Below, piece by piece: positions 1 to 64,000 of a stretch of DNA of 64,000 nucleotides; within the stretch, counting starts at the first letter, position 1, and each line of letters begins with the position of its first letter. The position numbers and the translations under genes were made by a program. The notes under the pieces were generated by a model, which had not been told where the DNA came from, made no database searches, and saw only the letters and a list, made by a program, of their open reading frames with translations. The stretch lies in assembly GCA_030837625.1 (NCBI GenBank), contig JAUPKF010000001.1, positions 23,496 to 87,495 on the forward strand, read 5' to 3'. Source of the DNA: Patescibacteria group bacterium (GTDB taxonomy: Bacteria > Patescibacteriota > Minisyncoccia > Moranbacterales > UBA2206).

Positions 1-1
1 G

Positions 2-1501
2 GTGTTTTGGCCTGCATTTGTTGGAGCTCAAAATTATTCACACATCAAAACCGGTGGTTTTGATTATGACTACAATTTGGCTCTTAATAGTTCGACGGAA
101 GCGGAGTGGCTGGCCACTCATCACGACATGGTAATAGGTCTGCAAGATTACGCTACATCTAAGTTGGCTGAAAGCGTGTATAATAACATGAAAACTGCTA
201 ATCCTGATGTAAAATTTCTTACCTACATTCCCTTCAATACAGTTCTTCCTGCCATGTCTACCTGGATGGAAAATTGGTGTGATGTCAATGGTCGCATTAA
301 AGAAGACTTATATTATCATTACTATTTTGACACCGATGTTAGGCTAAGAAATAATCAGATTGTGAATTATAAAGGTTACGGCGGAGGAACGGCTTCGACT
401 CTTGCCCAATCAAGAGTGCCATCTGTTTGGCACAGCGGCCTCTATCCCAATATTAATCCTACGTCACAGACTTTTAGAGACGCTTATCAGGCTATGGCTT
501 TGGAATTTATGACAGTAGATGTTAATGAAGGTAAGTTTACCGACGGAATATTTTTAGATACTTTTGACGGAACTGTTGATGATTATTTTAATCTTCACCT
601 GGAAAATACCATTGAGATGAGAACGCTGGAACTAATTGACTCAACTACAGCCAGAAATCGCGCACAAAATGACCTGATTGATGCTCGAGATGAATTGGAA
701 TATTATCTCTCAATTCAAACGTCACGTGAATCCCGGGTAATACCCAATGCGGCTGAAGCGGATTATGTATTTGGTAGCCGCGCCAGTTTATACGCTAATC
801 GTTACACATCTAGCTATAATGAAATGGGAATAGAATATTTAGTTTCATCGGTATACACAAGCACACTAAGAATTCCTCGCTTAAAACAACTTTACGATAG
901 CATGGTGAACGGCATTTTGTATTTTAATAACAGCCAGACCAATTACAATACGCGATTCGGCTTCACTGGCTCGGACGATGATTTGACCGAAGAGGAATGG
1001 CTTGGGTTTAACCAATATATTTTGGCGATTCATTATTTGGTAAATCATCCAAACGGTTATTTCAGTTTTCATCGGGGGTCGGCTGGGTACTATGGAGGTG
1101 AGGCAGGTTCAATGAGAACCACTCATTGGCGCAATAATATCGAATATGATATCGGCAACCCTGTTGTTCGTCAAGGCGTTGATTCCTGGGGGCAATCCAA
1201 TACCAATCGTTTTTTTGTCTTTGCTGATGGAGAATTGCAATATCAAGTGCTGGGTAGAGAATACCAGAATGCTTTAGCGCTGGCTAAATTCGGTAATGTT
1301 GGCGGTTGGGCGAACATTGGAGCTAATCCACTAATTCATCAACTAGGCGGAAATTATCAAAGACTGCAAATAGACAATACATTGGGGCCGGTGATCAGCG
1401 AAATCACTCTTGGCTTTGGCGAGGGCGCGATTCTTATAAAAGCAGATAACCAATCCAATGCTACTGCGCCCTTAAGTCCGGTTAATTTGAGTGTGCGATA
1501 A
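2..1501 (+). CDS. Hypothetical protein, C-terminal 499 aa. The 5' end is cut by the window edge. It may be a secreted carbohydrate-active TIM-barrel-like protein, but the family was not recognised.
   Basis: Long uninterrupted ORF running from the window edge. Aromatic- and Asn-rich, a composition typical of glycoside-hydrolase-like proteins. No motif was assigned with confidence. Confidence 0.45.
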   Translation: MFWPAFVGAQNYSHIKTGGFDYDYNLALNSSTEAEWLATHHDMVIGLQDYATSKLAESVYNNMKTANPDVKFLTYIPFNTVLPAMSTWMENWCDVNGRIKEDLYYHYYFDTDVRLRNNQIVNYKGYGGGTASTLAQSRVPSVWHSGLYPNINPTSQTFRDAYQAMALEFMTVDVNEGKFTDGIFLDTFDGTVDDYFNLHLENTIEMRTLELIDSTTARNRAQNDLIDARDELEYYLSIQTSRESRVIPNAAEADYVFGSRASLYANRYTSSYNEMGIEYLVSSVYTSTLRIPRLKQLYDSMVNGILYFNNSQTNYNTRFGFTGSDDDLTEEEWLGFNQYILAIHYLVNHPNGYFSFHRGSAGYYGGEAGSMRTTHWRNNIEYDIGNPVVRQGVDSWGQSNTNRFFVFADGELQYQVLGREYQNALALAKFGNVGGWANIGANPLIHQLGGNYQRLQIDNTLGPVISEITLGFGEGAILIKADNQSNATAPLSPVNLSVR

Positions 1502-1984
1502 TCTCAAGCAAGGATGGAAATTGGGAATAGCGTGACTTATACGGGTTGCACAAATCTCTTTGTAATTAGCCAACTCCACGGTCAACAATAGATGTTTCAG
1601 GAATTGTGCGGTCTGGTTCATTTGACTTTGGCCTAGTCTGACTATATGTTACGGATCGAAACGGTGAGGTTAATGTTAATGGCTATCCGGTGACGATTGT
1701 TGAATCCGGCGGCGACACGACGGCGCCCCAATAACCAACTTCACTTCAGTTCGGTGATCGGAGCGTAAAATTTTCCTAAAGTTTGTTTTGACGTAATCGG
1801 CAATTGGTTGCCAGAGTTGGTGATGGGGGATTATCCGTGCGCTGATTTTCTTTTTGATGGTTTGGTTTTCGAAATAAATAAACAGACTATCGGGGTTTGC
1901 GGAGAGTAGACAATCTGTGTATAACTTTCATCAGAATGGCTTTAATAAGCCATTTTTCGTTGTCCAAAAGAGTGAGAAATTGTG

Positions 1985-2013
1985 TTGACGTTTGTAGCGT
2001 GGTGGGGTAAAAT
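1985..2013 (+). promoter_or_regulatory. Sigma70-like promoter upstream of mraZ: -35 TTGACG (1985-1990), 17-nt spacer, -10 TAAAAT (2008-2013).
   Basis: Read directly from 'ttgacgtttgtagcgtggtggggtaaaat'. Near-consensus hexamers with 17-bp spacing. About 165 nt of GC-richer leader lie between it and the mraZ start. Confidence 0.5.
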
Positions 2014-2179
2014 AGAGGAAAGCTGGAGAAGGGTGGTATGAAGTGGGGAAGTGCTTACCCCAGCACCAATTCCGAAGGGAGTTATACGCAGCGCATAATT
2101 TTGTTTCGCGGAATCGCCTGCGGCTTAGGTTTTTGTAAATAGGAAATTTATTTTGTGAATTAGTGCGGGGCGCTCAATT

Positions 2180-2650
2180 TTGTTCCTGCTCACTACGTTC
2201 GCAGACAAAATTGGCGTGTTCATTGGCGAATATCAACATTCAATCGATCCGAAAAAAAGATTGGCGGTGCCGAGCAAATTTAGAAGTGAGTTGAAAAACA
2301 AAGTAGTGGTGACGCGGGGACTCGACAAATGTTTGTTTATTTATCCGATGAAAACTTGGGAAGAGATCGCCGCGAAACTGGGGAATATGCCGGTTGGAGA
2401 GTCGGCGACGCGGAGTTTTGTGCGCCTTATGCTGGCGGGAGCGACCGATTGTGAAATTGACAAACAAGGCCGGGTGCTTATCCCGGATTATCTGAAAGAC
2501 TATGCCGATCTTAATAAAAACGTCATTATCGCCGGACTATACAACCGCTTAGAAGTTTGGGCCGAAACCAAATGGAATGAGTACAAGAAAAACGCCGAGA
2601 AGAATACGGACGAAATCGCGGAACAACTGGGAAAACTTGGTGTGTACTAA
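2180..2650 (+). CDS. mraZ: Transcriptional regulator MraZ. The ORF uses a TTG start at 2180; an alternative GTG start at 2216 gives the canonical 'VFIGEYQH' N-terminus.
   Basis: Matches the duplicated MraZ motif ('IDPKKRLAVPSKFR', 'IDKQGRVLIPDYL'). Sits first in a dcw-type cluster, immediately upstream of rsmH. Confidence 0.9.
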   Translation: MFLLTTFADKIGVFIGEYQHSIDPKKRLAVPSKFRSELKNKVVVTRGLDKCLFIYPMKTWEEIAAKLGNMPVGESATRSFVRLMLAGATDCEIDKQGRVLIPDYLKDYADLNKNVIIAGLYNRLEVWAETKWNEYKKNAEKNTDEIAEQLGKLGVY

Positions 2651-2785
2651 TCGCAAAATTACAAATCTCAAATTACAAATAACAAATAAATCACAATATC
2701 AAAATTCTAAATCCAAAACGGTTTCGAATTTTGGAAATTTGAAATTTGAATTTGTTTGGAATTTGGTGCTTGTAATTTGGAATTT
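2651..2785. repeat. AT-rich imperfect palindromic intergenic element, family C copy 1, between mraZ and rsmH.
   Basis: Left half 'caaattacaaat...caaaattctaaatccaaaac' and right half 'aattttggaaatttgaaatttg...cttgtaatttggaattt' are approximate reverse complements around a 'ggtttcg' centre. It shares 'ttgtaatttgga' and 'ccaaat' motifs with the element at 28565-28662. Confidence 0.55.
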
Positions 2786-3760
2786 ATGAGTATTCACAAG
2801 CCTGTACTGCTCAAAGAAACTATCGAACTTTTAAATCTCAAGGAAGGTATGACAGTGATGGATGCTACTTTGGGAGGAGGAGGGCACAGCCGCGAGATAT
2901 TAAAAAAGATTGGCGATGTGGGAAAGCTGATTGCGATAGATTTGGATGAAAAGGCAGTAGAAAATTTTAGAAGAAAGAATAAAGAAGAAAGAAGAAAGCA
3001 AAGCAAAAATATAATTCTCGTCAACGGCAATTTTGCGGATTTGGAAAAAATATTAACTGATTTAAAAATTAGAAAAGTTGATGCGATACTCGCGGATTTA
3101 GGCTGGAGTTCGGATCAGATGGGAGACGCTCACAGGGGAATGAGCTTTCTCGTTGAAGCAGAGCTGGATATGCGGTTGTCCTTACGAATTACGAATCAGT
3201 ACGAATGTACGAATAGTAATCCGAATGCCAAATGCATAGTTAATAATTATTCAGAAAGAGAATTGGGGAGGATCATAAAAGAATACGGGGAAGAAAGGTT
3301 TTGGAAAAATATAGCGCGGAAAATAGTCGAATACAGGCGCAGCAAGGAAATTGAAACGACGAAAGAGCTGGCGAAAATTATCGAGAGTGCGGTGCCGGGA
3401 AAATACAGTCATGGGAAAATACATCCAGCCACCAGAACATTTCAGGCCATTCGGATCGAAGTGAATCAAGAGCTGAAGAATTTAGAAAGATTCATACCGC
3501 AAGCGATTTCCGTGCTGGCGCCGGGAGGGAGACTGGCGATAATCTCCTTCCATTCGCTGGAAGACAGGATTGTCAAAACTATATATCGCGCGAACGCTAG
3601 GGGACGCGTTCGCACTGATGAGATAACCGGTCAGGCGATTGTGGAAACCGCGCCGGAGATAAAAATTATTACAAAAAAGCCGGTTACGTCCGGCGAAGAC
3701 GAGTTGGAGGAAAATCCGCGCGCCCGAAGCGCCAAGCTGCGGGTATGCGAGAGGCGCTAA
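2786..3760 (+). CDS. rsmH: 16S rRNA (cytosine1402-N4)-methyltransferase RsmH (MraW).
   Basis: Begins 'MSIHKPVLLKETIELL...DATLGGGGHS', the SAM-binding signature of RsmH. Contains 'DLGWSSDQ', 'KEYGEERF' and a C-terminal 'NPRARSAKLR'. The ATG at 2786 is preferred over the upstream frame start at 2756. Confidence 0.9.
   Translation: MSIHKPVLLKETIELLNLKEGMTVMDATLGGGGHSREILKKIGDVGKLIAIDLDEKAVENFRRKNKEERRKQSKNIILVNGNFADLEKILTDLKIRKVDAILADLGWSSDQMGDAHRGMSFLVEAELDMRLSLRITNQYECTNSNPNAKCIVNNYSERELGRIIKEYGEERFWKNIARKIVEYRRSKEIETTKELAKIIESAVPGKYSHGKIHPATRTFQAIRIEVNQELKNLERFIPQAISVLAPGGRLAIISFHSLEDRIVKTIYRANARGRVRTDEITGQAIVETAPEIKIITKKPVTSGEDELEENPRARSAKLRVCERR
3183..3228 (+). repeat. Degenerate tandem 'tacgaat' repeat embedded in-frame inside rsmH, encoding 'ITNQYECTNSNP'.
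   Basis: 'ttacgaattacgaatcagtacgaatgtacgaatagtaatccgaatg'. The same 'tacgaat'/'attcgta' motif builds the intergenic palindromes at 32427-32528 and 54405-54505. Confidence 0.55.
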
Positions 3761-3822
3761 AAAAAATAAGGGGAAAAATAAAAACACAAAAACATTTATA
3801 TTTTCAGGGGGACTGAAAATCG

Positions 3823-4263
3823 ATGTCCAGAGTCGTAGCTCTAAATAATTTCGGAGCGAAGAATTTCGTCAAATACACTAGAAAGACTGCCGACGGACGT
3901 GCGCCACGCGGCAAGGTTTTCTCTATGGATGAGAAAAAAGAAAAATACCTTCGCGCCGGGCGCAACTTTTCAGGCAGTTCACAAGTCAGTTTTACCGGTT
4001 ACGCGTTTTTTCTTCTCCTAAGTGTGGTTGCCAGCGGAATTTTTTATCTTTATCAAGTGAATGATTTGGCTACCAAGGGATATGAGATCAAGGAATCTGA
4101 AATTAGGATCCAAAATCTCGAAAGGGAGAATAAAAAAATGCAGATAAGGGAGGTGGAGTTGAGGTCAATGTACAATATCGAGAACGCCGCCATGGATCTG
4201 GATCTGGTCAGTTCTTCAAAAACCGATTACTTGGAAGCGGATGGTCCGGTAGCCATGAAATGA
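3823..4263 (+). CDS. ftsL: FtsL-like cell-division protein, with a single transmembrane segment and a coiled coil. The start is uncertain; an internal Met is at 3925.
   Basis: Lies between rsmH and ftsI in the dcw cluster. Contains the transmembrane segment 'FFLLLSVVASGIFYLY' followed by a heptad-like 'IRIQNLERENKKMQIREVELRSM' stretch. Confidence 0.55.
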   Translation: MSRVVALNNFGAKNFVKYTRKTADGRAPRGKVFSMDEKKEKYLRAGRNFSGSSQVSFTGYAFFLLLSVVASGIFYLYQVNDLATKGYEIKESEIRIQNLERENKKMQIREVELRSMYNIENAAMDLDLVSSSKTDYLEADGPVAMK

Positions 4264-4284
4264 AAGAATTTATAATTGCTTTGC

Positions 4285-4325
4285 CTAAGGTTCAACCTTT
4301 GGCCAGGCCAAAGGTTGAACCTTAG
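4285..4325. repeat. 41-bp near-perfect palindrome, 12 nt upstream of the ftsI start.
   Basis: 'ctaaggttcaacctttggcc a ggccaaaggttgaaccttag'. The two 20-nt arms are exact reverse complements. No T-run follows it. Confidence 0.6.
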
Positions 4326-4336
4326 CTCCCGCCTTT

Positions 4337-6226
4337 ATGCGTTCAGATACTAATACGAGAAAATTTAAAATCGGGAGTCGATGCGAACTGAATAGCCGCA
4401 AACCGTCCGGTCGCGAGTCGGTTTTTTCCAGGGTCCATTTTTTGGCTGGAATGGTGCTGCTGCTTTTTTTGACGGTACTTCTCAAGCTGTTTGATCTCCA
4501 AATCGCCTCTTACGGCACTTTTAAGGCTTTGGCGGACAACCAGCATTATATTTTCAAAGACTTAACTCCCCGAAGGGGAGAAATTTATCTTAAAGACAAA
4601 AATGGGACATACCCGGCGGCTGTCAATAAGGAAGTCAAGATGGCCTATGCTGTTCCCAAAGAAATCGAAGACGCGCCAAAAACGGCGCTGGCTGTTTCGG
4701 ACATATTGGGCATTGATGCTGGAGAACTGGGAAATAAATTCGGAAAATCCGAGGATATGTACGAGGTGGTCAAACGGAGGTTGAGTGAAGATGAGGCGGG
4801 TAAAATTTCCGAGATGAAATTGAAAGGAATCCATTTGTCGGATGAAGCCTTGCGATATTATCCGGCCGGAGAGCTGGCCTCGCATGTTTTGGGTTTTGTC
4901 GGTTGGAAGAACGATGAATTCGGTGGCAGATCCGGAATAGAATCGCATTTTGAAGAAAAGCTTAGGGGAAAGGAAGGAAATATTTTCCAAAATAAAGACA
5001 ACTCGGGAAAATGGATCGCCCTGGGCAAGCGGGAGATAGCTCATGCTGAAAACGGAAGCGACTTGGTTTTGACAATTGACCATATTATTCAATATGAAAC
5101 GGAGAAAATTCTCAAAAGCGCCGTGGAGAAGTTCAGGGCTGACAAAGGAGCGATCATAGTAATGGAGCCGGAAACGGGGCGGATCCTTTCCTTGTCCAGC
5201 TATCCAAATTTCAACCCTAACGAATACGGCAGCGTAACGGAAATGGAAGCTTTCAGAAATCTAGCGATCAGTGACGCTTATGAGCCGGGCAGCGTGTTCA
5301 AGGCTGTAACTTTGGCGGCGGCGGTGGATGACGGAAAAATAAATCCCGACACTGTCTATACGGATACCGGACAAGTGACGGAAGCGGGGTATACTATAAA
5401 AAACTCCGATTTTAAAGCCTATGGCCAACAGACAATGACACAGGTTTTGGAGAAATCGCTCAATACCGGAGTTATTTACGCGGAAAAACTTTTAGGAAAC
5501 AAAAACTTTGCCGATTATGTCAAACGCTTCGGCTTCGGAGAAGCGACCGGTATCGACCTTATGGGGGAGTCGGCGGGAAACATCAATAATCTCAAAAGCT
5601 TGAAAAGCGACATTCAATTTTTTACCGCCTCATTTGGACAGGGCATAACAACGACTCCGCTCCAGCTAATTTCAGCCTACAACGCCATTGCTAACGGTGG
5701 AACATTAATGAAGCCGCAAATTGTGGAAAAAATAATCAGGAGTGACGGGACGGAGGAAGATGTTTCTCCGGTAGAAATAAGAAAAGTCATTTCCCAAAGC
5801 TCGGCCAATCTGACTTCTCAAATGCTTAGGAGTGTAGTGGTCGAAGGGCATGGCAAAAGGGCGGATGTCCCGGGCTATCTTGTCGGCGGAAAAACCGGAA
5901 CCGCCCAGATCGCCAGCCAGGATTCCCGCGGGTACGAAGAGGGTAAGAGTATTGGAACCTTTTGCGGGTTCGCGCCGATTGGCAATCCCAAATTCACGGT
6001 GCTGGTAAGATTAGATAATCCTAAGGACGTGGAATGGGCGGAATCCAGCGCCGCGCCGGCTTTCGGCGAGCTGATGAAATTTCTTCTGGAATATCGGAAT
6101 ATCGAGCCGACGGAAGAATATACGCAAAAAGATTTGGAGATATTTGATGCGACGCATAACCTAAAAGATAGTTTTGTTAAGAAAGAAGAAGATAAGGAAG
6201 AGGAAGAAAAAGATGACAAACAATAA
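4337..6226 (+). CDS. ftsI: Peptidoglycan D,D-transpeptidase: penicillin-binding protein FtsI/PBP2 class, with an acidic C-terminal tail.
   Basis: N-terminal transmembrane segment. Carries the SxxK motif ('GSVFKAV'), the SxN motif ('KNSDF') and the KTG motif ('GKTGTAQ'). The tail is 'KKEEDKEEEEKDDKQ'. Confidence 0.9.
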   Translation: MRSDTNTRKFKIGSRCELNSRKPSGRESVFSRVHFLAGMVLLLFLTVLLKLFDLQIASYGTFKALADNQHYIFKDLTPRRGEIYLKDKNGTYPAAVNKEVKMAYAVPKEIEDAPKTALAVSDILGIDAGELGNKFGKSEDMYEVVKRRLSEDEAGKISEMKLKGIHLSDEALRYYPAGELASHVLGFVGWKNDEFGGRSGIESHFEEKLRGKEGNIFQNKDNSGKWIALGKREIAHAENGSDLVLTIDHIIQYETEKILKSAVEKFRADKGAIIVMEPETGRILSLSSYPNFNPNEYGSVTEMEAFRNLAISDAYEPGSVFKAVTLAAAVDDGKINPDTVYTDTGQVTEAGYTIKNSDFKAYGQQTMTQVLEKSLNTGVIYAEKLLGNKNFADYVKRFGFGEATGIDLMGESAGNINNLKSLKSDIQFFTASFGQGITTTPLQLISAYNAIANGGTLMKPQIVEKIIRSDGTEEDVSPVEIRKVISQSSANLTSQMLRSVVVEGHGKRADVPGYLVGGKTGTAQIASQDSRGYEEGKSIGTFCGFAPIGNPKFTVLVRLDNPKDVEWAESSAAPAFGELMKFLLEYRNIEPTEEYTQKDLEIFDATHNLKDSFVKKEEDKEEEEKDDKQ

Positions 6227-7550
6227 GACGATAAAACTTATTTTGCTAGAGAAGGCGTTGAAGGTGATGGCTGTTTTGGTTTTGAAAAAATATAAGCCGC
6301 GCATAATCGGCATAACCGGATCAATCGGAAAAACTTCCGCCAAGGAAGCTATTTTCACGGTGTTGGCCGGCCATTTTCGGGTTCGCAAAAATGAGAAAAA
6401 TTACAACAACGAAGTCGGTCTGCCCTTGACCATCATCGGGGCGGAGTCCGGAGGGAGATCTTTTGCGGGCTGGTTTTTTGTTTTTCTGCGTTGGCTTCGG
6501 GTGCTGGCTTTGCCTTTCAAATATCCGGAAGTTTTGATTTTGGAAATGGGAGCCGATCGGCCGGGAGACATAAGATATCTGACTAGTTTCATCAAGTCGG
6601 AGATGGCCGTTATCACCGACATCTCATCCAGCCACCTGGAATTTTTCAAAAATATCGAAGGAGTGGCGGCGGAGAAATGGGTGTTGGCGGAAAGCTTGGA
6701 TGGAAAAGGATTGGCGGCGGTTAATATCGATAATTCCCAGATACTCAAGAAAGTGAAGTCTTTACCCAAAGAGAAGGCCAATTTTTTGACTTTCGGCTTT
6801 TCAGAAGAAGCGGAAATCCGCGCCACGGATGTGCTATATAATTATTCTTCGGAAAATGAGACTGAAAGCGCGGGCGAACTCAAGGGTTTGAGCTTCAAGT
6901 TGAACTACAAAGGAACCAGTATTCCAGTACGCCTGAATAATGTTTTGGCTCGGCATAATATTTACGCGGCCTTGGCGGCTATATCGGTCGGAATTGGGTT
7001 TGGACTTAATCTGGTGGAAATCGGAGCGGCTCTGGCTAATTTCTCTATGCCTTGCGGGAGAATGAATCTGATTCCCGGCATAAAAGGTTCTCAGATTATC
7101 GATGACACATATAATTCTTCTCCGGTTTCCGCTTCGGCCGCGCTGGAAGTGCTGGGCAATATTAAAACCGGCAGGAAAATTGCCGTCCTGGGCGATATGT
7201 TGGAGTTGGGAAAAAACACTGAAACAGGACATAGAAGCGTGGCAAAAAAGTTTTTGGAAATCAGGGGAGATATTTTTTTCGCGGTGGGCAAAAGGATGCG
7301 TTTTGCTCTTTCCGAATTGGAGAAAAATAATTTTTCTTCCGACGGTGTATTTGCCTTCTCTGATCCGGAAAAAGCGGGAAGGAAGCTTCAGAGAATCATA
7401 AAAGAGGGCGACGTGGTTCTGGTCAAGGGTTCTCAGGGAATGAGGATGGAAAAAATCGTGGAAGAGATTATGGCAGAGCCTGAAAAATCCGGCAACTACC
7501 TTTGTCGGCAAAGTCCCGCTTGGAAAGAAAAGCCGTGGAAAGAAGTATAA
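6213..7550 (+). CDS. murF: UDP-N-acetylmuramoyl-tripeptide--D-alanyl-D-alanine ligase MurF.
   Basis: Mur ligase P-loop 'GITGSIGKTS' and 'LILEMGADRPGDIRYLT'. The ATG at 6213 has a purine-rich SD and overlaps the ftsI 3' end. The frame start at 6174 is a poly-Lys/Arg readthrough of the ftsI tail. Confidence 0.85.
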   Translation: MTNNKTIKLILLEKALKVMAVLVLKKYKPRIIGITGSIGKTSAKEAIFTVLAGHFRVRKNEKNYNNEVGLPLTIIGAESGGRSFAGWFFVFLRWLRVLALPFKYPEVLILEMGADRPGDIRYLTSFIKSEMAVITDISSSHLEFFKNIEGVAAEKWVLAESLDGKGLAAVNIDNSQILKKVKSLPKEKANFLTFGFSEEAEIRATDVLYNYSSENETESAGELKGLSFKLNYKGTSIPVRLNNVLARHNIYAALAAISVGIGFGLNLVEIGAALANFSMPCGRMNLIPGIKGSQIIDDTYNSSPVSASAALEVLGNIKTGRKIAVLGDMLELGKNTETGHRSVAKKFLEIRGDIFFAVGKRMRFALSELEKNNFSSDGVFAFSDPEKAGRKLQRIIKEGDVVLVKGSQGMRMEKIVEEIMAEPEKSGNYLCRQSPAWKEKPWKEV

Positions 7551-7602
7551 GCATATAAATATAAAGAAATTCTGAATGATAAAAAAATCACTCGCTTTGT
7601 TG

Positions 7603-7631
7603 TTGACAGCCTTTCCAATTATCGCTACAAT
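7603..7631 (+). promoter_or_regulatory. Consensus sigma70 promoter for greA: TTGACA (7603-7608), 17-nt spacer, TACAAT (7626-7631).
   Basis: Read directly from 'ttgacagcctttccaattatcgctacaat'. Confidence 0.55.
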
Positions 7632-7668
7632 TCTCTTTGTTATTTCGTAAGAGTTAAAACAAAAGGTT

Positions 7669-8154
7669 ATGGCTAAATTTGTTACCGAGGAAGGGCTTAG
7701 AAAAATTAAGGAAGAACTGGAAAACAGGAAGACTGCTATCAGGCAATCTATTGCCAACGCGATTAAGGAGGCCAAAGAGCAGGGTGATTTGAGCGAGAAC
7801 GCCGAATACAGCGAGGCCAAGAGGCAGCAGGCGGAAAACGAAGCCCGGGTGACCGAGCTGGAATTTTTGCTTAAGGAATCAACCGTGGTAAAGCGCGACG
7901 AAAGCTCGCAGGTGGTTCAGATGGGTTCTCGCGTAAAAGTGAAATTCTCCGCCAAAGGCGGATCCGCCTCTGGAGGAAACGGCTCGGAAATGGAATTTCA
8001 AATAGTCGGTTCCAATGAAGCCGATCCGGCGGAAATGAAAATTTCCAACGAGTCGCCGATGGGCAAGGCTTTTATGGGCCGTCAGAAAGACGACAAAGTT
8101 GAAGTGGCTACTCCAGGCGGCAAAGTGAAATATGCTATTTTGGATGTGAAGTGA
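7669..8154 (+). CDS. greA: Transcription elongation factor GreA.
   Basis: Begins 'MAKFVTEEGLRKIKEELE' and contains the GreA coiled-coil signature 'EQGDLSENAEYSEAKRQQAENEARV'. Has a C-terminal FKBP-like domain. Confidence 0.9.
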   Translation: MAKFVTEEGLRKIKEELENRKTAIRQSIANAIKEAKEQGDLSENAEYSEAKRQQAENEARVTELEFLLKESTVVKRDESSQVVQMGSRVKVKFSAKGGSASGGNGSEMEFQIVGSNEADPAEMKISNESPMGKAFMGRQKDDKVEVATPGGKVKYAILDVK

Positions 8155-8177
8155 GAGTGAAGTTTATAAAGTTCATA

Positions 8178-8214
8178 AAGTCCGTGGAGTGAAAGCTCGG
8201 CGGACTTTTTTTGG
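8178..8214 (+). terminator. Rho-independent terminator after greA.
   Basis: Stem 'aagtccg' / 'cggactt' followed by a T7 run: 'aagtccgtggagtgaaagctcggcggacttttttt'. Confidence 0.55.
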
Positions 8215-8255
8215 AATGGATTGCAAAAATGGGACGAATGACGTAAAATATAGAT

Positions 8256-8582
8256 ATGGGAGAGGCAAATATATACAACAAGTACAAGGCGCCGGAGAAA
8301 GGGCATAAGGTTTTTCCGGAAAGGAAAAGCGAAGCGGTCAAAGAGAGGAAAGAAAGAAAAATGCTCAACATTCCTCTTGAATATGGAGAAAGCGATTCTA
8401 CCGGAGAGAAGGAAGTCACAAAAGAGGTGACTTATATCGATGGCCAGTGTTTTATCAACGGCAAAGAATCGCGTTTTTCTGATGGCGGAAGGGAAATAAT
8501 AAAACACGGGAAAGAGCATCTTTTGAACGATGAGCAGAGGGAGATTTTTGAAATAGGCAAATTGTTAAAAGAAAAAAAATAA
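8256..8582 (+). CDS. Hypothetical small charged protein.
   Basis: ORF only. Lys/Glu-rich, with no recognisable motif. Confidence 0.3.
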   Translation: MGEANIYNKYKAPEKGHKVFPERKSEAVKERKERKMLNIPLEYGESDSTGEKEVTKEVTYIDGQCFINGKESRFSDGGREIIKHGKEHLLNDEQREIFEIGKLLKEKK

Positions 8583-8586
8583 ATTT

Positions 8587-10038
8587 ATGCGCGAAGATAT
8601 TCAAAAAACCAAACTGGAAAAGTTGGAAAAAATAAAAGCGGCCGGAATGGAGGCTTATCCCGAGAAGTGCGAGAGAACGATGGCGAACAGGGAAGTGTTG
8701 GAAAAATTTTCCAAGCTGGTCGGGAGCAAGGAGGAAATGACCTTGGTCGGGAGGGTAAAATCATATCGCCTTATGGGCAACATTGCTTTTTCGCATATCG
8801 AAGACGGAACGGAGAAAATTCAATTCTTTTTTAACAAGAAAATACTTGGAGAAGATAAGTTTAAATTGTTTGCCGATAGTGTTGAGATTGGTGATTTCAT
8901 ACAGGCGAGGGGCGTTCTTTTTGAAACCAAGGCTGGGGAAAAATCTTTGGAAGTGTGCGATTGGAAAATGTTGGCGAAAAACATCCGGCCGATTCCGACG
9001 GAACATTTCGGCCTGAAAGACGAAGAAGCACTTCTTCGAAAAAGATATCTGGATCTTATGATGAATCCGGAAACGCGGGAAATTTTTCGCAAGAAAAATG
9101 TCTTTTGGCAAACCATCCGCCAATTTTTGGCCGCGGAGGAATTTTTGGAAGTGCAAACTCCGGTGCTGGAGCATATTCCCGGCGGAGCGGACGCGGAACC
9201 GTTTGTGACGCACTATAACGCGCTGAACCAGGATTTTTATCTGCGGATTTCTTTAGAATTACCTCTGAAGCGTTTGTTGGTCGGCGGGTATGAAAAAGTT
9301 TTTGAAATCGGACGGGTTTTTCGCAATGAAGGCATGGACCGGGACCACTTGCAGGAATTTGACCATATGGAATTTTACGCTAGCTATTGGGATATGAAAA
9401 AAGGAATGGAATTTGCTCAGAATTTGTACAAAGAAATAGTTTTCAAAGTTACGGGCGGATATGAGCATGAGTTTGAAGGGGAGAAGATAGATTGGAGCGC
9501 GGATTTTCCGGTGGTGGATTATTTCACGGAATTTCAAAAAGAAACCGGAATAGACTTAAATGCGGACGTGTCCGTCGAAGCGCTTTGCGCGAAGGCGGAC
9601 GAACTTGGCATAAAATACGAAAAATCTTACAGCAAAGGCCGGATGATCGATACGCTTTACAAAAAAACCGTTCGCCAGAAACTCATCCAGCCGTGTTTTT
9701 TAGTCGGCCATCCTTTGGAAGTTTCGCCGCTGGCCAAAATCGATCCTGAAAATCCGAAAAAAGTTTTGCGTTTCCAAATTGTGGCGGGACGCGGAGAGCT
9801 CTGTAACGCTTTCTCCGAACTCAATGATCCAATCGACCAGAAAAATAGATTTCTGGAACAAATGAAAGCCAGGGAAGCCGGAGACGCCGAAGCGCAAATG
9901 ATGGATGAGGATTTTGTTGAAGCTTTGGAATACGGCATGCCGCCGGCATTTGGCTTTGGTATGAGCGAGCGTTTCTTCGCGTTCATTATGAACAAATCCG
10001 TCCGCGAGACAGTCATTTTCGCGGCGGTGAGGAAATAA
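8587..10038 (+). CDS. lysS: Lysyl-tRNA synthetase, class II.
   Basis: N-terminal OB-fold anticodon-binding domain. Class II motifs 'FLEVQTPVL', 'YLRISLELPLKRLLVGGYEKVFEIGRVFRNEG' and 'EFDHMEFY'. Confidence 0.95.
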   Translation: MREDIQKTKLEKLEKIKAAGMEAYPEKCERTMANREVLEKFSKLVGSKEEMTLVGRVKSYRLMGNIAFSHIEDGTEKIQFFFNKKILGEDKFKLFADSVEIGDFIQARGVLFETKAGEKSLEVCDWKMLAKNIRPIPTEHFGLKDEEALLRKRYLDLMMNPETREIFRKKNVFWQTIRQFLAAEEFLEVQTPVLEHIPGGADAEPFVTHYNALNQDFYLRISLELPLKRLLVGGYEKVFEIGRVFRNEGMDRDHLQEFDHMEFYASYWDMKKGMEFAQNLYKEIVFKVTGGYEHEFEGEKIDWSADFPVVDYFTEFQKETGIDLNADVSVEALCAKADELGIKYEKSYSKGRMIDTLYKKTVRQKLIQPCFLVGHPLEVSPLAKIDPENPKKVLRFQIVAGRGELCNAFSELNDPIDQKNRFLEQMKAREAGDAEAQMMDEDFVEALEYGMPPAFGFGMSERFFAFIMNKSVRETVIFAAVRK

Positions 10039-10049
10039 ACTCAAAAAAC

Positions 10050-10568
10050 ATGAAAAACAAAAAGCCGAAAAACTACGCCTTTATCGACAGCCAGAATTTG
10101 AATTTATCGGTGAAAAGATTAGGCTGGAAACTGGATTTTCGCCGTTTTAGAATTTATCTGAAAGAAAAGTATAACGTGAAAGTGGCCTATCTTTTTATCG
10201 GGTATTTATTGGAAAATCAAGATTTATACAATTCCCTTCAAAAATACGGATACGTTTTAGTTTTTAAGCCGACACTTAAGAACAAGGATGGGAAAGTGAA
10301 AGGAAACTGTGATGCGGAGCTTGTGCTACAGGCTATGATAGACTTTAATAATTACGAAAAAGCTATTCTTGTCAGCGGCGATGGAGATTTTCATTGTTTG
10401 GTGCACTATCTTGATCAAAAAAATAAACTGGAAAAAATTCTAATTCCGGATCAGTTTAATTATTCCGCCCTATTGAAAAAATTCGCTTCAAAGCTGGCAT
10501 TTTTGAATAATCTTAGGCAAAAGTTGGAGTATGAAAATAAAAAGCACCCGATAAGGACGAAACCTTAG
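10050..10568 (+). CDS. NYN-domain (LabA/DUF88-like, PIN-related) predicted RNase.
   Basis: 'AFIDSQNL', 'GNCDAELVLQAM' and 'AILVSGDGDF' match the NYN/LabA acidic catalytic motifs. Confidence 0.7.
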   Translation: MKNKKPKNYAFIDSQNLNLSVKRLGWKLDFRRFRIYLKEKYNVKVAYLFIGYLLENQDLYNSLQKYGYVLVFKPTLKNKDGKVKGNCDAELVLQAMIDFNNYEKAILVSGDGDFHCLVHYLDQKNKLEKILIPDQFNYSALLKKFASKLAFLNNLRQKLEYENKKHPIRTKP

Positions 10569-10831
10569 CGGGGTCTTTTTGTCGTAATTCTGCTTTGAGT
10601 ATAGCAGAATGACTGAAAATTGTCAAACGCCATGCTCACTATAAATACCTGACTCTGGTGGAAATATTTCAATGAAAAAACCGGCGTTGCTGGACGAAAA
10701 ATAGAAAAACGTGTAGGGTATGTTTTACGAATGAAAGATTTGGAATTTTAGGATAAAAAAATATAGAGGAATATGGTTTTGGGTGATGGGATTGTAGTAG
10801 TTCCTGAACAATTTGGATGTGGAGGTAAATT

Positions 10832-11269
10832 ATGGGAAAAGAAAAAGAAGGACTTATTCGACTGATCAAGGTCAGGGAAGATGGCAAGGAGGTGGACATA
10901 ACTCCGCCGCCGGTTCACGTCAATACGAGGCGATTGGGGAGTCATTTAGGAGAGCCGGCTAACTATTCTTCCGCGATGGCGGCTCACAGGATATTGAAAG
11001 CGGCTGAAGTTAGCGAGAAAAGAACGTATGCCTGTTTTGAAGCAGGTAGATCTTTGGGGACGCTTTCTGACGAGTGGCTTATTGACAAAATAGTCGCCAA
11101 GTATGGAGAAGGTGTTAGGCCGGCTGTTTTTGAAGTCATTTCGGCTTGGCGAATTGATCCAGAAAATTTCGGGAAAAACATTGGGCCATACGCGCGGATT
11201 ACGGAAAACATCCGCAAACACATTCAAGAGGACATAGCGGAAAGAAAGGAGAAGGACGATGCCGATTAA
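10832..11269 (+). CDS. Hypothetical protein. Its stop overlaps the start of the next ORF.
   Basis: ORF with an SD-like 'ggaggtaaatt' upstream. No family was recognised. GC is higher than in the flanking DNA. Confidence 0.45.
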   Translation: MGKEKEGLIRLIKVREDGKEVDITPPPVHVNTRRLGSHLGEPANYSSAMAAHRILKAAEVSEKRTYACFEAGRSLGTLSDEWLIDKIVAKYGEGVRPAVFEVISAWRIDPENFGKNIGPYARITENIRKHIQEDIAERKEKDDAD

Positions 11270-11678
11270 CGCTCTTTTGATTAAGGAAGCCAAGTTGTCC
11301 GTTGATTCCAAAGTGGCGATGATGGCAGGACTGCTTGACCCTGAACCAATTTCGAGGCCGGTTTTTATTCCAAGCTATAATCCCAATCCCGAAAGCGAGG
11401 ATATGGGACGGCCGGTAACGGCAGCTGAGGCACTTCAGGCGGAAAAAATTATGAATCTAGGCGAATGCTGCAAGGGCGGGAAGACTTGTTCTTGCGGCCT
11501 TGAGCAGAAGACTTTTTTCGAACTGCTCCTGGCCAAGGTGGCCAATGAGCGCGGACTCGGAGTTCCATTGAATGTAGTGTTTAAAGAGATCGAGGAGCGA
11601 TACGGCAGGAGCTCTGTCGCTTCAATCAAGCTCACGCTTGCGGCTGGTCAGGAGTGGCCGGCGCCACCCAGTTGCTAG
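11259..11678 (+). CDS. Hypothetical protein containing the Cys cluster 'CCKGGKTCSC'.
   Basis: ORF translationally coupled to the previous one. No family was recognised. Confidence 0.45.
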   Translation: MPINALLIKEAKLSVDSKVAMMAGLLDPEPISRPVFIPSYNPNPESEDMGRPVTAAEALQAEKIMNLGECCKGGKTCSCGLEQKTFFELLLAKVANERGLGVPLNVVFKEIEERYGRSSVASIKLTLAAGQEWPAPPSC

Positions 11679-11825
11679 CGGGAGAGAAGGCTAGTTGTGT
11701 AAATGTTTGGCCGGTTCGGGGGTTCCCCGCGCCGGCTTTTTTTATTGCTAAATTGCAAAATTGTTGCTAATATAAATTCAAGAAAAATAACAATTCGGCA
11801 ATGTAACCATTTAACAATTTTGCTT

Positions 11826-13103
11826 ATGCTCGATATCAAATACATTCGCGATAACGCGGAGGCGGTGAAAAAAAATTGCGAACTACGAAATATCAAATGC
11901 GATATTGGTCGACTTTTGATATTGGACGAAAAAAGGCGAAGCCTTTTGACTTATACGGAAGAACTAAACGCCGAAAAGAATAAACTGAATGAATTGATTC
12001 AGATGTCCAAGGATGCCGAGCGAAAAACTTTGATCGAACAAGGGAAAGCGGTGAAAGAAAAACTGGAAATAACCAAGCCGGAAATGGAGGAAGTGGAAAA
12101 AGAATATAAAATTTTGCTTTTACAAGTGTCGAATATGACTCATCCGGATTCTCCAATTGGCAAAGACGACAATGAAAATAAGGAAATTGAAAGATACGGC
12201 GAACCACCAAAGTTTGATTTCGAGCCGAAAGGGCACGAAGAATTGATGACAGCGCTGGATATAATCGATTTTGAACGAGGCGCCAAAGTGGCCGGATCGA
12301 AGTTCTATTTCTTGAAAAACGAGGGAGTAATGTTGGAGCTGGCACTTACTCAGTTTGCTTTCAATAAGCTTATCCAAAAAGGCTTTACGCCTTTTGCCAC
12401 GCCGGACTTGGCCAAAGACAAAGTTTTGTTGGGAATTGGGTATAATCCGCGCGGAGCGGAAACGCAAATTTACAGCGTGGAAAATACGGATTTAAACTTG
12501 GTAGGGACGGCGGAAATCACTATGGGCGGGTATCATATGGACGAAACAATCCCGGAAGACAAACTGCCTTTAAAATATGCGGCGTTGTCTCATTGCTATC
12601 GCACCGAAGCCGGCTCGTACGGACGCCACAGCGCCGGACTTTATCGCGTTCATCAATTTACTAAAATCGAAATGTTTGCTTACACGACACCGGAAACATC
12701 GGAAGCGATGCACACGGAGCTGAAAAATATCGAAGTGGAAATTTTCAAAGATTTGGGCGTGCCTTTTCGAGTGGTGGATATTTGCACCGGCGATCTCGGC
12801 GGCCCGGCTCAACGGAAGTATGATTTGGAAGCTTGGATGACTTCCCGCGACGGTTGGGGAGAAGTGACTTCGACTTCCGACACGACCACTTATCAAGCCA
12901 GACGATTGAATGTCAAAGTCGAGCGGCGTGACGGCAAAAAAGAATTCTTGCATATGCTCAACGGAACCGCCATCGCGGTTTCCCGCGCGCTTATCGCCAT
13001 CATCGAAAATTACCAGCAGGAAGACGGCAGCGTAAAAATTCCGGAGGTCTTGAAAAAATATATGCCGGAGGGGATGGAGGTTATCAAAAAGAAATGTAAA
13101 TGA
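11826..13103 (+). CDS. serS: Seryl-tRNA synthetase.
   Basis: ATG at 11826 ('MLDIKYIRDN'). Has the N-terminal coiled-coil arm and class II motifs ('HCYRTEAGSYGRHSAGLYRVHQFTKIE', 'GTAIAVSRALIAIIENYQ'). Confidence 0.95.
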   Translation: MLDIKYIRDNAEAVKKNCELRNIKCDIGRLLILDEKRRSLLTYTEELNAEKNKLNELIQMSKDAERKTLIEQGKAVKEKLEITKPEMEEVEKEYKILLLQVSNMTHPDSPIGKDDNENKEIERYGEPPKFDFEPKGHEELMTALDIIDFERGAKVAGSKFYFLKNEGVMLELALTQFAFNKLIQKGFTPFATPDLAKDKVLLGIGYNPRGAETQIYSVENTDLNLVGTAEITMGGYHMDETIPEDKLPLKYAALSHCYRTEAGSYGRHSAGLYRVHQFTKIEMFAYTTPETSEAMHTELKNIEVEIFKDLGVPFRVVDICTGDLGGPAQRKYDLEAWMTSRDGWGEVTSTSDTTTYQARRLNVKVERRDGKKEFLHMLNGTAIAVSRALIAIIENYQQEDGSVKIPEVLKKYMPEGMEVIKKKCK

Positions 13104-13654
13104 AAAAACAAACACTAATACCCATAGAGTCTATCCAGCAGAAAATTTATTTTATCCGCGGGGAAAAAGTGATGTTTGACCGTGATTTGGCGGTGCTTTA
13201 TGGGGTTACTACTGGGAATTTAAACAAGGCTGTCAAGAGAAACATAAAACGTTTCCCATTTGATTTCATGTTTCAACTTAACAAAAAAGAAGCAGGCGTG
13301 TTTTCAAGATTCCAGATTGGAAGCTTGAACGACGGTGAATCTTCAAGGTCACAAATTGTGACCTTGAAAAGAGGTTACAATATTAAATATGCCCCTTATG
13401 TTTTTACCGAACAGGGCATTGCGATGCTTTCGAGCGTCCTTAACAGCGAGCGGGCGATACAGGTTAACATTCAGATAATGCGCATTTTTACAAGTCTTAG
13501 GAAAATGTTGATGACTCACAAGGAACTGAAAACAAAAATCGAGGCGATGGAGAAAAAATATGACAAAAAATTCGCCATTGTTTTCGAAACGATAAAACTG
13601 CTTTTGAAAGAAGACGCCAAGCCGAAAAAACAGATAGGTTTTAAGTGTGGTTAA
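13100..13654 (+). CDS. ORF6N-domain protein (phage antirepressor-associated DNA-binding domain family).
   Basis: 'IRGEKVMFDRDLAVLYGVTTGNLNKAVKRNIKRFPFDFMFQL ... YAPYVFTEQGIAMLSSVL' matches the ORF6N domain. The start overlaps the serS stop (ATGA). Confidence 0.7.
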   Translation: MKKQTLIPIESIQQKIYFIRGEKVMFDRDLAVLYGVTTGNLNKAVKRNIKRFPFDFMFQLNKKEAGVFSRFQIGSLNDGESSRSQIVTLKRGYNIKYAPYVFTEQGIAMLSSVLNSERAIQVNIQIMRIFTSLRKMLMTHKELKTKIEAMEKKYDKKFAIVFETIKLLLKEDAKPKKQIGFKCG

Positions 13655-14321
13655 AAAATTAATAAAAAAACAGATGACAAACATGTGGAAAGTTGCCGTT
13701 TTGGCGGCGGGAGTGGTTCTTCTCGCGGGGTGCGGGAATAAAGGGGCAAACAATCAGCCGGAAGCTAGAAGCGGTCCGGACGAGAAAGCGCCTGTAGAAA
13801 ACGTTCAGAAACCGGGCGGAATGATCAGTTCCATCAAAGACGCGATGGGGCTGGGGACTGCGATGAAATGTACTTACACGGACACGTTTGACGGAAAGAC
13901 TTATGTCTCCGAGGCGTATGTCAAAGGGGACAATTACAAATCGGCCAACGAAGTGGATGGGAAAAAAATGAATTCGCTTTTTGACGGAAAAGTTATTTAT
14001 TCTTGGACGGAGGGAGAGAAAAAGGGAACGAAGATGGAAGCGAAGTGTTTTGAGGATATGCCAAAGCCGGAAGAAAAAGCGGACAGCGATTCTGCCGCGC
14101 CAATCGAAGAGAAAAGCCCGGAAGACGAGTTTGAAAACGCCATGGACGTGAAATGCGAACCGGCTGGCGGAGTGGATTTCAATCCCCCAACGGACGTTGT
14201 TTTCGAAGACCAATGCGAGATGATGAAAAATCTTATGAAGAATATTCCCGCTAATGTTCCCGGTATGCCCGAAAATATTCCGCAAAATATGAATATTCCG
14301 AATATGAACATTCCGGAATAA
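13647..14321 (+). CDS. Putative lipoprotein with an acidic, Asn/Pro-repeat C-terminus.
   Basis: Signal peptide with the lipobox 'VLLAGCGNK'. The tail is 'NMNIPNMNIPE'. The start is probably the internal Met near 13674. Confidence 0.55.
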   Translation: MVKKLIKKQMTNMWKVAVLAAGVVLLAGCGNKGANNQPEARSGPDEKAPVENVQKPGGMISSIKDAMGLGTAMKCTYTDTFDGKTYVSEAYVKGDNYKSANEVDGKKMNSLFDGKVIYSWTEGEKKGTKMEAKCFEDMPKPEEKADSDSAAPIEEKSPEDEFENAMDVKCEPAGGVDFNPPTDVVFEDQCEMMKNLMKNIPANVPGMPENIPQNMNIPNMNIPE

Positions 14322-14407
14322 GGGAAAGTAAAAAATCTATTTCTTTATGGCAAAAAAGTTAAAATTTCCGGAAGGGCTTGTCCCGTAGGAAAAGTTAATC
14401 GCGCAAA

Positions 14408-15649
14408 ATGGAAAAAGAAAAACCGGATAATACGCAAGAATCTTATAATATTGGCCGAAAAAAAGTTCTAACTTTTCCTGCGGGGTTTCTTTGGGGCGCG
14501 GGCTTGTCGTCCCACCAGGCTGAGGGTGGCAATACTAAGAATGACTGGTATTTTTGGGAGAAAAATAGCAGGAAAGTGAAGGAAGAGTCAGGGGCAGCTT
14601 GTGATTATTGGAACAGATATGAAGAAGATCATAAGATGGCTGGCAGAATGAATTTAAATTCTCTCAGGATATCCTTGGAGTGGTCAAGAATCGAGCCAGA
14701 GGAAGGAGAGTTTGACGATGAAGCGATTGAACATTACCGGAAAATGCTTATCGATATGAAAGCCAATGGGCTTAGGCGCGTGGTTACGCTTCATCACTAT
14801 ACTGTTCCATTGTGGTTTTTTCAGAGGTACGGATGGCATAAAAAAGATTCTGTCAGACTTTTTTCTCGTTATGCCGAGAAGGTGATCAGTGAGTTGGGGG
14901 GTGAGATCGAAATTATAGTCACTATAAACGAGCCAAGACTGGTTGTGAACCGGGGATATCTAGTAGCTGATCGTCCGCCAGGAAAAAGGAATCCTTTCTT
15001 ATTTTGGAAAGCGCGAAAAAACTTGGTAGAAGCGCATAAGAAGGCCTACACAGTCATGAAAAATATATTTCCTGATTTGCCGGTTGGTATAACCCAGTTT
15101 ACTAATGATTTTGATTATTTCGGAAAAGGACGATGGCAGAATTGGTTGACAGAAAGGATAGAGAATTTTTATAACTGGCATTTTTTTGATGAGATTGGGG
15201 ACAAGCAGGATTTTATCGGGGTAAACTATTATTATGGAGCGAAGGTCAGGCTCGGGTATCCTTTTTATGAGTTAGCGACCTACGAAAAAAAAGTGACGGA
15301 TATGGGTTGGGGGATGATGCCAGAGGGAATTTATGAGATTATCATGGATGCCTGGGAAAGATATAAAAAGCCGATCTATATACTAGAGAATGGAATTGCT
15401 GACAGCGAAGATAGATACAGGGCTGAATTTATATGTGGTCACATAAGGGCTGTTCATAAGGCAGTTAAAAAAGGCGCTGATGTCCGCGGATATTTTTATT
15501 GGTCTTTTTTGGACAACTATGAATGGAACGCTGGGTACTCGATGCGGTTTGGGCTTGTCGAAGTGGACTACAAAACCCAAGTCCGGACGATTAGAAAGAG
15601 CGCGCTGGAATATGCCAAGATTTGCAGGAGCAATGAGTTGGAAATATAA
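14408..15649 (+). CDS. Glycoside hydrolase family 1 beta-glucosidase/beta-galactosidase.
   Basis: GH1 N-terminal signature 'FLWGAGLSSHQAEGG'. Acid/base motif 'TINEP' and nucleophile motif 'YILENGIAD'. Confidence 0.9.
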   Translation: MEKEKPDNTQESYNIGRKKVLTFPAGFLWGAGLSSHQAEGGNTKNDWYFWEKNSRKVKEESGAACDYWNRYEEDHKMAGRMNLNSLRISLEWSRIEPEEGEFDDEAIEHYRKMLIDMKANGLRRVVTLHHYTVPLWFFQRYGWHKKDSVRLFSRYAEKVISELGGEIEIIVTINEPRLVVNRGYLVADRPPGKRNPFLFWKARKNLVEAHKKAYTVMKNIFPDLPVGITQFTNDFDYFGKGRWQNWLTERIENFYNWHFFDEIGDKQDFIGVNYYYGAKVRLGYPFYELATYEKKVTDMGWGMMPEGIYEIIMDAWERYKKPIYILENGIADSEDRYRAEFICGHIRAVHKAVKKGADVRGYFYWSFLDNYEWNAGYSMRFGLVEVDYKTQVRTIRKSALEYAKICRSNELEI

Positions 15650-15715
15650 AAATGAACTTGGAGTGGGCAGAAACTGACAATTTGACACCTTGCTTTAAAA
15701 TGGTAAAATTGACCT

Positions 15716-16021
15716 ATGGAAAAGAGCAATAAAAATAAAGATTACGAGTTTATGCTTTTGGAACGTCTCGAAAGCAAACTGGACACCCTCATTGAAGGGC
15801 AGAAAATGATGGAAGATGAGCATAGTGAAATGAAAGAAAAAATTGAAAAGATTGACTTGCTTGTGGAAGATATGGACTTTGTAAAAGGAGAGATAGTGGA
15901 GATTAGAAACAGGTTCAGAGAAATGGACAAGGAATTGGCTGAAAAGGCGGATAAAGACGTGACAGTTAATCACGAAACCAGGATAATTCGGTTGGAAAGT
16001 TCAGCTTTGGCGGAAGCTTGA
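15716..16021 (+). CDS. Hypothetical coiled-coil protein.
   Basis: ORF only. Glu/Lys-rich, with heptad pattern. Confidence 0.35.
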   Translation: MEKSNKNKDYEFMLLERLESKLDTLIEGQKMMEDEHSEMKEKIEKIDLLVEDMDFVKGEIVEIRNRFREMDKELAEKADKDVTVNHETRIIRLESSALAEA

Positions 16022-16045
16022 CAGCATTTATATATTTGCTACAAT
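16018..16045 (+). promoter_or_regulatory. Consensus sigma70 promoter: TTGACA (16018-16023), 16-nt spacer, TACAAT (16040-16045). It is about 430 nt upstream of the mature 16S 5' end and is the candidate rRNA promoter.
   Basis: Read directly from 'ttgacagcatttatatatttgctacaat'. The leader between it and the 16S gene contains several hairpins ('gtcccgcttcggcgggac', 'gatttcgtggccaaatc...gatttggacgaaatc'). Confidence 0.5.
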
Positions 16046-16483
16046 AGTCAGTACGAGTTGCAGCATGCGAATAGCGCACTACGAACGCGCCCATGCGAAT
16101 AATAATTATTGAAAAAACAGCAGTAATTAAAAAGCGACACAACCTTTGAAAACACTTGTAACAAAAATACATCTTTGCGTGTAATATGATTGCATGCAGG
16201 GATGTGTTTTTTTGCTTGCCCCGTGCGAGCGTAGCGAGTTTACGGGGTTCGTGAAAGGCAAGAACTTTGACAATTTAATGAAATATAGTCTAAATCTTTA
16301 TTGGTTCGAGATCCCTCGACTCGTCCGACGATTACGTCGAACTCGCTCGGGATGTGATTTCGTGGCCAAATCAAAGATTTGGACGAAATCACAATTTTTT
16401 GCGATTAGTCCTCGTCCCGCTTCGGCGGGACAAATAGAGTCTATTCAAAATCAAGAATTTATATTCTTTATATAACATTTTTT

Positions 16484-16523
<40 letters not shown>

Positions 16524-16977
16524 GATAAGGCATGCAAGTCGCATGGGTTAGACCCATGGCAAACGGGTTAGTAATACATAGGAACGTACCCCTAAGTCGT
16601 GAATAACCTGGAGAAATCCAGGATAATACACGATATGTTCTACGGAATAAAGATTTACCCCGCACCAAATGCTTGTGCAATTTGGTTGCGACTAAATGTT
16701 AAAGTTGTACTTTTGAAGTACGAACATTTGGTGCGGGGTTTATCGCTTAGGGAGCGGCCTGTGTCCTATCAGCTTGTTGGTGAGGTAAAGGCTCACCAAG
16801 GCTATGACGGGTAGGGGGCGTGAGAGCGTGACCCCCAACATTGGAACTGAGACACTGTCCAAACACCTACGGGTGGCTGCAGTCGAGAATATTCCACAAT
16901 GGACGAAAGTCTGATGGAGCGACGCCGCGTGCGGGAAGAAGGCCCTTGGGTTGTAAACCGCTTTTAATCGGGAAGAA

Positions 16978-17337
16978 ATTGTGTCTCACTATTGTTTGGT
17001 GAAAAAATGTTATGTTTCTTTTTATCTTTTTGATTGAGAGGAGGTAAAAGATGAGCTTGTCAGGAAATTATATTTATGAGGTTCAAGCAGAATATCCTGT
17101 CGAATGCTACACTTGTTCCGGCAGAGAGGACAAGGATGAATGTAGAAAAAGGCGACGAGAAACCCAGCTCAAAATACGTGACAGCTTCATTTTTGTTCCC
17201 AAGAGAGAATGCTCTTGCCGGGCAAAACTTCCGTATCCCCTTCATAAAGGAGAGTAGCGATGCGGGATTGCGGAACCTCGCGGTCTCGCAATCTCAATTC
17301 TTAAAGTAAAAATTACAAAACAATAGTGAGGCACAAT
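16978..17337 (+). other. Intervening sequence 1 in the 16S gene, about 360 bp, in the V3 region (E. coli roughly 455-480). It is bracketed by a 17-nt inverted repeat and contains a 68-aa Cys-rich ORF at 17051-17257.
   Basis: Conserved 16S sequence stops at 'gggaagaa' and resumes at 'ttgacggtaccg'. The insert begins 'attgtgtctcactattg' and ends 'caatagtgaggcacaat', which are exact reverse complements. The internal ORF 'MSLSGNYIYEVQAEYPVECYTCSGREDKDEC...' has a plausible 'gaggaggtaaaagATG' ribosome-binding site. Confidence 0.7.
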
Positions 17338-18008
17338 TTGACGGTACCGATTGAATAAGAGGTTGCTAACTCTGTGCCAGCAGCAGCGGTAATACAGAGA
17401 CCTCAAGCGTTATCCGGATTTATTGGGCGTAAAGAGCATGTAGGCGGATATGTTAGTCAGACGTCAAATCTTCGAGCTTAACTCGAAAACTGCGTTTGAA
17501 ACGGCATATCTTGAGGAAGTGAGAGATCAATGGAACGTATGGTGTAGCAGTGAAATGCGTTGATATCATACGGAACACCAAAGGCGAAGGCATTTGATTG
17601 GCACTTTTCTGACGCTGAGATGCGAAAGCGTGGGTAGCGAATGGGATTAGATACCCCAGTAGTCCACGCCGTAAACGATGCATACTAGGTATTAGGAGAA
17701 TCGACCCTCCTAGTGTCCAAGCTAACGCGATAAGTATGCCGCCTGGGAAGTACGAGCGCAAGCTTAAAACTCAAAGGAATAGACGGGGATCCGCACAAGT
17801 GGTGGAGCATGTGGTTTAATTCGACACTAAGCGAGGAACCTCACCAGGGCTTGAAACCTAGCTGCATTGTATGGAAACATACAAGCCTTCGAGGGTGCTA
17901 GGCAGGCGTTGCACGGTCGTCGTCAGCTCGTGCCGTAAGGTGTTCTGTTAAGTCAGGAAACGAGCGCAACCCCTATCGCGTGTTACAAGTGTCACGCGAG
18001 ACTGCCCA

Positions 18009-18133
18009 GAACTTTGGGCGTTAGCCCAAAGTAGTAGCATGTATCATGTAGAATGTATTATGTATGCAATTTTATACATTATACTTCCTACAAAATACTT
18101 TATACTACTTTGTGAGCGATAGCGAACAAAGTT
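18009..18133 (+). other. Intervening sequence 2 in the 16S gene, about 125 bp, between the 'gagactgcccag' and 'tgggaggaaggcgggg' blocks (E. coli roughly 1130-1140).
   Basis: AT-rich insert flanked by the inverted repeat 'gaactttg' ... 'caaagttc'. The insert opens with its own hairpin 'ctttgggcgttagcccaaag'. Confidence 0.6.
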
Positions 18134-18854
18134 CTGGGAGGAAGGCGGGGATGACGTCAGATCAGCGTGGCCCTTTGACGCCCTGGGCAACACACGTGCT
18201 ACAATGGCCGAGACAAAGGGTTGCCAAGCCGCAAGGCGGAGCTAATCCCAAAAACTCGGTCTCAGTTCGGATTGAGGTCTGCAACTCGACCTCATGAAGC
18301 CGGAATCACTAGTAATCGTGAATCAGCTATGTCACGGTGAATACGTTCTCGGATCTTGTACTCACCGCCCGTCATACCAAGAGAGTCGGTAATACCCGAA
18401 GATCACGTTTCAAAGCGTGAGCCACGGTAGGATCGATAATAAGGGTAAAGTCGTAACAAGGCATCCGTAGGGGAACCTGTGGATGGATCACCTCCTTTCT
18501 AGGGAGAATTTGGTAATAACCGAGAGTACTTCACGTTAAGACGCATAGGGTCAAACCTAGCGTTGTGAAGTATGGTTGTTATCCGCTGGTCGACCCCGAT
18601 GCAAATCGGGGAACAGCAATGCCTAACAGAGCTAACAGAATCTGTAGTAAGTTTTGTACAGCTTACGGTAAACTCTTATAGGACTAATCGCAAAAAATTG
18701 GGATACTATAAAATGAAAACACCTTGAATGGTGTTTTTGTCGTTTTCTCCTTGGGAATGGTTCATTCGGTTGACTGACCTGGCATAAAAATGTTAGCTTT
18801 TAGTTGGGCAGAACTTTGACATATAAATGCGTTATTAGATGAGGGAGGCAGTTT

Positions 18855-19181
18855 ATGCTTAAAGAAAAGGAACCGCATTTTTTCAAAGGCAGTCCGATTC
18901 ATCTTGGCAATGGGGCAGTAGTTACTCCCATTATCAGAAACAAGAAAAGCAAGAAGGCGGACAAACTGATTTCATTTCTCCAAGGAGCCAGGTGGATAAG
19001 GTGCCTGCACCAAAAGGATTGCATTAATGCTACTCAGAGCTATGATGGATTTTCCTGTGAAAACTGCCCTCTCAAGGGAAAGTTGGAACACACTTTCGCT
19101 TTCAATAAGGCGCGGGCTACTCAAGATGCCCTGCAATGCGCGGAGCTTCTATTGGAGGCGTTCAAAGGCGGACTGGCGTAA
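18855..19181 (+). CDS. Hypothetical Cys/His-containing protein (possible small zinc-binding protein).
   Basis: ORF with 'gagggaggcagtttATG' as RBS. Contains 'CLHQKDC' and 'CENCP'. No family was recognised. Confidence 0.35.
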   Translation: MLKEKEPHFFKGSPIHLGNGAVVTPIIRNKKSKKADKLISFLQGARWIRCLHQKDCINATQSYDGFSCENCPLKGKLEHTFAFNKARATQDALQCAELLLEAFKGGLA

Positions 19182-19469
19182 TAGTTCATTTTTTAAGGAG
19201 GATTTTTTTGAGAGGCTAGCGATTTCAATCACTGGTCTCTTTTTTAATTTATGGCATATTAAAAAAGCAAGGCGTAAATTATTTACTTTGTGGCTGTTTG
19301 GCGGTATTATAAAGAAGTAAAAAGTGTTCAGTAACTAGTTAAATAACAACTTTATGCCGATAAAAAAACTGGCGGACAAAAACACCCGAAAACTCACCCG
19401 CATGGGCCGCGCCGGCGGAAGTCTCGGTCTTCACCCTGTTAAATAATTTTAAATTTTTCTATAATTTAT

Positions 19470-19724
19470 ATGCATTATGTCTATGTTCTACGAAGTGGCA
19501 AGGATAATATGAATTATGTGGGTTATAGTAAAAATTTAAAATTAAGATTTGAGGAACACCAGAAAGGGAGAGTTGAATCAACTAAAAATAGGAGACCGTT
19601 AAAATTGATATATTACGAAGTATGTTTAAATCAACAGGATGCTACTCATCGGGAAAAATATTTAAAAACTTATCATGGCAAGATGTTTATTAAAAATCGT
19701 CTCAAATCTTATTTAACAGGGTGA
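19470..19724 (+). CDS. GIY-YIG nuclease-superfamily protein (small UPF0213/YhbQ/Slx1-like endonuclease).
   Basis: 'YVYVLRS ... NYVGYSKNLKLRFEEHQ' matches the GIY...YIG...R...E core. Compact at 84 aa. Confidence 0.7.
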   Translation: MHYVYVLRSGKDNMNYVGYSKNLKLRFEEHQKGRVESTKNRRPLKLIYYEVCLNQQDATHREKYLKTYHGKMFIKNRLKSYLTG

Positions 19725-19816
19725 ACGATTCCCAAAGAAATCGTTACCGCTTTGGGGTGGGAGGAGAGACAGAAGGTGGTGGTTAAGAAATCTGGATCAA
19801 AGCTTATTATTGAAGA

Positions 19817-20608
19817 TTGGAAAAAGTAGGTATTTTTATGCAAACGAATTTTGACCTAAGATTAGCGAATGATTATACCAGCTCATCACAAAAGATTAAG
19901 GTGATGAGTGAGAATTGGGTTGGAAAGAATACTTTTTGTCCTGCGTGCGGTTCGGCAGTTAGGCATTTTGAAAATAATCGTCCGGTGGCTGATTTTTATT
20001 GCGATGATTGTAAAGAGGAATATGAGCTCAAAAGCAAGAAAGATTCAATGGGAACAAAAATCGTAGATGGAGCCTATCGGACGATGATAGAAAGGTTGAA
20101 AAGTGACAATAATCCCAACTTCTTTTTTCTGAATTATGACTTGAAAAATTTTGTGGTTATGAATTTTCTGGTTATACCGAAACATTTTTTTATTCCGGAG
20201 ATAATTGAAAAAAGAAAACCGCTTTCTGTGAATGCGCGGCGGGCCGGCTGGGTTGGATGTAATATTTCCCTTCTAAATATCCCGCAGACAGGCAAAATAT
20301 TTTACATTAAAGACGGAAAAGTTGAAACTAAGAAAGATGTGCTGTTTGGTTGGCAGAAAACTTTGTTTTTGCGGGAAGAGAAACAAACTGATGCGAAGGG
20401 TTGGCTTCTGGACACAATGAATTGCATAGACAAAATTGGCAAAGCGGAGTTTACTCTTGATGAGGTGTATGCTTTTGAAAAAGGATTGAAAGAAAAGCAC
20501 CCGGATAATAACTTTGTAAAAGACAAATTGCGCCAACAATTGCAGGTTTTACGCGACAAAAACTACTTGGAATTTGTGTCGCGTGGGCGTTATAGATTGG
20601 CGATTTGA
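19817..20608 (+). CDS. DpnI-like, Dam-replacing family, methyl-directed type IIM restriction endonuclease.
   Basis: Shares signature blocks with S. pneumoniae DpnI as recalled from memory: 'CPACG...HFENNRPVADFYC', 'DGAYRTMIERL..DNNPNFFFLNY', 'RKPLSVNARRAGWVGCNI', 'EFTLDEVYAFE' and 'LRQQLQVLRDKNYLEF..RGRYR'. The last block is the C-terminal winged-helix region. Confidence 0.8.
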   Translation: MEKVGIFMQTNFDLRLANDYTSSSQKIKVMSENWVGKNTFCPACGSAVRHFENNRPVADFYCDDCKEEYELKSKKDSMGTKIVDGAYRTMIERLKSDNNPNFFFLNYDLKNFVVMNFLVIPKHFFIPEIIEKRKPLSVNARRAGWVGCNISLLNIPQTGKIFYIKDGKVETKKDVLFGWQKTLFLREEKQTDAKGWLLDTMNCIDKIGKAEFTLDEVYAFEKGLKEKHPDNNFVKDKLRQQLQVLRDKNYLEFVSRGRYRLAI

Positions 20609-20668
20609 CATAATTTCGAAAACGATCAAAAATTGATCAGAAATAAACATTAACTTCTGTTCAATTCC

Positions 20669-20926
20669 ATGAAAATTTCAAGAGAGTCAGCGTTAAAAAT
20701 TCTAAAATATTTGAACGAACATCCCGATTTCTATTTCCCGTTTCAAGTAATGTGTCATGAATATTTGGATGAAGGCGGCGAGATGATGGAAATTGAGTCG
20801 GGTGAGTGGGAGATGATTGCGAGCGACGATAAATACCAAACTTTCGAGATTTGGGAAAACTTGCAAGATTTATATCCCGAAACACTGGAACTGATGGTGA
20901 AAGGTTTTTTGGAGAAAATTACCTAA
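20669..20926 (+). CDS. Hypothetical acidic small protein. Its TAA stop is followed in-frame by a 78-codon startless ORF (20927-21163).
   Basis: ORF. Rich in Glu/Asp and aromatics ('GEWEMIASDDKYQTFEIWENLQDLYPE'). Confidence 0.4.
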   Translation: MKISRESALKILKYLNEHPDFYFPFQVMCHEYLDEGGEMMEIESGEWEMIASDDKYQTFEIWENLQDLYPETLELMVKGFLEKIT

Positions 20927-21200
20927 TCTGAGAAGGAAGTTGGTAATTTCATTTTTTATACAAGCAAAGGATTCACATTTCAACCAGACTCCAAAGAGGA
21001 CTCACAGGGAGTCGAAAATTGCCAGGTTCTCGGATGGGGCAATGGAAATAGCGCCGAAGAAGCTTTTGAGAAGTTCAAAGAAGAGAATCCTTGGTTGTGG
21101 AAGTTGAGACTTGAGAGAGTAGTTGGAGTTGAATTGAAAAACAAAAAAAGAGTTTCATTTTAACCTGAAATAAAAAGCTGTAAAAACTTTTTATATCATT

Positions 21201-21413
21201 ATGAAAACTAAAACTCAACCAAAAACCTACACCTGCCAGAATTGCAAAAACACAAATGAATCCGTAGGTATTATCCAGAAAGAAATAAATTATTATTCTC
21301 TATGTTTGGAAACGAATCAGTGGAAGGATTTTCATGGAAATGGAAGCGTCGAATCGAAGGAATATTTTTGTTTGAATTGTAAAGAGAAAATTGATGATTT
21401 GGAATTAGACTAA
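21201..21413 (+). CDS. Hypothetical zinc-ribbon protein.
   Basis: Two CxxC pairs ('CQNCKN', 'CLNCKEK'). Confidence 0.4.
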   Translation: MKTKTQPKTYTCQNCKNTNESVGIIQKEINYYSLCLETNQWKDFHGNGSVESKEYFCLNCKEKIDDLELD

Positions 21414-21736
21414 TCAAAAGATTTTAGCTTCCTCCTCATCATGCACGAGCATTTATTTATTTTCAAAAAATAACCTTATGTCTTACGTAAGATTCCAACA
21501 CAAAACCTACGGTGAGATGGTGACGACACCGGAGAATTGGATTCAATATCCGCTTTTTGACGCGACAGATGATGAAGGTAATACTGTGCCGGTGTATGAA
21601 AGTGATTGTGAGAATCCAAAGTATGCTGGAGAGTAGAAGCGCAAACTTCTTTCCATTGCACAGCATGCTACGTAGCACCCCGGTGAAATAAAGATACATT
21701 TAACGAAAATAAACTAATTTTAAATTTTTTCAAACT

Positions 21737-22018
21737 ATGCTAAAAGAATACGTCGCTTATCTCAAAGACAACCCGCAGGGGTATTGGTTCAAGCACAAGC
21801 TTTACGGTTGGGGCTGGGTGCCTGTCAGATGGCAGGGTTGGCTTGTTGTGGCTGTCGGTGTAGCTGTTCTCTTTGCTGGCGTTTGGGTCGGGGAAACGGA
21901 TGACGCACCAGGAGCGGCACTTTTGGGATTTCTCCTGATGATTGGACTTATATTCACTTTCGGTTTTTGGAAAGGCGAAAAGCCAAAATGGCAGTGGGGA
22001 CCGCCAAAAGACAAATAG
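21737..22018 (+). CDS. Hypothetical Trp-rich membrane protein with two predicted transmembrane helices.
   Basis: 'GWLVVAVGVAVLFAGVWV' and 'LLGFLLMIGLIFTFGFW'. Confidence 0.4.
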   Translation: MLKEYVAYLKDNPQGYWFKHKLYGWGWVPVRWQGWLVVAVGVAVLFAGVWVGETDDAPGAALLGFLLMIGLIFTFGFWKGEKPKWQWGPPKDK

Positions 22019-22187
22019 TATTCTTTGAGATCTATATTAAAAACGCCACAAGCTGGCTTTTTTGGCGTAAGAAAAATCTGCATAGTCTTCGTTTCGCCCG
22101 AAATAATTCTTTGTGGTTGACGGTAGTGTATTATGGGTATATATTCATAATATAAATATATCCAAAATAGAAAGGCGGGTGATAATT

Positions 22188-22442
22188 ATGCCGAGAAAAA
22201 ATGGAACAGGCCCAGCGGGAGCGGGGCCGATGTCGGGACGGGGAATGGGCTCTTGTCAAAAAGGGTTCGGTTCGGGCCTAGAAATGGGCAGGGGCTATGG
22301 CAGGGCAATGTGCGGATGGTTCTATCGCAAATATCAGGCAATGCCAACGGAAGAAAGAAAAGATTTGCTAAAGTCCGAGATTGAGGATTTGAAACAAGAA
22401 ATGCAAATGGTGGAGGAAGAACTGAGAGAACTGGAGAAGTAA
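22188..22442 (+). CDS. DUF5320-like small protein with a Gly-rich N-terminus and a C-terminal coiled coil.
   Basis: 'MPRKNGTGPAGAGPMSGRGMGSCQKGFGSG' followed by 'LKSEIEDLKQEMQMVEEELRELEK'. SD 'aaaggcgggtgataattATG'. It is the typical partner of DUF134 proteins. Confidence 0.5.
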   Translation: MPRKNGTGPAGAGPMSGRGMGSCQKGFGSGLEMGRGYGRAMCGWFYRKYQAMPTEERKDLLKSEIEDLKQEMQMVEEELRELEK

Positions 22443-22530
22443 TTTCCATCAGGAGCAGTCTTTCTCTTTCCTTAGCTAGCGAGGAAGGAGAAGATTGTTT
22501 TTGATGATATAATTAAATCAGTTAACAATT

Positions 22531-22806
22531 ATGGTAAGACCAAGAACATGCCGAAGGCTTCGTTTCAGACCAAAAGCGCACTATTTCAAACCTCAGGGCG
22601 TTTCAATGCATCAATTGGAAGAAGTGGTTCTAACCAAGGAAGAAATGGAAGCGGTAAAACTCAAAGATTTTGACGGGATGGAACAAACTGAAGCTGCGGA
22701 AAAAATGAACACCTCGCAAAGCACTTTTCAGCGGATTTTGTCTTCTGCCAGAGCGAAAATCGCGGAGGCGATTGTCAGGGGCAAAGCGTTGAGAATCGAA
22801 GAATAA
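22531..22806 (+). CDS. DUF134/UPF0251-family predicted DNA-binding protein.
   Basis: 'MVRPRTCRRLRFRPKAHYFKPQG' is the DUF134 N-terminal signature. The C-terminal half is helix-turn-helix-like: 'TEAAEKMNTSQSTFQRILSSARAKIAEAI'. Confidence 0.65.
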   Translation: MVRPRTCRRLRFRPKAHYFKPQGVSMHQLEEVVLTKEEMEAVKLKDFDGMEQTEAAEKMNTSQSTFQRILSSARAKIAEAIVRGKALRIEE

Positions 22807-23088
22807 ACCGCGCCAAAAACGGCGCAACAGGCATTGCTAAGAAAGCTTTGGCACGCGTCATCAACGGAACGTGCCTTGTTTTGCGGTTGGTACGTCGCGC
22901 GCTTTGACGTCTGGCGCGTTTGACAGCTTTTGAGCGAAAAGGGTATTATTGCCAGTGTGGCGGTGAAGCTGTGTTTTTGATAGCCCGCTTTGTTTGTGAT
23001 TATTAAAGAACTGATTTAGCTAAAAAATTTAAATAATTTATTTAATATTAAGACGAACAATATGGAAATATCTAAGGGGGTGGATGGC

Positions 23089-24369
23089 ATGAAAAACGCG
23101 AGCGTTGGCATTATCGGTTTGGGGTATGTCGGGTTGCCGCTGGCTTTGCGCGCGGCGGAGAAAGGATATAAGGTTTATGGATTTGATTTGGATCGCAAGA
23201 AAATCGAAATCATAAGAAGCGGGAAAAGTCCTTTTAAAGAAGAGTTTATTGAGGAAAGGAAGGAGTTTCTTTCCAAGGTAAATGCTTCGAATAATCCAAG
23301 CGCTCTTAAAAAAGCGGATATTGTTATTGTTTGTGTTCCCACTCCCGTGGACGAAAAGTTTTACCCCATCCTTGATCCGCTCTTGTCGGCCACAGAGATT
23401 ATCATCAAGAACCGCCAGCCTGGGCAACTGATCATTATCGAATCGACGATCAATCCGGGGATATGCGAAGACGTTATCGCCAAAAAGTTTTCCGAGGCCG
23501 GCCTACGGGAAGGCAAAGACTATTATCTGGCGCACTGTCCGGAACGGATTGATCCGGGAAATAAGAAGTGGAATGTGACCAATATCCCTAGGGTTTTGGG
23601 AGCGATGTCGAAAAAGGGTTTGGCAATGGCTCAGAAGTTTTATGAGTCGATAATCGACGCCCCCATAAAGCCGATGGGATCGATAAAAGAGGCTGAGGCT
23701 TGCAAGGTGGTTGAGAATTCTTTTCGCGACATCAACATCGCTTTTGTGAACGAGCTGGCCAAAAGCTTTGACAAAATGGGCATTGATGCCAAAAACGTTA
23801 TCGAGGGAGCGGCCACTAAACCGTTTGCTTTTATGGCGCACTATCCCGGGCGCGGCGTGGGTGGGCATTGTATCCCCGTCGATCCGTACTATTTGATCGA
23901 GCGGGCCAAGGAATCGGGATTTGACCATAAACTTTTGCGTACCGCCCGTGAGATAAATAATTCTATGCCGATTTACACGGTGGAAATAATGCAGGATCTT
24001 TTAAACGGCATCGGTTTGGCGATGAAAGGGACGAATATCGGAGTGATGGGTTTGTCGTATAAAGCCAATATTGATGATTTGCGCGAGTCGCCGTCTATAA
24101 AAATAATTGAAGAGTTGGAAAAGAAGGAAGCTGGCATTGTTCGTTTTGACCCGTATATCCAATCGATGTCGGATGTGCCCGATCTGAAAACTTTTCTCAA
24201 GAAATGCGATGCCATCATTTTGGTCACCAATCATAAAGAATTTTTAGAGATCGATCCGGAAGCTTTCAAAAAAAACAAAATCCGGGCGATTGTGGACGGG
24301 ATGAATTGTCTGGACGGAAAGAAGCTGAAAAAACTGGGCATTCAGTACCACGGAATCGGCCGGAAGTAA
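23089..24369 (+). CDS. Nucleotide-sugar dehydrogenase of the UDP-glucose/GDP-mannose dehydrogenase family, resembling UDP-N-acetyl-D-mannosamine or UDP-GlcNAc 6-dehydrogenase.
   Basis: Rossmann motif 'VGIIGLGYVGLPLA', catalytic Cys region 'GRGVGGHCIPVDP' and a C-terminal UDP-binding domain. The ATG at 23089 has the SD 'aaggggg'. Confidence 0.85.
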   Translation: MKNASVGIIGLGYVGLPLALRAAEKGYKVYGFDLDRKKIEIIRSGKSPFKEEFIEERKEFLSKVNASNNPSALKKADIVIVCVPTPVDEKFYPILDPLLSATEIIIKNRQPGQLIIIESTINPGICEDVIAKKFSEAGLREGKDYYLAHCPERIDPGNKKWNVTNIPRVLGAMSKKGLAMAQKFYESIIDAPIKPMGSIKEAEACKVVENSFRDINIAFVNELAKSFDKMGIDAKNVIEGAATKPFAFMAHYPGRGVGGHCIPVDPYYLIERAKESGFDHKLLRTAREINNSMPIYTVEIMQDLLNGIGLAMKGTNIGVMGLSYKANIDDLRESPSIKIIEELEKKEAGIVRFDPYIQSMSDVPDLKTFLKKCDAIILVTNHKEFLEIDPEAFKKNKIRAIVDGMNCLDGKKLKKLGIQYHGIGRK

Positions 24370-24465
24370 CTTTATAACGTCGATGTGTGGGAATTTTAAA
24401 ACGCTGATTCGCATGTCCGGCATTTGTAGTGCCGGTTCACGACGCGATAGCGGAGTGAATAACTT

Positions 24466-25362
24466 ATGATTTATAAAAACATCTTGGAAACTATCGGCCG
24501 CACGCCGATGGTCAAAATTAACAAACTCAATCCCAATCCGCGGACGGAAATTTTTGCCAAGCTGGAAGGCGGCAATCCCGGCGGGAGCATTAAAGACCGG
24601 ATCGCCCTCAAGATGATCGAGCAGGCGATCATGGAAGGAGTTTTAACCAAGGATAAAACCATCATCGAGCCGACGTCGGGCAACACCGGCATCGGCCTGG
24701 CTATGATTGGAGCGGCGCTGGGTTATAAAGTGGAAATCGTGATGAGTGCGGCGGTCTCGGTGGAACGCCAAAAAACTATCCGGGCTTACGGCGTTGAGAT
24801 AATTCTCACTGATTCCCAAAAAGGAACGGACGGCGCGATTATGAAAGCCCGGGAAATGGTGGCGGAAAATCCCGAAAAATATTTTATGCCGGACCAGTTC
24901 TCTAATAAATTCAATAAAATCGCCCACTACGAAACGACGGCGCGAGAAATCTGGGAAGATATGGAAGGCAAGTTGGACTATTTTGTCAGCGCTATCGGGA
25001 CTTCCGGCACGATTATGGGCGTGGCGGCCTATCTCAAAAAATACAATCCGGCGGTAAAAATAGTTTGCGCTTATCCGGAAAAAGGGCACTATATCCAGGG
25101 GCTGAAAAATATGGAAGAGGCGATTGTTCCGGCTATTTACGATAAAAGCAAAATCGACGAGTTTATCAATATTGAATCGGAAGCGGCCTTTGAAATGGCG
25201 CGGCGGATTGTCCGCGAAGAAGGAATATTCGCCGGTATGTCCAGCGGGGCGGCGATGCTGGCGGCTCGTGAACTGGCGCAAAAAATCTCTTCTGGCCGCA
25301 TCGCGGTGATTTTTCCCGATCGGGGAGAAAAATACTTGAGCACGAAACTTTTTTCAAACTAA
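24466..25362 (+). CDS. cysK: Cysteine synthase / O-acetylserine sulfhydrylase (PLP-dependent).
   Basis: 'GGNPGGSIKDRIAL' PLP-lysine motif, and 'GTSGT' and 'GMSSGAA' loops. Confidence 0.9.
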   Translation: MIYKNILETIGRTPMVKINKLNPNPRTEIFAKLEGGNPGGSIKDRIALKMIEQAIMEGVLTKDKTIIEPTSGNTGIGLAMIGAALGYKVEIVMSAAVSVERQKTIRAYGVEIILTDSQKGTDGAIMKAREMVAENPEKYFMPDQFSNKFNKIAHYETTAREIWEDMEGKLDYFVSAIGTSGTIMGVAAYLKKYNPAVKIVCAYPEKGHYIQGLKNMEEAIVPAIYDKSKIDEFINIESEAAFEMARRIVREEGIFAGMSSGAAMLAARELAQKISSGRIAVIFPDRGEKYLSTKLFSN

Positions 25363-25380
25363 TAAAAAAGTACGTAACTC

Positions 25381-25404
25381 GGAACGTACCCGGGTACGTT
25401 CCGG
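25381..25404. repeat. Perfect 24-bp palindrome downstream of cysK.
   Basis: 'cggaacgtaccc gggtacgttccg'. No T-run follows. It is followed by an 'atttcgta' tandem motif. Confidence 0.5.
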
Positions 25405-25506
25405 AAGTTGGCTTGATAAAATGCAAGGACATGCGAGAAAAATTACCTGGGAGCCTAAGCGCAACTTAGACGTTTCGTATTTCGCTAATTTCGTATTTCG
25501 TAAAAC

Positions 25507-26364
25507 ATGAAAATTCATCTTTCTCAATTCGCGGGGTTTTGCGGGGGGGTGAGGCGGGCGTATGATATGGTCGCGGGCTTGGATATGGCGGCGGCCAGGC
25601 AGCCGGTTTTTATCTTGGGTTCCCTTGTCCATAATGACGCGGTGAACGAGAGAATCGAAAAAAAAGGTATTTCAAGAATCGATCGGGAAACTTTTTTCGC
25701 GGCGAGCGCGGGCGAAATCGGAACGATTATTATTACGGCGCACGGTTCCGGACCGGATGTGTACGCGGCGGCTAAAGAAAAAAATATCGACATTATCGAC
25801 ACGACTTGCCCGAAAGTTTTGAAAGTTCAGCGCCTGGCGCGGGCGTATAAAAAACGCGGATACGCGATTATTTTGGTTGGCGACCGCGACCATAAGGAAA
25901 CGCGCGGCATTGACGAGTGGGGCGGAGGCGGCGCGGCGATTATTTCCAATGATGATGATTTAAAAAATATACATTTGGATAGAAGTGGCAAAATCGCGGT
26001 TTTGGCGCAAACGACGCAAAACGAAGATTTTTTTCGGCGCGTCGGAGAGTATTTGAAGAAAAAGTATTCCGACGTCAAGGTTTTGCCGACGACTTGCGGC
26101 GCGACTCATGAGCGCCAGGAAGAAGTAAAAAGACTGGCCAATGAATTCGAGACGGTTTTGGTTATCGGTTCGCCGGAAAGCGCCAATTCCAACCGGCTGT
26201 ATGAGATCGCCAAAGAAATAAACGCTAAAACATATTTTATTGAAAACGCGGATCAGCTTGAAGATGTGTGGTTCAAAGGAGTTAAAAGCGCGGCCGTAAC
26301 CGCCGGCGCTTCCACGCCGGAATGGGTGATTGAAGATGTTATAAATCATCTGCGCTTGATTTAG
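25507..26364 (+). CDS. ispH: 4-hydroxy-3-methylbut-2-enyl diphosphate reductase IspH/LytB.
   Basis: 'FAGFCGGVRRA', 'HNDAVNE', 'DTTCPKV' and 'TTCGATHERQEE' contain the three Fe-S-ligating Cys of IspH. Confidence 0.95.
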   Translation: MKIHLSQFAGFCGGVRRAYDMVAGLDMAAARQPVFILGSLVHNDAVNERIEKKGISRIDRETFFAASAGEIGTIIITAHGSGPDVYAAAKEKNIDIIDTTCPKVLKVQRLARAYKKRGYAIILVGDRDHKETRGIDEWGGGGAAIISNDDDLKNIHLDRSGKIAVLAQTTQNEDFFRRVGEYLKKKYSDVKVLPTTCGATHERQEEVKRLANEFETVLVIGSPESANSNRLYEIAKEINAKTYFIENADQLEDVWFKGVKSAAVTAGASTPEWVIEDVINHLRLI

Positions 26365-26413
26365 GCGGAAATATGGGTTATGCTGGAAAGTGTAAAACAT
26401 AAAAATAAATGCC

Positions 26414-27229
26414 ATGTCAAGTATTCTTATAGTCGAGGATGATCCGATGATATCGGAAATATACCAGAGGAAATTCACCGAAGCCGGTTTCGAGGTTTTT
26501 GTGGCTGAATCGGGAGAGCAGGTTCTATCGCTGGCGAAAAAAGAAAAAGTTGATTTGATTCTTTTGGATCTAATCATGCCCAGGATGGACGGCTTTGAAG
26601 TGATAAAAAGTTTGCGGAGTGGAAATTATGATCCAAATTTGAAAGTGGTGGTCTTTAGCAATCTGAATCAGAAAGAGGATCGGGAAAAGGCGTTAAATCT
26701 GGGGGCGGATGGCTTTGTCTCTAAATCTGAATATACCCCAACAGCATTAGTTGGCGAAGTTGGAAGGCTACTGAATCAATTTCGGGAAAAAGAAAAAAAT
26801 GAGAAAAGAGAGAATGATAGAGAAAACGGCCTTATCTCGGATAATATCCAGGGAAGTGCTGACGCTAAAAAAATTTTGATAATTGAAGACGAGGTGATCT
26901 TTATTGATATGTTTGGGGAAAAACTTAGGGCGGAAGGATATATCGTTGATTCGGCGGAAAACGGCGCCTGGGGTTTGAAAAAAGCCTTGGAAGGAGATTA
27001 TGATCTACTGGTTATCGATATGATGATGCCGGCTATGACTGGAGAAGAAATAGTGGGGAAACTCAAGTCGGAAGAGAAAACGAAAAATATTCCTATAATC
27101 ATTCTTTCCGCTTCGGTGGAAGACGCGGCGGCGAAGAAAGTCCAGGAGCTCGGAATCAGCGCTTTTTTCGTGAAAACCCAGCTTATCCCAAGCGATTTGT
27201 GCAGGGAAATAAATAAAGTATTGTCATAA
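26414..27229 (+). CDS. Response-regulator protein with two tandem receiver (REC) domains and no output domain.
   Basis: Two REC-like units, each with 'ILIVEDD'/'ILIIEDE', a phospho-acceptor Asp context ('LILLDLIMP', 'LLVIDMMMP') and a conserved Lys region. Confidence 0.8.
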   Translation: MSSILIVEDDPMISEIYQRKFTEAGFEVFVAESGEQVLSLAKKEKVDLILLDLIMPRMDGFEVIKSLRSGNYDPNLKVVVFSNLNQKEDREKALNLGADGFVSKSEYTPTALVGEVGRLLNQFREKEKNEKRENDRENGLISDNIQGSADAKKILIIEDEVIFIDMFGEKLRAEGYIVDSAENGAWGLKKALEGDYDLLVIDMMMPAMTGEEIVGKLKSEEKTKNIPIIILSASVEDAAAKKVQELGISAFFVKTQLIPSDLCREINKVLS

Positions 27230-27231
27230 TC

Positions 27232-28551
27232 ATGAAAAGAGCTTTAATCAGTGAAACTCCGGAAATGGTTGGCAAGGAAGTCCGGCTTTGCGGCTGGGTG
27301 AATGTCCGGCGCGACCATGGCAAGTTGATTTTTATCGACCTGCGTGATCGCAGCGGAATAATCCAAGCGGTGGTGATTCCGGATAAAGTCGAAGCTTACG
27401 CCTTGGCCAAGGAAGCGAGAAGCGAATACGCGGTTGAAATTTTTGGCTTGATCAAGGAACGTCCAGGGAGCCAAACAAAAGAGGGCGAAAAAACCGGCGG
27501 AGTGGAAATGGAAGTGGCGGAAATGAAAATAATTTCTCCGGTAGAGGGGGAGTTGCCTTTTGACGTTTCTAAAAAAGAACTGGACGTGAATATCCAGACG
27601 CTTTTGGACAACCGTAATTTGTCGCTTCGCAACAAAAAAGTAAATGATATTTTCAAAGTTTACAGCCAAGTTCTGAAATCGTACGCGGAAGTGATGCGAG
27701 AAAATGATTTTTTGGAAATAAAAACTCCCAAAATCGTCAGCGCGGCCACCGAGGGCGGAGCCAACTTTTTCAAAATCAAATATTTCAAAAGGGAAGCGTA
27801 TCTTGCCCAAAGCCCGCAATTTTACAAACAAGCCGGAGTAGGGGCGTTTGAACGGGTGTTTGAAATCGGGTCGGTATTTCGGGCCGAACCGCATTTCACT
27901 TCGCGACACGTCAACGAGTTTGTGGGGCTGGACGCGGAGATGGGATTTATCGAAAGTTTTGAGGATATTATGAGCCAGTTGGAAGGGGTTTTCAAAAAAA
28001 TATTTTCTGATGTTAGGGAAAATTGCGGAGACATTTTGGCGGAATATGAAAGCGAAATATTCGTGCCGAAAACATTCCCGAAAATAAAGCTCACGGAGGC
28101 CATGGACATTTTAAGAAAAGAGTACGGTAAGGAAATGGAGGGGATTGATATGGATCCAGAAAGTGAAAGGTTGATTTCTGAATGGGCCAAGAAAACGTAT
28201 AATTCTGATTTTATTTTCCTCACTCATTATCCGTCCAGTATCCGGCCTTTTTACGCTATGCCCAGCGCCGATCCGCAGTACACGGAGAGTTTCGACTTGA
28301 TTTTTAAGGGCGTGGAGATTGCCACCGGCGGACAAAGAATTCATAACTATAATCAATTGGTGGCAAATATCAAAAAACATCGGCTGAATCCAGATGACTT
28401 CAAAGATTATTTGGAGATATTCAAGCTGGGGATGCCGCCGCATGGAGGTTGGGGATTGGGATCGGAAAGGATTGTCCAGAAATTTTTAGGAATAAAGAGC
28501 ATTAAGGAGGCGATTCTTTTCCCGCGGGACGTCAAAAGGCTGACACCGTAG
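27232..28551 (+). CDS. aspS: Aspartyl-tRNA synthetase, short archaeal/type-2 form (AsnRS not fully excluded).
   Basis: N-terminal OB fold. Class II motifs '[24 protein letters not shown]' and '[21 protein letters not shown]'. Length 439 aa. Confidence 0.75.
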
Positions 28552-28564
28552 CCCGCCTTGCGGG

Positions 28565-28662
28565 AAATTCCAAATTCAAAATCGCAAATTCCAAATAAAT
28601 TCAAAGTAACAATAACAAATTTTTGGATTTTGGGCTTGGGATTTTGTAATTTGGATTTTCAA
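28565..28662. repeat. AT-rich imperfect palindromic intergenic element, family C copy 2.
   Basis: 'ccaaattcaaaatcgcaaattccaaataaattcaaag ... ctttgaa-like tttttggattttgggcttgggattttgtaatttggatttt'. It shares motifs with 2651-2785. Confidence 0.5.
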
Positions 28663-28666
28663 GTGA

Positions 28667-29893
28667 ATGTTTAAAATAAAAACGGAAGAAAAAGAAATAT
28701 TAAACCATAAGGAGCATTTGGACGAGAGGAAGATAAAGCTGATAAGCTTTATTTCATTTCTAATGGGATTTTCCCAAGCGGTTCTTTTGTACGTGATGTC
28801 GTCGTATTTCAAGCTGGCTTCCGGCATGGAAAACGTTGGGATTTTTTACGCGGTTTCTTACGCGATATTTTTGTTTATTCTTCTTAATCTTCACAAAGCC
28901 GTCCGGACGCTGGGCAAAGCCAATGTTTTTTATTTTTCCCTTCTCTTCAAGATTATCACGATTGTCTTTTTGATTTTCGCGGCGCCGGGAAATCTGGGAA
29001 TTTTTCTTCTCGCAGCTTACATAGTTCTGGGGCATATCGAGTGGGTGGCGCTGGATGTTATTATTGAGAATTTTTCCGCCGATGCGCTGTCGGGGCGTAT
29101 TCGCGGGCTTCATCTGACCATTGTCAACGCCGGATTTTTGCTGGGTCCGTTTCTTTCCACGCGCCTTTTGGACACGATCGGATTTAGCGGAATTTTCGCT
29201 TTTTCCCTGATAATCAACGCGTTGATTTTTGTTTTCGCGCTGATCGGATTTCGCGAGAGCAACCACCGATTTGAACAGAAGCTCAAAGTGGCGGATATTG
29301 CCAAAAAAGTTTTCGCGAGAAAAAACATCCTGCGGGCGTATTACATATCTTTCGTCTTGGAATTTTTTTATGCCCTGATGGTTATTTACACGCCGATTTA
29401 TCTTCGCGATTTGGGATATTCTTGGGAAGATATCGGGAAAATTTTCACTGTGATGCTGGTACCCTTTGTTTTAGTGCAATACCCGATGGGATTTTTGGCG
29501 GACAAGAAATTCGGGGAAAAGGAATTTTTGATTGGCGCCCTTTTCATAATGGCGGTTTCGACCACAGCGGTTTATTTCATCGGCTTGGGAAGCGTGGCTG
29601 TTTGGGCGGCGATGCTTTTTCTGACCAGGCTCGGAGCGGCGCTTATTGAGATTCTTCGCGATTCTTATTTTTACAAAAGGATTGACGGGCGCGACGTTGA
29701 CCTGATTAATTTTTTTAGGACTACCGTTCCGGCCGCCTATATTTCCGCCGCCATTCTTTCCACGCTTCTTCTGGCGTTCGCGCCGGTAAAGTTTGCTTTT
29801 GTTTTGGTTGGCGCGGTAGCTTTTTCGGCGCTTATTCCAGCTTTTGCTTTGGAAGATAACAAATGCGAGAAAGAGATGGTGAAGGCGCAGTAA
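28667..29893 (+). CDS. MFS-type transporter with about 12 transmembrane helices.
   Basis: Twelve hydrophobic helices with the MFS-like loop 'GRIRGLHLTIVNAGFLLGP'. Confidence 0.75.
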   Translation: MFKIKTEEKEILNHKEHLDERKIKLISFISFLMGFSQAVLLYVMSSYFKLASGMENVGIFYAVSYAIFLFILLNLHKAVRTLGKANVFYFSLLFKIITIVFLIFAAPGNLGIFLLAAYIVLGHIEWVALDVIIENFSADALSGRIRGLHLTIVNAGFLLGPFLSTRLLDTIGFSGIFAFSLIINALIFVFALIGFRESNHRFEQKLKVADIAKKVFARKNILRAYYISFVLEFFYALMVIYTPIYLRDLGYSWEDIGKIFTVMLVPFVLVQYPMGFLADKKFGEKEFLIGALFIMAVSTTAVYFIGLGSVAVWAAMLFLTRLGAALIEILRDSYFYKRIDGRDVDLINFFRTTVPAAYISAAILSTLLLAFAPVKFAFVLVGAVAFSALIPAFALEDNKCEKEMVKAQ

Positions 29894-29959
29894 TAGAGCT
29901 TGGAGAAAATTCTCAGTAGTGGTATCATAGGATAGTCGAAAATTTTAAATTAAGAAATA

Positions 29960-30664
29960 GTGTATCAAGTGAAAACAGACAAGTTTGAAGGGCCAATGGA
30001 GCTTCTTCTGGAACTTATAGAAAAAGAAAAGATGGATGTGACGGAGCTTAGCATGGCGAAAGTGGCGGACGAGTATCTGGAACATATAAAAGATAACGAA
30101 GCTATTCGTCTGGAGCACTTGGCGGAATTTTTGTCGGTGGCGTCGCGCCTTATTCTCATCAAGTCGCGGTCGCTTCTCCCAATGTTGAAGTTCAGCGAAG
30201 AGGAAGAAGAGGAGATCAAGGATTTGACGCTTCAGCTGGAGGAGTATAAAAAATTCAAGGAAGCCTCGGAAAAATTGGGAAAACTTTCTGCCGCCGGAAG
30301 AATAAGTTACGCGCGGGAAGGCTTCGGAGGTGTACGCGAAATATTTTACCCTCCGGAAGATTTCAACATTTTTGATTTGAAAAAATATTTTGAGTTTATC
30401 TTGGCGGAAATTCCGCTTATCGAAAAGCTCCAGGAGGAAATAGTCACGGAAGTGGTGACATTAGAAGAAAGAATCAATGAGCTGGAGATGAAAATTCGCG
30501 CTAAAGTGGAAACCTCCTTTTCCGATTTAGTGGCCAATGCGAGCGACAAAGTGGAGATAATCATTTCCTTTCTGGCGATGCTGGAAATGATAAAGCAAAG
30601 AGTGGTTGCCGTGGAGCAAGGGGAGCTTTTTAGTGAAATAAGGTTGAGTATAATGGGGCGATAA
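29960..30664 (+). CDS. scpA: Segregation and condensation protein A.
   Basis: 'FEGPMELLLELIEKEKMDVTELSMAKVADEYLEHI' and 'LAEFLSVASRLILIKSRSLLP'. Confidence 0.85.
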   Translation: MYQVKTDKFEGPMELLLELIEKEKMDVTELSMAKVADEYLEHIKDNEAIRLEHLAEFLSVASRLILIKSRSLLPMLKFSEEEEEEIKDLTLQLEEYKKFKEASEKLGKLSAAGRISYAREGFGGVREIFYPPEDFNIFDLKKYFEFILAEIPLIEKLQEEIVTEVVTLEERINELEMKIRAKVETSFSDLVANASDKVEIIISFLAMLEMIKQRVVAVEQGELFSEIRLSIMGR

Positions 30665-30786
30665 GTTTCTAATTTTCAATTTCTAATTTCTAAACAATTT
30701 CCAATTTTCCAATGACCGAATTTAAAAATTGAAAAATTAAATCATTGAAAATTGTTTGAAAATTGAAAATTGTGAATTGAAAATTA
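30665..30786. repeat. AT-rich imperfect palindromic intergenic element (family C-like, 'aattttcaat' motif) between scpA and scpB.
   Basis: Left 'aattttcaatttctaatttctaaacaatttccaattttccaatg' and right 'cattgaaaattgtttgaaaattgaaaattgtgaattgaaaatt' are near reverse complements. Confidence 0.55.
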
Positions 30787-30792
30787 TATTTT

Positions 30793-31338
30793 ATGGATAT
30801 CAATAAGTTAAAATCAATTATTGAAAGTGTTTTGTTTATCAGCGGCGAGCCGGTGAAGGTTTCGCGTTTGATGAAAGTTTCCGGCGCGGCGAAACCGGAA
30901 GTGGAGAACGCACTTATGGCGCTTCAGGGAGAATATGCCGACGGGCGGGGGATGGTGATTATCAGAAAAGAAGACGAAGCGCAGATGGCGACTAATCCGG
31001 AAAACGCGGAAACTATTTCCGAGTTGGTCAAAAGCGAGATTCAGGAAAATTTGAGCCGTTCAGCGCTGGAGACGCTTTCAATCGCGGCTTATCGTGGACC
31101 GATGGCCAGGGCGGACATTGAAGCAATCCGGGGGGTAAATTGCAGTTTCACCTTGCGGTCGCTCTTGATGCGCGGGCTTTTGGAAAGGATTGATAATCCC
31201 AAGGACAGTCGCGGGTACTTATACAAGATATCTTTTGAATTTCTGAAGAAAATGGGAGTGGACGGCGTTGAAAAACTTCCCGATTGGGAAAAGCTTTCCA
31301 AAGACAGCCGGGTGGAAAGTATTTTGGAGAATAAATAG
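30793..31338 (+). CDS. scpB: Segregation and condensation protein B.
   Basis: 'IESVLFISGEPVKVSRL' and the winged-helix region 'YRGPMARADIEAIRGVNCSFTLRSLLMRGLLERI'. Confidence 0.85.
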   Translation: MDINKLKSIIESVLFISGEPVKVSRLMKVSGAAKPEVENALMALQGEYADGRGMVIIRKEDEAQMATNPENAETISELVKSEIQENLSRSALETLSIAAYRGPMARADIEAIRGVNCSFTLRSLLMRGLLERIDNPKDSRGYLYKISFEFLKKMGVDGVEKLPDWEKLSKDSRVESILENK

Positions 31339-31397
31339 TTTAGGAATTGCGCGTTTGCACTCCTGACCAAGCGCGCAAGTTGTGTAGCTAATAACGA

Positions 31398-32426
31398 ATG
31401 TTGTATTTATTTTATTCAATAACCATAGCTTTGCTTCTCCCGGCTTTTATGCTGCCGGATTTTTTGAGCAAGATGAGTAGTGGGAACGCTTCAAATAATA
31501 TCGGCAAGGCGGATCATCGGGTTTTGGGGGACGAAAGCTGGAGCAACCGGGAAAATTCCCAAAATTGCAATCTTTTTCCGATTGACACGGCTGCTGCCGC
31601 CGAGTTTACGCCGGCGAGAAAATCCGGCTTCTATGATCTGAAAATTTGGGCCGGTTCGTCGGTTGCCATTGACGCGGCCAGCGGAACGATTCTTCATTAT
31701 GACAATGGAAGAAAGAGAACTCAAATCGCCTCTCTCACAAAAATGATGACAGCAGTTTTGGCGGCGGAAAATATCAAAGACTTAGATGAAGAAATTACCA
31801 TTACGACAGAGGCGCTGAATGTTCCGGGGACAGTGGTGGGCTGTCCGACCAGTGTTTTTTGCAACGCCAATAGAATGTATCGCGGAGAAAAAGTAAAAGC
31901 CGAGGATCTTCTGAAGGCGATGCTGATGAATAGCGCCAATGACGCCGCCTCAGCCATTGGGATTCATATTGCCGGAACGCAGGAACGGTTTGTGGAAATG
32001 ATGAATCAGAAAGCTCGGGATCTCGGATTGAAAGATACCAACTTTTGCACTCCTTCCGGATTGGAAACTGACGGAGCGGAAGATCAGTGTTACTCAACAG
32101 CCTATGACATTGCTCGCATAGCTTCTTATTCTCTGAAGCATGGCTTGATTTGGGATATAATGAAAATACCGGAAGGGAAATTTTATTCAGCGGATGGAAA
32201 GTATATGCACGAATTGAAAAATACTGATATACTGTTAGAAGAAATTCCCAATTGTTTAGGTGGAAAAACGGGTTTTACTCCTTTGGCTGGAAAATCTTTG
32301 CTTTTGGGATCGGCTGACGCGTCTGGCCAACATCGGATTATCGCAGTGGTTCTTAATGATGAGCAGCGCTGGCAAGATATGCGAACGATGGTGGATTGGA
32401 TTTTTGAGAATTATGAATGGAAGTAA
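31398..32426 (+). CDS. D-alanyl-D-alanine carboxypeptidase (serine peptidase family S11, PBP5/6-like).
   Basis: Signal/transmembrane N-terminus. SxxK motif 'ASLTKMMT', SxN motif 'NSANDAA' and KTG motif 'GGKTGFT'. Confidence 0.85.
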   Translation: MLYLFYSITIALLLPAFMLPDFLSKMSSGNASNNIGKADHRVLGDESWSNRENSQNCNLFPIDTAAAAEFTPARKSGFYDLKIWAGSSVAIDAASGTILHYDNGRKRTQIASLTKMMTAVLAAENIKDLDEEITITTEALNVPGTVVGCPTSVFCNANRMYRGEKVKAEDLLKAMLMNSANDAASAIGIHIAGTQERFVEMMNQKARDLGLKDTNFCTPSGLETDGAEDQCYSTAYDIARIASYSLKHGLIWDIMKIPEGKFYSADGKYMHELKNTDILLEEIPNCLGGKTGFTPLAGKSLLLGSADASGQHRIIAVVLNDEQRWQDMRTMVDWIFENYEWK

Positions 32427-32528
32427 CGCGATGCGAATCTACGAATGCATGCGAATCTACGAATTTGCGAATGATACGAATTAGTAGATTCGTGAATTCG
32501 GATACATTCGTAGATTCGAATCGGATTT
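32427..32528. repeat. Imperfect palindromic intergenic element, family B ('cgaatctacgaat'/'attcgtagattcg'), copy 1.
   Basis: 'gcgaatctacgaatgcatgcgaatctacgaatttgcgaatgatacgaat tagtag attcgtgaattcggatacattcgtagattcgaatcgg'. Confidence 0.6.
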
Positions 32529-32532
32529 ATTT

Positions 32533-33642
32533 ATGAATTTCTCCCAGATACAAACTATTCCCGAAGTGATAAATGTCCTCAAGGTTATGTCAACCGGTTT
32601 TTTGGCGTTTGTTTTGGCGTTCGCGTTTACGCCGGTTTTGACGCACTTTTTGTATAAATATAAAATTGGCATCAAGATAAAAGACAATTCCGTTGACGGT
32701 AAAAAACTTACTTTTGTGAATAAAATGCATCGACACAAAGCTGGTACTCCGACAATGGGGGGAATTTTGGTTTGGTTCACTGTCTTAATTCTAGCGTTCG
32801 CTTCACATTATCTTTTTCCTTTGTTGGCCTCCTGGTGGGATGTGAATTTTTTGGCACGGATGGATTTTTTGAGCCGAGCGCAGGTGTGGTTGCCGCTTTT
32901 CGCGCTGGCATCCGCCGGAATTTTAGGGCTTTGTGACGATTGGATGAGCATTAAGGGTTATGGAAAAAACAAAGGCGGCGGAATGCGCTTCCTTTACCGT
33001 TTCGGCTGGCTAATCGCGATCGCGGCTTTGGGCGCCTGGTGGTTTTATTATAAACTGGGCTGGGACAAAGTGCATATTCCGGCGGTAGGAGATTTCTCTA
33101 TCGGCTGGTGGTATGTTCCGCTTTTTATGTTCGTTATTCTTTTTGCCGCCATTTCATCTAACGAAACGGACGGCTTGGACGGCTTGGACGGCGGCGTACT
33201 TCTGATCGCTTTTTCGTCTTTTTCTTTGATTTCCTTTTTTCAAAACAAGATGGATTTGTCAGCTTTTTGCGCCGCCATTGCCGGAGCGCTCTTGGCGTTT
33301 CTTTGGTTTAATGTTCATCCGGCCAGATTTTTTATGGGCGACACCGGAGCGGTGTCGCTGGGAACCACGCTGGGAGTGGTGGCGATGTTGACCAATTCGG
33401 CTCTGGTTTTGTTTATAATAGTTTTTATTTATGTTTTGGAATCCGGATCAGTTTTGATCCAGCTTTCTTCCAAGAAATTTTTCAAGCGAAAAGTTTTTTT
33501 GGCGGCGCCCATTCATCATCATTTCGAAGCTCTCGGCTGGCCGGAAACCAAAGTAACGATGCGCGCCTGGATCTTCACGGCCGTCACGGCGCTTATTGGG
33601 GTGATCGTGGGAATATTGGGGGGAGGGAAGATTAAGTTTTAG
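32533..33642 (+). CDS. mraY: Phospho-N-acetylmuramoyl-pentapeptide transferase MraY.
   Basis: 'GTPTMGGIL', 'DDWMSIKG', 'NETDGLDGL', 'FMGDTGAVSLG' and 'HHHFE' match the MraY signature blocks. Confidence 0.95.
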   Translation: MNFSQIQTIPEVINVLKVMSTGFLAFVLAFAFTPVLTHFLYKYKIGIKIKDNSVDGKKLTFVNKMHRHKAGTPTMGGILVWFTVLILAFASHYLFPLLASWWDVNFLARMDFLSRAQVWLPLFALASAGILGLCDDWMSIKGYGKNKGGGMRFLYRFGWLIAIAALGAWWFYYKLGWDKVHIPAVGDFSIGWWYVPLFMFVILFAAISSNETDGLDGLDGGVLLIAFSSFSLISFFQNKMDLSAFCAAIAGALLAFLWFNVHPARFFMGDTGAVSLGTTLGVVAMLTNSALVLFIIVFIYVLESGSVLIQLSSKKFFKRKVFLAAPIHHHFEALGWPETKVTMRAWIFTAVTALIGVIVGILGGGKIKF

Positions 33643-33717
33643 TTAAAAGGTAAAAGTTTCAGCCAAAGGCTGATCCGTCTATGGCGGAAAAAAGTAAAAG
33701 TTAAAAGTGAAATAAAT

Positions 33718-34776
33718 ATGAGAATCATACAAGACGCGGAGGTTGCAGGCAAAAAAGTTATTTTCAGGGTAGGGTTTGATGTTTCGGTTGAGAACGGGCA
33801 TGCGAAAGAAACTTTTAAGATTTCTACGGTTAAAAAAACTTTGGATTATCTCATGGATAAGGGCGCTAAAGTGGCGCTTATGACTTGGTTGGGACGTCCC
33901 GGCGGGAAAAAGGACTTGAAGTTTTCTCTGGGTCAGATTAAAGGTGATATAGAAAATATTTTAGGCTATAAAATAAGGTTCGTGCCGGATTGTGTTGGCG
34001 GAGAAGTGAATAACGCTATGGATAATTTAGCTCCTGGCGAAGTGGCGCTTTTGGAGAATGTTAGGTTTTATGGCGAGGAGGGGGATGAAAAGGGCGAAGG
34101 GTATGGTGATGACTTTGCCCGCAAATTAACCGAAGGTTTTGATATCTTGGTAAGTGACGCTTTTAGCCAGTCTCATAGGAACCAAGCTTCGATTGCGGGA
34201 ATGCCTAAGTTCATCTCAAGCTGCGCCGGATTTCTGATGCAAAAAGAAATTTCGGAAATGGAAAAGATAAAAAACAATTTCGCGCGGCCGGCGGTGGCGA
34301 TAATCGGCGGGGCGAAAATTGAGACCAAGTTGCCGGTGATCAAATTCTTCGAGGAAAAATACGATTATGTTTTGGTGGGGGGGAAAATAGCTAATGAAGC
34401 GCTGGATCGAAATATTAAATTTAGCGAAAAAGTAATTTTGCCGGTAGATTTCATTGATGACAGATTAGATGTCGGACCAAAAACCATAGATAAATTTACG
34501 GAAATTATCAAGTCGGCCAAAACGATTGTTTGGAACGGTCCGACGGGAAAGTTCGAAGAAGAAAAGTATGCTGTCAGCACCAACGCGGTTTTGAAGGCTG
34601 TTTTGACTTCCGGCGCCTACACGGTTGTTGGCGGAGGAGAAACGCTGGAAGTGCTGGAGAAAAACAACGCTTTGGATAAAATTTCGTTTGTTTCCACCGG
34701 TGGTGGAGCGATGCTGGAATATTTGGGTGGTGGGAAAATGCCGGGAGTGGAATGCCTGAAATCACATAACACATAA
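33718..34776 (+). CDS. pgk: Phosphoglycerate kinase (compact, 352 aa). Its C-terminus and stop are encoded by the 'acataac' heptamer repeat.
   Basis: N- and C-terminal domain motifs ('RVGFDV', 'LLENVRFY.EE', 'AIIGGAKI', 'STGGGAMLEYLGG'). Confidence 0.9.
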   Translation: MRIIQDAEVAGKKVIFRVGFDVSVENGHAKETFKISTVKKTLDYLMDKGAKVALMTWLGRPGGKKDLKFSLGQIKGDIENILGYKIRFVPDCVGGEVNNAMDNLAPGEVALLENVRFYGEEGDEKGEGYGDDFARKLTEGFDILVSDAFSQSHRNQASIAGMPKFISSCAGFLMQKEISEMEKIKNNFARPAVAIIGGAKIETKLPVIKFFEEKYDYVLVGGKIANEALDRNIKFSEKVILPVDFIDDRLDVGPKTIDKFTEIIKSAKTIVWNGPTGKFEEEKYAVSTNAVLKAVLTSGAYTVVGGGETLEVLEKNNALDKISFVSTGGGAMLEYLGGGKMPGVECLKSHNT

Positions 34777-34786
34777 CACATAACAC
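34763..34786. repeat. Tandem heptanucleotide repeat 'cacataa/acataac', about 3.5 units, supplying the pgk stop codon.
   Basis: 'cacataacacataacacataacac'. Unit length 7, so TAA appears in all three frames. Confidence 0.6.
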
Positions 34787-34790
34787 GAAT

Positions 34791-36047
34791 ATGTCGAAGA
34801 TCAAAAAAATTTACGCGCGGGAGATTTTGGATTCGAGGGGGAATCCGACGGTGGAAGTGGAAATTGAATTGGAAAGCGGAATAAAAGCGACAGCGGCGGT
34901 GCCGAGTGGGGCGTCAACGGGAAAACACGAGTCATTGGAACTTCGCGACAAAGATGCCGAGCGCTATAATGGGCTGGGGGTTTTGCGGGCGGTGGAAAAT
35001 GTGAATGAGAAAATAGCGGAAGCGGTTTGTGGAATGGAGGCGGGCGGGCAGAAAGAAATCGATGAAAAAATGATCGAGTTGGACGGTACGGAGAATAAAT
35101 CCAATTTAGGCGCCAACGCTATTTTGGGCGTATCTTTGGCGACGGCGCGCGTGGCGGCGTTGGAACAGAATTTGCCCCTTTACGGCTACATTGCCAAAGC
35201 CTATAAAATGCCTTCCAAAAAATTCAAGCTTCCTATCCCGATGTTTAACATTATTAACGGCGGCCAACACAGCGATTCGGGACTTTCTATTCAGGAATAT
35301 AAAATTGTTCCGGCGGGGATAAAATCATTCAAGGAACAACTGCGCGCCGGATCCGAAATTTTTCATAAGCTGGCGGAAATTTTGAAAGAAAGCGGCTATA
35401 GCGTGTCGGTCGGGGACGAGGGAGGGTTCGCGCCCAAGTTGGAAAGCAACGCTCAAGCCCTGGAGCTGATAAATTTAGCCATTGAAAAATCCGGATACGA
35501 AAAAGGAAAGGAAGTCAGTATCGGCATTGACGCGGCGGCTAACTCATTTTTTGACGAAGACGAGAATAAATATATCTTCAAACCGGAAAACGCCAATCTT
35601 ACCCGCGAAATGCTGGTGAATATTTACAGCGAGTGGATAGAGAAATACCACGTTATTTCGGTGGAAGACGGGCTGGCGGAAGAAGACTGGGAAGGCTGGA
35701 GCGCCATGAATGAAAAGTTGGGCGGACGGATTATGCTTATCGGCGATGATCTTTTGGTGACTAACGTTAAACGGTTAAAAACGGCGATTGAAAGAAAAGC
35801 TTGCAACTCAGTTCTCATCAAAGTCAACCAAATCGGGACGCTTTCGGAAACGATCGATTGCATAAAGTTGGCCAAAAAGAATGGCATGAAAACCGTCATC
35901 TCGCACCGCTCGGGAGAAACAACTGATGATTTTATCTCCGACTTGGCGGTCGGAACCGGCGCAGATTATATGAAATCCGGCTCGCTGTCGCGCGGAGAAA
36001 GGATTTGCAAGTATAATAGGTTGTTGAGGATTGAGGAGGAAATTTAG
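34791..36047 (+). CDS. eno: Enolase.
   Basis: 'IYAREILDSRGNPTVEVE', 'SGASTG' and 'SHRSGETTD'. Confidence 0.95.
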   Translation: MSKIKKIYAREILDSRGNPTVEVEIELESGIKATAAVPSGASTGKHESLELRDKDAERYNGLGVLRAVENVNEKIAEAVCGMEAGGQKEIDEKMIELDGTENKSNLGANAILGVSLATARVAALEQNLPLYGYIAKAYKMPSKKFKLPIPMFNIINGGQHSDSGLSIQEYKIVPAGIKSFKEQLRAGSEIFHKLAEILKESGYSVSVGDEGGFAPKLESNAQALELINLAIEKSGYEKGKEVSIGIDAAANSFFDEDENKYIFKPENANLTREMLVNIYSEWIEKYHVISVEDGLAEEDWEGWSAMNEKLGGRIMLIGDDLLVTNVKRLKTAIERKACNSVLIKVNQIGTLSETIDCIKLAKKNGMKTVISHRSGETTDDFISDLAVGTGADYMKSGSLSRGERICKYNRLLRIEEEI

Positions 36048-36049
36048 TA

Positions 36050-36226
36050 AATTCACCTAATTTACCTAATTACCTAATTTACCTAATAAAATTCCAAAAT
36101 AACCAAAGGTCAAATAAAATTCCTAATACCAAATTTGAAAATTATTTTATTCAGTATTTGACCTTTCATTTTGCTATTTGAAATTATTGAATTTTATTAG
36201 GTGAATTAGAAATTAGGTGAATTAGA
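36050..36226. repeat. Family A roughly 180-bp palindromic intergenic element, 'cacctaatt' type, copy 1 of 5.
   Basis: Termini 'aattcacctaatttacctaattacctaatttacctaat' and 'attaggtgaattagaaattaggtgaatt' are inverse. Inner inverted repeat 'aaccaaaggtcaaataaaatt' / 'atttgacctttcatttt'. It begins directly at the eno stop codon. Confidence 0.8.
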
Positions 36227-36275
36227 AATTTGGGAAGACTGTTAATTTCACAGAAGCTAATTGCATTGCAGAACA

Positions 36276-37832
36276 ATGGCTCAACAAAGAACGCCAACTC
36301 TTCTTATCATCCTCGACGGTTTTGGCGTGGCGCCGCCGTCGCGGGGGAATGCCATAACGCTCTCCAAGACTCCGGCGTTGGACCGGCTGTTTGATCTGTA
36401 TTCGTCAGGTGTTTTGGGCGCGACCGGAACTGACGTGGGGTTGCCGGATAACAAGATGAGCGGATCGGAGTCGGGACATATGAATATCGGAGCGGGCAGG
36501 ATTGTCAAGCAAGATTCTTTCTATATTACCGAGAGCATAAAAGACGGGAGTTTTTTTATGAATCCCGCGTTGGTTGGAGCGGTGAAACATGTCAAGGCGC
36601 ATCAGAGCAAGTTGCACGTGATGGGTCTGATGGGAAACGCGGACAGTCCGCATAGCGATCCGGAGAATTTTCGGGCCGTTCTCAGGCTGGCGAAAAAAAA
36701 CGCCGTGGAGGAAGTTTACTGCCATCTTTTTACCGATGGGAGGGATTCTTATCCGCGATCCGCTCTGGAACATCTTAAAAATTTCAAAAAAATAATGTCG
36801 GAAGATGGTATCGGGAAGATTGCCACGATTTCCGGAAGATTTTACGCGATGGATCGGGCGAAAAATTGGAAGCGGCTGACCAAAGCTTACGATGCCATGG
36901 TTTTTTCCCGTGGGGAGAGCGCGCCAAACGCCGAGGAAGTTATCCAGGGGGCTTATGAGAAAAATCTGACAGACGAATATATTTTGCCGACTTTCATTGT
37001 GGAGAATGGAAAGCCGGTGGTCAAGATAGCGCGAAACGACGCGGTGGTTTTTTACAACTTGCGTTCCGATCGGGCGCGCCAATTTACCAAGCTTTTTGTG
37101 GCGCTCAACAAGGAACGGATAATAAAAGATGATATGCCGCCTCTCGACAAGCTGGAAAATTTATATTTTACGGCCATGACGGATTTTGGTCCGGATTTGG
37201 ATATTCATACGGCTTACAAGGGAAGGACACTGGAGGCGACTTTGCCGATGGTTTTGGGAAATCGCAAGCAATTCTATGTTGCTGAGTCGGAGAAATTCGC
37301 CCACGTGACGTATTTTTTGAACGGCGGTTATGCCGATCCGGTTGATGGCGAGGATCGGATGGAAATCAAATCCCAAGCAGTTGAAAACTATGCCCAGATT
37401 CCCGAAATGTCGGCCGGACTCATAACCAAAGAAATTATTGAGCGTCTTAGTGGCGGTGGATATGATTTCATAACCGCCAATTTTGCCAACGCCGATATGG
37501 TGGGCCACACCGGCGATCTTAAGGCGACGGTCAAGGCGGTAGAGTGTTTGGATGAACAGATAAAAAACTTGGCAAAAATAGTTTTAAAGATGGGAGGGAA
37601 TTTGATAATAACGGCGGATCATGGCAACGCTGATGTGATGATTGATCCATCATCCAGTCAGCCCAACACGTTTCATACTAAAAATCCGGTGCCTTTTCTT
37701 TTGGCGAGCGACAAATTCAAAAACAAAAAAATTGAAAGCGGCGGAGTGTTGGGCAACATCGCGCCGACGATATTGGAGATAATGGGAATTGAAAAACCCA
37801 AGGCGATGAATAAAAAATCGTTGATAAAATAA
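36276..37832 (+). CDS. gpmI: 2,3-bisphosphoglycerate-independent phosphoglycerate mutase.
   Basis: 'LLIILDGFG' N-terminal metal-binding motif, the catalytic Ser region 'SGHMNIGAGR' and 'TADHGNAD'. The ATG at 36276 is preferred. Confidence 0.9.
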   Translation: MAQQRTPTLLIILDGFGVAPPSRGNAITLSKTPALDRLFDLYSSGVLGATGTDVGLPDNKMSGSESGHMNIGAGRIVKQDSFYITESIKDGSFFMNPALVGAVKHVKAHQSKLHVMGLMGNADSPHSDPENFRAVLRLAKKNAVEEVYCHLFTDGRDSYPRSALEHLKNFKKIMSEDGIGKIATISGRFYAMDRAKNWKRLTKAYDAMVFSRGESAPNAEEVIQGAYEKNLTDEYILPTFIVENGKPVVKIARNDAVVFYNLRSDRARQFTKLFVALNKERIIKDDMPPLDKLENLYFTAMTDFGPDLDIHTAYKGRTLEATLPMVLGNRKQFYVAESEKFAHVTYFLNGGYADPVDGEDRMEIKSQAVENYAQIPEMSAGLITKEIIERLSGGGYDFITANFANADMVGHTGDLKATVKAVECLDEQIKNLAKIVLKMGGNLIITADHGNADVMIDPSSSQPNTFHTKNPVPFLLASDKFKNKKIESGGVLGNIAPTILEIMGIEKPKAMNKKSLIK

Positions 37833-37851
37833 TTTAAAAATAAAATAGCTT

Positions 37852-38865
37852 ATGAGCAAAATAATTTGTATCGGATCGGCGTGCAAGGATATATTTATGC
37901 CGACCGGCGAGGGAAAAATAATCGAAACGCCGGAAGATTTGACAAGCCAAAGAAAAATTTCTTTTGAGCTGGGCGCTAAATATGCTATTGAGGAGCGCTT
38001 TGAAACGCTTGGCGGCTGCGCGGCCAATGTGGCTTCGGGACTTTCTAAATTAGGAGTGGCTTCGGAATGCGTCGCGCAAGTGGGAAACGACGTAAATGGG
38101 ATATGGATCAGGGAAGAACTTCGCAAGAACGGCGCGGGGTTGGAAATGATGCAGGTGAAAGAAGGAGATAATAGCGATCTTTCCGCGATTATCGTGGATA
38201 AGTCGAGCGCCGATCGGACTATTTTTTCCAGCAAATATTCTTCGGGAAAGCTGGAATATGACCGTGAAAAGATGAAAGAAGCTGAATGGATTTTCATCGG
38301 GGATATCCATGGAAAATGGGAAGAAAATTTGGAAGAGATTATCCAGCTGGCCAAAGATGAAAATAAGCGTGTCGCTTTCAATCCCCGCGAAAGAAATATT
38401 CATGAAAACGCGGCCGAGATTATCCAAGCGATAAGTTTCGCGGAAGTTGTTTTTGTCAACAAAGACGAAGCGATTGAAATAGTCAAGGCGATGGATGAAA
38501 AAGCGGCCGACGCCGATCTCAACAGCGAAGAGTTTTTGATTGGGAAGCTGAAAAATCTCGAGCCGAAAGTGGTGGCGCTGACCAATGGGAAAGACGGCGC
38601 GTGGGTAACGGGCGATGACGGAAAAACATTGTTCGCTAAGGGTTTGGAAGTTTCGGCAGTTGATTCCACCGGTGCCGGCGACGCTTTTCTCTCCGGATTT
38701 CTCTCGGCTTACATCAAAGAAAGAGATTTATCCAAATGTTTGAAATGGGGCATCGCCAACAGCGCTAGTGTTGTCCAACATTACGGCGGAATCGAAGGCC
38801 TGCTTTCTGAAGATGAGCTTTCCAAAAAAGCGGAAGAGGTGGAAGTGAAGGAGATAAATATTTAA
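37852..38865 (+). CDS. PfkB-family carbohydrate kinase (ribokinase-like).
   Basis: N-terminal 'ICIGSACKDIF' and the C-terminal PfkB signature 'DSTGAGDAFLSGFLSAY'. Confidence 0.8.
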   Translation: MSKIICIGSACKDIFMPTGEGKIIETPEDLTSQRKISFELGAKYAIEERFETLGGCAANVASGLSKLGVASECVAQVGNDVNGIWIREELRKNGAGLEMMQVKEGDNSDLSAIIVDKSSADRTIFSSKYSSGKLEYDREKMKEAEWIFIGDIHGKWEENLEEIIQLAKDENKRVAFNPRERNIHENAAEIIQAISFAEVVFVNKDEAIEIVKAMDEKAADADLNSEEFLIGKLKNLEPKVVALTNGKDGAWVTGDDGKTLFAKGLEVSAVDSTGAGDAFLSGFLSAYIKERDLSKCLKWGIANSASVVQHYGGIEGLLSEDELSKKAEEVEVKEINI

Positions 38866-38875
38866 ACATAATCAT

Positions 38876-39289
38876 ATGAAAATTGGCATAATAGGTTCAA
38901 TGCAGTTTACTGACAAAATGGTTGAGGTCAAGGCGGATCTTATAAAATTGGGACATGATGCGTTTATTACGGACTTGCATAAAACCATGATTGGAAAAAC
39001 AGATGAAGAGATTGAACAAATCAAACTTCATCAAAAGTATAATATGGATGCGATTCGTGAGTTTTGAAATGCTATGCAGGGAGCGGACGCTGTCCTTGTT
39101 TTGAATTTTGATAAAAATGGCGTCAAAAATTATGTTGGTGGAAATACCCTCATGGAAATCGGTTTTGCCCATGTTTTGAATCAAAAAATATTTATGTGGA
39201 ATCCAGTACCGGATATGCCATATTGCAAAACAGAAATTGAAGCCGTCAAGCCGGTTATCATTGATGGAGATTTAGTAAAAATAGCCTAA
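38876..39289 (+). pseudogene. Nucleoside 2-deoxyribosyltransferase-like protein interrupted by a single in-frame TGA at 39065-39067.
   Basis: ORFs 38876-39067 and 39074-39289 are in the same frame. 'MKIGIIGSMQF...' plus '...ADAVLVLNFDKNG...GGNTLMEIGFAHVLNQKIFMW' together resemble one nucleoside deoxyribosyltransferase-like fold. Confidence 0.5.
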
Positions 39290-39299
39290 CTATATTATT

Positions 39300-41372
39300 A
39301 TGAATCTGGAAAAACTTTTTAATCCAAAATCAATCGCGGTGGTGGGGGCATCTTCCGAGGAAGGGAAAGTGGGAAATGTGATCGCGAAGAATTTGCTGAA
39401 GCTCGGTTACGCGGGTGAGGTTTTTTTGGTGAATCCCAAGTGCGATACTTTGCTTGATCGCAAGTGCTATAAAAACTTAAACGATATAGGAAGCGAAATT
39501 GACTTGGCGGTGGTGGCGATTCCGGCCAGGTTTGTCAACGAAGAGATAAAAAACAACGCGGAAAGAATAAAAAATTATGTTGTTATTTCAGCCGGATTTT
39601 CCGAAACCGGTGAAGAGGGCAAGAAACGCGAAGAAGAGTTGGCGCGGATTGCCCAAGAAAATGATTTGAATATTTTGGGTCCCAATTGTTTGGGTTTTAT
39701 TGTGCCGAAGTTGAAGCTCAACGCGTCTTTCGCGGGCGGGTTGCCGGAGGCGGGACGGATTTCTTTCGTGAGTCAGTCCGGTGCTTTGGCGGTGGCTTTT
39801 ATGGACAAGGCTGCCAAGGAGGGAATGAAGTTTTCCAATTTGGTTTCAGTTGGGAACAAAATGCAGTTAACGGAAACGGAGATCTTGGAATATTTGGAAA
39901 AAGACGCGGATACGAAAGTTATCGGAATGTATCTGGAGGGGATAAAAAACGGGAAAAGTTTTTTGGAAACAGTCTCGCGGGTGGCGCGCGAAAAGCCGGT
40001 TATAATTTTGAAAGCCGGAAAAACAGAAAAAGCCCAAGAGGCCATCAGTTCGCACACTGGAGCGTTAGCCGGATCGGACGAGATAATTTCGGCAGTTTTG
40101 AAAAAAGCGGGAGTAATGCGCGCGGAGAATTTAGAGGAGTTTTTTGATATGCTAAATTTGGCGGATAATTCGAAAGAAATGACCGGAGGAAACGTGGCAG
40201 TGGTGACTAATGCCGGCGGACCGGGAGTTCTCACGACGGACGCTTTTTTTGAAAAGGAGATAAAATTGGCGGAGCTGGACGGGGAAATCAAAGAGAAATT
40301 AAGAGGTTTTTTGCCGGGAGAGTCGTCCGTGGAAAATCCGATCGATCTTTTGGGCGACGCGCGCGAAGATCGGTATGAAAAAACTTTGGCGATAATCGAA
40401 AATGACAAAAATATTGATACGGTAATTTGTGTTTTAACTCCGCAGGATCAAACTCCCGTTTCGAAAATCGCTGAAAAAATAGTCGAGTTCAAAGATAAGA
40501 CCGTCAAAAATGTTACAGCTGTTTTTATTGGAGGGGAAAGAATAGAGGAGGCGGTGAAGAAAATGCGGGAGAATGGGATATGTAATTTTTCTTATCCGGA
40601 ACAGGCGGTGCGTGCGCTGGACAATCTTTATCGCTGGGAAATGTTCAAGAAAAGAAAAAGCAAAATTGGAGAAAATCTAATTAACCTGAAAAGGAGAGAA
40701 AAGGCAGAAGGAATAATAAATATTGCTAGGACCGAAGGGCGGACAGCGTTGTATTTTTCCGAGGCGAAAAAATTAGCGGAGATGTACGGAATAAACGCGG
40801 CGGTGTGCGCGGAGATATTGCCGAAAGATACGGAGGGCAAAGCTTTGCCAAAAATAGAATATCCGGCGGTTCTCAAAGTGGACAGCGACCAGGTGCTCCA
40901 CAAAACCGATAAAAAAGGAATCAGGCTTAATATCAAGAACAAGAAAGAATTGGAAAAAGCCGTGGCGGAAATGCGGCTTAGTTTTTCTGGAAGCCGGCTG
41001 GTTGTCCAGCCGATGGTGGAGATCCAAACGGAATTAATTTTGGGCATCAAGAATGATCCGATGTTTGGGCTGGTTTTGGTGTATGGCTTGGGTGGAATTT
41101 ACACGGAAGTTTTCAAGATGGTGGATTTTTTGGTTTCGCCGGTCAGTCTTGCTCAAGCGGAAGAGTCGCTTTTGAAAGGAAAATTGAAATTTTTGTTCCA
41201 GGAAACCCGCGGCCAAAAAGCTTATAATCTTGAGGAAATCGCCAAAATTCTGGTTGGGTTGGGATTTCTGGCTGGAGAAAATCCCGACATTCGCGAATTG
41301 GATATAAATCCTTTGCTCGTTTATAATAACGGAAAGTCGGCAGTGGCAGTGGATGTCAAGGTAATGGTGTAA
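39300..41372 (+). CDS. Acetyl-CoA synthetase, ADP-forming (fused alpha/beta NDP-forming acyl-CoA synthetase).
   Basis: N-terminal CoA-binding motif 'KSIAVVGASSEEGKVGNVI'. Succinyl-CoA-synthetase-like flavodoxin domain. Catalytic-His region 'ISSHTGALAGSD'. C-terminal ATP-grasp domain. Length 690 aa. Confidence 0.85.
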   Translation: MNLEKLFNPKSIAVVGASSEEGKVGNVIAKNLLKLGYAGEVFLVNPKCDTLLDRKCYKNLNDIGSEIDLAVVAIPARFVNEEIKNNAERIKNYVVISAGFSETGEEGKKREEELARIAQENDLNILGPNCLGFIVPKLKLNASFAGGLPEAGRISFVSQSGALAVAFMDKAAKEGMKFSNLVSVGNKMQLTETEILEYLEKDADTKVIGMYLEGIKNGKSFLETVSRVAREKPVIILKAGKTEKAQEAISSHTGALAGSDEIISAVLKKAGVMRAENLEEFFDMLNLADNSKEMTGGNVAVVTNAGGPGVLTTDAFFEKEIKLAELDGEIKEKLRGFLPGESSVENPIDLLGDAREDRYEKTLAIIENDKNIDTVICVLTPQDQTPVSKIAEKIVEFKDKTVKNVTAVFIGGERIEEAVKKMRENGICNFSYPEQAVRALDNLYRWEMFKKRKSKIGENLINLKRREKAEGIINIARTEGRTALYFSEAKKLAEMYGINAAVCAEILPKDTEGKALPKIEYPAVLKVDSDQVLHKTDKKGIRLNIKNKKELEKAVAEMRLSFSGSRLVVQPMVEIQTELILGIKNDPMFGLVLVYGLGGIYTEVFKMVDFLVSPVSLAQAEESLLKGKLKFLFQETRGQKAYNLEEIAKILVGLGFLAGENPDIRELDINPLLVYNNGKSAVAVDVKVMV

Positions 41373-41378
41373 AAACTT

Positions 41379-43097
41379 ATGGCGGTTTGGAAAATAAAAG
41401 AACAGGGGGAAAAATACGATCCGGAATTGGAGAAGAAATATCACCCGCTGGTTTTGCGGCTCTTGGCGCAAAGAGGCCTGGCGTCTTTGGCGGACGTGGA
41501 AAGTTTTTTTAATTCCGGCTATGGCGATTTGCAAAACCCGTTGGAGATATCCGGCATGGAAAAAGCGGTGGAACGAATAATTTTGGCGCGGGACAAAAAA
41601 GAAAAAATCGCGATCTTCGGCGATTATGACGCAGACGGCGTGACGGCTTCAGCCATTCTTTTTGAAGTTCTGACGGAATTGGGAGCGGCGGATGTCATTT
41701 CATATATTCCCGACCGGCAATTGGAAGGCTACGGAATGAATGAAGACGCGGTTGATTATCTGCAAAAAGAAAACGTTGAATTGATTATCACGGTGGATTG
41801 CGGAATAACCAACATTAAGGAAGTTGGAAAAGCCAATAATTTTGGAATAGATGTTATTGTTACTGACCATCACCATATTCCCAAAAACATTCCCGACGCG
41901 TTGGCGGTGATCAATCCCAATTTAGAAGATTCCGATTTCAAATGCAAAAACTTGGCCGGAGTGGGGGTGGCTTTCGCGTTGGCGCGCGGACTGTACCAGA
42001 AAATAAATCCGGAAAAATCGGAACAGCTCAAATGGATGCTGGACTTGGCGGCGATTGGAACAGTGGCGGATTGCGTGCCGCTTCTCGGTGAAAATAGGAC
42101 GCTGGTGAAATACGGCCTTATTGTTCTTTCCAAAACCAAAAGAGCCGGACTCAAAGAAATGTTTTCGGTGGGGCGGATTGAGATTTCCGAAGACAATATT
42201 CCCGACGCGCGGAAGGTGGCCTTTCAGATTGCGCCTCGCATTAACGCTTCCGGTCGGATGGACCATGCTAGTCACGCTTACAAAATGATTATTGAAAAAG
42301 ATACGGTGAAAGCGCGGGAACTGGCGCTGGAAGTGGAAAGCAAGAATCAGGAGCGGCAAAAAGTGACGGTGGAAATTGTGCGGGAGGTACAAATTCTGGC
42401 TAACAACTCTTTTCGCGATGAGAAATTTATTTTCGCGGCGAACCCGCACTGGCCGGTGGGAGTTTTGGGGCTGGTGGCCGGGAAGATTGCCGATGAATTC
42501 AGAAAACCGACCATCATTCTTCAGGAGCAGGAAAAGGAAAATGTTTTCGTCGGATCGCTGCGAAGCGTTCCAGAGGTGGATATTATGAAAATCCTGAACG
42601 AGTGCTCGGAGTTTCTGACCAAGTTTGGCGGACATTCCCAGGCGGCTGGCGTGGCGGTGGCGCGGGAAAATATGGAAAAATTTTACGAAGCTTTTTCTGC
42701 TGGCGTGACGCGAAAAATGGAGGGAGTGGATTCAACGTCCTCTGTCGATATTGACGCGGAAGTTTCCGCTTCAGATATCAACTGGGATTTAGTTAATGAT
42801 CTCAAAAAAATGGAGCCGTTCGGAGTCGGCAATGAAGAGCCGGTTTTCTCGGCGAAGAATATGATTGTAGTGGAATCGCGGGTGGTGGGCAATGGCAGTA
42901 AGCATTTGAAACTGTCTTTGCGCGCCGAGGGAAGCCCCAAGGTTTTCGACGCCATTGGATTCTCGATGGGGGAAAAATTTTCCGATCTCGCGTCCGGTGA
43001 TATAATAGACGCAGTGTTTAATTTGCAGGAAGACGAGTGGAACGGGAATAAAAAAATGCAATTAAAGTTAATTGATTTGAAGAAAGCAAATGGCTAA
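41379..43097 (+). CDS. recJ: Single-stranded-DNA-specific exonuclease RecJ.
   Basis: DHH motifs 'IFGDYDADGVTASAIL' and 'VIVTDHHH', the DHHA1 'GGHSQAAG' motif and a C-terminal OB fold. Confidence 0.9.
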   Translation: MAVWKIKEQGEKYDPELEKKYHPLVLRLLAQRGLASLADVESFFNSGYGDLQNPLEISGMEKAVERIILARDKKEKIAIFGDYDADGVTASAILFEVLTELGAADVISYIPDRQLEGYGMNEDAVDYLQKENVELIITVDCGITNIKEVGKANNFGIDVIVTDHHHIPKNIPDALAVINPNLEDSDFKCKNLAGVGVAFALARGLYQKINPEKSEQLKWMLDLAAIGTVADCVPLLGENRTLVKYGLIVLSKTKRAGLKEMFSVGRIEISEDNIPDARKVAFQIAPRINASGRMDHASHAYKMIIEKDTVKARELALEVESKNQERQKVTVEIVREVQILANNSFRDEKFIFAANPHWPVGVLGLVAGKIADEFRKPTIILQEQEKENVFVGSLRSVPEVDIMKILNECSEFLTKFGGHSQAAGVAVARENMEKFYEAFSAGVTRKMEGVDSTSSVDIDAEVSASDINWDLVNDLKKMEPFGVGNEEPVFSAKNMIVVESRVVGNGSKHLKLSLRAEGSPKVFDAIGFSMGEKFSDLASGDIIDAVFNLQEDEWNGNKKMQLKLIDLKKANG

Positions 43098-43521
43098 TGT
43101 TATAAAAATGTTTACTGATGGCGGGGCGAGGAATAATCCGGGGCCGGCGGCGATCGGGGTATGGATAGAAACGCTGAATAAAAAGTACGGCGAATATATC
43201 GGTGAGGCGACCAATAATGTGGCGGAGTACGCGGCGCTGATTTTCGGTTTGAAAAAATTGAAAGCCCTACTGGGAAAAAACAAAACCAAGCAGTACGAAG
43301 TTGAATGTTATTTGGACTCGGAATTGGTGGTGAAACAACTTAATCACGAGTACAAGCTCAAGGAAGAGTATATCCAAAAAAATTTCATCGAGATTTGGAA
43401 TTTGATGCTGGACTTTGGCGGCGTAAAGTTTTATCATATACCTAGGGAGAAGAATAAAATCGCGGATGCGTTGGTGAATGAAGCATTGGATGATTTTGCG
43501 AAGCAAGAAAAACTTTTTTAA
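43090..43521 (+). CDS. rnhA: Ribonuclease HI-family protein.
   Basis: 'FTDGGARNNPGPAAIGV' (catalytic Asp), 'TNNVAEYAALIFGL' (catalytic Glu) and 'REKNKIADALVNEA'. Confidence 0.8.
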   Translation: MANVIKMFTDGGARNNPGPAAIGVWIETLNKKYGEYIGEATNNVAEYAALIFGLKKLKALLGKNKTKQYEVECYLDSELVVKQLNHEYKLKEEYIQKNFIEIWNLMLDFGGVKFYHIPREKNKIADALVNEALDDFAKQEKLF

Positions 43522-43718
43522 ATTCACCTAATTGTCTAATTCACCTAATTTCTAATGAAATGTCCAATAAACAAAGGCTAAATAAAATTAATAATGCAAA
43601 ATTCAAAATTTAAAAAAAGTTCTCTTTATTAGAAATTAGACATTAGAAATTTTATTTTGCTATTTGAAATTGTTTAATTTTATTAGGTGAATTAGAAATT
43701 AGGTGAATTAGGTGAATT
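43521..43718. repeat. Family A palindromic intergenic element, copy 2, immediately upstream of the first MacAB-type operon.
   Basis: 'aattcacctaattgtctaattcacctaatttctaat ... ttattaggtgaattagaaattaggtgaattaggtgaatt'. Confidence 0.8.
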
Positions 43719-43727
43719 TCAAAACAA

Positions 43728-44750
43728 ATGTTTAAAAAGAAAAAAACTTACATAATATTCGCGCTGGTTATTTTGGCTGTGGGCGGTTATTTTTACCAAA
43801 AATCCAAAGCGCCTAAAGCGGAATATACAACGGCGGAGGCGCGGAGAGGAACGCTTAGTCAGACTGTTTCTGTTACAGGCGCGGCAGCTTCCCGGCATGA
43901 AGTGGAGTTGTCTTTCAAGACCAGCGGGATCATTCAGAATCTGTACGTTGATATCGGGGATAGAGTGGAAAAGGGGCAAAAAGTGGCGGTTATCGACAAA
44001 GGCACTCTTTATGCCGAGCTCAGTCAAGCCAAACAAAACGTGACGGCGCAAAAGCAAACGCTGGCCAATATGAAACGCGAGGGAAACGCTTTCAAGGTCG
44101 AACAGGAAAACGCCCAGCGAGCCGAAATCAGAAAGGCTGAAGCGGCGGTGGGACAAATTTACGCCAGATTTGCCGATACGGTTTTATATTCTCCGATGGA
44201 CGGGATCGTTATTCGACGAAACGGGGAAGTGGGAGAAACCATCACTGCCAATTCAGCGGCTTCCAACACTCCGGTGGTGACGGTGGCGCAAGAAGGGGAT
44301 TTGGAAGTGAAAGCCGATGTGCCGGAATCGGACATTGTGAAAATAGCGCTGGGGCAAAAAGCGGACATAACCTTGGATGCTTTTTCTTCCAGCAAGGATG
44401 TCTTTGAAGGAGAAGTAATCGACATCGAACCGGCATCGACCGTTATCCAGGACGTCGTTTATTATAAAGTGAAATTTAAGATATTGAATTACGACCAAAG
44501 GATAAAAAACGGCATGAGCGCCGACCTTGATATCAAAACAGCTTCCAAGGATAATGTTATTTTCGTTCCGGAGCGCGCCGTGAAAGAGGAAAACGGCAAA
44601 AAGTACGTTGAGATCTTGAAAGACGAAGCGACGAGCGAGGTTGAAAAAATCTTTGTCGAAACGGGACTTAAGGGAAATGAGGGGATGATTGAAATAACGA
44701 AAGGGTTGAATGGCGGAGAGAGGGTTGTGACGCTCACAAAGACACCGTGA
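43728..44750 (+). CDS. HlyD-family periplasmic adaptor (MacA-like) of a tripartite ABC efflux system.
   Basis: N-terminal transmembrane anchor. Biotinyl/lipoyl-like motif 'VSVTGAAASRHEVELSFKTSGII' and 'ADTVLYSPMDGIV'. C-terminal beta-barrel domain. Confidence 0.85.
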   Translation: MFKKKKTYIIFALVILAVGGYFYQKSKAPKAEYTTAEARRGTLSQTVSVTGAAASRHEVELSFKTSGIIQNLYVDIGDRVEKGQKVAVIDKGTLYAELSQAKQNVTAQKQTLANMKREGNAFKVEQENAQRAEIRKAEAAVGQIYARFADTVLYSPMDGIVIRRNGEVGETITANSAASNTPVVTVAQEGDLEVKADVPESDIVKIALGQKADITLDAFSSSKDVFEGEVIDIEPASTVIQDVVYYKVKFKILNYDQRIKNGMSADLDIKTASKDNVIFVPERAVKEENGKKYVEILKDEATSEVEKIFVETGLKGNEGMIEITKGLNGGERVVTLTKTP

Positions 44751-44752
44751 TT

Positions 44753-44778
44753 GTAGGGGTTTGATTTATCAAACCCCG
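44753..44778. repeat. REP-like hairpin immediately upstream of the RAYT gene.
   Basis: 'tgtaggggtttgatttatcaaacccc'. The inner 22 nt are palindromic. The reverse complement recurs at 45127-45152. Confidence 0.6.
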
Positions 44779-44790
44779 TTGACTCAAAAA

Positions 44791-45402
44791 ATGCCATACA
44801 AAAACAGAAAATCTAACCGTTTAGAGAATTATGATTATTCTCAAAACGGTATGTATTTTGTAACAATATGCACAAAAGACAGGGTTGAGCATTTCGGAGA
44901 AATTAAAGATGGCAAAATGATTTTGAATGAGTCGGGAGAAATTGCGTTGAAAAATTTACGTGACGTATCAAATCATTTTGAAAGCGTATGTTTGGACGAG
45001 TATGTTGTTATGCCGAATCACCTTCACTGCATATTGGAAATTGATACGGCGGTGCAATTTTTGGATAAACCGGATGTAGGGGTTCAATTTATTGAACCTG
45101 TTGTTGACGCGGGGTTTGCCGAGGGCGGGTTTGATAAATCAAACCCCTACGCAGCGTGTATAGGAAACAATCCAATGTTAATGAGCAAAACAACATTGGG
45201 AAAGATCATCAGATATTGCAAGGCAAAGACGGCCTGTGAAATTCGTGGGAGCATGGATTTTTGGCAGTTTGCCTGGCAGAAAAATTATTATGACCACATT
45301 GTTCGCAATGAAATATCTCTCAATAAAATTCGTGAGTATATTCAGGAAAATCCAAAAACGTGGGAACGGGACAGAAATAATGTTGAAAATTTAAACATGT
45401 GA
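44791..45402 (+). CDS. REP-associated tyrosine transposase (RAYT, IS200/IS605-like Y1 HuH transposase family).
   Basis: 'MYFVTICTKDR', HuH motif 'VVMPNHLHCIL' and catalytic Tyr motif 'WQKNYYDHIVRNE'. A roughly 25-aa insert lies between the motifs ('VGVQFIEPVVDAGFAEGGFDKSNPY'). It is encoded by REP-like hairpins. Confidence 0.8.
   Translation: MPYKNRKSNRLENYDYSQNGMYFVTICTKDRVEHFGEIKDGKMILNESGEIALKNLRDVSNHFESVCLDEYVVMPNHLHCILEIDTAVQFLDKPDVGVQFIEPVVDAGFAEGGFDKSNPYAACIGNNPMLMSKTTLGKIIRYCKAKTACEIRGSMDFWQFAWQKNYYDHIVRNEISLNKIREYIQENPKTWERDRNNVENLNM
45077..45152. repeat. REP-like hairpin doublet inside the RAYT coding sequence. It is the inverse copy of the upstream REP.
   Basis: 'gtaggggttcaatttattgaacc' and 'gggtttgataaatcaaacccctac'. 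The flanks 'gtagggg ... cccctac' form an outer inverted repeat. Confidence 0.55.
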
Positions 45403-45412
45403 TGACAAAATA

Positions 45413-45460
45413 AAAAAAGCAGACTGCGCGCCGGTAACGCTGGGCGCGAATCTGCTTTGT
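45413..45460 (-). terminator. Rho-independent terminator for the minus-strand gene below (it may also act on + transcripts from the RAYT).
   Basis: GC-rich stem 'gcagactgcgcgcc' / 'ggcgcgaatctgc'. On the minus strand it is followed by a T6 run (the A-run at 45413-45419). Confidence 0.55.
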
Positions 45461-45484
45461 GAACGAGGAAAAAACGGAGGCGGT

Positions 45485-45817
45485 TCAGGTCGGAGACATA
45501 AGCATCTCGATAGCATCAACGAGATCGTCTGTGCCTCCTAATCTGTACCGATTTACGAAAATCTCCGATAATCTTGCCTCTCGCTCGGCTACGTTATTGT
45601 CGATAGCGCGGGGACAGGTCATACCGGGAATTCCCTGAATCAGTCGAACTTGTGCCTTTGAGACGGCGATGCCATCGTTCTCATGGTCTCTGGCGAAGTT
45701 GAGGAGGTCGGCAATTTCGGATCTTGTCAGTGGATGATAGTCAGGAAGATCTTTATCAAGAGGTATGTCCCCATAGGCTTCATGCGGGCATGGAATTTCA
45801 AATGCGTACTTTCTCAT
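45485..45817 (-). CDS. Hypothetical protein of 110 aa in a GC-rich (about 50%) foreign-looking cassette on the minus strand.
   Basis: ORF 'MRKYAFEIPCPHEAYGDIPLDKDLPDYHPLTRSEIADLLNFARDHENDGIAVSK...'. Strong SD 'aaggag' 9 nt upstream of the ATG. Has its own consensus promoter and terminator. No family was recognised. Confidence 0.5.
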   Translation of the reverse strand: MRKYAFEIPCPHEAYGDIPLDKDLPDYHPLTRSEIADLLNFARDHENDGIAVSKAQVRLIQGIPGMTCPRAIDNNVAEREARLSEIFVNRYRLGGTDDLVDAIEMLMSPT

Positions 45818-45923
45818 GACGTTATTTCTCCTTTCTGGTCTGGATTGGCTTGCTAAAGACGGTTGAAGTTTCCCCTCAAGTGAGGGCTTCCTCGACACTA
45901 AAACTTTTAAGAACTAATCTTAC

Positions 45924-45952
45924 ATTATACACCCAAACCCATGAAAAGTCAA
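45924..45952 (-). promoter_or_regulatory. Consensus sigma70 promoter on the minus strand: TTGACT, 17-nt spacer, TATAAT with a TG extension. It drives the 45485-45817 gene.
   Basis: The reverse complement of 45924-45952 reads 'ttgacttttcatgggtttgggtgtataatg'. Confidence 0.5.
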
Positions 45953-46789
45953 CCCCCCACCAATTCCAAAGAAAGATTAAATAATCAGAAGGATTATGGC
46001 ACGGAATCGTCTAGCGGCTCGAATTTTTCTTATTCTGAGTCAGGTGAGAGAATTGGTAGGGGGCAAGGCGCGTTAATCCAAGTTCAAAATCTCTGCAAGA
46101 CTTACGATAACGAAGGCGTGAAGACGGCGGCGATGTGCGGCGCGAGTTTTGTTATTGGAAAGGGTGAGTTTGTTTCGATAATGGGGCCGAGCGGGAGCGG
46201 GAAATCGACGCTGATGCAGATTTTGGGAATGCTGGACCGGCCGACGGAGGGGAAATATTTTTTCGAAGGGAAAGATACTTTCGGTTTTGACGATGACACG
46301 CTGGCGGGAATCCGCAACAAAAAAATCGGGTTTGTTTTTCAGTCGTTCAATTTGCTTCCAAGAACTTCGGTCTATGAAAATGTGGAGTTGCCGTTGCTTT
46401 ATGATTCCAAGCCGGACGGGCAGAACAGGAAAAAAGTTATGGACGCGCTCCTGGCGGTTGGGATGGAACATCGGGAGAAATATCTTTCCAATCAACTCTC
46501 CGGCGGGGAAAAACAACGGGTGGCGATCGCGCGGGCTTTGGTCAACAATCCGGACGTGGTTTTTGCCGACGAGCCGACGGGAAATTTGGATTCCAAATCC
46601 GGTCTTCAGGTAATGAAAATTTTACAAAAATTAAATAACGACGGACATACTATAATTTTGGTGACTCACGAGACTTACACTGCCGAGCACGCCGAGAGGA
46701 TACTTTATATGAAAGACGGACAGATTGTTGCTGATGATCCGGTGAGGAATCGGAGGATGGCGGATGGAGAAAGCGAGCTTTTGAAATAA
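45941..46789 (+). CDS. ABC transporter ATP-binding protein (MacB/LolD-type) with an unusual, roughly 50-aa Ser/Gly-rich N-terminal extension.
   Basis: Walker A 'GPSGSGKST', Q-loop, signature '[15 protein letters not shown]', Walker B '[11 protein letters not shown]' and H-loop 'LVTHE'. Confidence 0.85.
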
Positions 46790-46966
46790 TTCACCTAATT
46801 CACCTAATTTCTAATTCACCTAATAAAATTCTACAAGGCCAAATAGCAAAATAAAATTTCTAACGTCTAATAAGGATTTTTGAATTTTACATTATGAATT
46901 TTTATTTACCCTTTAGTTATTGGACATTTTATTAGAAATTAGGTGAATTAGGTAATTAGGTGAATT
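46788..46966. repeat. Family A palindromic intergenic element, copy 3.
   Basis: 'taattcacctaattcacctaatttctaattcacctaat ... attagaaattaggtgaattaggtaattaggtgaatt'. It starts at the ATPase stop codon. Confidence 0.8.
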
Positions 46967-47000
46967 TTCAGAATGATGAACTAGAAAATCGGTATTTATT

Positions 47001-48248
47001 ATGCGTTTCATCGATCCTATCAAAATCTCCTACAAAAATCTTTTGGCCGCGAAATTGCGGTCGTTTTTAACAATCCTGGGGATTATTATTGGCGTAGGTT
47101 CGGTAGTCACTATTATGTCTATCGGGCAGGGCGCCCAGGCTTTGATTTTGGACCAGGTGAGCGGAATCGGATCGAATCTGATCGGCATTATGCCGGGAGC
47201 GAGTGATGAAAATGGTCCGCCGGCCGCGGCCATCGGGATAATCGTGACGACTTTGAAATATGATGATCTGGAAGCCATTCGAAATGGACGGAACGTTCCG
47301 GAAGTGGAGGACGCGGCCGGATACGTCACTGGAACAGCCCAGGCAATCTATGAGGGAAATACTTTGGTGGCGTCTTTTACCGGAACAACTGCCAGCTATA
47401 TCAATGTTGAAAATACGGAAGTGCTCGAGGGGCGTTTTATCAGCAAAGAAGAAGAAACCGATTTGTCCCGGGTGGCGGTGGTGGGAAAAAATATTGTGAA
47501 GGATTTGTTCTTCGGCGAAGACCCTGTCGGAAAGACGGTGAAAATCAAAGACCAAAGTTTCGAAGTGGTTGGAGTTTTCAAGGAGCGGGGTTCATCAGGA
47601 TTTGGCACATCCAGTCAGGACGATTCGATTTTCGTTCCCTTGCGAACGGCTCAAAAGTTGCTTTTGGGAATCGACCATATCGCCTATATCCGCGCCAAAG
47701 CCAAGGATACGAATGTCATTTCTTTCGCCATTGCCAATATCGAAGTCACGCTTCGCGAACGCCACGGGATAGCTGATCCGGCCGACGACGATTTTTCCGT
47801 GCGCGACCAAGCGCAGGCGTTGGAGCTTATCAAGAATATTACCGACGTTTTGCGATATTTTCTTTTGGCGATCGGTACGATATCTTTGGCGGTGGGCGGA
47901 GTGGGAATTATGAACACTATGCTGATCGTGGTTAACCAACGGATACGAGAAGTGGGCCTGCGAAAAGCAGTGGGGGCGAAAACCGCCGACATTCTTACGC
48001 AATTTTTGATCGAGTCGGCGGCCGTTTCTTTTCTGGGCGGAGCGGCGGGAATAATCTTGGGCGCAGTTTTGTCTTATATTATATATCTGGTTATGCAGGC
48101 TCTTCAGTACAGCTGGCCCTTTGTGGTCACCTGGCAGTCCATCGCGGTGGCGGCTTTGGTTTCCATTGGAATCGGCTTGTTGTTTGGAATGTATCCCGCC
48201 CGCAAAGCTTCGCGGATCAGTCCGATGGAAGCGCTGCGTTATGAATAA
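47001..48248 (+). CDS. ABC transporter permease with an FtsX-like/MacB periplasmic domain, four transmembrane helices.
   Basis: N-terminal transmembrane segment 'LRSFLTILGIIIGVGSVVTIMSIGQGA', a large periplasmic domain, and a C-terminal FtsX 3-TM bundle ending 'YPARKASRISPMEALRYE'. Confidence 0.85.
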   Translation: MRFIDPIKISYKNLLAAKLRSFLTILGIIIGVGSVVTIMSIGQGAQALILDQVSGIGSNLIGIMPGASDENGPPAAAIGIIVTTLKYDDLEAIRNGRNVPEVEDAAGYVTGTAQAIYEGNTLVASFTGTTASYINVENTEVLEGRFISKEEETDLSRVAVVGKNIVKDLFFGEDPVGKTVKIKDQSFEVVGVFKERGSSGFGTSSQDDSIFVPLRTAQKLLLGIDHIAYIRAKAKDTNVISFAIANIEVTLRERHGIADPADDDFSVRDQAQALELIKNITDVLRYFLLAIGTISLAVGGVGIMNTMLIVVNQRIREVGLRKAVGAKTADILTQFLIESAAVSFLGGAAGIILGAVLSYIIYLVMQALQYSWPFVVTWQSIAVAALVSIGIGLLFGMYPARKASRISPMEALRYE

Positions 48249-48425
48249 TTCACCTAATTGTCTAATTACCTAATTCACCTAATAAAAAGTAAAATAACCA
48301 AAGGTCAAATAAAATTTCTAATGCCAAATTCAAAAATTATTTTTATTTAGCATTTGACATTTCATTTTGCTATTTGAAATTGTTGAATTTTATTAGGTGA
48401 ATTAGAAATTAGGTGAATTAGGTAA
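48247..48425. repeat. Family A palindromic intergenic element, copy 4.
   Basis: 'taattcacctaattgtctaattacctaattcacctaat ... ttattaggtgaattagaaattaggtgaattaggtaatt'. Confidence 0.8.
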
Positions 48426-48432
48426 TTTTTTT

Positions 48433-49686
48433 ATGCATTCCCTAATCGTTTCAATCAAACTCGCTTTCAAAAGTCTCCGTTCCAATATCGTCCGGACACT
48501 TTTGTCGCTACTGGGCATTGTTATCGGCGTGGCGTCGGTGATTTTGGTATTGTCGTTCGGTTCGGGGGTGAAAAATTATCTGACCGACCAAGTAGCGTCA
48601 TTTGGAACCGACATAATTTCCGTGGAAGTGAAAGTGCCGAAGGTATCGAAAACGTCTTCCGCCAATACTTCGGGGCAGGTGGGCGGGACGGTTATCACGA
48701 CCTATAAGTTGGATGACGCGAGAGAAATAGGAGAGTTGCCCAATATCAGCGCTTGGTACGCCGCGGTCGTGAGCCAGCAGGTAACCAGTTTTGAAGACAA
48801 GAAAAAACAAGTAATGATATTTGGGACGACTGCCGGCGTGGACGAAACTGATGGTCAGGTCCAGTTGGAGTCTGGCGTAATGTTTAGCGAGGAAGATGAT
48901 GACAGCCTTCGCCAGGCGGCGGTTTTGGGTAGCGGAATAAAAGAATATTATTTTGGCGATGGCGACGCTGTCGGGGAAACCATAAAAATAAAGGGGCAAA
49001 GCTATAAGGTTATTGGAACACTGAAAAGCCGCGGCGCTGTGGCGTATCTTAATCTTGACGACTTTATTTATCTGCCGCTCCAGACTGTGCAAAAAAAATT
49101 GACTGGCACCGATCACCTGCAATCGTCGGTTTTCAAGCTGAAAGATATGGCGAAGCTTGATCTGACGATTGCCCAGGCGACCGACATTATGCGTGAGCGC
49201 CATCATATCGACAATCCTGATGATGATGATTTCGCCGTCAATTCCATTGTGGAAGTTTTGGAAATTCTTAATAAAGTTTTTTTCGCGGTTAACGCGCTTC
49301 TTCTGGGGCTGGTTTCTATTTCGCTGGTGGTTGGCGGAGTGGGAATCATGAACGTGATGTATGTGTCGGTTGCGGAGCGGACATTTGAAATTGGACTGAA
49401 AAAAGCGGTTGGGGCTAAAAATTTCAGTATTCTGGCGCAGTTTCTCGCCGAAGCCGTGTTTTTGACTTTGCTTGGCGGATTTATCGGAATTTTTGCGGGC
49501 ATCTTGTTTTCCAAGGGCGGAGAAATCCTGGCCGCCAATTTCGGTTATGCTTTGCGCTTCACGATTGCTTGGTGGTCGGTTGCTATCGGTTTCGGTTTTT
49601 CGGCGCTGGTCGGGATAGTTTTCGGGTATTATCCCGCCCGCCAAGCTTCTCTTCTGACGCCAACGGAAGCATTGCGTAAAGAGTGA
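48433..49686 (+). CDS. Second ABC transporter permease (FtsX-like/MacB-type).
   Basis: Same architecture as the first permease. The C-terminus is 'YPARQASLLTPTEALRKE'. Confidence 0.85.
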   Translation: MHSLIVSIKLAFKSLRSNIVRTLLSLLGIVIGVASVILVLSFGSGVKNYLTDQVASFGTDIISVEVKVPKVSKTSSANTSGQVGGTVITTYKLDDAREIGELPNISAWYAAVVSQQVTSFEDKKKQVMIFGTTAGVDETDGQVQLESGVMFSEEDDDSLRQAAVLGSGIKEYYFGDGDAVGETIKIKGQSYKVIGTLKSRGAVAYLNLDDFIYLPLQTVQKKLTGTDHLQSSVFKLKDMAKLDLTIAQATDIMRERHHIDNPDDDDFAVNSIVEVLEILNKVFFAVNALLLGLVSISLVVGGVGIMNVMYVSVAERTFEIGLKKAVGAKNFSILAQFLAEAVFLTLLGGFIGIFAGILFSKGGEILAANFGYALRFTIAWWSVAIGFGFSALVGIVFGYYPARQASLLTPTEALRKE

Positions 49687-49732
49687 TAAAATATACAAAG
49701 TCGGTACTTACTCGCTTGTGGGTTAAGAAGCT

Positions 49733-49790
49733 GCGCGGGCCCGCCCGCCAAGCTTCTCGCATGACACCTGTGGAGGCGCGTGGGCATCTT
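49733..49790 (+). pseudogene. Remnant of a duplicated permease 3' end (about 19 codons).
   Basis: 'cccgcccgccaagcttctcgcatgacacctgtggaggcgcgtggg' translates to 'PARQASRMTPVEARG'. Compare the true C-terminus 'PARQASLLTPTEALR' 50 bp upstream. Confidence 0.45.
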
Positions 49791-49875
49791 TCGCGAGACT
49801 CTCTCGACATTTTATCGCTTTTCCGGTATATTTATCCACAGGAGGTTTTGTAACATTCAGAGGGTGAAAATAGGT

Positions 49876-50946
49876 ATGCAGGCGATTGAGCTTCTCAAAA
49901 ATTATAAAAAGAGGCTGGAACCAGAAATGAAGAAATATTTCCAGCGAAAAATGAAGCAAGCGGAAAAAGTCGATCCGCTGGCCAAAGAGGCGATCAGATT
50001 GATCGCCGATTTTACTTTGGCTTCCGGCAAGAGGATTCGGCCGGCGCTGGTATATTATGGGTATCTGGGGGCAGGCGGAAAAGACGGGAAAGAAATTTTG
50101 GAAGCGTCGATGGGGATCGAGTTGATTCATTCTTTTCTTTTGATTCACGATGACATCATTGACCGAGATGCTACGCGTCATGGCATCTCGACTTTACATG
50201 AGACATACAAGAAAATTGGTTGCCGGATCGCGCCGGGGAAAAACGCCGAGCATTTTGGCAATTCTATGGCGATGATTGCCGGTGATATGGCGGCGGCCAT
50301 GGCCAACGAAATAATTTTCAATGCTAAATTTTCTCCGGAAATATTGATATGTGCGCTGGACAAACTGCAAGACATCGTTTATGTCACTATCCCCGGGGAA
50401 ATGCTGGACGTAATTTTAGAAATAAAAGGGCGAGCTAGCGAAAAGGAAATTCTTCGCATGTATGAAGGCAAGACCTCGCGTTATACTTTCGAAGGCCCGT
50501 TGCACTTGGGAGCCATTTTAGCCGGAGCGGACAAAAAAATGCTGGAAGGATTTTCCAGATATTCATTGCCTCTGGGAAAAGCTTTTCAGATAAGAGACGA
50601 TATTTTGGGAGTGTTTGGCGATGAGAAGAAGCTGGGAAAGCCGGTTGGCTCGGATATTATCGAGGGCAAGCAGACTCTTTTGGTCATAAAATCCTTGGAA
50701 AAAGGAAATAAGGAGCAGAAAAAAATAATCAAGGATCTTTTGGGCAAGAAAAATTTGACGAAGCGAGAGTTGGAGAATTTCAGAAATGTTATCCGGGAGA
50801 CGGGGTCTCTGGAATATTCGGAAAAGATGGCGGAAAAACTTGTTGTAGACTCTATCAAGGCATTGGAAGATATCAATTTAAAAAACAAAGAAGCGCATGG
50901 ATTTTTAGAAGAAATTGCGCGCTATATGGTTTCCCGAAGCGTTTAG
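49876..50946 (+). CDS. trans-Isoprenyl diphosphate synthase (FPP/GGPP synthase family).
   Basis: First DDxxD 'LIHDDIIDRD' and second 'FQIRDDILG'. The ATG at 49876 is preferred. Confidence 0.9.
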   Translation: MQAIELLKNYKKRLEPEMKKYFQRKMKQAEKVDPLAKEAIRLIADFTLASGKRIRPALVYYGYLGAGGKDGKEILEASMGIELIHSFLLIHDDIIDRDATRHGISTLHETYKKIGCRIAPGKNAEHFGNSMAMIAGDMAAAMANEIIFNAKFSPEILICALDKLQDIVYVTIPGEMLDVILEIKGRASEKEILRMYEGKTSRYTFEGPLHLGAILAGADKKMLEGFSRYSLPLGKAFQIRDDILGVFGDEKKLGKPVGSDIIEGKQTLLVIKSLEKGNKEQKKIIKDLLGKKNLTKRELENFRNVIRETGSLEYSEKMAEKLVVDSIKALEDINLKNKEAHGFLEEIARYMVSRSV

Positions 50947-51046
50947 CCGGCATTGCTTGCTTTTTGTTTTTGGGGTAATATTTTAGTATTGGCATAAATT
51001 GCTCGAAGTTGAAGTTGTAAAAACTAAACCGCAGAGTTATTTCATT

Positions 51047-51760
51047 ATGGAAAAAAACTTGGAGAACGTTCCCGGGCATATTGCTATTATTCCCGATGCC
51101 AACCGGCGTTGGGCTAAGGAGCGAGGATTGGCGCCCTGGGAAGGGCATGAGGAAGGCGCCAAGAACTTTGAAAAGCTTATCAGCTATTCATTGAAAAAAG
51201 GTATAAAATGTTTGTCTATCTGGGGTTCTTCTTTGGACAATCTTTTGAAGCGCCCGATCCAAGAAAAGAAAGCTCTTTTGGATATTTACAAGCGCTATTT
51301 CACCCGCCTGTTGGAAGGGAAAGAAGTTTATGAGAATGAGGTTAAAGTCAATTTTATCGGACGCTGGGAAGAGCAATTTCCGGAATCTTTGAAAAAAATA
51401 ATTTACGAAGTTGTCGAAAAAACTAAGGACTATAAGAAGAAGGTTCTCAACTTCATGTTGGCTTATAGCGGGACGGATGAAATGATTCAGTCTATTCAAA
51501 TGATCCACGATAAATACGGTGAAGGAATCAAAATAACTCCAGAAATAATAAAAGAGAATCTTTATACCAAGGATTTGCCTCCAGTGGACTACCTTGTTCG
51601 GACTGGTGGTGAACCGCATAATTCGACCGGATTCATGATGTGGGATATGGCTGACGCCCAATACTATTTTACTGAGGAAAAGTTTCCCGATTTTACTGAA
51701 GAAAAGTTCCAGCAAGCGCTGGATGAATACGCGAGGAGACAGAGGAGGTTTGGGAAGTAA
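51047..51760 (+). CDS. uppS: Undecaprenyl (cis-prenyl) diphosphate synthase.
   Basis: 'HIAIIPDANRRWAKERGL' and 'RTGGEPHNSTGFMMWDMA' (the 'RxSGE...W' motif). Confidence 0.9.
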   Translation: MEKNLENVPGHIAIIPDANRRWAKERGLAPWEGHEEGAKNFEKLISYSLKKGIKCLSIWGSSLDNLLKRPIQEKKALLDIYKRYFTRLLEGKEVYENEVKVNFIGRWEEQFPESLKKIIYEVVEKTKDYKKKVLNFMLAYSGTDEMIQSIQMIHDKYGEGIKITPEIIKENLYTKDLPPVDYLVRTGGEPHNSTGFMMWDMADAQYYFTEEKFPDFTEEKFQQALDEYARRQRRFGK

Positions 51761-51802
51761 TAAATTCGGGATTATCTTGTATAAGGGTAAAACTGATTTA
51801 TT

Positions 51803-51953
51803 AAATTCACCTAATTGTCTAATTACCTAATTCACCTAATAAAAATTAAAATAACCAAAGGTCAAATAAAAAATTTGGTATTTAGCATCTGACCTTTTGT
51901 TTTGCTATTTTGCCTTTTGAATTTTATTAGGTGAATTAGAAATTAGGTGAATT
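51803..51953. repeat. Family A palindromic intergenic element, copy 5, slightly shorter.
   Basis: 'aattcacctaattgtctaattacctaattcacctaat ... ttattaggtgaattagaaattaggtgaatt'. Confidence 0.75.
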
Positions 51954-52040
51954 TGGAATTTGAATGTAATTTTTAACGCGTAATTTGTTATTGTGGCAAT
52001 GACTTAATGTGCTGCAAAAAGCGAATTAGAATAAAATATT

Positions 52041-52355
52041 ATGGCAATTGTATTTACTGACCAAAACTTCGAAAACGAGGTTATAAAAAGCGACAAGCCG
52101 GTGCTGGTGGATTTTTGGGCGCCGTGGTGTGGACCATGCCAGGTAATGGGTCCGATTGTGGAAGAGTTGGCGACGGAGATGGGGGACAAAGTGAAAATCG
52201 GGAAACTGGACGTGGATGAAAACGGAGAAACCGCCCAGAAGTACGGCATTATGTCAATACCTTCGCTCAAAGTTTTTAAAGGCGGACAAGTGGTAAAAGA
52301 GTTTACGGGAGTGCAAAATATCAATACTCTAAGGGAGGAATTGGGAAAAATTTAA
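52041..52355 (+). CDS. trxA: Thioredoxin.
   Basis: 'WAPWCGPCQ' active site. Confidence 0.95.
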   Translation: MAIVFTDQNFENEVIKSDKPVLVDFWAPWCGPCQVMGPIVEELATEMGDKVKIGKLDVDENGETAQKYGIMSIPSLKVFKGGQVVKEFTGVQNINTLREELGKI

Positions 52356-52356
52356 A

Positions 52357-53277
52357 ATGGATAAAATATACGATCTTATAATAATCGGCGCTGGCCCAGC
52401 GGGTCTTGTCGCTTCGATTTATGCTTCCCGATACCGGTTGGATCACTTGATTTTCGGGGCGCAACAGGGAGGACAGATGAGCGAGATAGCCGATATCGAG
52501 AATTGGCCCGGCGATGTCATTGTTGTCGGTCGGGATTTGATTTCCAGATTTGTCGCTCATGCTGAAAGCTACGGGATAAAAGTGAAAAACGAATCCGTCA
52601 TTTTGATAAAAAAGGCGGATGGCTTTTTTGAAGTGGAAACTTCTCGGGGAAAATATCAAGCCAAAAGTTTGATTTTAGCCATGGGAGCGGAGTATCGCAA
52701 GATGAATATTCCAGGCGAAAAGGAATATATCGGCAAAGGTGTCAGCTATTGCGCGACTTGCGACGCGCCTTTCTTTCGGGATAAAACAGTGGCGGTTATC
52801 GGCGGAGGCAACAGCGCTGCGGTGGTGGCGATCGAGATGTCTGACTATGCCCAAAAAACCTATCTCATAAACAAGGGCGAAAAAATGAACGCCGAGCCGA
52901 TTTGGCTGGAAAAAATTCACTCTAGTCCGAATATAGAAATTATAAAAAATACGGGCGTGATCGAAATAAGGGGAAATGAAAAAGTGGAAAAAATAATTTT
53001 GGATAAAGAATATGATAGTCGGGGGGAAATAGCCGTGGGCGGAGTTTTTATTGAAGTCGGCTCGGAGCCGGGCGTACAATTGGCCAAAAAGTTGGGAATG
53101 GAAACGGACGACGGAAATTACATCAAAGTCAATTCGGATATGAGCACGAGTGTCTCTGGAGTTTTTGCCGCCGGCGATATTACCACCGGATCCAATAAGT
53201 TTCGCCAAATCCTAACCGCTGCCGCCGAAGGCGCCATTGCCGCCAACAGTGCGTATAAGATGTTAAAGCTGAAATAA
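52357..53277 (+). CDS. trxB: Thioredoxin-disulfide reductase.
   Basis: FAD motif 'IIGAGPAGLVASIYA', redox-active 'CATCDAPFF' and NADPH motif 'VIGGGNSAAVVA'. Confidence 0.9.
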   Translation: MDKIYDLIIIGAGPAGLVASIYASRYRLDHLIFGAQQGGQMSEIADIENWPGDVIVVGRDLISRFVAHAESYGIKVKNESVILIKKADGFFEVETSRGKYQAKSLILAMGAEYRKMNIPGEKEYIGKGVSYCATCDAPFFRDKTVAVIGGGNSAAVVAIEMSDYAQKTYLINKGEKMNAEPIWLEKIHSSPNIEIIKNTGVIEIRGNEKVEKIILDKEYDSRGEIAVGGVFIEVGSEPGVQLAKKLGMETDDGNYIKVNSDMSTSVSGVFAAGDITTGSNKFRQILTAAAEGAIAANSAYKMLKLK

Positions 53278-53282
53278 TTATC

Positions 53283-54404
53283 ATGGATCCGGTAAAATTA
53301 TCCAAAAAACTCGGAGGAAAAATAGAAATACGAAGTAAGGTTAAGCTTACAAGCGGCAACCTGAAGTTTTTGTATACGCCGGGGGTGGCGGAAGTCTCGC
53401 GGGCGATCGCCAAGGATAATAAACTTTCCCATAAACTAACTATCAGAAAAAATACCATCGCGGTCGTTTCGGATGGATCGGCGGTGCTTGGCCTTGGCAA
53501 TATCGGGCCGGAGGCGGCTCTGCCGGTAATGGAAGGAAAGGCGCTTTTGTTCAAGGAGTTGGGAAATGTGGACGCGTTTCCTATCGTTCTCGCGACGCAA
53601 AACACCGAGGAGATTATAGAAATAGTGAAAAACTTGGAGCCGACGTTTGGCGGGATAAATTTGGAAGACATCAGCGCGCCGAGATGTTTTGAAATAGAAG
53701 ATCGATTGAAAAAAGAAATGAATATTCCCGTGATGCACGACGACCAGCACGCCACTGCTGTTGTAATTTTGGCCGGACTGATAAATGCGCTGAAAGTCGT
53801 GAAGAAAGATATTAAAAAAATTAGGATTATTATCTCCGGGGTGGGCGCGGCGGGAATCGCCACGGCGAAATTGCTTTTGAAATACGGAGCCAAAAATATT
53901 ATTATGGTGGACAGTTGCGGAACGATTTACGAGAAGAGAAGCAATATGAATCCGGTTAAGACTGGAATAGCTAAGGTTACCAATTTAGAAAAAATTGAAG
54001 GCGGTGTCAGGGAGGCTCTTCGTGGGGCGGATGTATTTGTTGGAGTCTCCGCGCCCAATATCTTGACGGAAGAAGATATAAAATGTATGAGCAAAGACGC
54101 CATTGTTTTCGCTATGGCAAATCCTGTTCCGGAGATTATGCCGGAACGAGCTAAATCTGGCGGAGCCAGGATTGTCGCTACCGGACGCAGCGATTTTGCC
54201 AATCAAATCAATAATGTACTGGTTTTCCCGGGAATATTTCGGGGCGCGTTGGACAACAGTATCAAAGAGATTACGGATGCGCATAAGATCAAAGCGGCCG
54301 AAGCGATTGCCGGTTTGATAAAAAAACCGACTAGTGGTAGAATAATACCGAAAGCGCTGGACAAGAGAGTGGCGAAAGCGGTAAGTAGAGTGTTTAAAAA
54401 ATAA
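53283..54404 (+). CDS. NAD(P)-dependent malic enzyme, short bacterial form.
   Basis: 'LKFLYTPGVAEV', 'VVSDGSAVLGLGNIGP', the Rossmann motif 'IIISGVGAAGIA' and 'VFPGIFRGALD'. Confidence 0.85.
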   Translation: MDPVKLSKKLGGKIEIRSKVKLTSGNLKFLYTPGVAEVSRAIAKDNKLSHKLTIRKNTIAVVSDGSAVLGLGNIGPEAALPVMEGKALLFKELGNVDAFPIVLATQNTEEIIEIVKNLEPTFGGINLEDISAPRCFEIEDRLKKEMNIPVMHDDQHATAVVILAGLINALKVVKKDIKKIRIIISGVGAAGIATAKLLLKYGAKNIIMVDSCGTIYEKRSNMNPVKTGIAKVTNLEKIEGGVREALRGADVFVGVSAPNILTEEDIKCMSKDAIVFAMANPVPEIMPERAKSGGARIVATGRSDFANQINNVLVFPGIFRGALDNSIKEITDAHKIKAAEAIAGLIKKPTSGRIIPKALDKRVAKAVSRVFKK

Positions 54405-54505
54405 AAACGCGATTCGAATCAACGAATGCATCCGAATTTACGAATAGGATAAAAAAGTATTCGTAGATTTGTAGATTCGGATTGATTCGCAGATTCGCAT
54501 CGGTC
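54405..54505. repeat. Imperfect palindromic intergenic element, family B copy 2.
   Basis: 'gcgattcgaatcaacgaatgcatccgaatttacgaatag ... tattcgtagatttgtagattcggattgattcgcagattcgcatcg'. Confidence 0.6.
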
Positions 54506-54507
54506 TT

Positions 54508-54948
54508 ATGAAGATTTACAAACAAAAAATTAACATCGAAAGCCAAAGCCAGATCGAGTTCATAGATATTACGGACAAAGTAGATGAAGTGATTTCAAAG
54601 TCCGGAATCAGAGAAGGGCAAGTATTGATTTACTCTCCGCACACGACTGCATCAGTGTCGGTTAATCACAATGAATCTATGTTGGTTCAGGATTTTATGC
54701 GGACGCTTTATCGCTTGGTGCCTGTTTCCGACCGCTACTCGCATGATCTTTTCGAGCTCAATCGCGCCAAGGCTTCCGACGGACGAAGTAACGGGCATTC
54801 TCATTGTAAAGTGTTGCTTTTAGGCGTCAGCGAAACCGTTCCTATTGAAAAGGGGAAAATGATGCTTACGGAAAGACAAAGCGTCTTTTTTGTCGAAACA
54901 GACGGCGCCAGAAAGAGGGACGTGATTGTTCAAGTGTTGGGACTGTAA
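54508..54948 (+). CDS. YjbQ/UPF0047-family protein (secondary thiamine-phosphate synthase-like).
   Basis: 'LIYSPHTTASVSVNHNE' and 'HSHCKVLLLG' match the UPF0047 signature regions. Confidence 0.75.
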   Translation: MKIYKQKINIESQSQIEFIDITDKVDEVISKSGIREGQVLIYSPHTTASVSVNHNESMLVQDFMRTLYRLVPVSDRYSHDLFELNRAKASDGRSNGHSHCKVLLLGVSETVPIEKGKMMLTERQSVFFVETDGARKRDVIVQVLGL

Positions 54949-54991
54949 CGCGTAACGTATAACGTATAGTGAAAATTAGAAATTCAGTTAA

Positions 54992-55993
54992 ATGTCAAAG
55001 AAAATTTTAGTATTATCTGCCGCACTCCTGGTTGTCATAACCAGTGTTTTTTATTTCCGCTATCGAGTTTATTATTCCCATGGAGATAAGAGTAAACAGG
55101 TTTCGTTTGAAATAAAGAAAGGGGAGGGGAATGCGGAGATTGCCGCCAACCTGGAAGCGGCGGAGCTTATTTCCGGCAAAATTTATTTTTATTATTATCT
55201 GCGTTCGCACGACTTGCTTAGCAGGATTATGCCTGGCGATTATAACTTATCTGGATCGATGACTATTCCCGAGATTGCCGCTGTCATTACTGAAAAGCGG
55301 GATGATTCAATCCGGGTTACTTTTCCTGAAGGTTGGAGCAGTCGGAAAATGGCGGACAAACTCAATGATTTAGGGCTTGACGGAGAAGGCTTTCTGGAGA
55401 TAGTTGAAAAACCGCAAGAATTTTCTGGACAATACGGATTTTTAGAAGAAGGCAAAGTTTCTGGTCTGGAAGGTTATCTTTTCCCGGATACTTATTTTTT
55501 CAAAAAAAACGAAACGGCGGAGAATATTGTTTCTAAGATGCTCAATAATTTTGACGAAAAGCTGGCTGGGGAACTTCAGATGGAAATTGAAAGACAGGGA
55601 AGAAGCGTGCGTGAGATCGTGATTATGGCTAGTATTATTGAGAAAGAGGTGATGTCAGCTAGCGATATGAAGCTGGTGGGAGGGATTTTTTATAACCGCC
55701 TTGCTGCCAATATGCCCCTTCAAAGCGACGCGACTTTGAGTTATTATTTTCAAGATGACAAGGATCAGCACCAGGGCGAAGAATTAGACGCGGATACGCC
55801 GTATAACACTTATCGTTACAAAGGACTGCCTTCCGGCCCAATCGGGAATCCGGGGGAGAAAGCCCTAGTCGCTGCTATTTATCCAGAAAAGACGGAATTC
55901 ATGTATTTTCTTTCTGACAAAAATACCAAGGAAACTGTTTTTTCCAGGACTTTCGAGGAGCACGTGGACAACAAAAAGTCCCACGGACTGTAG
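54992..55993 (+). CDS. mltG: Endolytic murein transglycosylase MltG (YceG-like).
   Basis: N-terminal transmembrane segment. 'YYLRSHD', 'LEGYLFPDTYFF', 'ASIIEKE' and 'LQSDATLSYY' match the YceG motifs. Confidence 0.85.
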   Translation: MSKKILVLSAALLVVITSVFYFRYRVYYSHGDKSKQVSFEIKKGEGNAEIAANLEAAELISGKIYFYYYLRSHDLLSRIMPGDYNLSGSMTIPEIAAVITEKRDDSIRVTFPEGWSSRKMADKLNDLGLDGEGFLEIVEKPQEFSGQYGFLEEGKVSGLEGYLFPDTYFFKKNETAENIVSKMLNNFDEKLAGELQMEIERQGRSVREIVIMASIIEKEVMSASDMKLVGGIFYNRLAANMPLQSDATLSYYFQDDKDQHQGEELDADTPYNTYRYKGLPSGPIGNPGEKALVAAIYPEKTEFMYFLSDKNTKETVFSRTFEEHVDNKKSHGL

Positions 55994-56017
55994 GATTTTT
56001 TAGTGATTGAAGATTAT

Positions 56018-56971
56018 TTAGGCGCTGGAAGAATCGGAGTGCTTCCTTATGACATACATCGGGCGGTGAAGAATCTCTTTATGGATGTTGGCGATATAAA
56101 GGGAAATAAGTCCGATCGATGTCAGAATGATTCCTACTAGAAAAACGATGAAGATAGCTAGGTTTTCCGCGTCGGAAAAAGTTGAGGCGAAATGCCAGCC
56201 GAAAAAATATTTTCCAATCATTATATAAAAACCGATAATTCCCGAGAATATTGTGATGAAGATGCCCAAATAGCCGGCCAGCTTTAGCGGAACAAGGCTG
56301 AGAGATATGAAGCTGTTGAGAGCGAGCTTTACGAGCTTAAAGAAACTATAACTGGCAGTTCCATGAAGGCGCTTATTGGCTTCAAAATGGATATATTCCC
56401 GCCTGAAACCTAGCCAATCGATAAGTCCGCGAGTCATTCGCTGTGTCTCGGTAAAACGGTTAAATTCATCGATTACTACCCGGTCTAAAAGGCGGAAGTC
56501 AGTCGAATTTGGCATAATCTCCGTTTCAATTATGCTGTTAAGGATTTTGTAGAAAAGCTTGGAGCCCAGTATTCGGATTTGTGAATCGCTCTGGCTTTTC
56601 TTTCTTACCCCGATGACTACTTCAAAGCCTTGTTCCCATTTGCGGATAAAATCGGGAATGAGTTCCGCTGGATGTTGCAAGTCGGCATCCAGGATTATGC
56701 AAGCATCTCCGGAGCAGTAGTGGAGTCCCGCGGTAGTGGCAATTTCTTTGCCGAAATTGCGCGAAAAATCGACCAACTTGACGCTTGAATCATCCCGAGT
56801 CAATCTTTTTATCTCTTTGCCGGTCCCATCTTTGCTTCCGTCGTTCACAAAGATGATTTCTCGGGAATATTTTTCCTTGAACGGATCGAGAACTTCTGCT
56901 ATCTTTTCATAGAGGGGCCGGATGTTCATTTCTTCGTCGTAGGCGGGAATTATGATAGAGATGGATTTCAT
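56018..56971 (-). CDS. Family 2 glycosyltransferase (DPM1/ArnC-like polyprenyl-phosphate sugar transferase) with C-terminal transmembrane helices.
   Basis: Minus-strand ORF. 'ISIIIPAYDEE', 'VNDGSKDGT' and 'ILDADLQHP' (the DxD region), plus two C-terminal transmembrane helices. Confidence 0.85.
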   Translation of the reverse strand: MKSISIIIPAYDEEMNIRPLYEKIAEVLDPFKEKYSREIIFVNDGSKDGTGKEIKRLTRDDSSVKLVDFSRNFGKEIATTAGLHYCSGDACIILDADLQHPAELIPDFIRKWEQGFEVVIGVRKKSQSDSQIRILGSKLFYKILNSIIETEIMPNSTDFRLLDRVVIDEFNRFTETQRMTRGLIDWLGFRREYIHFEANKRLHGTASYSFFKLVKLALNSFISLSLVPLKLAGYLGIFITIFSGIIGFYIMIGKYFFGWHFASTFSDAENLAIFIVFLVGIILTSIGLISLYIANIHKEILHRPMYVIRKHSDSSSA

Positions 56972-57070
56972 GTTATTATAAAGATTACTTTTTTCGACTT
57001 GATTTTAAACAATACAAGTATAGCACCTTCAAGGGTCGATGTCCATAAACCGAACTACGAACAATTTACT

Positions 57071-57760
57071 ATGCCGACAAATGATAAAAATGTATTTTTT
57101 TCGCTGGACGACTTTGGTATAAGTCAAAAAGCAAATGAGAATATCTTGAAACTTGCCCAGTCGGGAAAGATAGGTCGAGTTTCGGTGATGTCTCACGGAG
57201 CCATTTGCCCGGAGGACGCGGACAGCCTTTTAGCGACCGGAGTCGAGTTGGATGTCCATGTCGATTTGAGAAACAGCGTTGATTTCAAACGAAAGCTAAA
57301 AGACGGAATATTTGGAAGGGCGGCTGTTTTCATCAGCAGTTATTTTTCGGGCAAGGCAACGCCTGCTTTGATTGAAGAGATGTGGGCGAGTCAAATCGAA
57401 GGTTTTCAAAAGATTTTTGGAAAGTCCCCCGATGGAATAAATTCCCATGAGCACGCGCATTTTTTCCCTCCCTACTTCAGAATTCTGCTTAAACTTTCGA
57501 AAGAATACGGCATAAGGCGTATGCGGTTTGGCAAAAAATCATATTGGGGAACCGCTCCCGTTTCTTGGATACTTAACTGTCTCAGAATAAAGAATAATCG
57601 TTTGTTTTTGGAATCAGACTTAGATTCCCCTGACTTGGTGCTAAGTTTCGATTGGCTTGGAAGTTTGGACAGTTTGGAAAAATATTTGAAAAATGGAAGT
57701 ATCGAGGTGATTTTCCATCCCGAGCGGGACGAAGAGATGGCTTTTTTGGAAGATTTGTGA
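57071..57760 (+). CDS. YdjC/ChbG-family carbohydrate deacetylase-like protein.
   Basis: 'FFSLDDFGISQKANENILKLAQSGKIGRVSVMSHG' matches the YdjC N-terminal metal-binding Asp region. The ATG at 57071 is preferred. Confidence 0.65.
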   Translation: MPTNDKNVFFSLDDFGISQKANENILKLAQSGKIGRVSVMSHGAICPEDADSLLATGVELDVHVDLRNSVDFKRKLKDGIFGRAAVFISSYFSGKATPALIEEMWASQIEGFQKIFGKSPDGINSHEHAHFFPPYFRILLKLSKEYGIRRMRFGKKSYWGTAPVSWILNCLRIKNNRLFLESDLDSPDLVLSFDWLGSLDSLEKYLKNGSIEVIFHPERDEEMAFLEDL

Positions 57761-57983
57761 GCGGGGAGCGCAAACAATTGGAACGCCGGCCGTATGGACT
57801 TAACAAAGAAAATTTAGGCGCCGTGACAAAATAACTTGTGCGGATCGCGCTCATTTTTGCGTTAGATTTGTTTTAAAAATTCCGAGGAATATCGAGATAT
57901 TGTGAGGAATTTTTTAAGCAAAGATGATGTGAAAATGAGTGTGAAATGTATAAGTTATTTTGTCACGGTGACTTAGATAATTC

Positions 57984-58556
57984 ATGACAGTTTCTAACGG
58001 TGGCGATGCTGACAAAAAGTTGGTAGCGGCCGCAAAGATAAATCCAGACGCATTCGCTGGCATTGTCGATCGGTATTGGAATCGCCTTTTTGGTTTTGTT
58101 CGGAGAATATCTTATTTTTCCCAGGAGGATATCGAGGATATTTTGCAAGAAGTGTTCGTGAAAGTGTACCGGTATCTTAATGGCTACGATGATTCCATGG
58201 CTTTTTCCACTTGGATTTACCAAATTACCAGAAATACGGTGATCGACCAAATCAGAAAAAGAAAAGCCCGGCCGATATCGATCCAGCTGGAAACGGAAGA
58301 ATTGCTTCAGATGCTCAGGTGCGGCTTGGATATCAAGAAGGAATTAGAGACGAGTGATTTGCTGGAAAAGGTGAAAAAAATAATTTTCGGTCTGCCTGCT
58401 AATTATCGGGAAGTCTTGATTCTGCGTTTTTTAGAGGAGAAGGATTACGGTGAGATTATGGATATTTTGGAGCTGCCCAAAGGAACAGTGGCTTCGCTGA
58501 TAAACAGAGGCAGAAAAATGATGTTAGAGGAAGCGAAGAAGCAAAAAATAGTGTAA
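57984..58556 (+). CDS. ECF-subfamily RNA polymerase sigma factor.
   Basis: Region 2 'QEVFVKVYRYL...FSTWIYQITRNTVIDQIRKR'. Region 4 'LPANYREVLILRFLEEKDYGEIMDILELPKGTVASLINRGRK'. Confidence 0.85.
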   Translation: MTVSNGGDADKKLVAAAKINPDAFAGIVDRYWNRLFGFVRRISYFSQEDIEDILQEVFVKVYRYLNGYDDSMAFSTWIYQITRNTVIDQIRKRKARPISIQLETEELLQMLRCGLDIKKELETSDLLEKVKKIIFGLPANYREVLILRFLEEKDYGEIMDILELPKGTVASLINRGRKMMLEEAKKQKIV

Positions 58557-58571
58557 TTCGTAAAGAACTCT

Positions 58572-59333
58572 ATGGATAATCCAGCGAAAAAAATAATCGA
58601 CAAAATAAAAGTGGAGCACGTGGTGCCGGAGTCGCGATGGAAGCTTGGTTGGAAGAGCTATGCCTTTTGGGCGATATGGGGAGGTACTTTATTTTTGGGA
58701 GCGCTGTTTTTTTCTTTTATCATTTTAAATCTTTTGGATATCCGGCCGGAAATTTTCCATCATTTGCGGTTGGGGAGATTCGCGTTTATTTTGGTCGCGA
58801 CCGCCCCTTATTTATGGATCAGCCTTTCCATTCTGGCTTTGGTGTCGGGATTCATGGCTATCCGCCGGACAAAAAGGGGCTATCGCTACAGTGTTCTTTT
58901 TGCTACCAGCTTGGGAGTTTTGACAATTTCAGTTTTGGGAATCGCGTTGCACATATCCAAAGTCAACGAAAGAATGGGCGGGGGCATTTTCCATGGCGCG
59001 CCAGATCGGCGCCATTTGGCTTTTCCCATTGAAAAAAGATGGTCGCGTCCTGAGGAAAAGATGCTGGGAGGAGAGATTGTCGAGCTTAAATCAGAGTATT
59101 TTATGCTGATAAACTTTGAAGACGAAACCTGGGAGGTGCGATATTTTCCGGATACGGAAATTAGAGTTGGCGGCCAACTGGAAGCGGGGATGAAAGTGGG
59201 AATAATCGGAGAGAAAATTGATGAGCGGAAATTTGAAGCGGAGTTTATCCGGTCGTTTCCTTTCGGCGGTTTTGGAGGAAGAAAAAGACCGCCTGGAGAA
59301 AAGCCTTTTTTTATGAGACCGCCTGGAGATTAA
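58572..59333 (+). CDS. Membrane protein co-located with the ECF sigma factor (putative anti-sigma factor or regulator).
   Basis: Three to four transmembrane helices followed by a C-terminal soluble domain. The position directly downstream of the ECF sigma is the only functional evidence. Confidence 0.4.
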   Translation: MDNPAKKIIDKIKVEHVVPESRWKLGWKSYAFWAIWGGTLFLGALFFSFIILNLLDIRPEIFHHLRLGRFAFILVATAPYLWISLSILALVSGFMAIRRTKRGYRYSVLFATSLGVLTISVLGIALHISKVNERMGGGIFHGAPDRRHLAFPIEKRWSRPEEKMLGGEIVELKSEYFMLINFEDETWEVRYFPDTEIRVGGQLEAGMKVGIIGEKIDERKFEAEFIRSFPFGGFGGRKRPPGEKPFFMRPPGD

Positions 59334-59367
59334 TAAATCTGCAAACTATAAAATCATTGCTCGTATA

Positions 59368-59398
59368 ACCTAACCGTGAGGGCGGTTGTTTTTTTTGG
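59368..59398 (+). terminator. Possible Rho-independent terminator after the sigma/anti-sigma pair.
   Basis: 'aaccgtgagggcggttgtttttttt'. The stem is short (5-6 bp) and is followed by a T8 run. Confidence 0.4.
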
Positions 59399-59450
59399 AA
59401 GCATGCGCCAAAAAAGCAAACGTCCGAAATAACCATTAAATTATAAAAGA

Positions 59451-59969
59451 ATGCCAATTGACAAAAAAGTTATCGTTCCCGCCTTGGCTCTGGCCGTTGT
59501 CTTGGGCGCCGGAGTTTATGGGATAAGCAAAGTAAGCGCTGAAGAAAATGGGAGAAGATTTTCAATGGTTGAAAAAATAGCGGAGAAGTTCGGCCTTAAC
59601 AAAGGCGAAGTTGAAAAGGTCTTTGAAGAAAACCGGTCCGAACACCAGGCGCAAATGAAAAATAATTTTGAAGAAAGGCTCAATGAGGCGGTATCAAAGG
59701 GGGAATTGACCGAGGCGCAAAAGCAATTGATTCTCGCGAAAAAAGAAGAGATGGAGAATGAACGGGAGAAAAACAGGGAAGACCATAGAAATCTGTCGGC
59801 GGAAGAAAGAAAAAACAAGATGGAGGAGCGGCGCAGCGAACTGGAAAAATGGGCTAAAGATAATGGAATAGATGTGGGATATTTAATGGGAATGGGTAAA
59901 ATGGGCCAAAAGGGAGGACACGGGGGAGGTTGCCTTTCGGGAGAATGTCCGGTTGGCGGCAGAAATTAA
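59451..59969 (+). CDS. Hypothetical secreted protein with a signal peptide, a charged coiled-coil region, and a Gly/Cys-rich tail.
   Basis: 'VIVPALALAVVLGAGVYG' signal peptide. The tail is 'KGGHGGGCLSGECPVGG'. Confidence 0.4.
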   Translation: MPIDKKVIVPALALAVVLGAGVYGISKVSAEENGRRFSMVEKIAEKFGLNKGEVEKVFEENRSEHQAQMKNNFEERLNEAVSKGELTEAQKQLILAKKEEMENEREKNREDHRNLSAEERKNKMEERRSELEKWAKDNGIDVGYLMGMGKMGQKGGHGGGCLSGECPVGGRN

Positions 59970-60110
59970 GTTTAGAAAGAAGCCTTGGGTAAGAATTCCC
60001 TGATTTTTCAGGGAATTTTTACTTATTTTTTGCGCAAACGCAAATATTCCCTTATCTCCACGTATGTAGTACTATTGAAAGATGGATCGAAATTGTTTAA
60101 AAATAACCAA

Positions 60111-61307
60111 ATGAAAAAGAAGAAGCAACTTGTTGCCGCTGCGGCTGTTTTACTGTTGGCGGGAGGATACTATTGGTACGACCAAAGCGGTTCGACTGAA
60201 AAAAAGGTTCGCTACGCGACCGCGGAAGCGGAGAAAGGGGCGCTTGCCAGCTCTATCTCAGCCAGCGGAAACGTTATTGTTGACAATCAATCGACTGTCG
60301 ATCCGACTATAACCGGAACGGTGGCGGATTTGTCGGTGAAAGTCGGAGACAAAGTGGAAAAAGGGCAGTTTCTTTTTAACATCGTTAACAACGATTTGAG
60401 TGTGAGCGTTTCCAAAGCGGCGGCTTCCTATGAATCGGCCAAGAATTCTCTCGAGTCGGCCAAAATCGACAAAGACAGCGCCAAGGCGGCTTATGAAAAA
60501 GCCAAAGACGAGGATGATGACGACGATGACGCCTACACGGGGAGAGAGTTGGATGTATTGAAGGATAAAGTGGACTTAGCAGAATCGAAAATAATTCAGG
60601 CGGAAAAGAGCTTGGCGGCCAGCGGGGCGGATTTTGGAAATGCGCGTACGGACGCTGCCGAGAGAAAGGTGGTTTCCGCCATATCAGGGACAGTGCTGGG
60701 AGTGAATGTTAAAAACGGCGATGATTTGAGTCGGACGTCTTCAGTCGATAACGCCAGCGCGCCGATAATAATCGGAGAAATAGAAACACTGAAAGCCGAG
60801 GTGGAAGTGAACGAAGTGGATATTGCCAAAGTGGCGATCGGGCAGAAAGTAACGATTGAAATGGACGCTTTGGACGGAGTGAATTTTTTCGGTAAAGTGG
60901 AAAAGATTGATTCGCTGGGAACCGTTTCGCAGGGAGTGGTCAGTTATAACGTTACTGTCGGATTCGATTCGCTGGATGCCAGAATCAAGCCGGATATGAC
61001 TGTTTCCGCCTCCATTATCACCGATGAAAAACAGGACGTTTTGAAAGTTCCAAGCAGCGCGGTAAAAACTGAAAACAATGCTTTTTATGTTGAAATCTTA
61101 GTCAAGGGTTCTCCGCAAAAGAGAGATGCGGCGGTTGGCATTTCCAACGGCGCGGAAACGGAAATCACGAGCGGTCTGGCGGCTGGCGATAAGGTGATAA
61201 CGGAAACAATTGACGTAAGCGGAGAAGAATCGAGCAGTTCTGGTTCAAGCGCAAGAAATTCCGGCGGCAATGTCAGAATTCCGGGAGTGGGAGGATTTGG
61301 AAGGTAA
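60111..61307 (+). CDS. HlyD-family periplasmic adaptor (MacA-like) of the second efflux operon.
   Basis: Transmembrane anchor 'LVAAAAVLLLAGG', a lipoyl-like domain, a coiled-coil hairpin, a beta-barrel, and an acidic 'DEDDDDDD' insert. Confidence 0.85.
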   Translation: MKKKKQLVAAAAVLLLAGGYYWYDQSGSTEKKVRYATAEAEKGALASSISASGNVIVDNQSTVDPTITGTVADLSVKVGDKVEKGQFLFNIVNNDLSVSVSKAAASYESAKNSLESAKIDKDSAKAAYEKAKDEDDDDDDAYTGRELDVLKDKVDLAESKIIQAEKSLAASGADFGNARTDAAERKVVSAISGTVLGVNVKNGDDLSRTSSVDNASAPIIIGEIETLKAEVEVNEVDIAKVAIGQKVTIEMDALDGVNFFGKVEKIDSLGTVSQGVVSYNVTVGFDSLDARIKPDMTVSASIITDEKQDVLKVPSSAVKTENNAFYVEILVKGSPQKRDAAVGISNGAETEITSGLAAGDKVITETIDVSGEESSSSGSSARNSGGNVRIPGVGGFGR

Positions 61308-61408
61308 GAACTCGCGAAATCAGAGCGAATGATAGCGAATTAAAGCTAATAAAATTAGAAATTCGCTCTCATTGGCTGACATTCGCTCCGCTTTCGCGAG
61401 TAATATTT

Positions 61409-62107
61409 ATGATTGAATGCGATAATCTTACTAAAATATATAAAAACGGCGATGTGGAGACGGCGGCGTTGAAAGGCGTTTCTTTCAAGATAGAAAAGGG
61501 AGAGTTTGTTTCCATTATCGGGCCGTCGGGATCGGGAAAATCAACCCTTATGCATATACTGGGGGCGCTCGACACGCCGACCGCGGGAAGCTATGTTTTC
61601 GACGGGAAAGACATTTCACGGTTCAGCGACGACGAGCTTTCCGATTTTAGGCGCGATAAAATCGGTTTTGTCTTTCAGTCGTTTAATCTTCTTCCCAGGA
61701 CAACCGTCATGCGCAACGTTATGTTGCCGCTGGTTTATTCCGGAAAAACAATGGAAGACCGGGAGAAGAAAGCGCGCGCGTGTCTTCTCCAGGCCGGAAT
61801 GGAAGAGAATAAATTTGGAAACTTGTCCAATCAACTCTCCGGCGGTCAAATGCAAAGAGTGGCAATCGCTAGGTCGCTTATCAATAACCCGTCAATTATT
61901 CTGGCGGACGAACCGACCGGAAATCTGGACACCAAAACCAGTCGCACGGTTATGGAAGCTTTTGCGGAGCTTAACCGGCAAGGACATACCGTGATTCTTA
62001 TCACCCACGAGATGGATGTAGCGGGTTATGCCAAAAGAATAATTCATGTTCGGGATGGAATGATAGAGAGCGATGTAACACATAATAACATAACACATAA
62101 CACATAA
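61409..62107 (+). CDS. ABC transporter ATP-binding protein (MacB/LolD-type). Its C-terminus 'THNNITHNT' and its stop are encoded by the 'acataac' repeat.
   Basis: Walker A 'GPSGSGKST', signature 'LSGGQMQRVAIARSL', Walker B '[11 protein letters not shown]' and H-loop 'ITHE'. Confidence 0.9.
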   Translation: MIECDNLTKIYKNGDVETAALKGVSFKIEKGEFVSIIGPSGSGKSTLMHILGALDTPTAGSYVFDGKDISRFSDDELSDFRRDKIGFVFQSFNLLPRTTVMRNVMLPLVYSGKTMEDREKKARACLLQAGMEENKFGNLSNQLSGGQMQRVAIARSLINNPSIILADEPTGNLDTKTSRTVMEAFAELNRQGHTVILITHEMDVAGYAKRIIHVRDGMIESDVTHNNITHNT

Positions 62108-62133
62108 CACATAACACATAACACATAACACAT
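62077..62133. repeat. Tandem heptanucleotide repeat 'acataac', about 8 units.
   Basis: 'aacacataataacataacacataacacataacacataacacataacacataacacatgg'. Confidence 0.7.
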
Positions 62134-62154
62134 GGAACTTTAGGAGGTTGTTTC

Positions 62155-63393
62155 ATGTTGCGTGTTTCATGTTTCATGCTAGCTGATTTATTAAAAGAAG
62201 TTTTTTGGTCTTTGTCTGGCAATAAAGTCAGGTCTGGTTTGACGATTTTGGGCATTGTTATAGGGATTGCTTCGGTAATAGTTATGGTGGCAATTGGGCA
62301 GGGAGCCAAAGCATCGGTCACATCCAGCATCGAGTCGATTGGATCTAATCTTATTATGATAATGCCCGGTTCGCAGCGGGTAGGCGGGGTCAGCCAGGGT
62401 GGAGGCAGTTCGGAAACGCTGACTGAAGAAGATGCCGATGCTATCAAAAACCAAATTTCCAACGCGAAAGCGGTGGCTCCGGCGGTAACCGGACGCTATC
62501 AGATAACCGCCAAAGGAAACAATGCCAATACTCAGGTGGTGGGAACCGTGGCCGATTATGCAGTCGTGCGAAACGTAAGCATGTCTTCCGGATCGTTTTT
62601 TTCCGAATCGCAAATAAGAAGTTCGGCTAAAGTCGCGATTCTCGGTCCGGACACGAGAGACGAGCTTTTCGGCGAAAACGTGAGTCCGGTCGGACAAAAT
62701 ATCAGAATAAACAAGATAGAATTTTTGGTGATCGGTGTGGCCAAATCTAAAGGAGGATCCGGATTTAATAATCAAGACGATATAATTTATGTTCCGCTGA
62801 CATCGGCGCAACATTATCTTTCCGGAAACGACTACGTCAACAATATCAGTGTTACGGCCGCCGATCAGGATTCCATGGCTTCGGTGCAGAGCCAAATTAC
62901 CAAGTTGCTTCTTAGTCGCCATAAAATTACCGACTCGGCGCAGGCGGATTTCAGCATAATGAATCAAAATGATATCATATCCACCGCCTCAAGTGTAACA
63001 GGCACTTTTACGATTCTGCTTTCATCCATCGCCGGCATCTCGCTTCTCGTTGGCGGAATCGGTATTATGAATATGATGCTTACGACTGTCACCGAGCGGA
63101 CGCGTGAAATCGGGCTTCGAAAAGCGGTAGGGATAAAGAAAATGTATATCAACTTGCAATTTCTTGCCGAGGCGGTCGCCTTGACTTTTCTAGGAGGAAT
63201 GTTGGGAATAATATTGGGGTGGCTGGCGTCGCTTTTGGTGACGAAATTTGTCAGCAGTTTGACGACGGAAGTTTCCTTATCGTCGATTCTGTTGGCTTTC
63301 GGGGTATCGACGGCAATCGGAATAATTTTCGGGTTTTATCCCGCCCGCCGGGCGGCGAATCTTAGCCCGATTGAAGCGTTGAGATATGAGTGA
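62155..63393 (+). CDS. ABC transporter permease (FtsX-like/MacB-type).
   Basis: Strong SD 'aggagg' 7 nt upstream. Transmembrane-periplasmic domain-3TM architecture. The C-terminus is 'YPARRAANLSPIEALRYE'. Confidence 0.85.
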   Translation: MLRVSCFMLADLLKEVFWSLSGNKVRSGLTILGIVIGIASVIVMVAIGQGAKASVTSSIESIGSNLIMIMPGSQRVGGVSQGGGSSETLTEEDADAIKNQISNAKAVAPAVTGRYQITAKGNNANTQVVGTVADYAVVRNVSMSSGSFFSESQIRSSAKVAILGPDTRDELFGENVSPVGQNIRINKIEFLVIGVAKSKGGSGFNNQDDIIYVPLTSAQHYLSGNDYVNNISVTAADQDSMASVQSQITKLLLSRHKITDSAQADFSIMNQNDIISTASSVTGTFTILLSSIAGISLLVGGIGIMNMMLTTVTERTREIGLRKAVGIKKMYINLQFLAEAVALTFLGGMLGIILGWLASLLVTKFVSSLTTEVSLSSILLAFGVSTAIGIIFGFYPARRAANLSPIEALRYE

Positions 63394-63423
63394 TGGGTTT
63401 CATAAATCTATGTAACTTGAAAA

Positions 63424-63451
63424 AAGCATACTATCTATGGTATGCTTTTTT
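63424..63451 (+). terminator. Rho-independent terminator after the second efflux operon.
   Basis: 'aagcatac tatctatg gtatgctttttt'. Confidence 0.55.
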
Positions 63452-63453
63452 AT

Positions 63454-63867
63454 ATGCACGAGTCGTTAGCTATAATTATCCTGGCTGCGGCCGGATTTCT
63501 GATCTCGCTTCACATCCGCCGCTCCAAGAAAACCGGAGAAAAATTGGTTTGCTTTATCGGCGGGGGGAAAAGGAGTTGCAACGAGGTGGTGGAAAGCGAG
63601 TATTCCAGAACGTTGGGAATTCCCAATGAGATTGCCGGAATGGTTTATTATGTCCTGGCGCTTTTGTTTGCCTTGATCTTTCTTTTGTTTGATTCTCTGG
63701 GATTGTTTTTTATTTTGACAGCAAAAATTTCTTCCACCGGGGCTTTTCTCGCGTCGATGTATTTTGTCGGCATCCAAGCGTTTGTCTTGAGAAAATTTTG
63801 CGAGTGGTGCCTGGCGACCGCCGTCATAAACACGCTGATTTTCGGAATAGTGTGGATGTTTTTATGA
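63454..63867 (+). CDS. VKOR-family (vitamin K epoxide reductase-like) membrane thiol-disulfide oxidoreductase.
   Basis: Four transmembrane helices. Loop Cys pair 'CFIGGGKRSC', 'YSRTLGIPNEIAGMVYY', and active-site CxxC in the last helix ('CEWC'). Confidence 0.6.
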   Translation: MHESLAIIILAAAGFLISLHIRRSKKTGEKLVCFIGGGKRSCNEVVESEYSRTLGIPNEIAGMVYYVLALLFALIFLLFDSLGLFFILTAKISSTGAFLASMYFVGIQAFVLRKFCEWCLATAVINTLIFGIVWMFL

Positions 63868-64000
63868 AAGATCCCCCAGGCAGGGAGCGACATGAAAGTT
63901 TGTCATAACGTTCACGCATCATCTGGAGTTTTCATCCCGACTTAGCAGGATAAATTTTGTTTTTCAAACAATGCTCTGTTTAATTATCTCCGTCTAAACC

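Follow-up and report, generated by a model that had tools for sequence, protein, structure and literature searches.

Background

The dpnC-dpnD cassette of Streptococcus pneumoniae is complementary to the DpnII cassette dpnM-dpnA-dpnB, and the neisserial dam-replacing gene (drg/drp) is the namesake of Pfam family PF06044, the "Dam-replacing family". The residues that matter in R.DpnI have been assigned their roles (PMC3424567, PMC4117772). The Ssn family comprises single-domain GIY-YIG nucleases that are site-specific for ssDNA and flanked by hairpin repeats (NTS/SRM); its authors consider that NTS-ssnA-NTS resembles an insertion sequence, and report that only 2% of NTS are located within genes (Chenal et al. 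2025, PMC11893778). Here we analyse a 64-kb stretch of DNA (the window) from a Moranbacteria-related Patescibacterium, which contains a conserved, low-GC DpnI module of ~2.1 kb (19354-21473; Table 1).

Table 1. The DpnI module and its surroundings (window coordinates)
Feature	Position	Strand	Evidence or remark
16S rRNA gene	16478..18498	+	Rfam RF00177, 1376 bits, full model; context only
Terminator-like hairpin 3' of 16S gene	18713..18740	+	consensus scan
108-aa Cys-rich ORF	18855..19181	+	no Pfam, NCBIfam, PADLOC or PHROG match
AbrB/MazE-like gene, N-terminal 26 codons (MPIKKLADKNTRKLTRMGRAGGSLGL)	19354..19431	+	
293-nt insert, GIY-YIG mini-element	19432..19724	+	empty-site alignment with L097; inverted ends CACCCTGTTAAATAA (19432-19446) and TTATTTAACAGGGTG (19709-19723)
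GIY-YIG nuclease ORF, 84 aa, single-domain	19470..19724	+	PF01541, 4.4e-15
AbrB/MazE-like gene, C-terminal 34 codons (TIPKEIVTALGWEERQKVVVKKSGSKLIIEDWKK) and stop	19725..19829	+	
R.DpnI orthologue, 256 aa, predicted type IIM Gm6ATC-dependent endonuclease	19838..20608	+	
Conserved spacer element	20605..20638	+	TTGACA, 13 nt, then palindrome GATCAAAAATTGATC
DpnI partner, N-domain, 85 aa, pI 4.3	20669..20926	+	ends at in-frame TAA 20924-20926
Partner second domain "x79", 78 codons	20927..21163	+	in the N-domain frame, without own start codon
Double-CxxC protein (Zn70), 70 aa	21201..21413	+	
Methylase scar, last 19 codons (SKDFSFLLIMHEHLFIFKK) and stop	21414..21473	+	DpnA-like N6/N4 DNA methylase
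Putative 52-aa ORF	21478..21636	+	outside module; no match in any library or fetched locus
93-aa protein, two hydrophobic segments	21737..22018	+	hydropathy; outside module; genome-like GC
DUF5320 protein	22188..22442	+	PF17253, 1.4e-17
DUF134 protein, sigma-70 region-4-like HTH	22531..22806	+	PF02001, 1.9e-21

Results

The dpnI product matches both domains of its family over their full length (PF06044, 2.5e-80; PF17726, 8e-32), the R.DpnI structures (PDB 4esj/4kyw, 8e-89, residues 7-260) and the PADLOC profile mREase_II (3e-118). It is 52% identical to R.DpnI and retains every one of the 18 residues characterised for catalysis, zinc, GATC readout, the methyl pocket and the winged helix (E25, D53, E64, K66, four Zn cysteines, S17, N48, D78, R126, R135, L129, W138, G140, K229, R231). 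The DpnI-like identity proposed in a preliminary description of this DNA is borne out by these matches, including the PF06044 search it had recommended. Restriction of Gm6ATC, also proposed there, is the best reading because every residue known to matter in R.DpnI is kept, and the gene is intact and probably still active. The product had been given as 263 aa; the gene stands, with its start moved to the ATG at 19838 (256 aa), as nearly all listed homologues have 254-257 aa and an identical 256-aa protein is present at NCBI. CPR genomes contain a great many homologues (more than 7,700 matches, many of them labelled Patescibacteria), and the enzyme is an unremarkable representative of a known restriction family. 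Since the ORF begins directly with the DpnI fold, there is neither a signal peptide nor a secretion context.

The window contains 208 GATC sites (O/E 0.77-0.89), hence the under-representation for which the preliminary description had proposed a check is not observed; GATC avoidance is not to be expected of a DpnI host, and this check does not discriminate. No homologue of Dam, DpnM or DpnII was found in the 64-kb window, the part of the genome covered here; a Dam-type methylase may be encoded elsewhere.

The gene that heads the module, an AbrB/MazE-like gene in two pieces with its stop 8 nt upstream of the dpnI ATG, had been overlooked. Rejoining the halves gives a 60-aa protein that matches PF04014 (8.8e-6, 26.0 bits against a cutoff of 24.7) and is 80% identical to the product of an intact 59-aa gene upstream of dpnI in locus L097. 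AbrB-like genes precede dpnI also in L003 (degraded), L006, L106 and L123.

The insert between the halves has an exact empty site in L097, and this alignment reveals no target duplication. A perfect 17-nt inverted repeat (19430-19446 and 19709-19725), likewise unnoticed before, surrounds the GIY-YIG ORF and its right copy encodes the last codons; folded as ssDNA, the insert pairs its ends (z = -4.1). The ORF has 5574 homologues, of which the best 120 are 79-92% identical to it (one 134-aa outlier excepted) and, where their source is named, come from Patescibacteria; the closest PDB sequences are UPF0213 proteins (E about 1e-3). The same ends flank elements 81-85% identical to this one with unrelated surroundings in three other contexts, and solo hairpins of the end sequence are scattered nearby in L003, L045, L075 and L097. 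Within AbrB-like genes the position of the element varies: before the ATG, or after codon 6, 12, 26 or about 30. As the ORF is the cargo of an inverted-repeat element that splits an AbrB-like gene, the insert is a mobile selfish element nested in such genes, and its product is not the companion nuclease implied in the preliminary description.

In the spacer that follows dpnI, a TTGACA overlaps the stop codon of the gene, and the palindrome places two GATC sites (20624, 20635) around a -10-like AAAAAT; a consensus scan scores the spacer as promoter-like. The element is near-invariant in six aligned lineages and lies directly 3' of the dpnI stop in 11 of 13 DpnI loci, with any type of partner.

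The acidic 85-aa ORF, for which a role as DNA mimic had been suggested, gave no sequence or fold match in support of this; it is the first domain of a conserved two-domain, DpnI-linked protein, cut by a nonsense codon. Its product is 67-72% identical to the first 85 residues encoded by the 140-142-aa gene after dpnI in L003 and L006, the homologues have Asn in place of the TAA, and the TAA recurs in the independent assembly L001. The N-domain family comprises 987 "hypothetical" proteins without a Pfam domain. The open frame of 78 codons that continues past the TAA had not been noted previously; this second domain, x79, is probably unexpressed in this copy. Sequences 45-61% identical to x79 occur in seven metagenome loci, in each case immediately 3' of dpnI: L104 and L106 have a distinct gene of 80-84 aa, and in L105, L108 and L109 the N-domain and x79 form a single read-through ORF; three domain arrangements are found in the partner family among the loci. 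A partner gene directly follows dpnI in every lineage examined (the window, L003, L006, L097, L098, L104-L109, L123), with a spacer of about 60 nt where measured. In L104 and L108 the partner is followed by a homologue of the next protein, Zn70, and in L006 and L106 such a homologue lies farther along (56-69% identical).

The module ends on the right with a methylase remnant, which also had escaped attention. In tblastn it is 74% identical to residues 232-250 of the L089 methylase (E 3.6e-4 or 1e-3), and 46 of 62 nt are identical. This scar is short (19 codons, E about 1e-3) and convincing mainly because longer versions occupy the equivalent position in L108 (37 aa, 95%, 1e-18) and L104 (34 aa, 82%, 1e-13); L006 has one as well, and in all three loci it occurs together with a Zn70 homologue. 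The DpnA-like methylase is the terminal gene of DpnII cassettes in related Moranbacteria, which encode a DpnM-like methylase (PDB 2dpm, 9.6e-72), the DpnII endonuclease and a second methylase, and are headed by an AbrB::GIY unit as in the window. Contig L079, with DpnI and DpnII behind one left flank, was considered as a case of exchange at a single locus; it matches two other contig types exactly, changing from one to the other within the GIY repeat, and thus, as a probable assembly chimera, does not support such an exchange.

All eight ORFs named in the preliminary description are confirmed, every one in + orientation and with coordinates equal or very close to those given there. The GC content falls to 0.33-0.38 at about 19250-21750 only (0.44 in the whole window), so the stretch 18855-22806 is not low in GC throughout. 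In other CPR genomes the module lies amid Fic, Mrr, KAP NTPase, SocA and further R-M genes. With its low GC and the defence-gene company in relatives, the module core looks like an imported defence module, probably acquired horizontally. The proposed defence or mobile island therefore holds for this core, but not for the 52-aa ORF, the membrane ORF and the DUF5320/DUF134 pair, which lie past the right-hand scar with genome-like GC and no tie to defence, and are ordinary neighbours. Synteny comparison with relatives gave no confirmation of island borders, and proximity to the 16S gene (2021 nt long, as it carries inserts of 85 and 348 nt), which had been taken as a sign of mobility, is no evidence for it. 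The 108-aa Cys-rich ORF has 17 representative homologues at E<=1e-3 among 1.8 billion proteins and adjoins the module also in Logan contigs L001 and L002; the 93-aa protein has a 48% identical homologue in the L003 island. The DUF5320 frame is open from 22113, and translation probably starts at the ATG at 22188, where the Pfam match begins.

Discussion

Judged from sequence, the locus is probably a horizontally acquired type IIM DpnI module with damaged accessory genes. The complete conservation of the characterised residues suggests that the enzyme would bind fully methylated Gm6ATC via both its PD-(D/E)XK and winged-helix domains and then cut; its targets would be DNA from Dam-type or DpnII-type donors (phages, plasmids, neighbouring or host cells), while own unmethylated GATC sites would be spared. 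The module, which has the same build in many CPR genomes and runs from the AbrB/MazE-like gene through dpnI, the two-GATC promoter-like spacer, the acidic partner and the CxxC protein to the 3' methylase scar, probably arose by replacement of a DpnII-type (Dam-like) R-M cassette, as the scar and the shared head gene indicate; the logic would be that of the pneumococcal DpnI/DpnII cassettes and the neisserial dam-replacing gene. In this copy a selfish element, with ends of 15-17 nt that could form a hairpin in ssDNA, splits the AbrB-like gene, and a nonsense codon stands between the two domains of the partner; dpnI is intact.

Damage to both accessory genes might mean that the cassette is in decay or no longer properly regulated. 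The reading as a decaying relic, with dpnI open yet unexpressed or useless and no present defence role at the locus, seems to us unlikely, if worth keeping in mind: the split head gene, the partner's nonsense codon with a second domain devoid of a start, and a methylase reduced to a scar all fit it, but dpnI is full length with every functional residue kept, the promoter motif of the spacer is intact, and independent assemblies from two further sequencing runs show exactly this gene order. Moreover, in L123-type loci the AbrB-like gene likewise contains the GIY element, and yet dpnI and partner are intact, so insertion alone does not imply decay.

We give very little credence to a two-nuclease defence system in which GIY-YIG would be no parasite but would work together with DpnI. 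GIY-YIG ORFs do directly precede dpnI in the window and in L123/L124, but here the ORF sits within a discrete insert with inverted ends that breaks another gene, the closely related DpnI loci L097, L006, L098 and L106 have no GIY-YIG gene, and near-identical elements precede many other genes (DpnII cassettes, HIT/flavodoxin genes, a SWIM-like gene, AAA_21, an EPSP-synthase-family gene, RbfA). Equally improbable is a nutritional role, in which a nucleotide-poor episymbiont would fragment Dam+ host or neighbour DNA for salvage: the general lifestyle of CPR bacteria would fit this and DpnI homologues abound in them, but the ORF has no signal peptide or secretion context, its neighbours in relatives are defence genes, and the family is established as restriction enzymes.

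Comparison with known systems

Like Ssn, the GIY-YIG protein is small and single-domain, encoded between hairpin-capable inverted repeats with solo hairpins nearby; however, it lies inside one split hairpin (13-17-nt ends) rather than between two complete ones, its right end forms part of the ORF, genes are interrupted by the element, and the SRM motif as defined in PMC11893778 occurs nowhere in the window.

With IS200/IS605, REP/RAYT and MITEs the element shares the lack of a target-site duplication, ends capable of forming hairpins in ssDNA, ORF-less solo derivatives and very small size. It differs in having true terminal inverted repeats and, instead of a Y1 (HUH) or DDE transposase, the GIY-YIG nuclease as its sole ORF. 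To our knowledge, strand transfer by GIY-YIG nucleases has no precedent.

Location in or beside AbrB-like genes suggests a target preference, as for homing endonucleases (phage T4 Seg, I-TevI type), but the 84-aa protein has no DNA-binding domain (PF01541 alone), the ends are set by inverted repeats and the insertion positions in the target gene vary.

The enzyme itself has the two-domain architecture of S. pneumoniae R.DpnI (PDB 4ESJ/4KYW) with its complete set of key residues. As in dpnC-dpnD, a small gene follows the endonuclease, and related organisms carry a DpnII-type cassette, whose second methylase has left the scar at the module's end. In contrast to dpnD, the partner resembles no Pfam family, DpnD-PcfM included (no match at E<=1), and its family has three domain arrangements; the module adds the AbrB-like head gene, the double-GATC spacer and the CxxC protein; the host is a Patescibacterium, and no sound case of cassette exchange at a single locus was found here. 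The neisserial drg/drp, whose N. gonorrhoeae homologue is 46% identical to the window enzyme, offers the parallel of a DpnI homologue standing where a Dam-type methylase system had been, as the scar and the shared head gene suggest here. The Neisseria gene follows leuS without a visible partner-like gene or GATC-palindrome spacer, whereas the system replaced in this Patescibacterium looks like a whole DpnII R-M cassette.

Extent of the island and its flanks

All eight small ORFs that the preliminary description placed downstream of the 16S rRNA gene were found, on the + strand, but its picture of one defence island composed of them holds only for the DpnI core. The GIY-YIG gene turns out to be selfish and the acidic ORF to be one half of a partner gene; the three or four ORFs at the downstream end are bystanders. 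The module delimited by conservation (19354-21473) coincides with a trough in GC content (0.33-0.38, ~19250-21750). Beyond it lie a 52-aa ORF, a membrane ORF, and members of DUF5320 (Pfam, 1.4e-17) and DUF134 (1.9e-21), the last three at genome GC; none of the four is linked to dpnI in other loci, with the exception of a homologue of the membrane ORF (48% identity) in the island of L003, one of the loci from relatives used for comparison (designated L). A 108-aa Cys-rich ORF represents a rare, unannotated family with 17 representatives, and its association with the module is limited to contigs of the window's own population.

The gene that follows the island encodes a nucleotide-sugar dehydrogenase (TIGR03026, 8e-121) with the closest relatives in Moranbacteria. 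Synteny was uninformative as to the borders of the island, as the 65 loci around relatives of this dehydrogenase (≤77% identity) have no upstream gene order in common with the window. On the other side, the 16S gene is 2021 nt long compared to the model of 1533 nt, due to inserts of 85 nt near model position 210 and 348 nt near position 458. The 64-kb window contains no tRNAs and no 23S or 5S genes; the rRNA genes are therefore unlinked, which is typical of CPR (PMC11270868). The long real-looking ORFs of the window (1-64000) are almost all on the + strand, and the GC skew is positive across the profiled 12-28 kb stretch.

Coordinates of the features of the DpnI module and its upstream flank
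Feature	Position	Strand	Remarks
16S rRNA gene	16478-18498		
Terminator-like hairpin after 16S	18713-18740		
AbrB-like gene, first half	19354-19431	+	translates as MPIKKLADKNTRKLTRMGRAGGSLGL
GIY-YIG element	19432-19724		293-nt insert
AbrB-like gene, second half and stop	19725-19829	+	translates as TIPKEIVTALGWEERQKVVVKKSGSKLIIEDWKK followed by a stop
R.DpnI orthologue	19838-20608	+	256 aa; PF06044, PF17726, PDB 4ESJ/4KYW
dpnI-partner spacer	20605-20638		
Partner N-domain (acidic 85-aa ORF)	up to TAA 20924-20926	+	residues 1-85 of the relatives' partner gene
CxxC protein (Zn70)	21201-21413	+	homologues in L104, L108, L006, L106
Methylase scar	21414-21473	+	directly after the Zn70 stop; encodes SKDFSFLLIMHEHLFIFKK followed by a stop

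The DpnI orthologue

The assignment of the central ORF, initially described as a 263-aa relative of DpnI, was borne out by the Pfam search, which aligned it with PF06044 over profile positions 1-182 of 183 (2.5e-80) and with PF17726 (DpnI_C, winged helix) over positions 1-69 of 70 (8e-32). The alignment to pneumococcal R.DpnI extends over residues 7-260 (E = 8e-89, 52% identity), and PADLOC assigned the protein to the type II methyl-directed restriction enzymes (3e-118). The structural studies of R.DpnI attributed catalysis to E25, D53, E64 and K66 and zinc binding to four cysteines (PMC3424567), the readout of GATC to S17, N48, D78, R126 and R135, the accommodation of the two methyl groups to L129, R135, W138 and G140, and a role in the Gm6ATC-binding winged helix to K229 and R231 (PMC4117772). 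All 18 characterised residues are identical in the window protein, including the catalytic residues of the PD-(D/E)XK domain and the Cys4 zinc site, in which two CxxC pairs flank the PD aspartate (C34, C37, C55 and C58, corresponding to C34, C37, C56 and C59 of R.DpnI). Among the 120 closest homologues, 110-120 keep each of these residues. By every sequence criterion, the protein belongs to the DpnI family of type IIM, Gm6ATC-dependent endonucleases.

The listed homologues are nearly all 254-257 aa long, hence we place the start codon at ATG 19838 and not at TTG 19817; NCBI has an entry for precisely this 256-aa protein, still listed as "hypothetical", and none for the 263-aa version. The family is large (at least 7,762 members at E ≤ 1e-20 among the 8,000 candidates scored), many of its members are named Moran-, Staskawicz-, Falkow-, Nealson- or Pacebacteria, and in NCBI those from Patescibacteria often bear the label "restriction endonuclease" or "DpnI domain-containing protein" already. 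The window enzyme is a further member of a well-known family, and the DpnI call itself is routine. The homologue from Neisseria gonorrhoeae (L111 and the records NZ_CP119142.1 and NZ_CP119140.1, which are 2.17-Mb chromosomes filed as plasmids) is 46% identical, follows leuS and has no partner-like gene. A phage or plasmid origin was rejected: the phage collection holds no full-length DpnI homologue, the only matches in the plasmid collection are the two mislabelled Neisseria chromosomes, and no viral contig carries a copy of the GIY-YIG element.

The 64-kb window encodes no homologue of E. coli Dam, DpnM or DpnII, no D12-type motif, no ORF of a DPPY-type methylase, and no DpnA-like methylase beyond the scar. 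In two other loci a D12-class adenine methylase adjoins dpnI (L104 2083-3150; L006 10750-11595), which was considered as an objection to the DpnI function and dropped; these enzymes are not Dam/DpnM-like (they have no match, or another PDB match), presumably have another specificity, and therefore do not conflict with it. The under-representation of GATC anticipated in the preliminary description was not observed: the window contains 208 sites (observed/expected ratio 0.77 with the Markov model, 0.89 with the zero-order model), and the DpnI-partner cassettes of six lineages contain 2-4 sites versus 3-4 expected. This comparison does not discriminate, since a host of DpnI has no reason to avoid GATC.

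The double-GATC spacer and the partner gene

The spacer between dpnI and the partner gene comprises TTGACA, overlapping the dpnI stop codon, followed by 13 nt and GATCAAnnATTGATC. Its conservation far exceeds that of the coding DNA, and it is near-invariant in the six lineages aligned. The motif occurs directly after the dpnI stop in 11 out of 13 DpnI loci, irrespective of the type of the partner (the window, L003, L006, L097, L098, L104-L108 and L123). It reads as a putative sigma-70-like promoter, in which two GATC sites 11 bp apart bracket a -10-like hexamer. Such a site beside the gene of a presumably Gm6ATC-specific enzyme hints at control that responds to methylation, or at a binding site for DpnI itself, and the invariant double-GATC promoter-like element is a concrete target for experiments.

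The 85-aa acidic ORF downstream, which had been suggested speculatively to be a regulator, is instead half of a partner gene split by a nonsense codon. It matches the first 85 residues of the 140-144-aa gene that follows dpnI in L003, L006, L079/L123, L097 and L098, and beyond its TAA the frame remains open for 78 codons, encoding a second domain (x79). The metagenome scan found seven relatives of x79, all seven encoded directly downstream of a dpnI gene. Three architectures of the partner occur: the N-domain with a helical C-domain, x79 alone (80-84 aa; L104, L106), and the N-domain fused to x79 in a single ORF (L105, L108, L109). Judging from this comparison, the window partner is of the fused type, with TAA where the others have Asn, and its x79, devoid of a start codon, is probably silent. 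The same TAA is present in the independent contig L001. Our first reading, that the partner was cut by recombination at 20923, was abandoned, as the fusion homologues continue the frame and TAA replaces an Asn codon.

The partner family has 987 members at E ≤ 1e-3, of which all the named ones are "hypothetical" and, among the 120 listed, only one has a Pfam domain. Neither the 85-aa ORF, nor its 140-142-aa homologues, nor x79 gave a Pfam match above noise at E ≤ 1, DpnD-PcfM included. The AF2 model of the 140-aa form is confident (pLDDT 89.7) but matches nothing specific, and x79 has no relative in the Pfam or PDB profile searches, which also gave no support to a HicB-like resemblance. About 1,000 DpnI-linked "hypothetical" proteins are now defined as targets for experiments.

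The methylase scar and the DpnII-type cassettes

Homologues of Zn70 follow the partner gene in L104 and L108 and are found further downstream in L006 and L106. The peptide encoded by the scar corresponds to the C-terminal 19 residues of an N6/N4 methylase of 250 aa, and at the same place L108 and L104 retain longer remnants (37 aa, 95% identity, 1e-18, and 34 aa, 82%, 1e-13, respectively) and L006 a 19-aa one. In other Moranbacteria MAGs this methylase is the last gene of a DpnII-type cassette with the order: AbrB-like gene with the GIY element, DpnM-like methylase (PDB 2dpm, 9.6e-72), a 136-aa gene, a DndB-like gene, DpnII (PF04556) and the N6/N4 methylase. As the DpnI module shares the head of this cassette and carries the scar of its tail, the comparison points to replacement of a Dam-type RM system by DpnI.

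Full DpnII-type cassettes are present in L087-L096 (e.g. L087 9524-13453), from the MAGs GCA_000990805.1, GCA_001784805.1 and GCA_001784915.1; GCA_003512165.1 contains DpnI, the partner and a KAP NTPase instead. An alternation of DpnI and DpnII at one and the same locus (L079 versus L087) was considered and is withdrawn, since L079 is a likely chimera. In L079 and L122, both from the assembly ERZ27254733, two other contig types are recombined exactly, and the changeover falls within the ~290-bp GIY element; these two contigs are probable repeat-induced assembly chimeras or, alternatively, products of real recombination at the element.

An 8-bp palindrome, TTACGTAA (window 21483; L006 11883; L106 7204; L112 1422; L115 358; L118 1068; L121 606), is located closely behind the methylase scar or the Zn70 gene, within a few bases, and also ~45 nt upstream of the start codons of AbrB-like genes; its overall frequency is not above chance (26 occurrences in 1.4 Mb of the DNA fetched).

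The GIY-YIG element

Translation of the "intergenic" DNA on both sides of the GIY-YIG ORF revealed the two halves of an AbrB-like gene. Rejoined, they encode a 60-aa protein with a SpoVT/AbrB domain (MazE_antitoxin, PF04014, 8.8e-6; 26.0 bits versus the cutoff of 24.7), 80% identical to the 59-aa product of an uninterrupted gene that precedes dpnI in L097; the DpnI proteins of L097 and the window share 83% identity. The DNA alignment with L097 provides the exact empty site, which defines the insert and shows no target-site duplication. The ends of the element form a perfect inverted repeat (TTCACCCTGTTAAATAA / TTATTTAACAGGGTGAA; 17 nt if a single flanking base pair at either end is counted), and its putative hairpin-forming end sequences are CACCCTGTTAAATAA / TTATTTAACAGGGTG. 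Folding of the element as single-stranded DNA is predicted to pair these ends (-35.6 kcal/mol, z = -4.1). According to Pfam, its sole ORF is the 84-aa GIY-YIG nuclease (PF01541, 4.4e-15, residues 1-71), with no transposase; the only other match of the protein, T5orf172, is below the cutoff (E 0.0036; 18.2 bits versus 20), and the nearest sequences of solved structure are the UPF0213 proteins 1zg2 (E 9e-4) and 1ywl (3e-3). A structured RNA or an intron was ruled out, as Rfam has no match in 19250-21800. The gene initially taken for a companion nuclease is instead the cargo of a selfish mini-element.

The element has a single copy in the window. Homologues of its 84-aa protein number 5,574; among the best 120, identity is 79-92%, with the exception of one 134-aa outlier, and those with a named source come from Patescibacteria. 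The same ends surround elements that are 81-85% identical elsewhere, in unrelated flanks. The insertions recur in AbrB-like genes: apart from the window, the element lies after codon 12 of an AbrB-like gene in the loci of the homologues P0130/P0149, and after codon 6 of a different AbrB-like gene in those of the homologue P0140. The latter gene, together with ~45 nt upstream, recurs ahead of a SWIM-like gene, AAA_21, an EPSP-synthase-family gene and RbfA. In the P0160 loci the element splits a 56-aa membrane ORF. In addition, solo hairpins with the same ends and no ORF were found in four places: in a degraded AbrB-like gene (L003), inside an AbrB-like gene (L075), 8 nt upstream of one (L097), and in L045. 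The L045 hairpin (9805-9858; CCCTATTAAAT ... ATTTAATAGGG) is located ~150 nt upstream of an NDP-sugar dehydrogenase gene of another Moranbacterium. The contigs L112-L121 encode one identical 84-aa protein (P0140) in at least four left-hand contexts; they are mostly <2 kb long, which is expected of a repeat that breaks the assembly. We regard the element and its apparent liking for AbrB-like genes, the partner family and the double-GATC promoter as the side-findings most worth pursuing.

Comparison with known systems

In the pneumococcal DpnI cassette, dpnC is followed by dpnD, whereas the window partner lacks similarity to DpnD-PcfM. The suggested replacement would follow the logic known from the pneumococcal cassettes and the neisserial dam-replacing gene. 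CPR bacteria appear to use DpnI and DpnII in the complementary manner of pneumococci: different Moranbacteria MAGs contain either system, and a scar of a DpnII-type methylase is found in the DpnI module. This split bears on the partitioning of phage and DNA flow among ultra-small bacteria.

With IS elements and MITEs the GIY-YIG element has terminal inverted repeats in common, but it exhibits neither target duplication nor a recognised transposase. The closest described relatives in kind are the Ssn family (CDD cd10448), single-domain GIY-YIG nucleases of ssDNA with hairpin repeats on the flanks, whose authors noted an IS-like layout (PMC11893778). The 84-aa window protein fits the size of Ssn proteins (~100 aa or fewer); however, these have SRM hairpin repeats on both flanks, while the window ORF lies between a single pair of inverted ends. 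A search of both strands of the window with the published SRM pattern, which is degenerate (HGTCWY...RNCYNB), gave no match, so that this motif was ruled out here. Because the SRM is absent and a single hairpin is split, we call the element Ssn-like in its apparent layout and not a member of the family.

A joint reading, which we offer tentatively and consider rather improbable as a whole, would make the ~290-bp unit an autonomous mobile element of an undescribed kind and, in addition, would give DpnI a methylation-sensing control. An Ssn-like single-strand nuclease may act on the hairpin made by the element's own ends; the element may insert without duplication and leave solo hairpins devoid of the ORF, may prefer to land in or beside a family of AbrB-like genes found at the head of defence cassettes, and may provide the homologous stretch for an exchange between DpnI and DpnII cassettes. 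The double-GATC promoter and the partner proteins may form the control circuit. As to mobility itself, the window and L097 constitute a clean pair of insertion and empty site for a tiny GIY-YIG/hairpin element, i.e. direct evidence of what the 2025 Ssn paper was only able to suggest.

Follow-up and report, generated by a model that had tools for sequence, protein, structure and literature searches.

The DNA analysed here (the window) is a 64,000-nt stretch of contig JAUPKF010000001.1, assembled from a Patescibacteria group bacterium. It has 44% G+C and carries nearly all of its genes on the + strand. At the junction between the genes for phosphoglycerate kinase (pgk) and enolase (eno), a perfect tandem array of the heptamer ACATAAC runs from the last 4 pgk codons through the stop codon into the spacer, where it takes up 10 of 14 bases and ends 4 nt upstream of the enolase ATG (Table 1). 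The encoded Pgk ends in ECLKSHNT; its tail SHNT reaches 2-4 residues beyond most homologues, which end in PGIEALK followed by 0-2 amino acids. One homologue, from a MAG labelled 'Patescibacteria group bacterium', is 100% identical to this Pgk, and the next closest are proteins of Candidatus Moranbacteria.

A longer array of the same unit lies at the junction between the genes for an ABC ATPase of the MacB/LolD type and a MacB-type permease. It is imperfect over 62076-62087, continues as perfect (ACATAAC)x6.6 over 62088-62133, and spans the last 9-10 codons of the ATPase gene, its stop codon and 26 nt past the stop. The ATPase ends in VTHNNITHNT. It is homologous to solved structures up to about residue 223, beyond which those proteins carry 5-9 extra residues, and the array-coded tail THNNITHNT stands where homologues have this unconserved tail. 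The array-coded ends of both Pgk and the ATPase fall in unconserved parts of the proteins. On the 3' side of the ABC array come GGAACTTTAGGAGGTTG and, after it, a G/T-rich array, (TGTTTCA)x4.3, with ATGs at 62155 and 62176, which are mutually in frame, and at 62169. Alignment with the solved stand-alone permease 5xu1_M, which starts at query residue 13, indicates that the first seven codons of the permease (MLRVSCF) are a repeat-coded N-terminal extension. At this junction heptamer arrays have invaded both gene ends.

A third array follows the UPF0047 (YjbQ-like) gene, whose stop codon is the first TAA of the array (54946-54948); the ORF downstream is uncharacterised. A scan of the window for at least two tandem copies of NNNTAAC returned these three sites and no others; each lies on the + strand, in sense orientation, and overlaps a stop codon. 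An earlier sequence-only reading of this DNA had claimed that two unrelated genes owe their stops and their shared HNT tail to the arrays and that a related TAAC motif follows the yjbQ-like gene; sequence, Pfam assignments and translations verified the first claim, and the third array, starting with the UPF0047 stop, confirmed the second. The 14-mer ACATAACACATAAC occurs 7 times in the window, compared to 0.03 occurrences expected from dinucleotide-preserving shuffles.

The array sequences were identical in the NCBI MAG contig and in two independent Logan assemblies. In one Logan contig (L001) the arrays had the same length, while another (L002) terminated within the ABC array. Such a break could point to an assembly or sequencing artefact, but it is expected in a repeat that exceeds the assembler k-mer (the k-mer size being assumed), and the agreement of the MAG contig with both Logan runs, together with the many comparable arrays in other genomes described below, makes an artefact extremely improbable.

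Table 1. Features of the array junctions and of strongly folding spacers, in window coordinates
Feature	Position	Strand	Basis
Phosphoglycerate kinase gene (pgk)	33718-34776	+	Pfam PGK
Perfect heptamer array (CACATAA)x3.4	34763-34786	+	Tandem Repeats Finder: period 7, 100% matches
pgk stop codon TAA, within the second repeat unit	34774-34776	+	
Enolase gene (eno)	34791-36047	+	Pfam
UPF0047 (YjbQ-like) gene	54508-54948	+	Pfam UPF0047
Array TAACGCG-TAACGTA-TAACGTA-TAG	54946-54968	+	Tandem Repeats Finder: (TAACGTA)x2.3, period 7, at 54953-54968
HlyD-type adaptor gene	59985-61307		Pfam
MacB/LolD-type ABC ATPase gene	61409-62107	+	Pfam ABC_tran
Array (TAACACA)x8.1	62076-62133	+	Tandem Repeats Finder: period 7, 92% matches
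ABC ATPase stop codon TAA, within the array	62105-62107	+	
8-bp local helix CAUGGAAC/GUUUCAUG, 62131-62138 pairing with 62150-62157	62131-62157	+	
G/T-rich heptamer array (TGTTTCA)x4.3	62149-62178	+	Tandem Repeats Finder
MacB-type permease gene	62155-63393	+	Pfam MacB_PCD + FtsX
Six strongly folding spacers	2651-2755, 28552-28666, 30665-30792, 32427-32532, 54405-54507, 61308-61408		

Reading frames across the arrays

Translation that enters a pure ACATAAC array can end in only three tails, T, HNT or ITHNT, each closed by a stop codon. Frame arithmetic showed, as the sequence-only reading had stated, that each frame meets a stop within three repeats of a 7-nt unit containing TAA. Read from the other strand, the array has no stops (VMCYVLC...) and is rich in ATG, GTG and TTG. 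The shared HNT tail is deterministic and therefore says nothing about any link between pgk and the ATPase gene. When unit number was varied in simulation, Pgk kept its tail with any number from two and the ATPase with any number from three. Since the tail is set by the entry frame and stays constant from these unit numbers upward, the arrays provide no graded or switch-like output, and the earlier proposal that changes in repeat length alter C-terminal length did not hold. The only strong change of product came with collapse to one unit, which gave in-frame Pgk-Eno and ATPase-permease fusions. The HNT tails and the overrun of the native stop are passive by-products.

These results largely refute the idea that selection made the arrays a stop trap independent of frame, or that they are contingency loci whose changes in length remodel the C-terminus. 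The idea draws on the stops in all three frames, on the enrichment of arrays at stop codons, on array lengths that differ between species and on the fusions that one-unit collapse would cause. As at contingency loci, the unit is not a multiple of 3 and repeat number varies between species. Unlike at contingency loci, slippage has no frame effect on the product, no promoter consensus was found at the arrays, the genes involved are housekeeping genes, and the repeats are 3', whereas phase-variable repeats act from a promoter or from 5' coding sequence. Close relatives also manage without the array, and a published study saw no sign that bacteria are under selection for additional, fail-safe stop codons (PMC6764699). 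A selected stop trap is not needed to account for the arrays, for which stops in all frames would work as a tolerance filter. We regard this idea, whose stop-trap part had already been put forward for TAACTGA repeats (PMC4679880) and which adds no new mechanism, as very unlikely. The frame arithmetic and the positional recurrence of the sequence-only reading stood, while its contingency interpretation did not.

Folding and repeat content of the window spacers

The pgk array had no complementary partner in its flanks (duplexes compared with shuffles: z 0.1 downstream, 0.9 upstream), and 34750-34800 showed no fold relative to shuffles (z +0.89). The start region of enolase is the third least structured among 43 window genes, and its ATG is without a Shine-Dalgarno (SD) motif. 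At the ABC junction, 62070-62185 folded no better than shuffles (+ strand MFE -16 kcal/mol, z +0.58; - strand z -0.42), and the array formed no significant duplex with its flanks (-14.5 kcal/mol, z -1.0). The local helix at this junction holds the SD motif AGGAGG (62142-62147) in its loop and pairs the first AUG of the permease, whose start is preceded by an SD motif, unlike that of enolase. SD-like motifs precede only 4 of the 43 ATG genes in the window, although the 16S rRNA ends in CACCTCCTTT.

Neither the pgk nor the ABC array contained a promoter-like site or an intrinsic terminator (a G+C-rich stem-loop with a U tract), neither matched an Rfam family by covariance model, and folding of both strands revealed no post-stop hairpin, i.e. 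no stable structure just downstream of the stop, at either array. Three further candidates were rejected by inspecting the ACATAAC unit: a Rho rut site, the unit having no YC dinucleotide; a DnaA box, the unit not fitting TTATNCACA; and a -1 frameshift slippery site, the unit not being of the form X XXY YYZ.

Short-period repeats are concentrated in the spacers of this window. Only 11.4% of the window is non-coding, yet this fraction holds 26 of its 42 tandem arrays of period 7-9 (p = 7e-15). Many spacers consist wholly of short-period repeats laid out as two inverted arms, and in six the predicted fold is much stronger than that of shuffled sequence whichever strand is taken (z -2.3 to -8.9; + strand z -3.6 to -7.8). 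In four of these six the base of the helix lies 2-5 nt after the stop codon, and in five of the six it lies 3-9 nt before the next start. The window also contains a dispersed five-copy hairpin family of about 180 nt with arms of TAATTCACC repeats, which adjoins stop codons.

Distribution among relatives and public genomes

In the closest syntenic relative (L120, 79% DNA identity) the 3' end of pgk is without an array. The pgk 3' flanks of 50 related loci carried no conserved array, with the exception of a degenerate copy in one genome (L200/P0032, 68% protein identity), where ACATAAT-ACATAAC-ACGTAAC at the end of pgk gives the same LHNT tail; this copy is an independent recurrence. Several other relatives have different repeats of period 7-9 directly after the pgk stop. 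Unbiased related contigs totalling 437 kb contained zero RCRTAAC arrays, and their density of period 7-9 arrays was about one third of that in the window. The array is therefore a labile feature specific to the genome, and the repeat 'flavour' is likewise genome-specific and short-lived.

The relatives also weigh on the idea that the arrays are cis-regulatory mRNA sites at which a putative RNA-binding protein (S1, cold-shock or similar) might tune translation of the downstream gene. A parallel proposal has been made for the TAACTGA repeats of other bacteria (PMC4679880), the arrays lie directly 5' of start codons in sense orientation, and eno, in an SD-poor genome, has an unstructured leader and no SD motif of its own, all of which would suit such a site. 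However, close relatives have no array at the pgk-eno junction, so that eno needs none, no such arrays occur in the 437 kb of related genomes, and the genes downstream (those for enolase and the permease, and the uncharacterised ORF after the third array) have no common function. A regulatory role of this kind therefore seems fairly unlikely.

We scanned species-representative genomes for (ACATAAC)x3, which gave at least 117 loci, at least 45 of them labelled as Patescibacteria lineages. Genes around these loci were mapped by a crude longest-ORF rule, taxon labels were taken as deposited, and the start codons assigned to downstream genes are not dependable, since the G/T arm offers many starts and no stops. 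Other taxa among the matches listed were Flavobacteria, Saprospiraceae, Desulfonema and Lyngbya, with the array often inside compound heptamer arrays. At one Lyngbya locus (L024) the ACATAAC array directly adjoins a GTCAACA/CAACAGT array, which we take to be STRR3 of the cyanobacterial STRR-type repeats (Mazel 1990). Viral contigs gave 27 sporadic matches.

Sense orientation and anchoring to stop codons were well above chance. Among the matches listed, and with the crude ORF maps, arrays were co-oriented with the upstream gene 72:25 and with the downstream gene 70:23 (p ~1e-6); for the listed Patescibacteria matches upstream co-orientation was 33:6. Between 24 and 26 of 44 listed Patescibacteria arrays overlapped a co-oriented stop codon or started within 5 nt of one, compared to 3.8-6.3 of 44 expected under random placement in the permitted non-coding space. 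Together with the three arrays of the window, all at stops, this bears out the recurrence at gene 3' ends that had been proposed from the window's sequence. The arrays come and go between relatives. Orthologous arrays differed in length in three of five pairs of species (30/33, 25/31 and 46/57 nt) and were equal in the other two (29/29 and 24/24 nt). The array was retained in these pairs although flank identity had fallen to 74-99%. That arrays were still perfect next to flanks of 74-82% identity speaks against slippage, in a comparison conditioned on both copies being perfect.

Many of the public arrays were paired. Of 47 listed Patescibacteria arrays, 17 (~36%) had a strong complementary arm of GTTAYGY/GTTCCAT heptamers downstream and none had one upstream; examples of hairpins with an ACATAAC 5' arm and a GTTAYGY 3' arm are the loci L010, L079, L101 and L103. 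The (TGTTTCA)x4.3 array of the window is a degenerate counterpart of these 3' arms. The listed Patescibacteria matches also shared a preferred phase, 21/47 starting with CACATAA and 31/47 ending with CATAACA, and among the matches listed the left flank was A/T-rich and often TAAAAT. An asymmetry between hairpin strands (A.C versus G.U pairs) was considered as evidence for antisense RNA and dropped, since it follows from searching with a perfect ACATAAC arm; for the same reason the seemingly stronger folding of the opposite strand is uninformative.

These observations bring up the main rival explanation, that each array is one arm, decayed or expanded, of an intergenic palindrome, (RCRTAAC)n-loop-(GTTAYGY)n, which would have spread in the manner of REP or MITE sequences onto or near TAA, one arm then expanding by slippage and the other eroding. 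Judged from these patterns, a heptamer and phase shared across many Patescibacteria classes, with a frequent inverted arm, would suggest a shared element or recognised motif in preference to independent slippage. The exclusively downstream position of the second arm, the A/T-rich flank, the succession at the ABC junction of an ACATAAC array and a similarly built array of G/T-rich heptamers, and a window rich in repeat-built hairpins that fill whole spacers, including the five-copy family adjoining stops, are all in keeping with such an element. However, the pgk array lacks any remnant of a partner, neither a transposase nor a target-site duplication nor a conserved non-repeat core came to light, and the variation of repeat flavours among related genomes is easier to reconcile with repeats generated locally than with a conserved mobile element. 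We consider this origin possible but somewhat unlikely. A bolder version, which we think quite unlikely, would make (RCRTAAC)n-loop-(GTTAYGY)n a phylum-wide, orientation-independent intercistronic module whose 5' arm offers stops and whose 3' arm offers starts in every frame and on both strands, the ACATAAC arrays being its expandable arms and its role the coupling of termination to reinitiation. Spanning the distance from stop to start, such a module would bring the terminating ribosome beside the following start codon in ultra-compact, SD-poor genomes.

Origin of the arrays and comparison with known repeats

The arrays most likely belong to a family of RCRTAAC repeats found in spacers between same-strand genes of Patescibacteria. 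Our preferred explanation, to which we assign a probability of roughly 55%, is that they are simple sequence repeats (SSRs) of a heptanucleotide, born by slippage, tolerated only at gene boundaries and serving at most as a structure-free spacer. They would arise and be resized through replication slippage and would persist only where they are harmless, that is, in sense orientation and with their first bases at or within the stop codon that ends the upstream gene. At such a site, the recurrent TAA in three frames would close the upstream protein after T, HNT or ITHNT on an unconserved tail; the reverse orientation, stop-free and rich in ATG and GTG, would instead give read-through and false starts. 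With such tiny spacers, the only safe site for a 7-nt repeat would be from the stop codon onward. A G-free array may in addition act as a structure-free linker that keeps the next start codon open, which plausibly suits an SD-poor genome. The pgk array itself stands alone, and the ABC array retains only a degenerate partner, now inside the 5' end of the permease gene.

The closest known parallel is a set of direct repeats of the heptamer TAACTGA, described in marine Beggiatoaceae, Cyanobacteria and Bacteroidetes (MacGregor 2015, PMC4679880). In forward orientation these repeats have stops in all three frames, which limits their overlap with genes to the end of the ORF, and in 13 cases a repeat just 5' of the following gene overlaps the stop codon of the preceding one; the TAACTGA spacers seldom contain SD sites, the reverse strand is open for translation, and the repeats are reported not to form structures (PMC4679880). 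ACATAAC is likewise a 7-nt unit of TAAC type, tandem, intergenic and sporadic across lineages, and its arrays share with TAACTGA the forward orientation, the stops in all frames, the open reverse strand and the restriction of overlap to the ORF end. The SD-less start of enolase just 3' of its array also follows the TAACTGA pattern, from which the permease start with its AGGAGG differs. Several features set the two apart. The unit is different, the host lineage is Patescibacteria, the position of the arrays is tied to the upstream stop, and many of them form one arm of a hairpin. Furthermore, the window has just three copies, which falls short of a demonstrated genome-wide network.

Among long SSRs, heptamers are the most abundant class and have been put down to polymerase slippage (Mrazek 2007, in the summaries of PMC4679880 and PMC4692102), and the same two papers cite heptanucleotide repeats in Calothrix PCC 7601. 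The ACATAAC arrays resemble STRR and long-SSR heptamers in their 7-nt unit, intergenic enrichment, variable length between relatives and presumed origin by slippage; they differ from STRR and from the GGGAATC repeats of Xanthomonas, for which no tie to stop codons is reported. G-rich heptamer repeats may form quadruplexes, whereas the ACATAAC unit has no G.

REP and BIME palindromes and the 'ribosome termination structures' of other bacteria (PMC3733652; PMC7518266) offer a second comparison, since the six folding spacers of the window and ~36% of the listed Patescibacteria arrays are likewise stable hairpins 0-5 nt past a stop. Unlike those palindromes, the pgk and ABC arrays are unfolded, and where hairpins occur their arms are built of tandem heptamers and not from a fixed GC-rich palindrome. 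The work on post-stop structure (PMC7518266) bears on the hairpin-type spacers, not on the pgk and ABC arrays.

In the literature searched, no account came up of intergenic tandem repeats or hairpins of this sort in CPR, Parcubacteria or Patescibacteria. With these arrays, the heptanucleotide intergenic repeats of Beggiatoaceae, Cyanobacteria, Bacteroidetes and Xanthomonas gain a counterpart in the Candidate Phyla Radiation, and the arrays add to the TAACTGA account a statistical anchoring to stop codons and a frequent pairing into hairpins. The more promising lead is the class of spacers built of repeats from stop to start, with hairpins of period 7-9, which may merit a study of operon expression in the SD-poor, minimal genomes of CPR bacteria. 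The arrays also have consequences for annotation. Odd C-terminal tails in these genomes (T, HNT or ITHNT) and the N-terminal extension MLRVSCF are derived from repeats, and ORF callers will misplace starts within the G/T-rich arms.

Heptamer repeats at gene junctions

Six intergenic spacers of the window each consist entirely of one long imperfect hairpin of tandem-like units with a period of 7–9 nt, including AAATTCC/TTTTGGA and CGAATCTA/ATTCGTAG among others. The base of the helix lies 2–5 nt 3' of the stop codon in four of the six spacers and 3–9 nt 5' of the next start in five. A second kind of repeat-armed element, dispersed in five copies of about 180 nt, has 5' arms of TAATTCACC repeats, 3' arms of GGTGAATTA repeats and a conserved center, with a mean column identity of 72% (alignment A1). 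In two of the five copies, the first TAA is the stop of the upstream gene; the others adjoin the upstream stop at 0–3 nt, except the copy at 51800, which is located ~40 nt downstream of it.

At the junction between the ABC ATPase and the MacB-type permease, a G/T-rich heptamer array, (TGTTTCA)x4.3, supplies two in-frame ATGs (62155 and 62176) and codes for a 7-residue N-terminal extension of the permease, MLRVSCF, relative to the solved stand-alone homologue 5xu1_M. When the ACATAAC arrays were cut to one unit in silico, that at the pgk stop yielded an in-frame Pgk-enolase fusion and that at the ATPase stop an in-frame fusion of ATPase and permease. That both collapses preserve the frame is probably a coincidence, with a chance of about 1 in 9.

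Coordinates of repeats and genes in the window
Feature	Coordinates	Remark
ACATAAC array, pgk stop	34763-34786	
ACATAAC array, ABC ATPase stop	62088-62133	perfect part
(TGTTTCA)x4.3	62149-62178	within 5' end of MacB permease gene
Dispersed element	36048-36235; 43522-43720; 46788-46970; 48247-48430; 51800-51960	
Repeat-hairpin spacers	2651-2755; 28552-28666; 30665-30792; 32427-32532; 54405-54507; 61308-61408	fold z -2.3 to -8.9, both strands
16S rRNA gene	16478-18498	
(GTATCAT)x4.6	18034-18065	
DpnI-family endonuclease gene	19817-20608	
ORF with internal TGA	38876-39289	MKIGIIGSMQF...

Translation signals and the 16S rRNA gene

The genome is Shine-Dalgarno-poor: a GGAG, GAGG or AGGA motif was found 4–18 nt upstream of the start in only 4 of the 43 ATG-start genes of the window, despite a 16S rRNA 3' end of CACCTCCTTT. 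The phyla known for intergenic TAACTGA repeats (PMC4679880) are likewise Shine-Dalgarno-poor. The 16S rRNA gene itself spans 2,021 nt compared to 1,533 nt for the Rfam model, implying about 490 nt of insertions, and it contains the heptamer-like (GTATCAT)x4.6 array. No 23S rRNA, 5S rRNA or tRNA genes were detected across the whole 64-kb window. Directly downstream of the 16S rRNA gene, a gene-poor stretch carries a DpnI-family (methyl-directed) restriction endonuclease gene.

One ORF of 137 codons, which had no match in Pfam, is interrupted at codon 64 by its only in-frame TGA. An alternative genetic code was ruled out because TGA terminates other genes in the window; the ORF is a pseudogene, an error or a case of local recoding.

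ACATAAC arrays in public contigs

Six CAYHIM01 contigs deposited as 'uncultured Gammaproteobacteria' (L009, L029, L033, L064, L082 and L119) carry Patescibacteria-style ACATAAC/GTTAYGC hairpins. The flanks of L009 share 77–80% identity with a locus from a Patescibacteria MAG (L056), which makes the taxonomic label probably wrong. In Lyngbya sp. CCAP 1446/10 (L024, 937-990, reverse strand), an ACATAAC array continues straight into a (GTCAACA)n array, which we take to be the cyanobacterial STRR3 unit CAACAGT. Similar compound heptamer arrays occur in other phyla, with units CATAACT, TATAACA, ACTGAAC and CTAACAC.

Follow-up and report, generated by a model that had tools for sequence, protein, structure and literature searches.

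Five palindromic intergenic repeats of a Patescibacteria contig are probably ORF-less relatives of rRNA intervening sequences

What is the palindrome that occurs five times within 16 kb of the 64,000-nucleotide stretch of a Patescibacteria contig analysed here (the whole stretch is called the window below), and what kind of sequence would lodge repeatedly between the genes of an operon? The first-pass annotation of the window had described five near-identical elements; all five were recovered at the positions given by that annotation and no sixth copy was found. They are listed here with the left arm of the first copy and with the folding energy of each copy (dG, in kcal/mol); IVS stands for rRNA intervening sequence.

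36050..36230, + strand: c1, putative ORF-less IVS-type palindrome, subfamily A, in the spacer between the enolase (stop 36045-36047) and iPGM genes; dG -53.8, z -10.6
36050..36092, no strand assigned: left arm of c1, with 3-4 tandem 8-9 nt units (AATTCACCT, AATTTACCT, AATTACCT), its end being TAATAAAA
43520..43719, + strand: c2, subfamily B, between an RNase H-like gene (stop 43519-43521) and an HlyD-family gene (ATG 43728); dG -51.3, z -7.2
46788..46966, - strand: c3, subfamily B, inverted, between the ABC ATPase (stop 46787-46789) and permease 1 (ATG 47001) genes; dG -47.4, z -6.7
48246..48428, + strand: c4, subfamily A, between the permease 1 (stop 48246-48248) and permease 2 (ATG 48433) genes; dG -47.8, z -6.7
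51803..51954, + strand: c5, shortened subfamily A, between a UppS-like gene (stop 51760) and a thioredoxin gene (ATG 52041); dG -47.7, z -8.8

The copies measure ~150-200 bp, and each is predicted to form a single extended hairpin with bulges (dG from -47.4 to -53.8 kcal/mol, z from -6.7 to -10.6) whose stability was equalled in 0 of 200 shuffles, which bears out the folding proposed earlier. The right arm of c1 (36190-36230) is the reverse complement of its left arm and the same build recurs in 5/5 copies, in agreement with the common architecture that had been claimed, except that the inversion of c3 relative to c1, c2, c4 and c5 had been overlooked. The term 'near-identical' suits the arms, which are 92-100% alike, but not the interiors, which form two subfamilies (c1/c4/c5 versus c2/c3); c4 is 90% identical to c1 over 175 nt. 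The motif CACCTAATT occurs 14 times in the window (0.47 expected, 0 of 100 shuffles) and AATTAGGTGAATT, with at most 2 mismatches, 24 times (3.8 expected), all of them within the five copies. Every copy was said to start at or within a few nt of a stop codon, which is true of c1-c4 (no more than 2 nt from the upstream stop) but not of c5 (43 nt past it), and of the three copies said to separate the genes of one operon, c3 and c4 do lie within its ABC/permease part, but c2 is upstream of the HlyD gene. Both termini are retained in the copies (~40-57 nt each); in place of a gene, the interior is short and self-complementary, and no ORF was found inside any of the five, as had been noted. When the window was compared with the curated Rfam families at gathering score, the only match was 16S rRNA, with none at the copies; likewise 0/5 window copies are inserted in an rRNA helix, all five being located between protein-coding genes.

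The family is multi-copy, dispersed, present in both orientations and common to several CPR phyla. Among the matches listed, its arm motif (tandem 8-9 nt units AATTCACCT / AGGTGAATT) occurs at more than 104 loci in public genomes, so the repeat is clearly not confined to this locus; such confinement had been named at first pass as a refutation. Nearly all of these listed loci are from Patescibacteria/CPR: about three quarters are labelled as CPR groups (Magasanik-, Sung-, Uhr-, Moran-, Nomura- and Portnoybacteria, Saccharibacteria and the Parcubacteria group), and the remainder are mostly MAGs that are unclassified ('bacterium') or that bear the label Gammaproteobacteria and contain genuine elements. 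The loci recovered number several to a dozen per MAG, dispersed pairs within one genome are 87-100% identical, and the termini 5'-AATTCACC...GGTGAATT-3' are found in 39 of 68 elements. Of the matches outside CPR, six from other records and two from viral contigs were rejected as chance matches or coding repeats. A match from Cytophagales (L022) exhibits a hairpin with tandem-unit arms, but the units are different.

Four loci (L010, L038, L094 and L099) contain elements of 473-510 nt in which the same arms enclose an ORF that matches PF05635 (E-values 1e-11 to 1e-13) and TIGR02436 (E-values 1e-17 to 2e-19). The full-length form, which we infer to be autonomous, comprises ~470-510 nt, with a pair of inverted arms 30-45 nt long, made up in each case of 3-5 units of 8-9 nt in tandem, and a gene for a protein of ~125-135 aa from the 23S_rRNA_IVP family (S23p, Avd-like four-helix-bundle; IVP below), whose ATG directly follows the left arm and whose profile matches the structure 2RLD in PDB. 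To our knowledge, IVP has no known catalytic activity and is not a known transposase. No IVP gene is present in the window, and yet its copies share 36-57 nt per end with the ORF-bearing elements at 92-100% identity, extending beyond the ATG of IVP. The left 49 nt of c2 are 92% identical to L094, ATG included, and retain 'AAATGTCCAAT' as a remnant of the IVP start codon; positions 135-182 of c3 match positions 49-3 of L094 at 96%, with the corresponding remnant at the right end, while c1 has the orientation of the ORF-bearing relatives. Among the elements recovered, every longer one with these arms encodes IVP and nothing else.

The association of arms and gene extends to a set of 71 metagenomic IVP loci, 94% of which have flanking inverted arms that score above the 95th percentile of shuffles; in most of them (by inspection, uncounted) the arms are formed by tandem 7-9 nt units. 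The unit sequence varies with the IVP lineage (CCAAAT, GACGAAT and TTCTAAT are sister units), and cross-complementarity of the arms correlates with IVP identity over the 71 loci (Spearman 0.40, 0 of 500 permutations). This co-divergence of arm units and IVP sequence suggests the hypothesis that IVP recognises the arm repeats.

The affinity of the family to rRNA intervening sequences went unnoticed in the first-pass annotation. In a Saccharibacteria contig (L082), ORF-less copies of 139 nt, 100% identical to each other, occur at two sites, one within a 23S rRNA gene and one a short way upstream of that gene; the copy in the gene (~583-723, inside the Rfam LSU match 340-1403) folds with dG -62 and z -10.4. 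Classical IVSs have complementary ends, are cleaved by RNase III and sometimes encode S23p (PMC4990558). Those with an S23p ORF (Leptospira, Coxiella burnetii, Xanthomonas, Brucella) resemble the family described here in size (~430-510 nt), in the terminal stem of ~28-45 bp, in the ORF of the same Pfam family that occupies the loop, its ATG lying close behind the 5' arm, and in a patchy distribution suggestive of horizontal transfer (PMC4990558). Both also have tandem repeats in the 5' arm: in the Coxiella IVS the heptamer GACAGAT is repeated three times ahead of the S23p ATG (PMC4990558), and in this family AATTCACCT is repeated 3-4 times. Unlike the S23p IVSs, the window copies are ORF-less, multi-copy and located between protein-coding genes, and excision by RNase III, the defining trait of classical IVSs, is a prediction for them. 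A survey of CPR rRNA genes reported IVP ORFs in inserts of 16S and 23S genes together with many short, ORF-less, uncharacterised inserts, which its authors suggest to be IVSs of the RNase III type (PMC11270868). These short inserts are similar to the window copies in host group, size class (<200-250 bp) and the lack of an intron signature; that survey was confined to rRNA genes and did not report arms of tandem units, families of related sequences or copies at other genomic sites (PMC11270868). Since the full-length form carries a gene long known from rRNA IVSs, the rRNA inserts and the intergenic hairpins appear to be one family, and the old unexplained rRNA inserts would thus belong to a multi-copy family that also resides between ordinary genes. 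The arms shared with IVP elements, the copy in the 23S rRNA gene and the 71 IVP loci together argue that the window copies belong, as ORF-less and non-autonomous members, to a family of small mobile palindromic elements of the rRNA-IVS type that is common in Patescibacteria/CPR.

The elements occupy presumably transcribed non-coding sites, namely spacers of co-directional genes and, elsewhere, a helix of 23S rRNA. Clear interruption of a gene was seen for 0 of 69 complete elements, with two running ~20-30 nt into the end of an ORF that had been called mechanically, and 47 of 58 lie between co-directional genes, filling the spacer. Between such genes the ORF-bearing elements are oriented exclusively in sense (46 versus 0 antisense), while the ORF-less elements with an ATG remnant are mixed (7 sense, 9 antisense). 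We consider it probable that the five copies are selfish ORF-less palindromes of the IVS type that persist in presumably transcribed spacers and whose stems would serve as RNase III substrates. The transcript of an element would fold into a stem of 30-45 bp, which could account for its tolerance in transcribed spacers, and by analogy with classical rRNA IVSs this stem is likely to be cleaved by RNase III. An rRNA insert would thereby be removed; in the mRNA of an operon, the polycistron might be cut at the spacer, so that an intercistronic processing site is a plausible consequence. In phage T7, intercistronic stems are cut by RNase III into separate mRNAs with stem-protected 3' ends. The likeness concerns the possible mode of action only, as the T7 sites are unique, non-repeated, bulged and of demonstrated function, while the window elements are repeated and their cleavage is conjectural; neither the window nor the loci retrieved from other genomes yielded a gene for RNase III (rnc). 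ORF-bearing copies may be retained only at sites where the IVP gene is read in sense by host transcription, and the others would decay to hairpins such as c1-c5.

Comparison with relatives points to mobility and turnover of the elements. IVP of a Sungiibacteriota MAG is 87% identical to that of a Saccharibacteria MAG. The enolase|iPGM spacer, which holds c1 in the window, is only 22 nt long in L195/L196 (with an enolase just ~80% identical to that of the window) and 31 nt long in another relative, and in L193 it carries a different hairpin; an exact empty site in a near-identical strain was not found. At the ABC|permease junctions, relatives have hairpins of unrelated sequence, except that L102, whose flank is 71% identical to the window, carries a member of the window family at the junction of c3. 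The orthologous ABC/permease junctions of four lineages all contain some hairpin, which could mean need rather than mere tolerance. It has to be asked whether the operon requires an intercistronic stem (a processing site, a stabiliser of mRNA 3' ends or a translational insulator), of which the repeat family would be just the current supplier. In the window, L105, L108 and L102, a hairpin of one family or another occupies the ABC|permease1 and permease1|permease2 junctions, the same spacers are at least 100 nt long in a fourth relative, and the elements fill the space between stop and start codon; moreover, strong hairpins are present at only 16 of 63 (~25%) junctions of the window, so chance is an unlikely reason for finding the same junctions occupied again and again. 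Against host selection, folding in sense gave the more stable structure for 25 elements and the less stable one for 18 (p 0.57), G-U pairs (125 versus 111) give no strand-specific signal, and copies without an ORF occur in both orientations, so a dedicated sense-strand function of the structured RNA that had been envisaged is unsupported. As for the covariation that had been proposed as a check, compensatory changes affect only 3 of 57 pairs within a subfamily and the covariation term is unfavourable. In addition, two relatives have nothing inserted at the enolase|iPGM junction, the same element is found inside a 23S rRNA gene, and nested insertions were seen, suggesting that hairpins attract further hairpins. 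We therefore regard host selection as rather unlikely, noting that a host-selected stem would overlap with the IVS-type explanation in the form of exaptation. The terminator envisaged earlier finds no support: the stems are A+T-rich, a T-run follows c4 only, no copy has a GC-rich stem followed by a T-run, and the 23 terminator-like sites in 35500-52500 are at the shuffle level, with 0/23 coinciding with an element. It is hardly credible that the elements control translation, with AGGTGA of the right arm as the Shine-Dalgarno sequence of the downstream gene and CACCT of the left arm as a sequestering anti-SD mimic. AGGTGA does match the complement of the 16S 3' end (GATCACCTCCTTTCT), and the arms of c2 and c4 end 9-13 nt ahead of the ATG, but most genes of the window have no SD-like sequence, the distance from arm to start ranges from 9 to ~90 nt across the five copies, the sister units mentioned above bear no resemblance to SD, and the same element resides within rRNA.

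The remaining alternatives concern mobility. The 'MITE-like mobile element' of the first-pass annotation was a sound description insofar as the family is multi-copy and dispersed, occurs in both orientations and across CPR, has an empty enolase|iPGM counterpart in a relative and shares its termini with a longer ORF-bearing element. A classical MITE, i.e. a deletion derivative of an IS moved in trans by a DDE transposase, with IVP as a passenger of some copies, would also have terminal inverted repeats, small size, no coding capacity and many intergenic copies, and the tandem subterminal repeats resemble multiple transposase-binding sites. Nonetheless, we consider it quite improbable, because the longer partner encodes IVP and not a transposase and a target-site duplication could not be detected: in 68 elements, direct repeats of 2-5 nt that flank the inverted repeat are no commoner than by chance, with the reservation that an AATT-like palindromic duplication would be hidden in the arms. 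None of the longer same-arm elements recovered encodes a known transposase; instead, arms and IVP co-diverge as a unit and the IVP start codon has a fixed place after the arm. The empty site of L195 is AATT-rich. Correia elements (NEMIS) of Neisseria are MITEs of ~100-155 bp, abundant as small palindromes between co-transcribed genes, and according to De Gregorio et al. (2002-2003) the hairpins formed by their inverted ends in transcripts are reportedly cut by RNase III, altering the fate of the mRNA. They share with the window family the small palindromic build and the location in operon spacers, but have simple 26-bp TIRs, a TA target duplication and no ORF-bearing partner, in contrast to the arms of tandem 8-9 nt units, the absence of a detectable duplication and the IVP-encoding partner described here. 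REPs and REPINs, too, are intergenic, multi-copy and hairpin-forming without target duplication, and REPs can stabilise upstream mRNA. A RAYT-type Y1 transposase gene (Y1_Tnp-like, 44761-45402) does lie amid the copies, and REPINs also form long hairpins. That this enzyme mobilises the copies as REPIN-like doublets is nevertheless very improbable and, judging by sequence, largely refuted, since the gene is flanked and interrupted by GTAG-type hairpins of its own (GTAGGGGTTTGAT...ATCAAACCCC) that are unrelated to the cacctaatt arms, as already noted at first pass. Besides, the window family has no GTAG-type REP motif, its arms consist of tandem units and not of single 20-40 nt REP palindromes, it spans many CPR phyla in association with IVP rather than RAYT, and RAYT is absent from the corresponding site in relatives.

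A bolder version of the IVS-type explanation, which we consider unlikely, is that arms and IVP constitute an unrecognised autonomous mobile element, in which IVP binds the arm units and promotes copying of the hairpin into transcribed sites. Such an element would employ no DDE, HUH or serine/tyrosine recombinase, but a pentameric, Avd-like four-helix-bundle protein that recognises the 3-5 tandem 7-9 nt units of each arm. Avd assists the reverse transcriptase of DGRs. Copying might proceed from the hairpin RNA released by RNase III with the aid of a host or DGR reverse transcriptase or, alternatively, via hairpins of single-stranded DNA directed at the loops of further hairpins. If true, such an element would account for how rRNA intervening sequences arose and spread, and would provide the first function for the S23p/IVP family.

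Two arm words of the cacctaatt family (palindromic elements with arms of tandem 8-9 nt units) are found in the window only within c1-c5: the 9-mer CACCTAATT occurs 14 times versus 0.47 expected, and, if 2 mismatches are allowed, the 13-mer AATTAGGTGAATT occurs 24 times versus 3.8 expected. Therefore, the window contains exactly five copies within 16 kb, which bears out their number and placement in the first-pass annotation:

36050-36230, c1, in the enolase/iPGM spacer
43520-43719, c2, before the HlyD gene
46788-46966, c3
48246-48428, c4
51803-51954, c5

In each copy one arm consists of 3-4 tandem 8-9 nt units (AATTCACCT, AATTACCT, AATTGTCT, AATTTCT) and the opposite arm is its reverse complement. 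The long bulged hairpin proposed for every copy was confirmed by RNA folding (dG: -47.4 to -53.8 kcal/mol, z: -6.7 to -10.6; 0 of 200 shuffles folded as well as the real c1-c5). The copies had also been described as near-identical, which is not true of their interiors, as these split into two subfamilies: c1 and c4 exhibit 90-91% identity, with c5 as a shortened relative, and c2 matches c3 only after reverse-complementing the latter, hence c3 is inverted. The claimed location at or near a stop codon applies to all copies but c5, which starts 43 nt past the upstream stop, and of the three copies thought to separate the genes of the HlyD / ABC ATPase / permease1 / permease2 efflux operon, c2 has to be excluded. 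Covariation within the window subfamily (3 of 57 pairs) is uninformative, as the sequences vary too little. The subfamily-specific 24-mer AAAATAACCAAAGGTCAAATAAAA was not found in metagenome contigs, the window permease is absent from the contig index searched, and none of the genome loci compared matches the window, weak rRNA similarity aside.

The elements of four loci from other genomes or MAGs (L010, L038, L094 and L099; 473-510 nt) enclose an ORF of 125-135 aa, with the ATG directly after the left arm. Its products match Pfam PF05635 (23S_rRNA_IVP, E-value 1e-11 to 1e-13) and NCBIfam TIGR02436 ("four helix bundle protein", E-value 1e-17 to 2e-19), i.e. the IVP or S23p family, whose profile also matches the five-chain PDB entry 2RLD; no defence-system model in PADLOC was matched by IVP. 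The window copies share with these long elements 36-57 nt at each end (92-100% identity), and in c2, c3, c4 and c5 the match extends to or beyond the IVP start codon. Since the ends are shared and no IVP-like coding sequence was found in the window, c1-c5 are ORF-less relatives of the IVP-bearing element and belong to an IVP-associated palindromic family.

When metagenomes were scanned with six aligned IVPs, at least 535 relatives were identified, of which 80 loci were examined. In these, the IVP gene is nearly always located between inverted arms of 25-60 nt, built of tandem 7-9 nt units, the total span being 420-575 nt; the unit depends on the IVP lineage (CACCTAAT, TTCCTAAT, AACCTAATTATTCTAAT, TTCCAAT, CCCAAAT, GACGAAT, GACCAAT, GGTCCAAG). 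For the 71 loci with enough flank, arm complementarity exceeds the 95th percentile of shuffles in 94%, its scores are higher within than between loci (p 1e-15), and cross-locus complementarity increases with IVP identity (Spearman 0.40, 0 of 500 permutations). The within-locus match together with this correlation indicates that the arms and the IVP gene diverge as one unit. No stronger covariation is available, and it fits selection for an RNA/DNA hairpin or two binding sites for one protein alike. In two loci we observed arrangements that look like tandem or degraded insertions: in L080 (455-500) an intact IVP element is preceded closely by part of another IVP reading frame (..YDLEERT..), and in L019 (2347-2950) an ORF-less element abuts an IVP element without its own left arm.

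Confinement of the cacctaatt family to the window locus, considered in the first-pass annotation, is contradicted by a scan for two adjacent arm units (TAGGTGAATTAG N0-12 TTAGGTGAA) in a single genome from each species, which reported at least 104 loci. Among the matches listed, about three quarters carry CPR (Patescibacteria) labels (Magasanikbacteria, Saccharibacteria, Sungiibacteriota, Uhrbacteria, Moranbacteria, Nomurabacteria, Portnoybacteria, Parcubacteria group), and the remainder are mostly unclassified "bacterium" MAGs or MAGs labelled as Gammaproteobacteria that bear genuine elements; six matches in other non-CPR records and two in viral contigs were rejected as chance or coding repeats. 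The matches listed include 69 complete elements (left then right arm; 70-510 nt), and several MAGs contain 6-12 separate loci each. The family is also present in cultivable TM7 strains. A Cytophagales MAG (L022, 1255-1440) carries a hairpin whose arms repeat units of the AATTAGGG / CCCCAATT type in tandem, other than those of cacctaatt; as this is a Bacteroidota genome, the tandem-unit-arm architecture may reach beyond CPR. Inspection of nested and tandem elements for clues to insertion sites revealed only GC-rich hairpins in loops and an expandable number of units. In L018 (2080-2115), L053 (1400-1450), L085 (7450-7490) and L193 (3810-3840), small GC-rich palindromes (e.g. TGTCATTCCCGTCCGCCAGCTGGCGGACGGGAATGACA) are nested in loops belonging to larger, AT-rich elements, suggesting a second kind of repeat that inserts preferentially into hairpin loops. 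One arm in the Uhrbacteria locus L101 (6955-7030) comprises seven perfect tandem AATTAGGTG units, hence the unit number can expand in a microsatellite-like manner.

Of the 69 complete elements, not one is clearly inserted into a gene (two extend ~20-30 nt into the end of an ORF that was called mechanically), and 47 of 58 sit between co-directional genes. They typically fill the spacer, from a few nt after the stop codon to a few tens of nt before the next start. Elements with the ORF are always in sense to their neighbours (46 "++", 0 "--"); among ORF-less elements with a residual ATG, 7 are in sense and 9 in antisense, and the window copies are split 4 versus 1.

The family is dispersed, in both orientations, and its presence varies between lineages. 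The enolase/iPGM spacer, ~213 nt in the window with c1, is reduced to 22 AT-rich nt in one relative (L195/L196; TAG AATTTTTAATTAAAAATTATTT ATG) and to 31 nt in another; in L193, a Moranbacteria CG23 relative, it spans 208 nt with an unrelated hairpin and a nested GC stem. The GCGAATCTACGAAT hairpin family, present in the window at 32427-32532, occurs in L193 at 5520-5640 between iPGM and PfkB, whereas the window spacer 3' of iPGM is empty (19 nt). In the relatives L105 and L108, hairpins of other families (CCCTCTCCC-, CGTCATCCTGAGG-, AAATCCCAAAT- and ATGCAAAATG-type) are located at the RNaseH/HlyD, ABC/permease1, permease1/permease2 and UppS/thioredoxin junctions, and L102, whose flank is 71% identical to the window, has a cacctaatt element at ABC/permease1. 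Dispersed copies within a genome exhibit 87-100% identity; between a Sungiibacteriota and a Saccharibacteria MAG the IVP is 87% identical and the whole element 78% at the DNA level. No target-site duplication of 2-5 nt was detectable in 68 elements, whose termini are 5'-AATTCACC...GGTGAATT-3'; a palindromic AATT duplication at the target site is possible. A candidate empty site from the comparison of L008 with L072 was rejected, as it is a truncated copy.

The cacctaatt family is also found as an rRNA insert. In L082 (Saccharibacteria) two ORF-less copies, 100% identical over 139 nt, are located just upstream of the 5' end of 23S rRNA and within the 23S gene, between positions matching E. coli 129 and 421, where the copy is embedded in a GC stem (dG -62 kcal/mol, z -10.4). 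L175 contains an IVP-bearing element 5' of a 23S gene with a tandem-unit-arm hairpin inserted at model position 583, which we take to be the classical helix-25 site of rRNA intervening sequences (IVSs). The IVSs and the S23p/IVP gene have been known since ~1990, with their origin, mobility and protein function unexplained; classical IVSs are ~100-750 nt inserts with complementary ends that RNase III cuts out, some carry S23p, and that of Coxiella has three tandem heptamers just 5' of the S23p ATG (PMC4990558). A survey of CPR rRNA genes described IVP ORFs as well as numerous short inserts, ORF-less and uncharacterised (PMC11270868), and IVP genes were noted between cas genes (PMC3936711). A literature search that covered few subscription journals revealed no IVP-linked repeats outside rRNA, tandem-unit arms or MITE-like derivatives; within this literature, a multi-copy, ORF-less IVS-type element in such a genomic niche is new.

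Other spacers of the window are also rich in hairpins. Spacers of 60-400 nt are present at 31 of its 63 gene junctions, and 16 of these 31 beat shuffles (z < -3.5), i.e. about a quarter of all junctions (16/63) have a hairpin element, not all of IVS type. Five stable intergenic hairpins follow the plan of c1-c5 with tandem units unlike cacctaatt, and four further spacer hairpins are very stable:

2651-2785, tandem-unit hairpin
30665-30792, tandem-unit hairpin
32427-32532, tandem-unit hairpin
54405-54507, tandem-unit hairpin
61308-61408, tandem-unit hairpin
57761-57983, further very stable hairpin
28552-28666, further very stable hairpin
22443-22530, further very stable hairpin
4264-4336, further very stable hairpin

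The arms of several of the window hairpins other than c1-c5 consist of tandem short units (AAATTACAAAT, TTTCTAATTTTCAAT, GCGAATCTACGAAT, GCGAATGATAGCGAAT) that resemble the arm types around metagenomic IVP genes.

A scan of the window at Rfam gathering thresholds reported nothing at the elements, and intrinsic terminators were rejected for c1-c5. So was mimicry of SD/anti-SD sequences (AGGTGA / CACCT): the 16S 3' end is canonical, yet SD-like sequence is absent before most window genes, the spacing between arm and start codon varies widely among c1-c5, and sister families have unrelated arm units. A RAYT/REPIN link to c1-c5 was likewise rejected. A GTAGGGGTTTGAT..ATCAAACCCC hairpin, unrelated to the cacctaatt arms, lies directly 5' of the RAYT-like gene in the cluster and forms a REPIN-like pair inside its reading frame:

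44753-45402, RAYT-like Y1_Tnp gene (213 aa, weak PF01797 match)
45076-45150, REPIN-like pair of the GTAGGGGTTTGAT..ATCAAACCCC hairpin
45485-45898, minus strand, unannotated ORF (137 aa)

This gene and the 137-aa ORF are an insertion between HlyD and ABC ATPase, the gap between which is 16 nt in one relative. It is possible that the hairpins benefit the host as intercistronic stems: in no lineage examined are the ABC/permease junctions empty, which is not expected at a base rate of ~25%. However, strand-specific selection on RNA left no signal, as folding favours the sense strand in 25 elements and the antisense strand in 18 (Wilcoxon p 0.57), G-U pairs number 125 in sense versus 111 in antisense transcripts, and both strands fold equally well. 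In its behaviour the palindrome is an insertion at the DNA level, and transcription of either strand gives a hairpin.

For such IVP-associated insertions we infer, from established knowledge of IVSs and RNase III, that the 30-45 bp stems are probably RNase III substrates; inserts in rRNA would therefore be harmless, being cut out, and in operons the polycistron would be cut at the spacer, as at T7 intergenic sites and Neisseria Correia elements. A tblastn search with an approximate E. coli query found no RNase III gene in the ~0.9 Mb compared, which says little for the source genome. IVP may be kept only where it is transcribed in sense, and because the arm units co-diverge with it, it is the obvious candidate for an arm-binding factor. 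IVS-type elements in CPR are not restricted to rRNA, but form multi-copy families in operon spacers, with plentiful ORF-less derivatives among the loci fetched. A handful of rRNA curiosities becomes hundreds of comparable insertions, and both mobility and the proposed IVP-arm recognition become testable by comparison and biochemistry. Some short "uncharacterised" CPR rRNA inserts (PMC11270868) gain an identity via one documented case (L082). Should these stems be cut, selfish hairpins may account for a considerable share of operon mRNA processing in this genome.

The permease and enolase have their nearest homologues (~79-82% identity) in Candidatus Moranbacteria / Parcubacteria MAGs. Every 1-kb bin of the window (1-64000) has a positive GC skew and nearly all genes are on the plus strand, as would be expected within a single replichore if the genome is small and has a strong strand bias. 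The 16S rRNA gene comprises 2021 nt versus 1533 nt in the model and has two hairpin-bounded inserts; the ~490 extra nt are typical for CPR. Within the window the gene is not followed by a 23S rRNA gene.

16478-18498, 16S rRNA gene
16976-17339, insert 1, with 25-nt complementary ends
17051-17254, ORF in insert 1 (68 aa, Cys-containing, preceded by GGAGG, no Pfam match)
18027-18112, insert 2, a hairpin with 39-nt arms

The A+T-rich stretch 3' of the 16S gene contains a gene for a DpnI-like restriction endonuclease of the Dam-replacing family (19817-20608).
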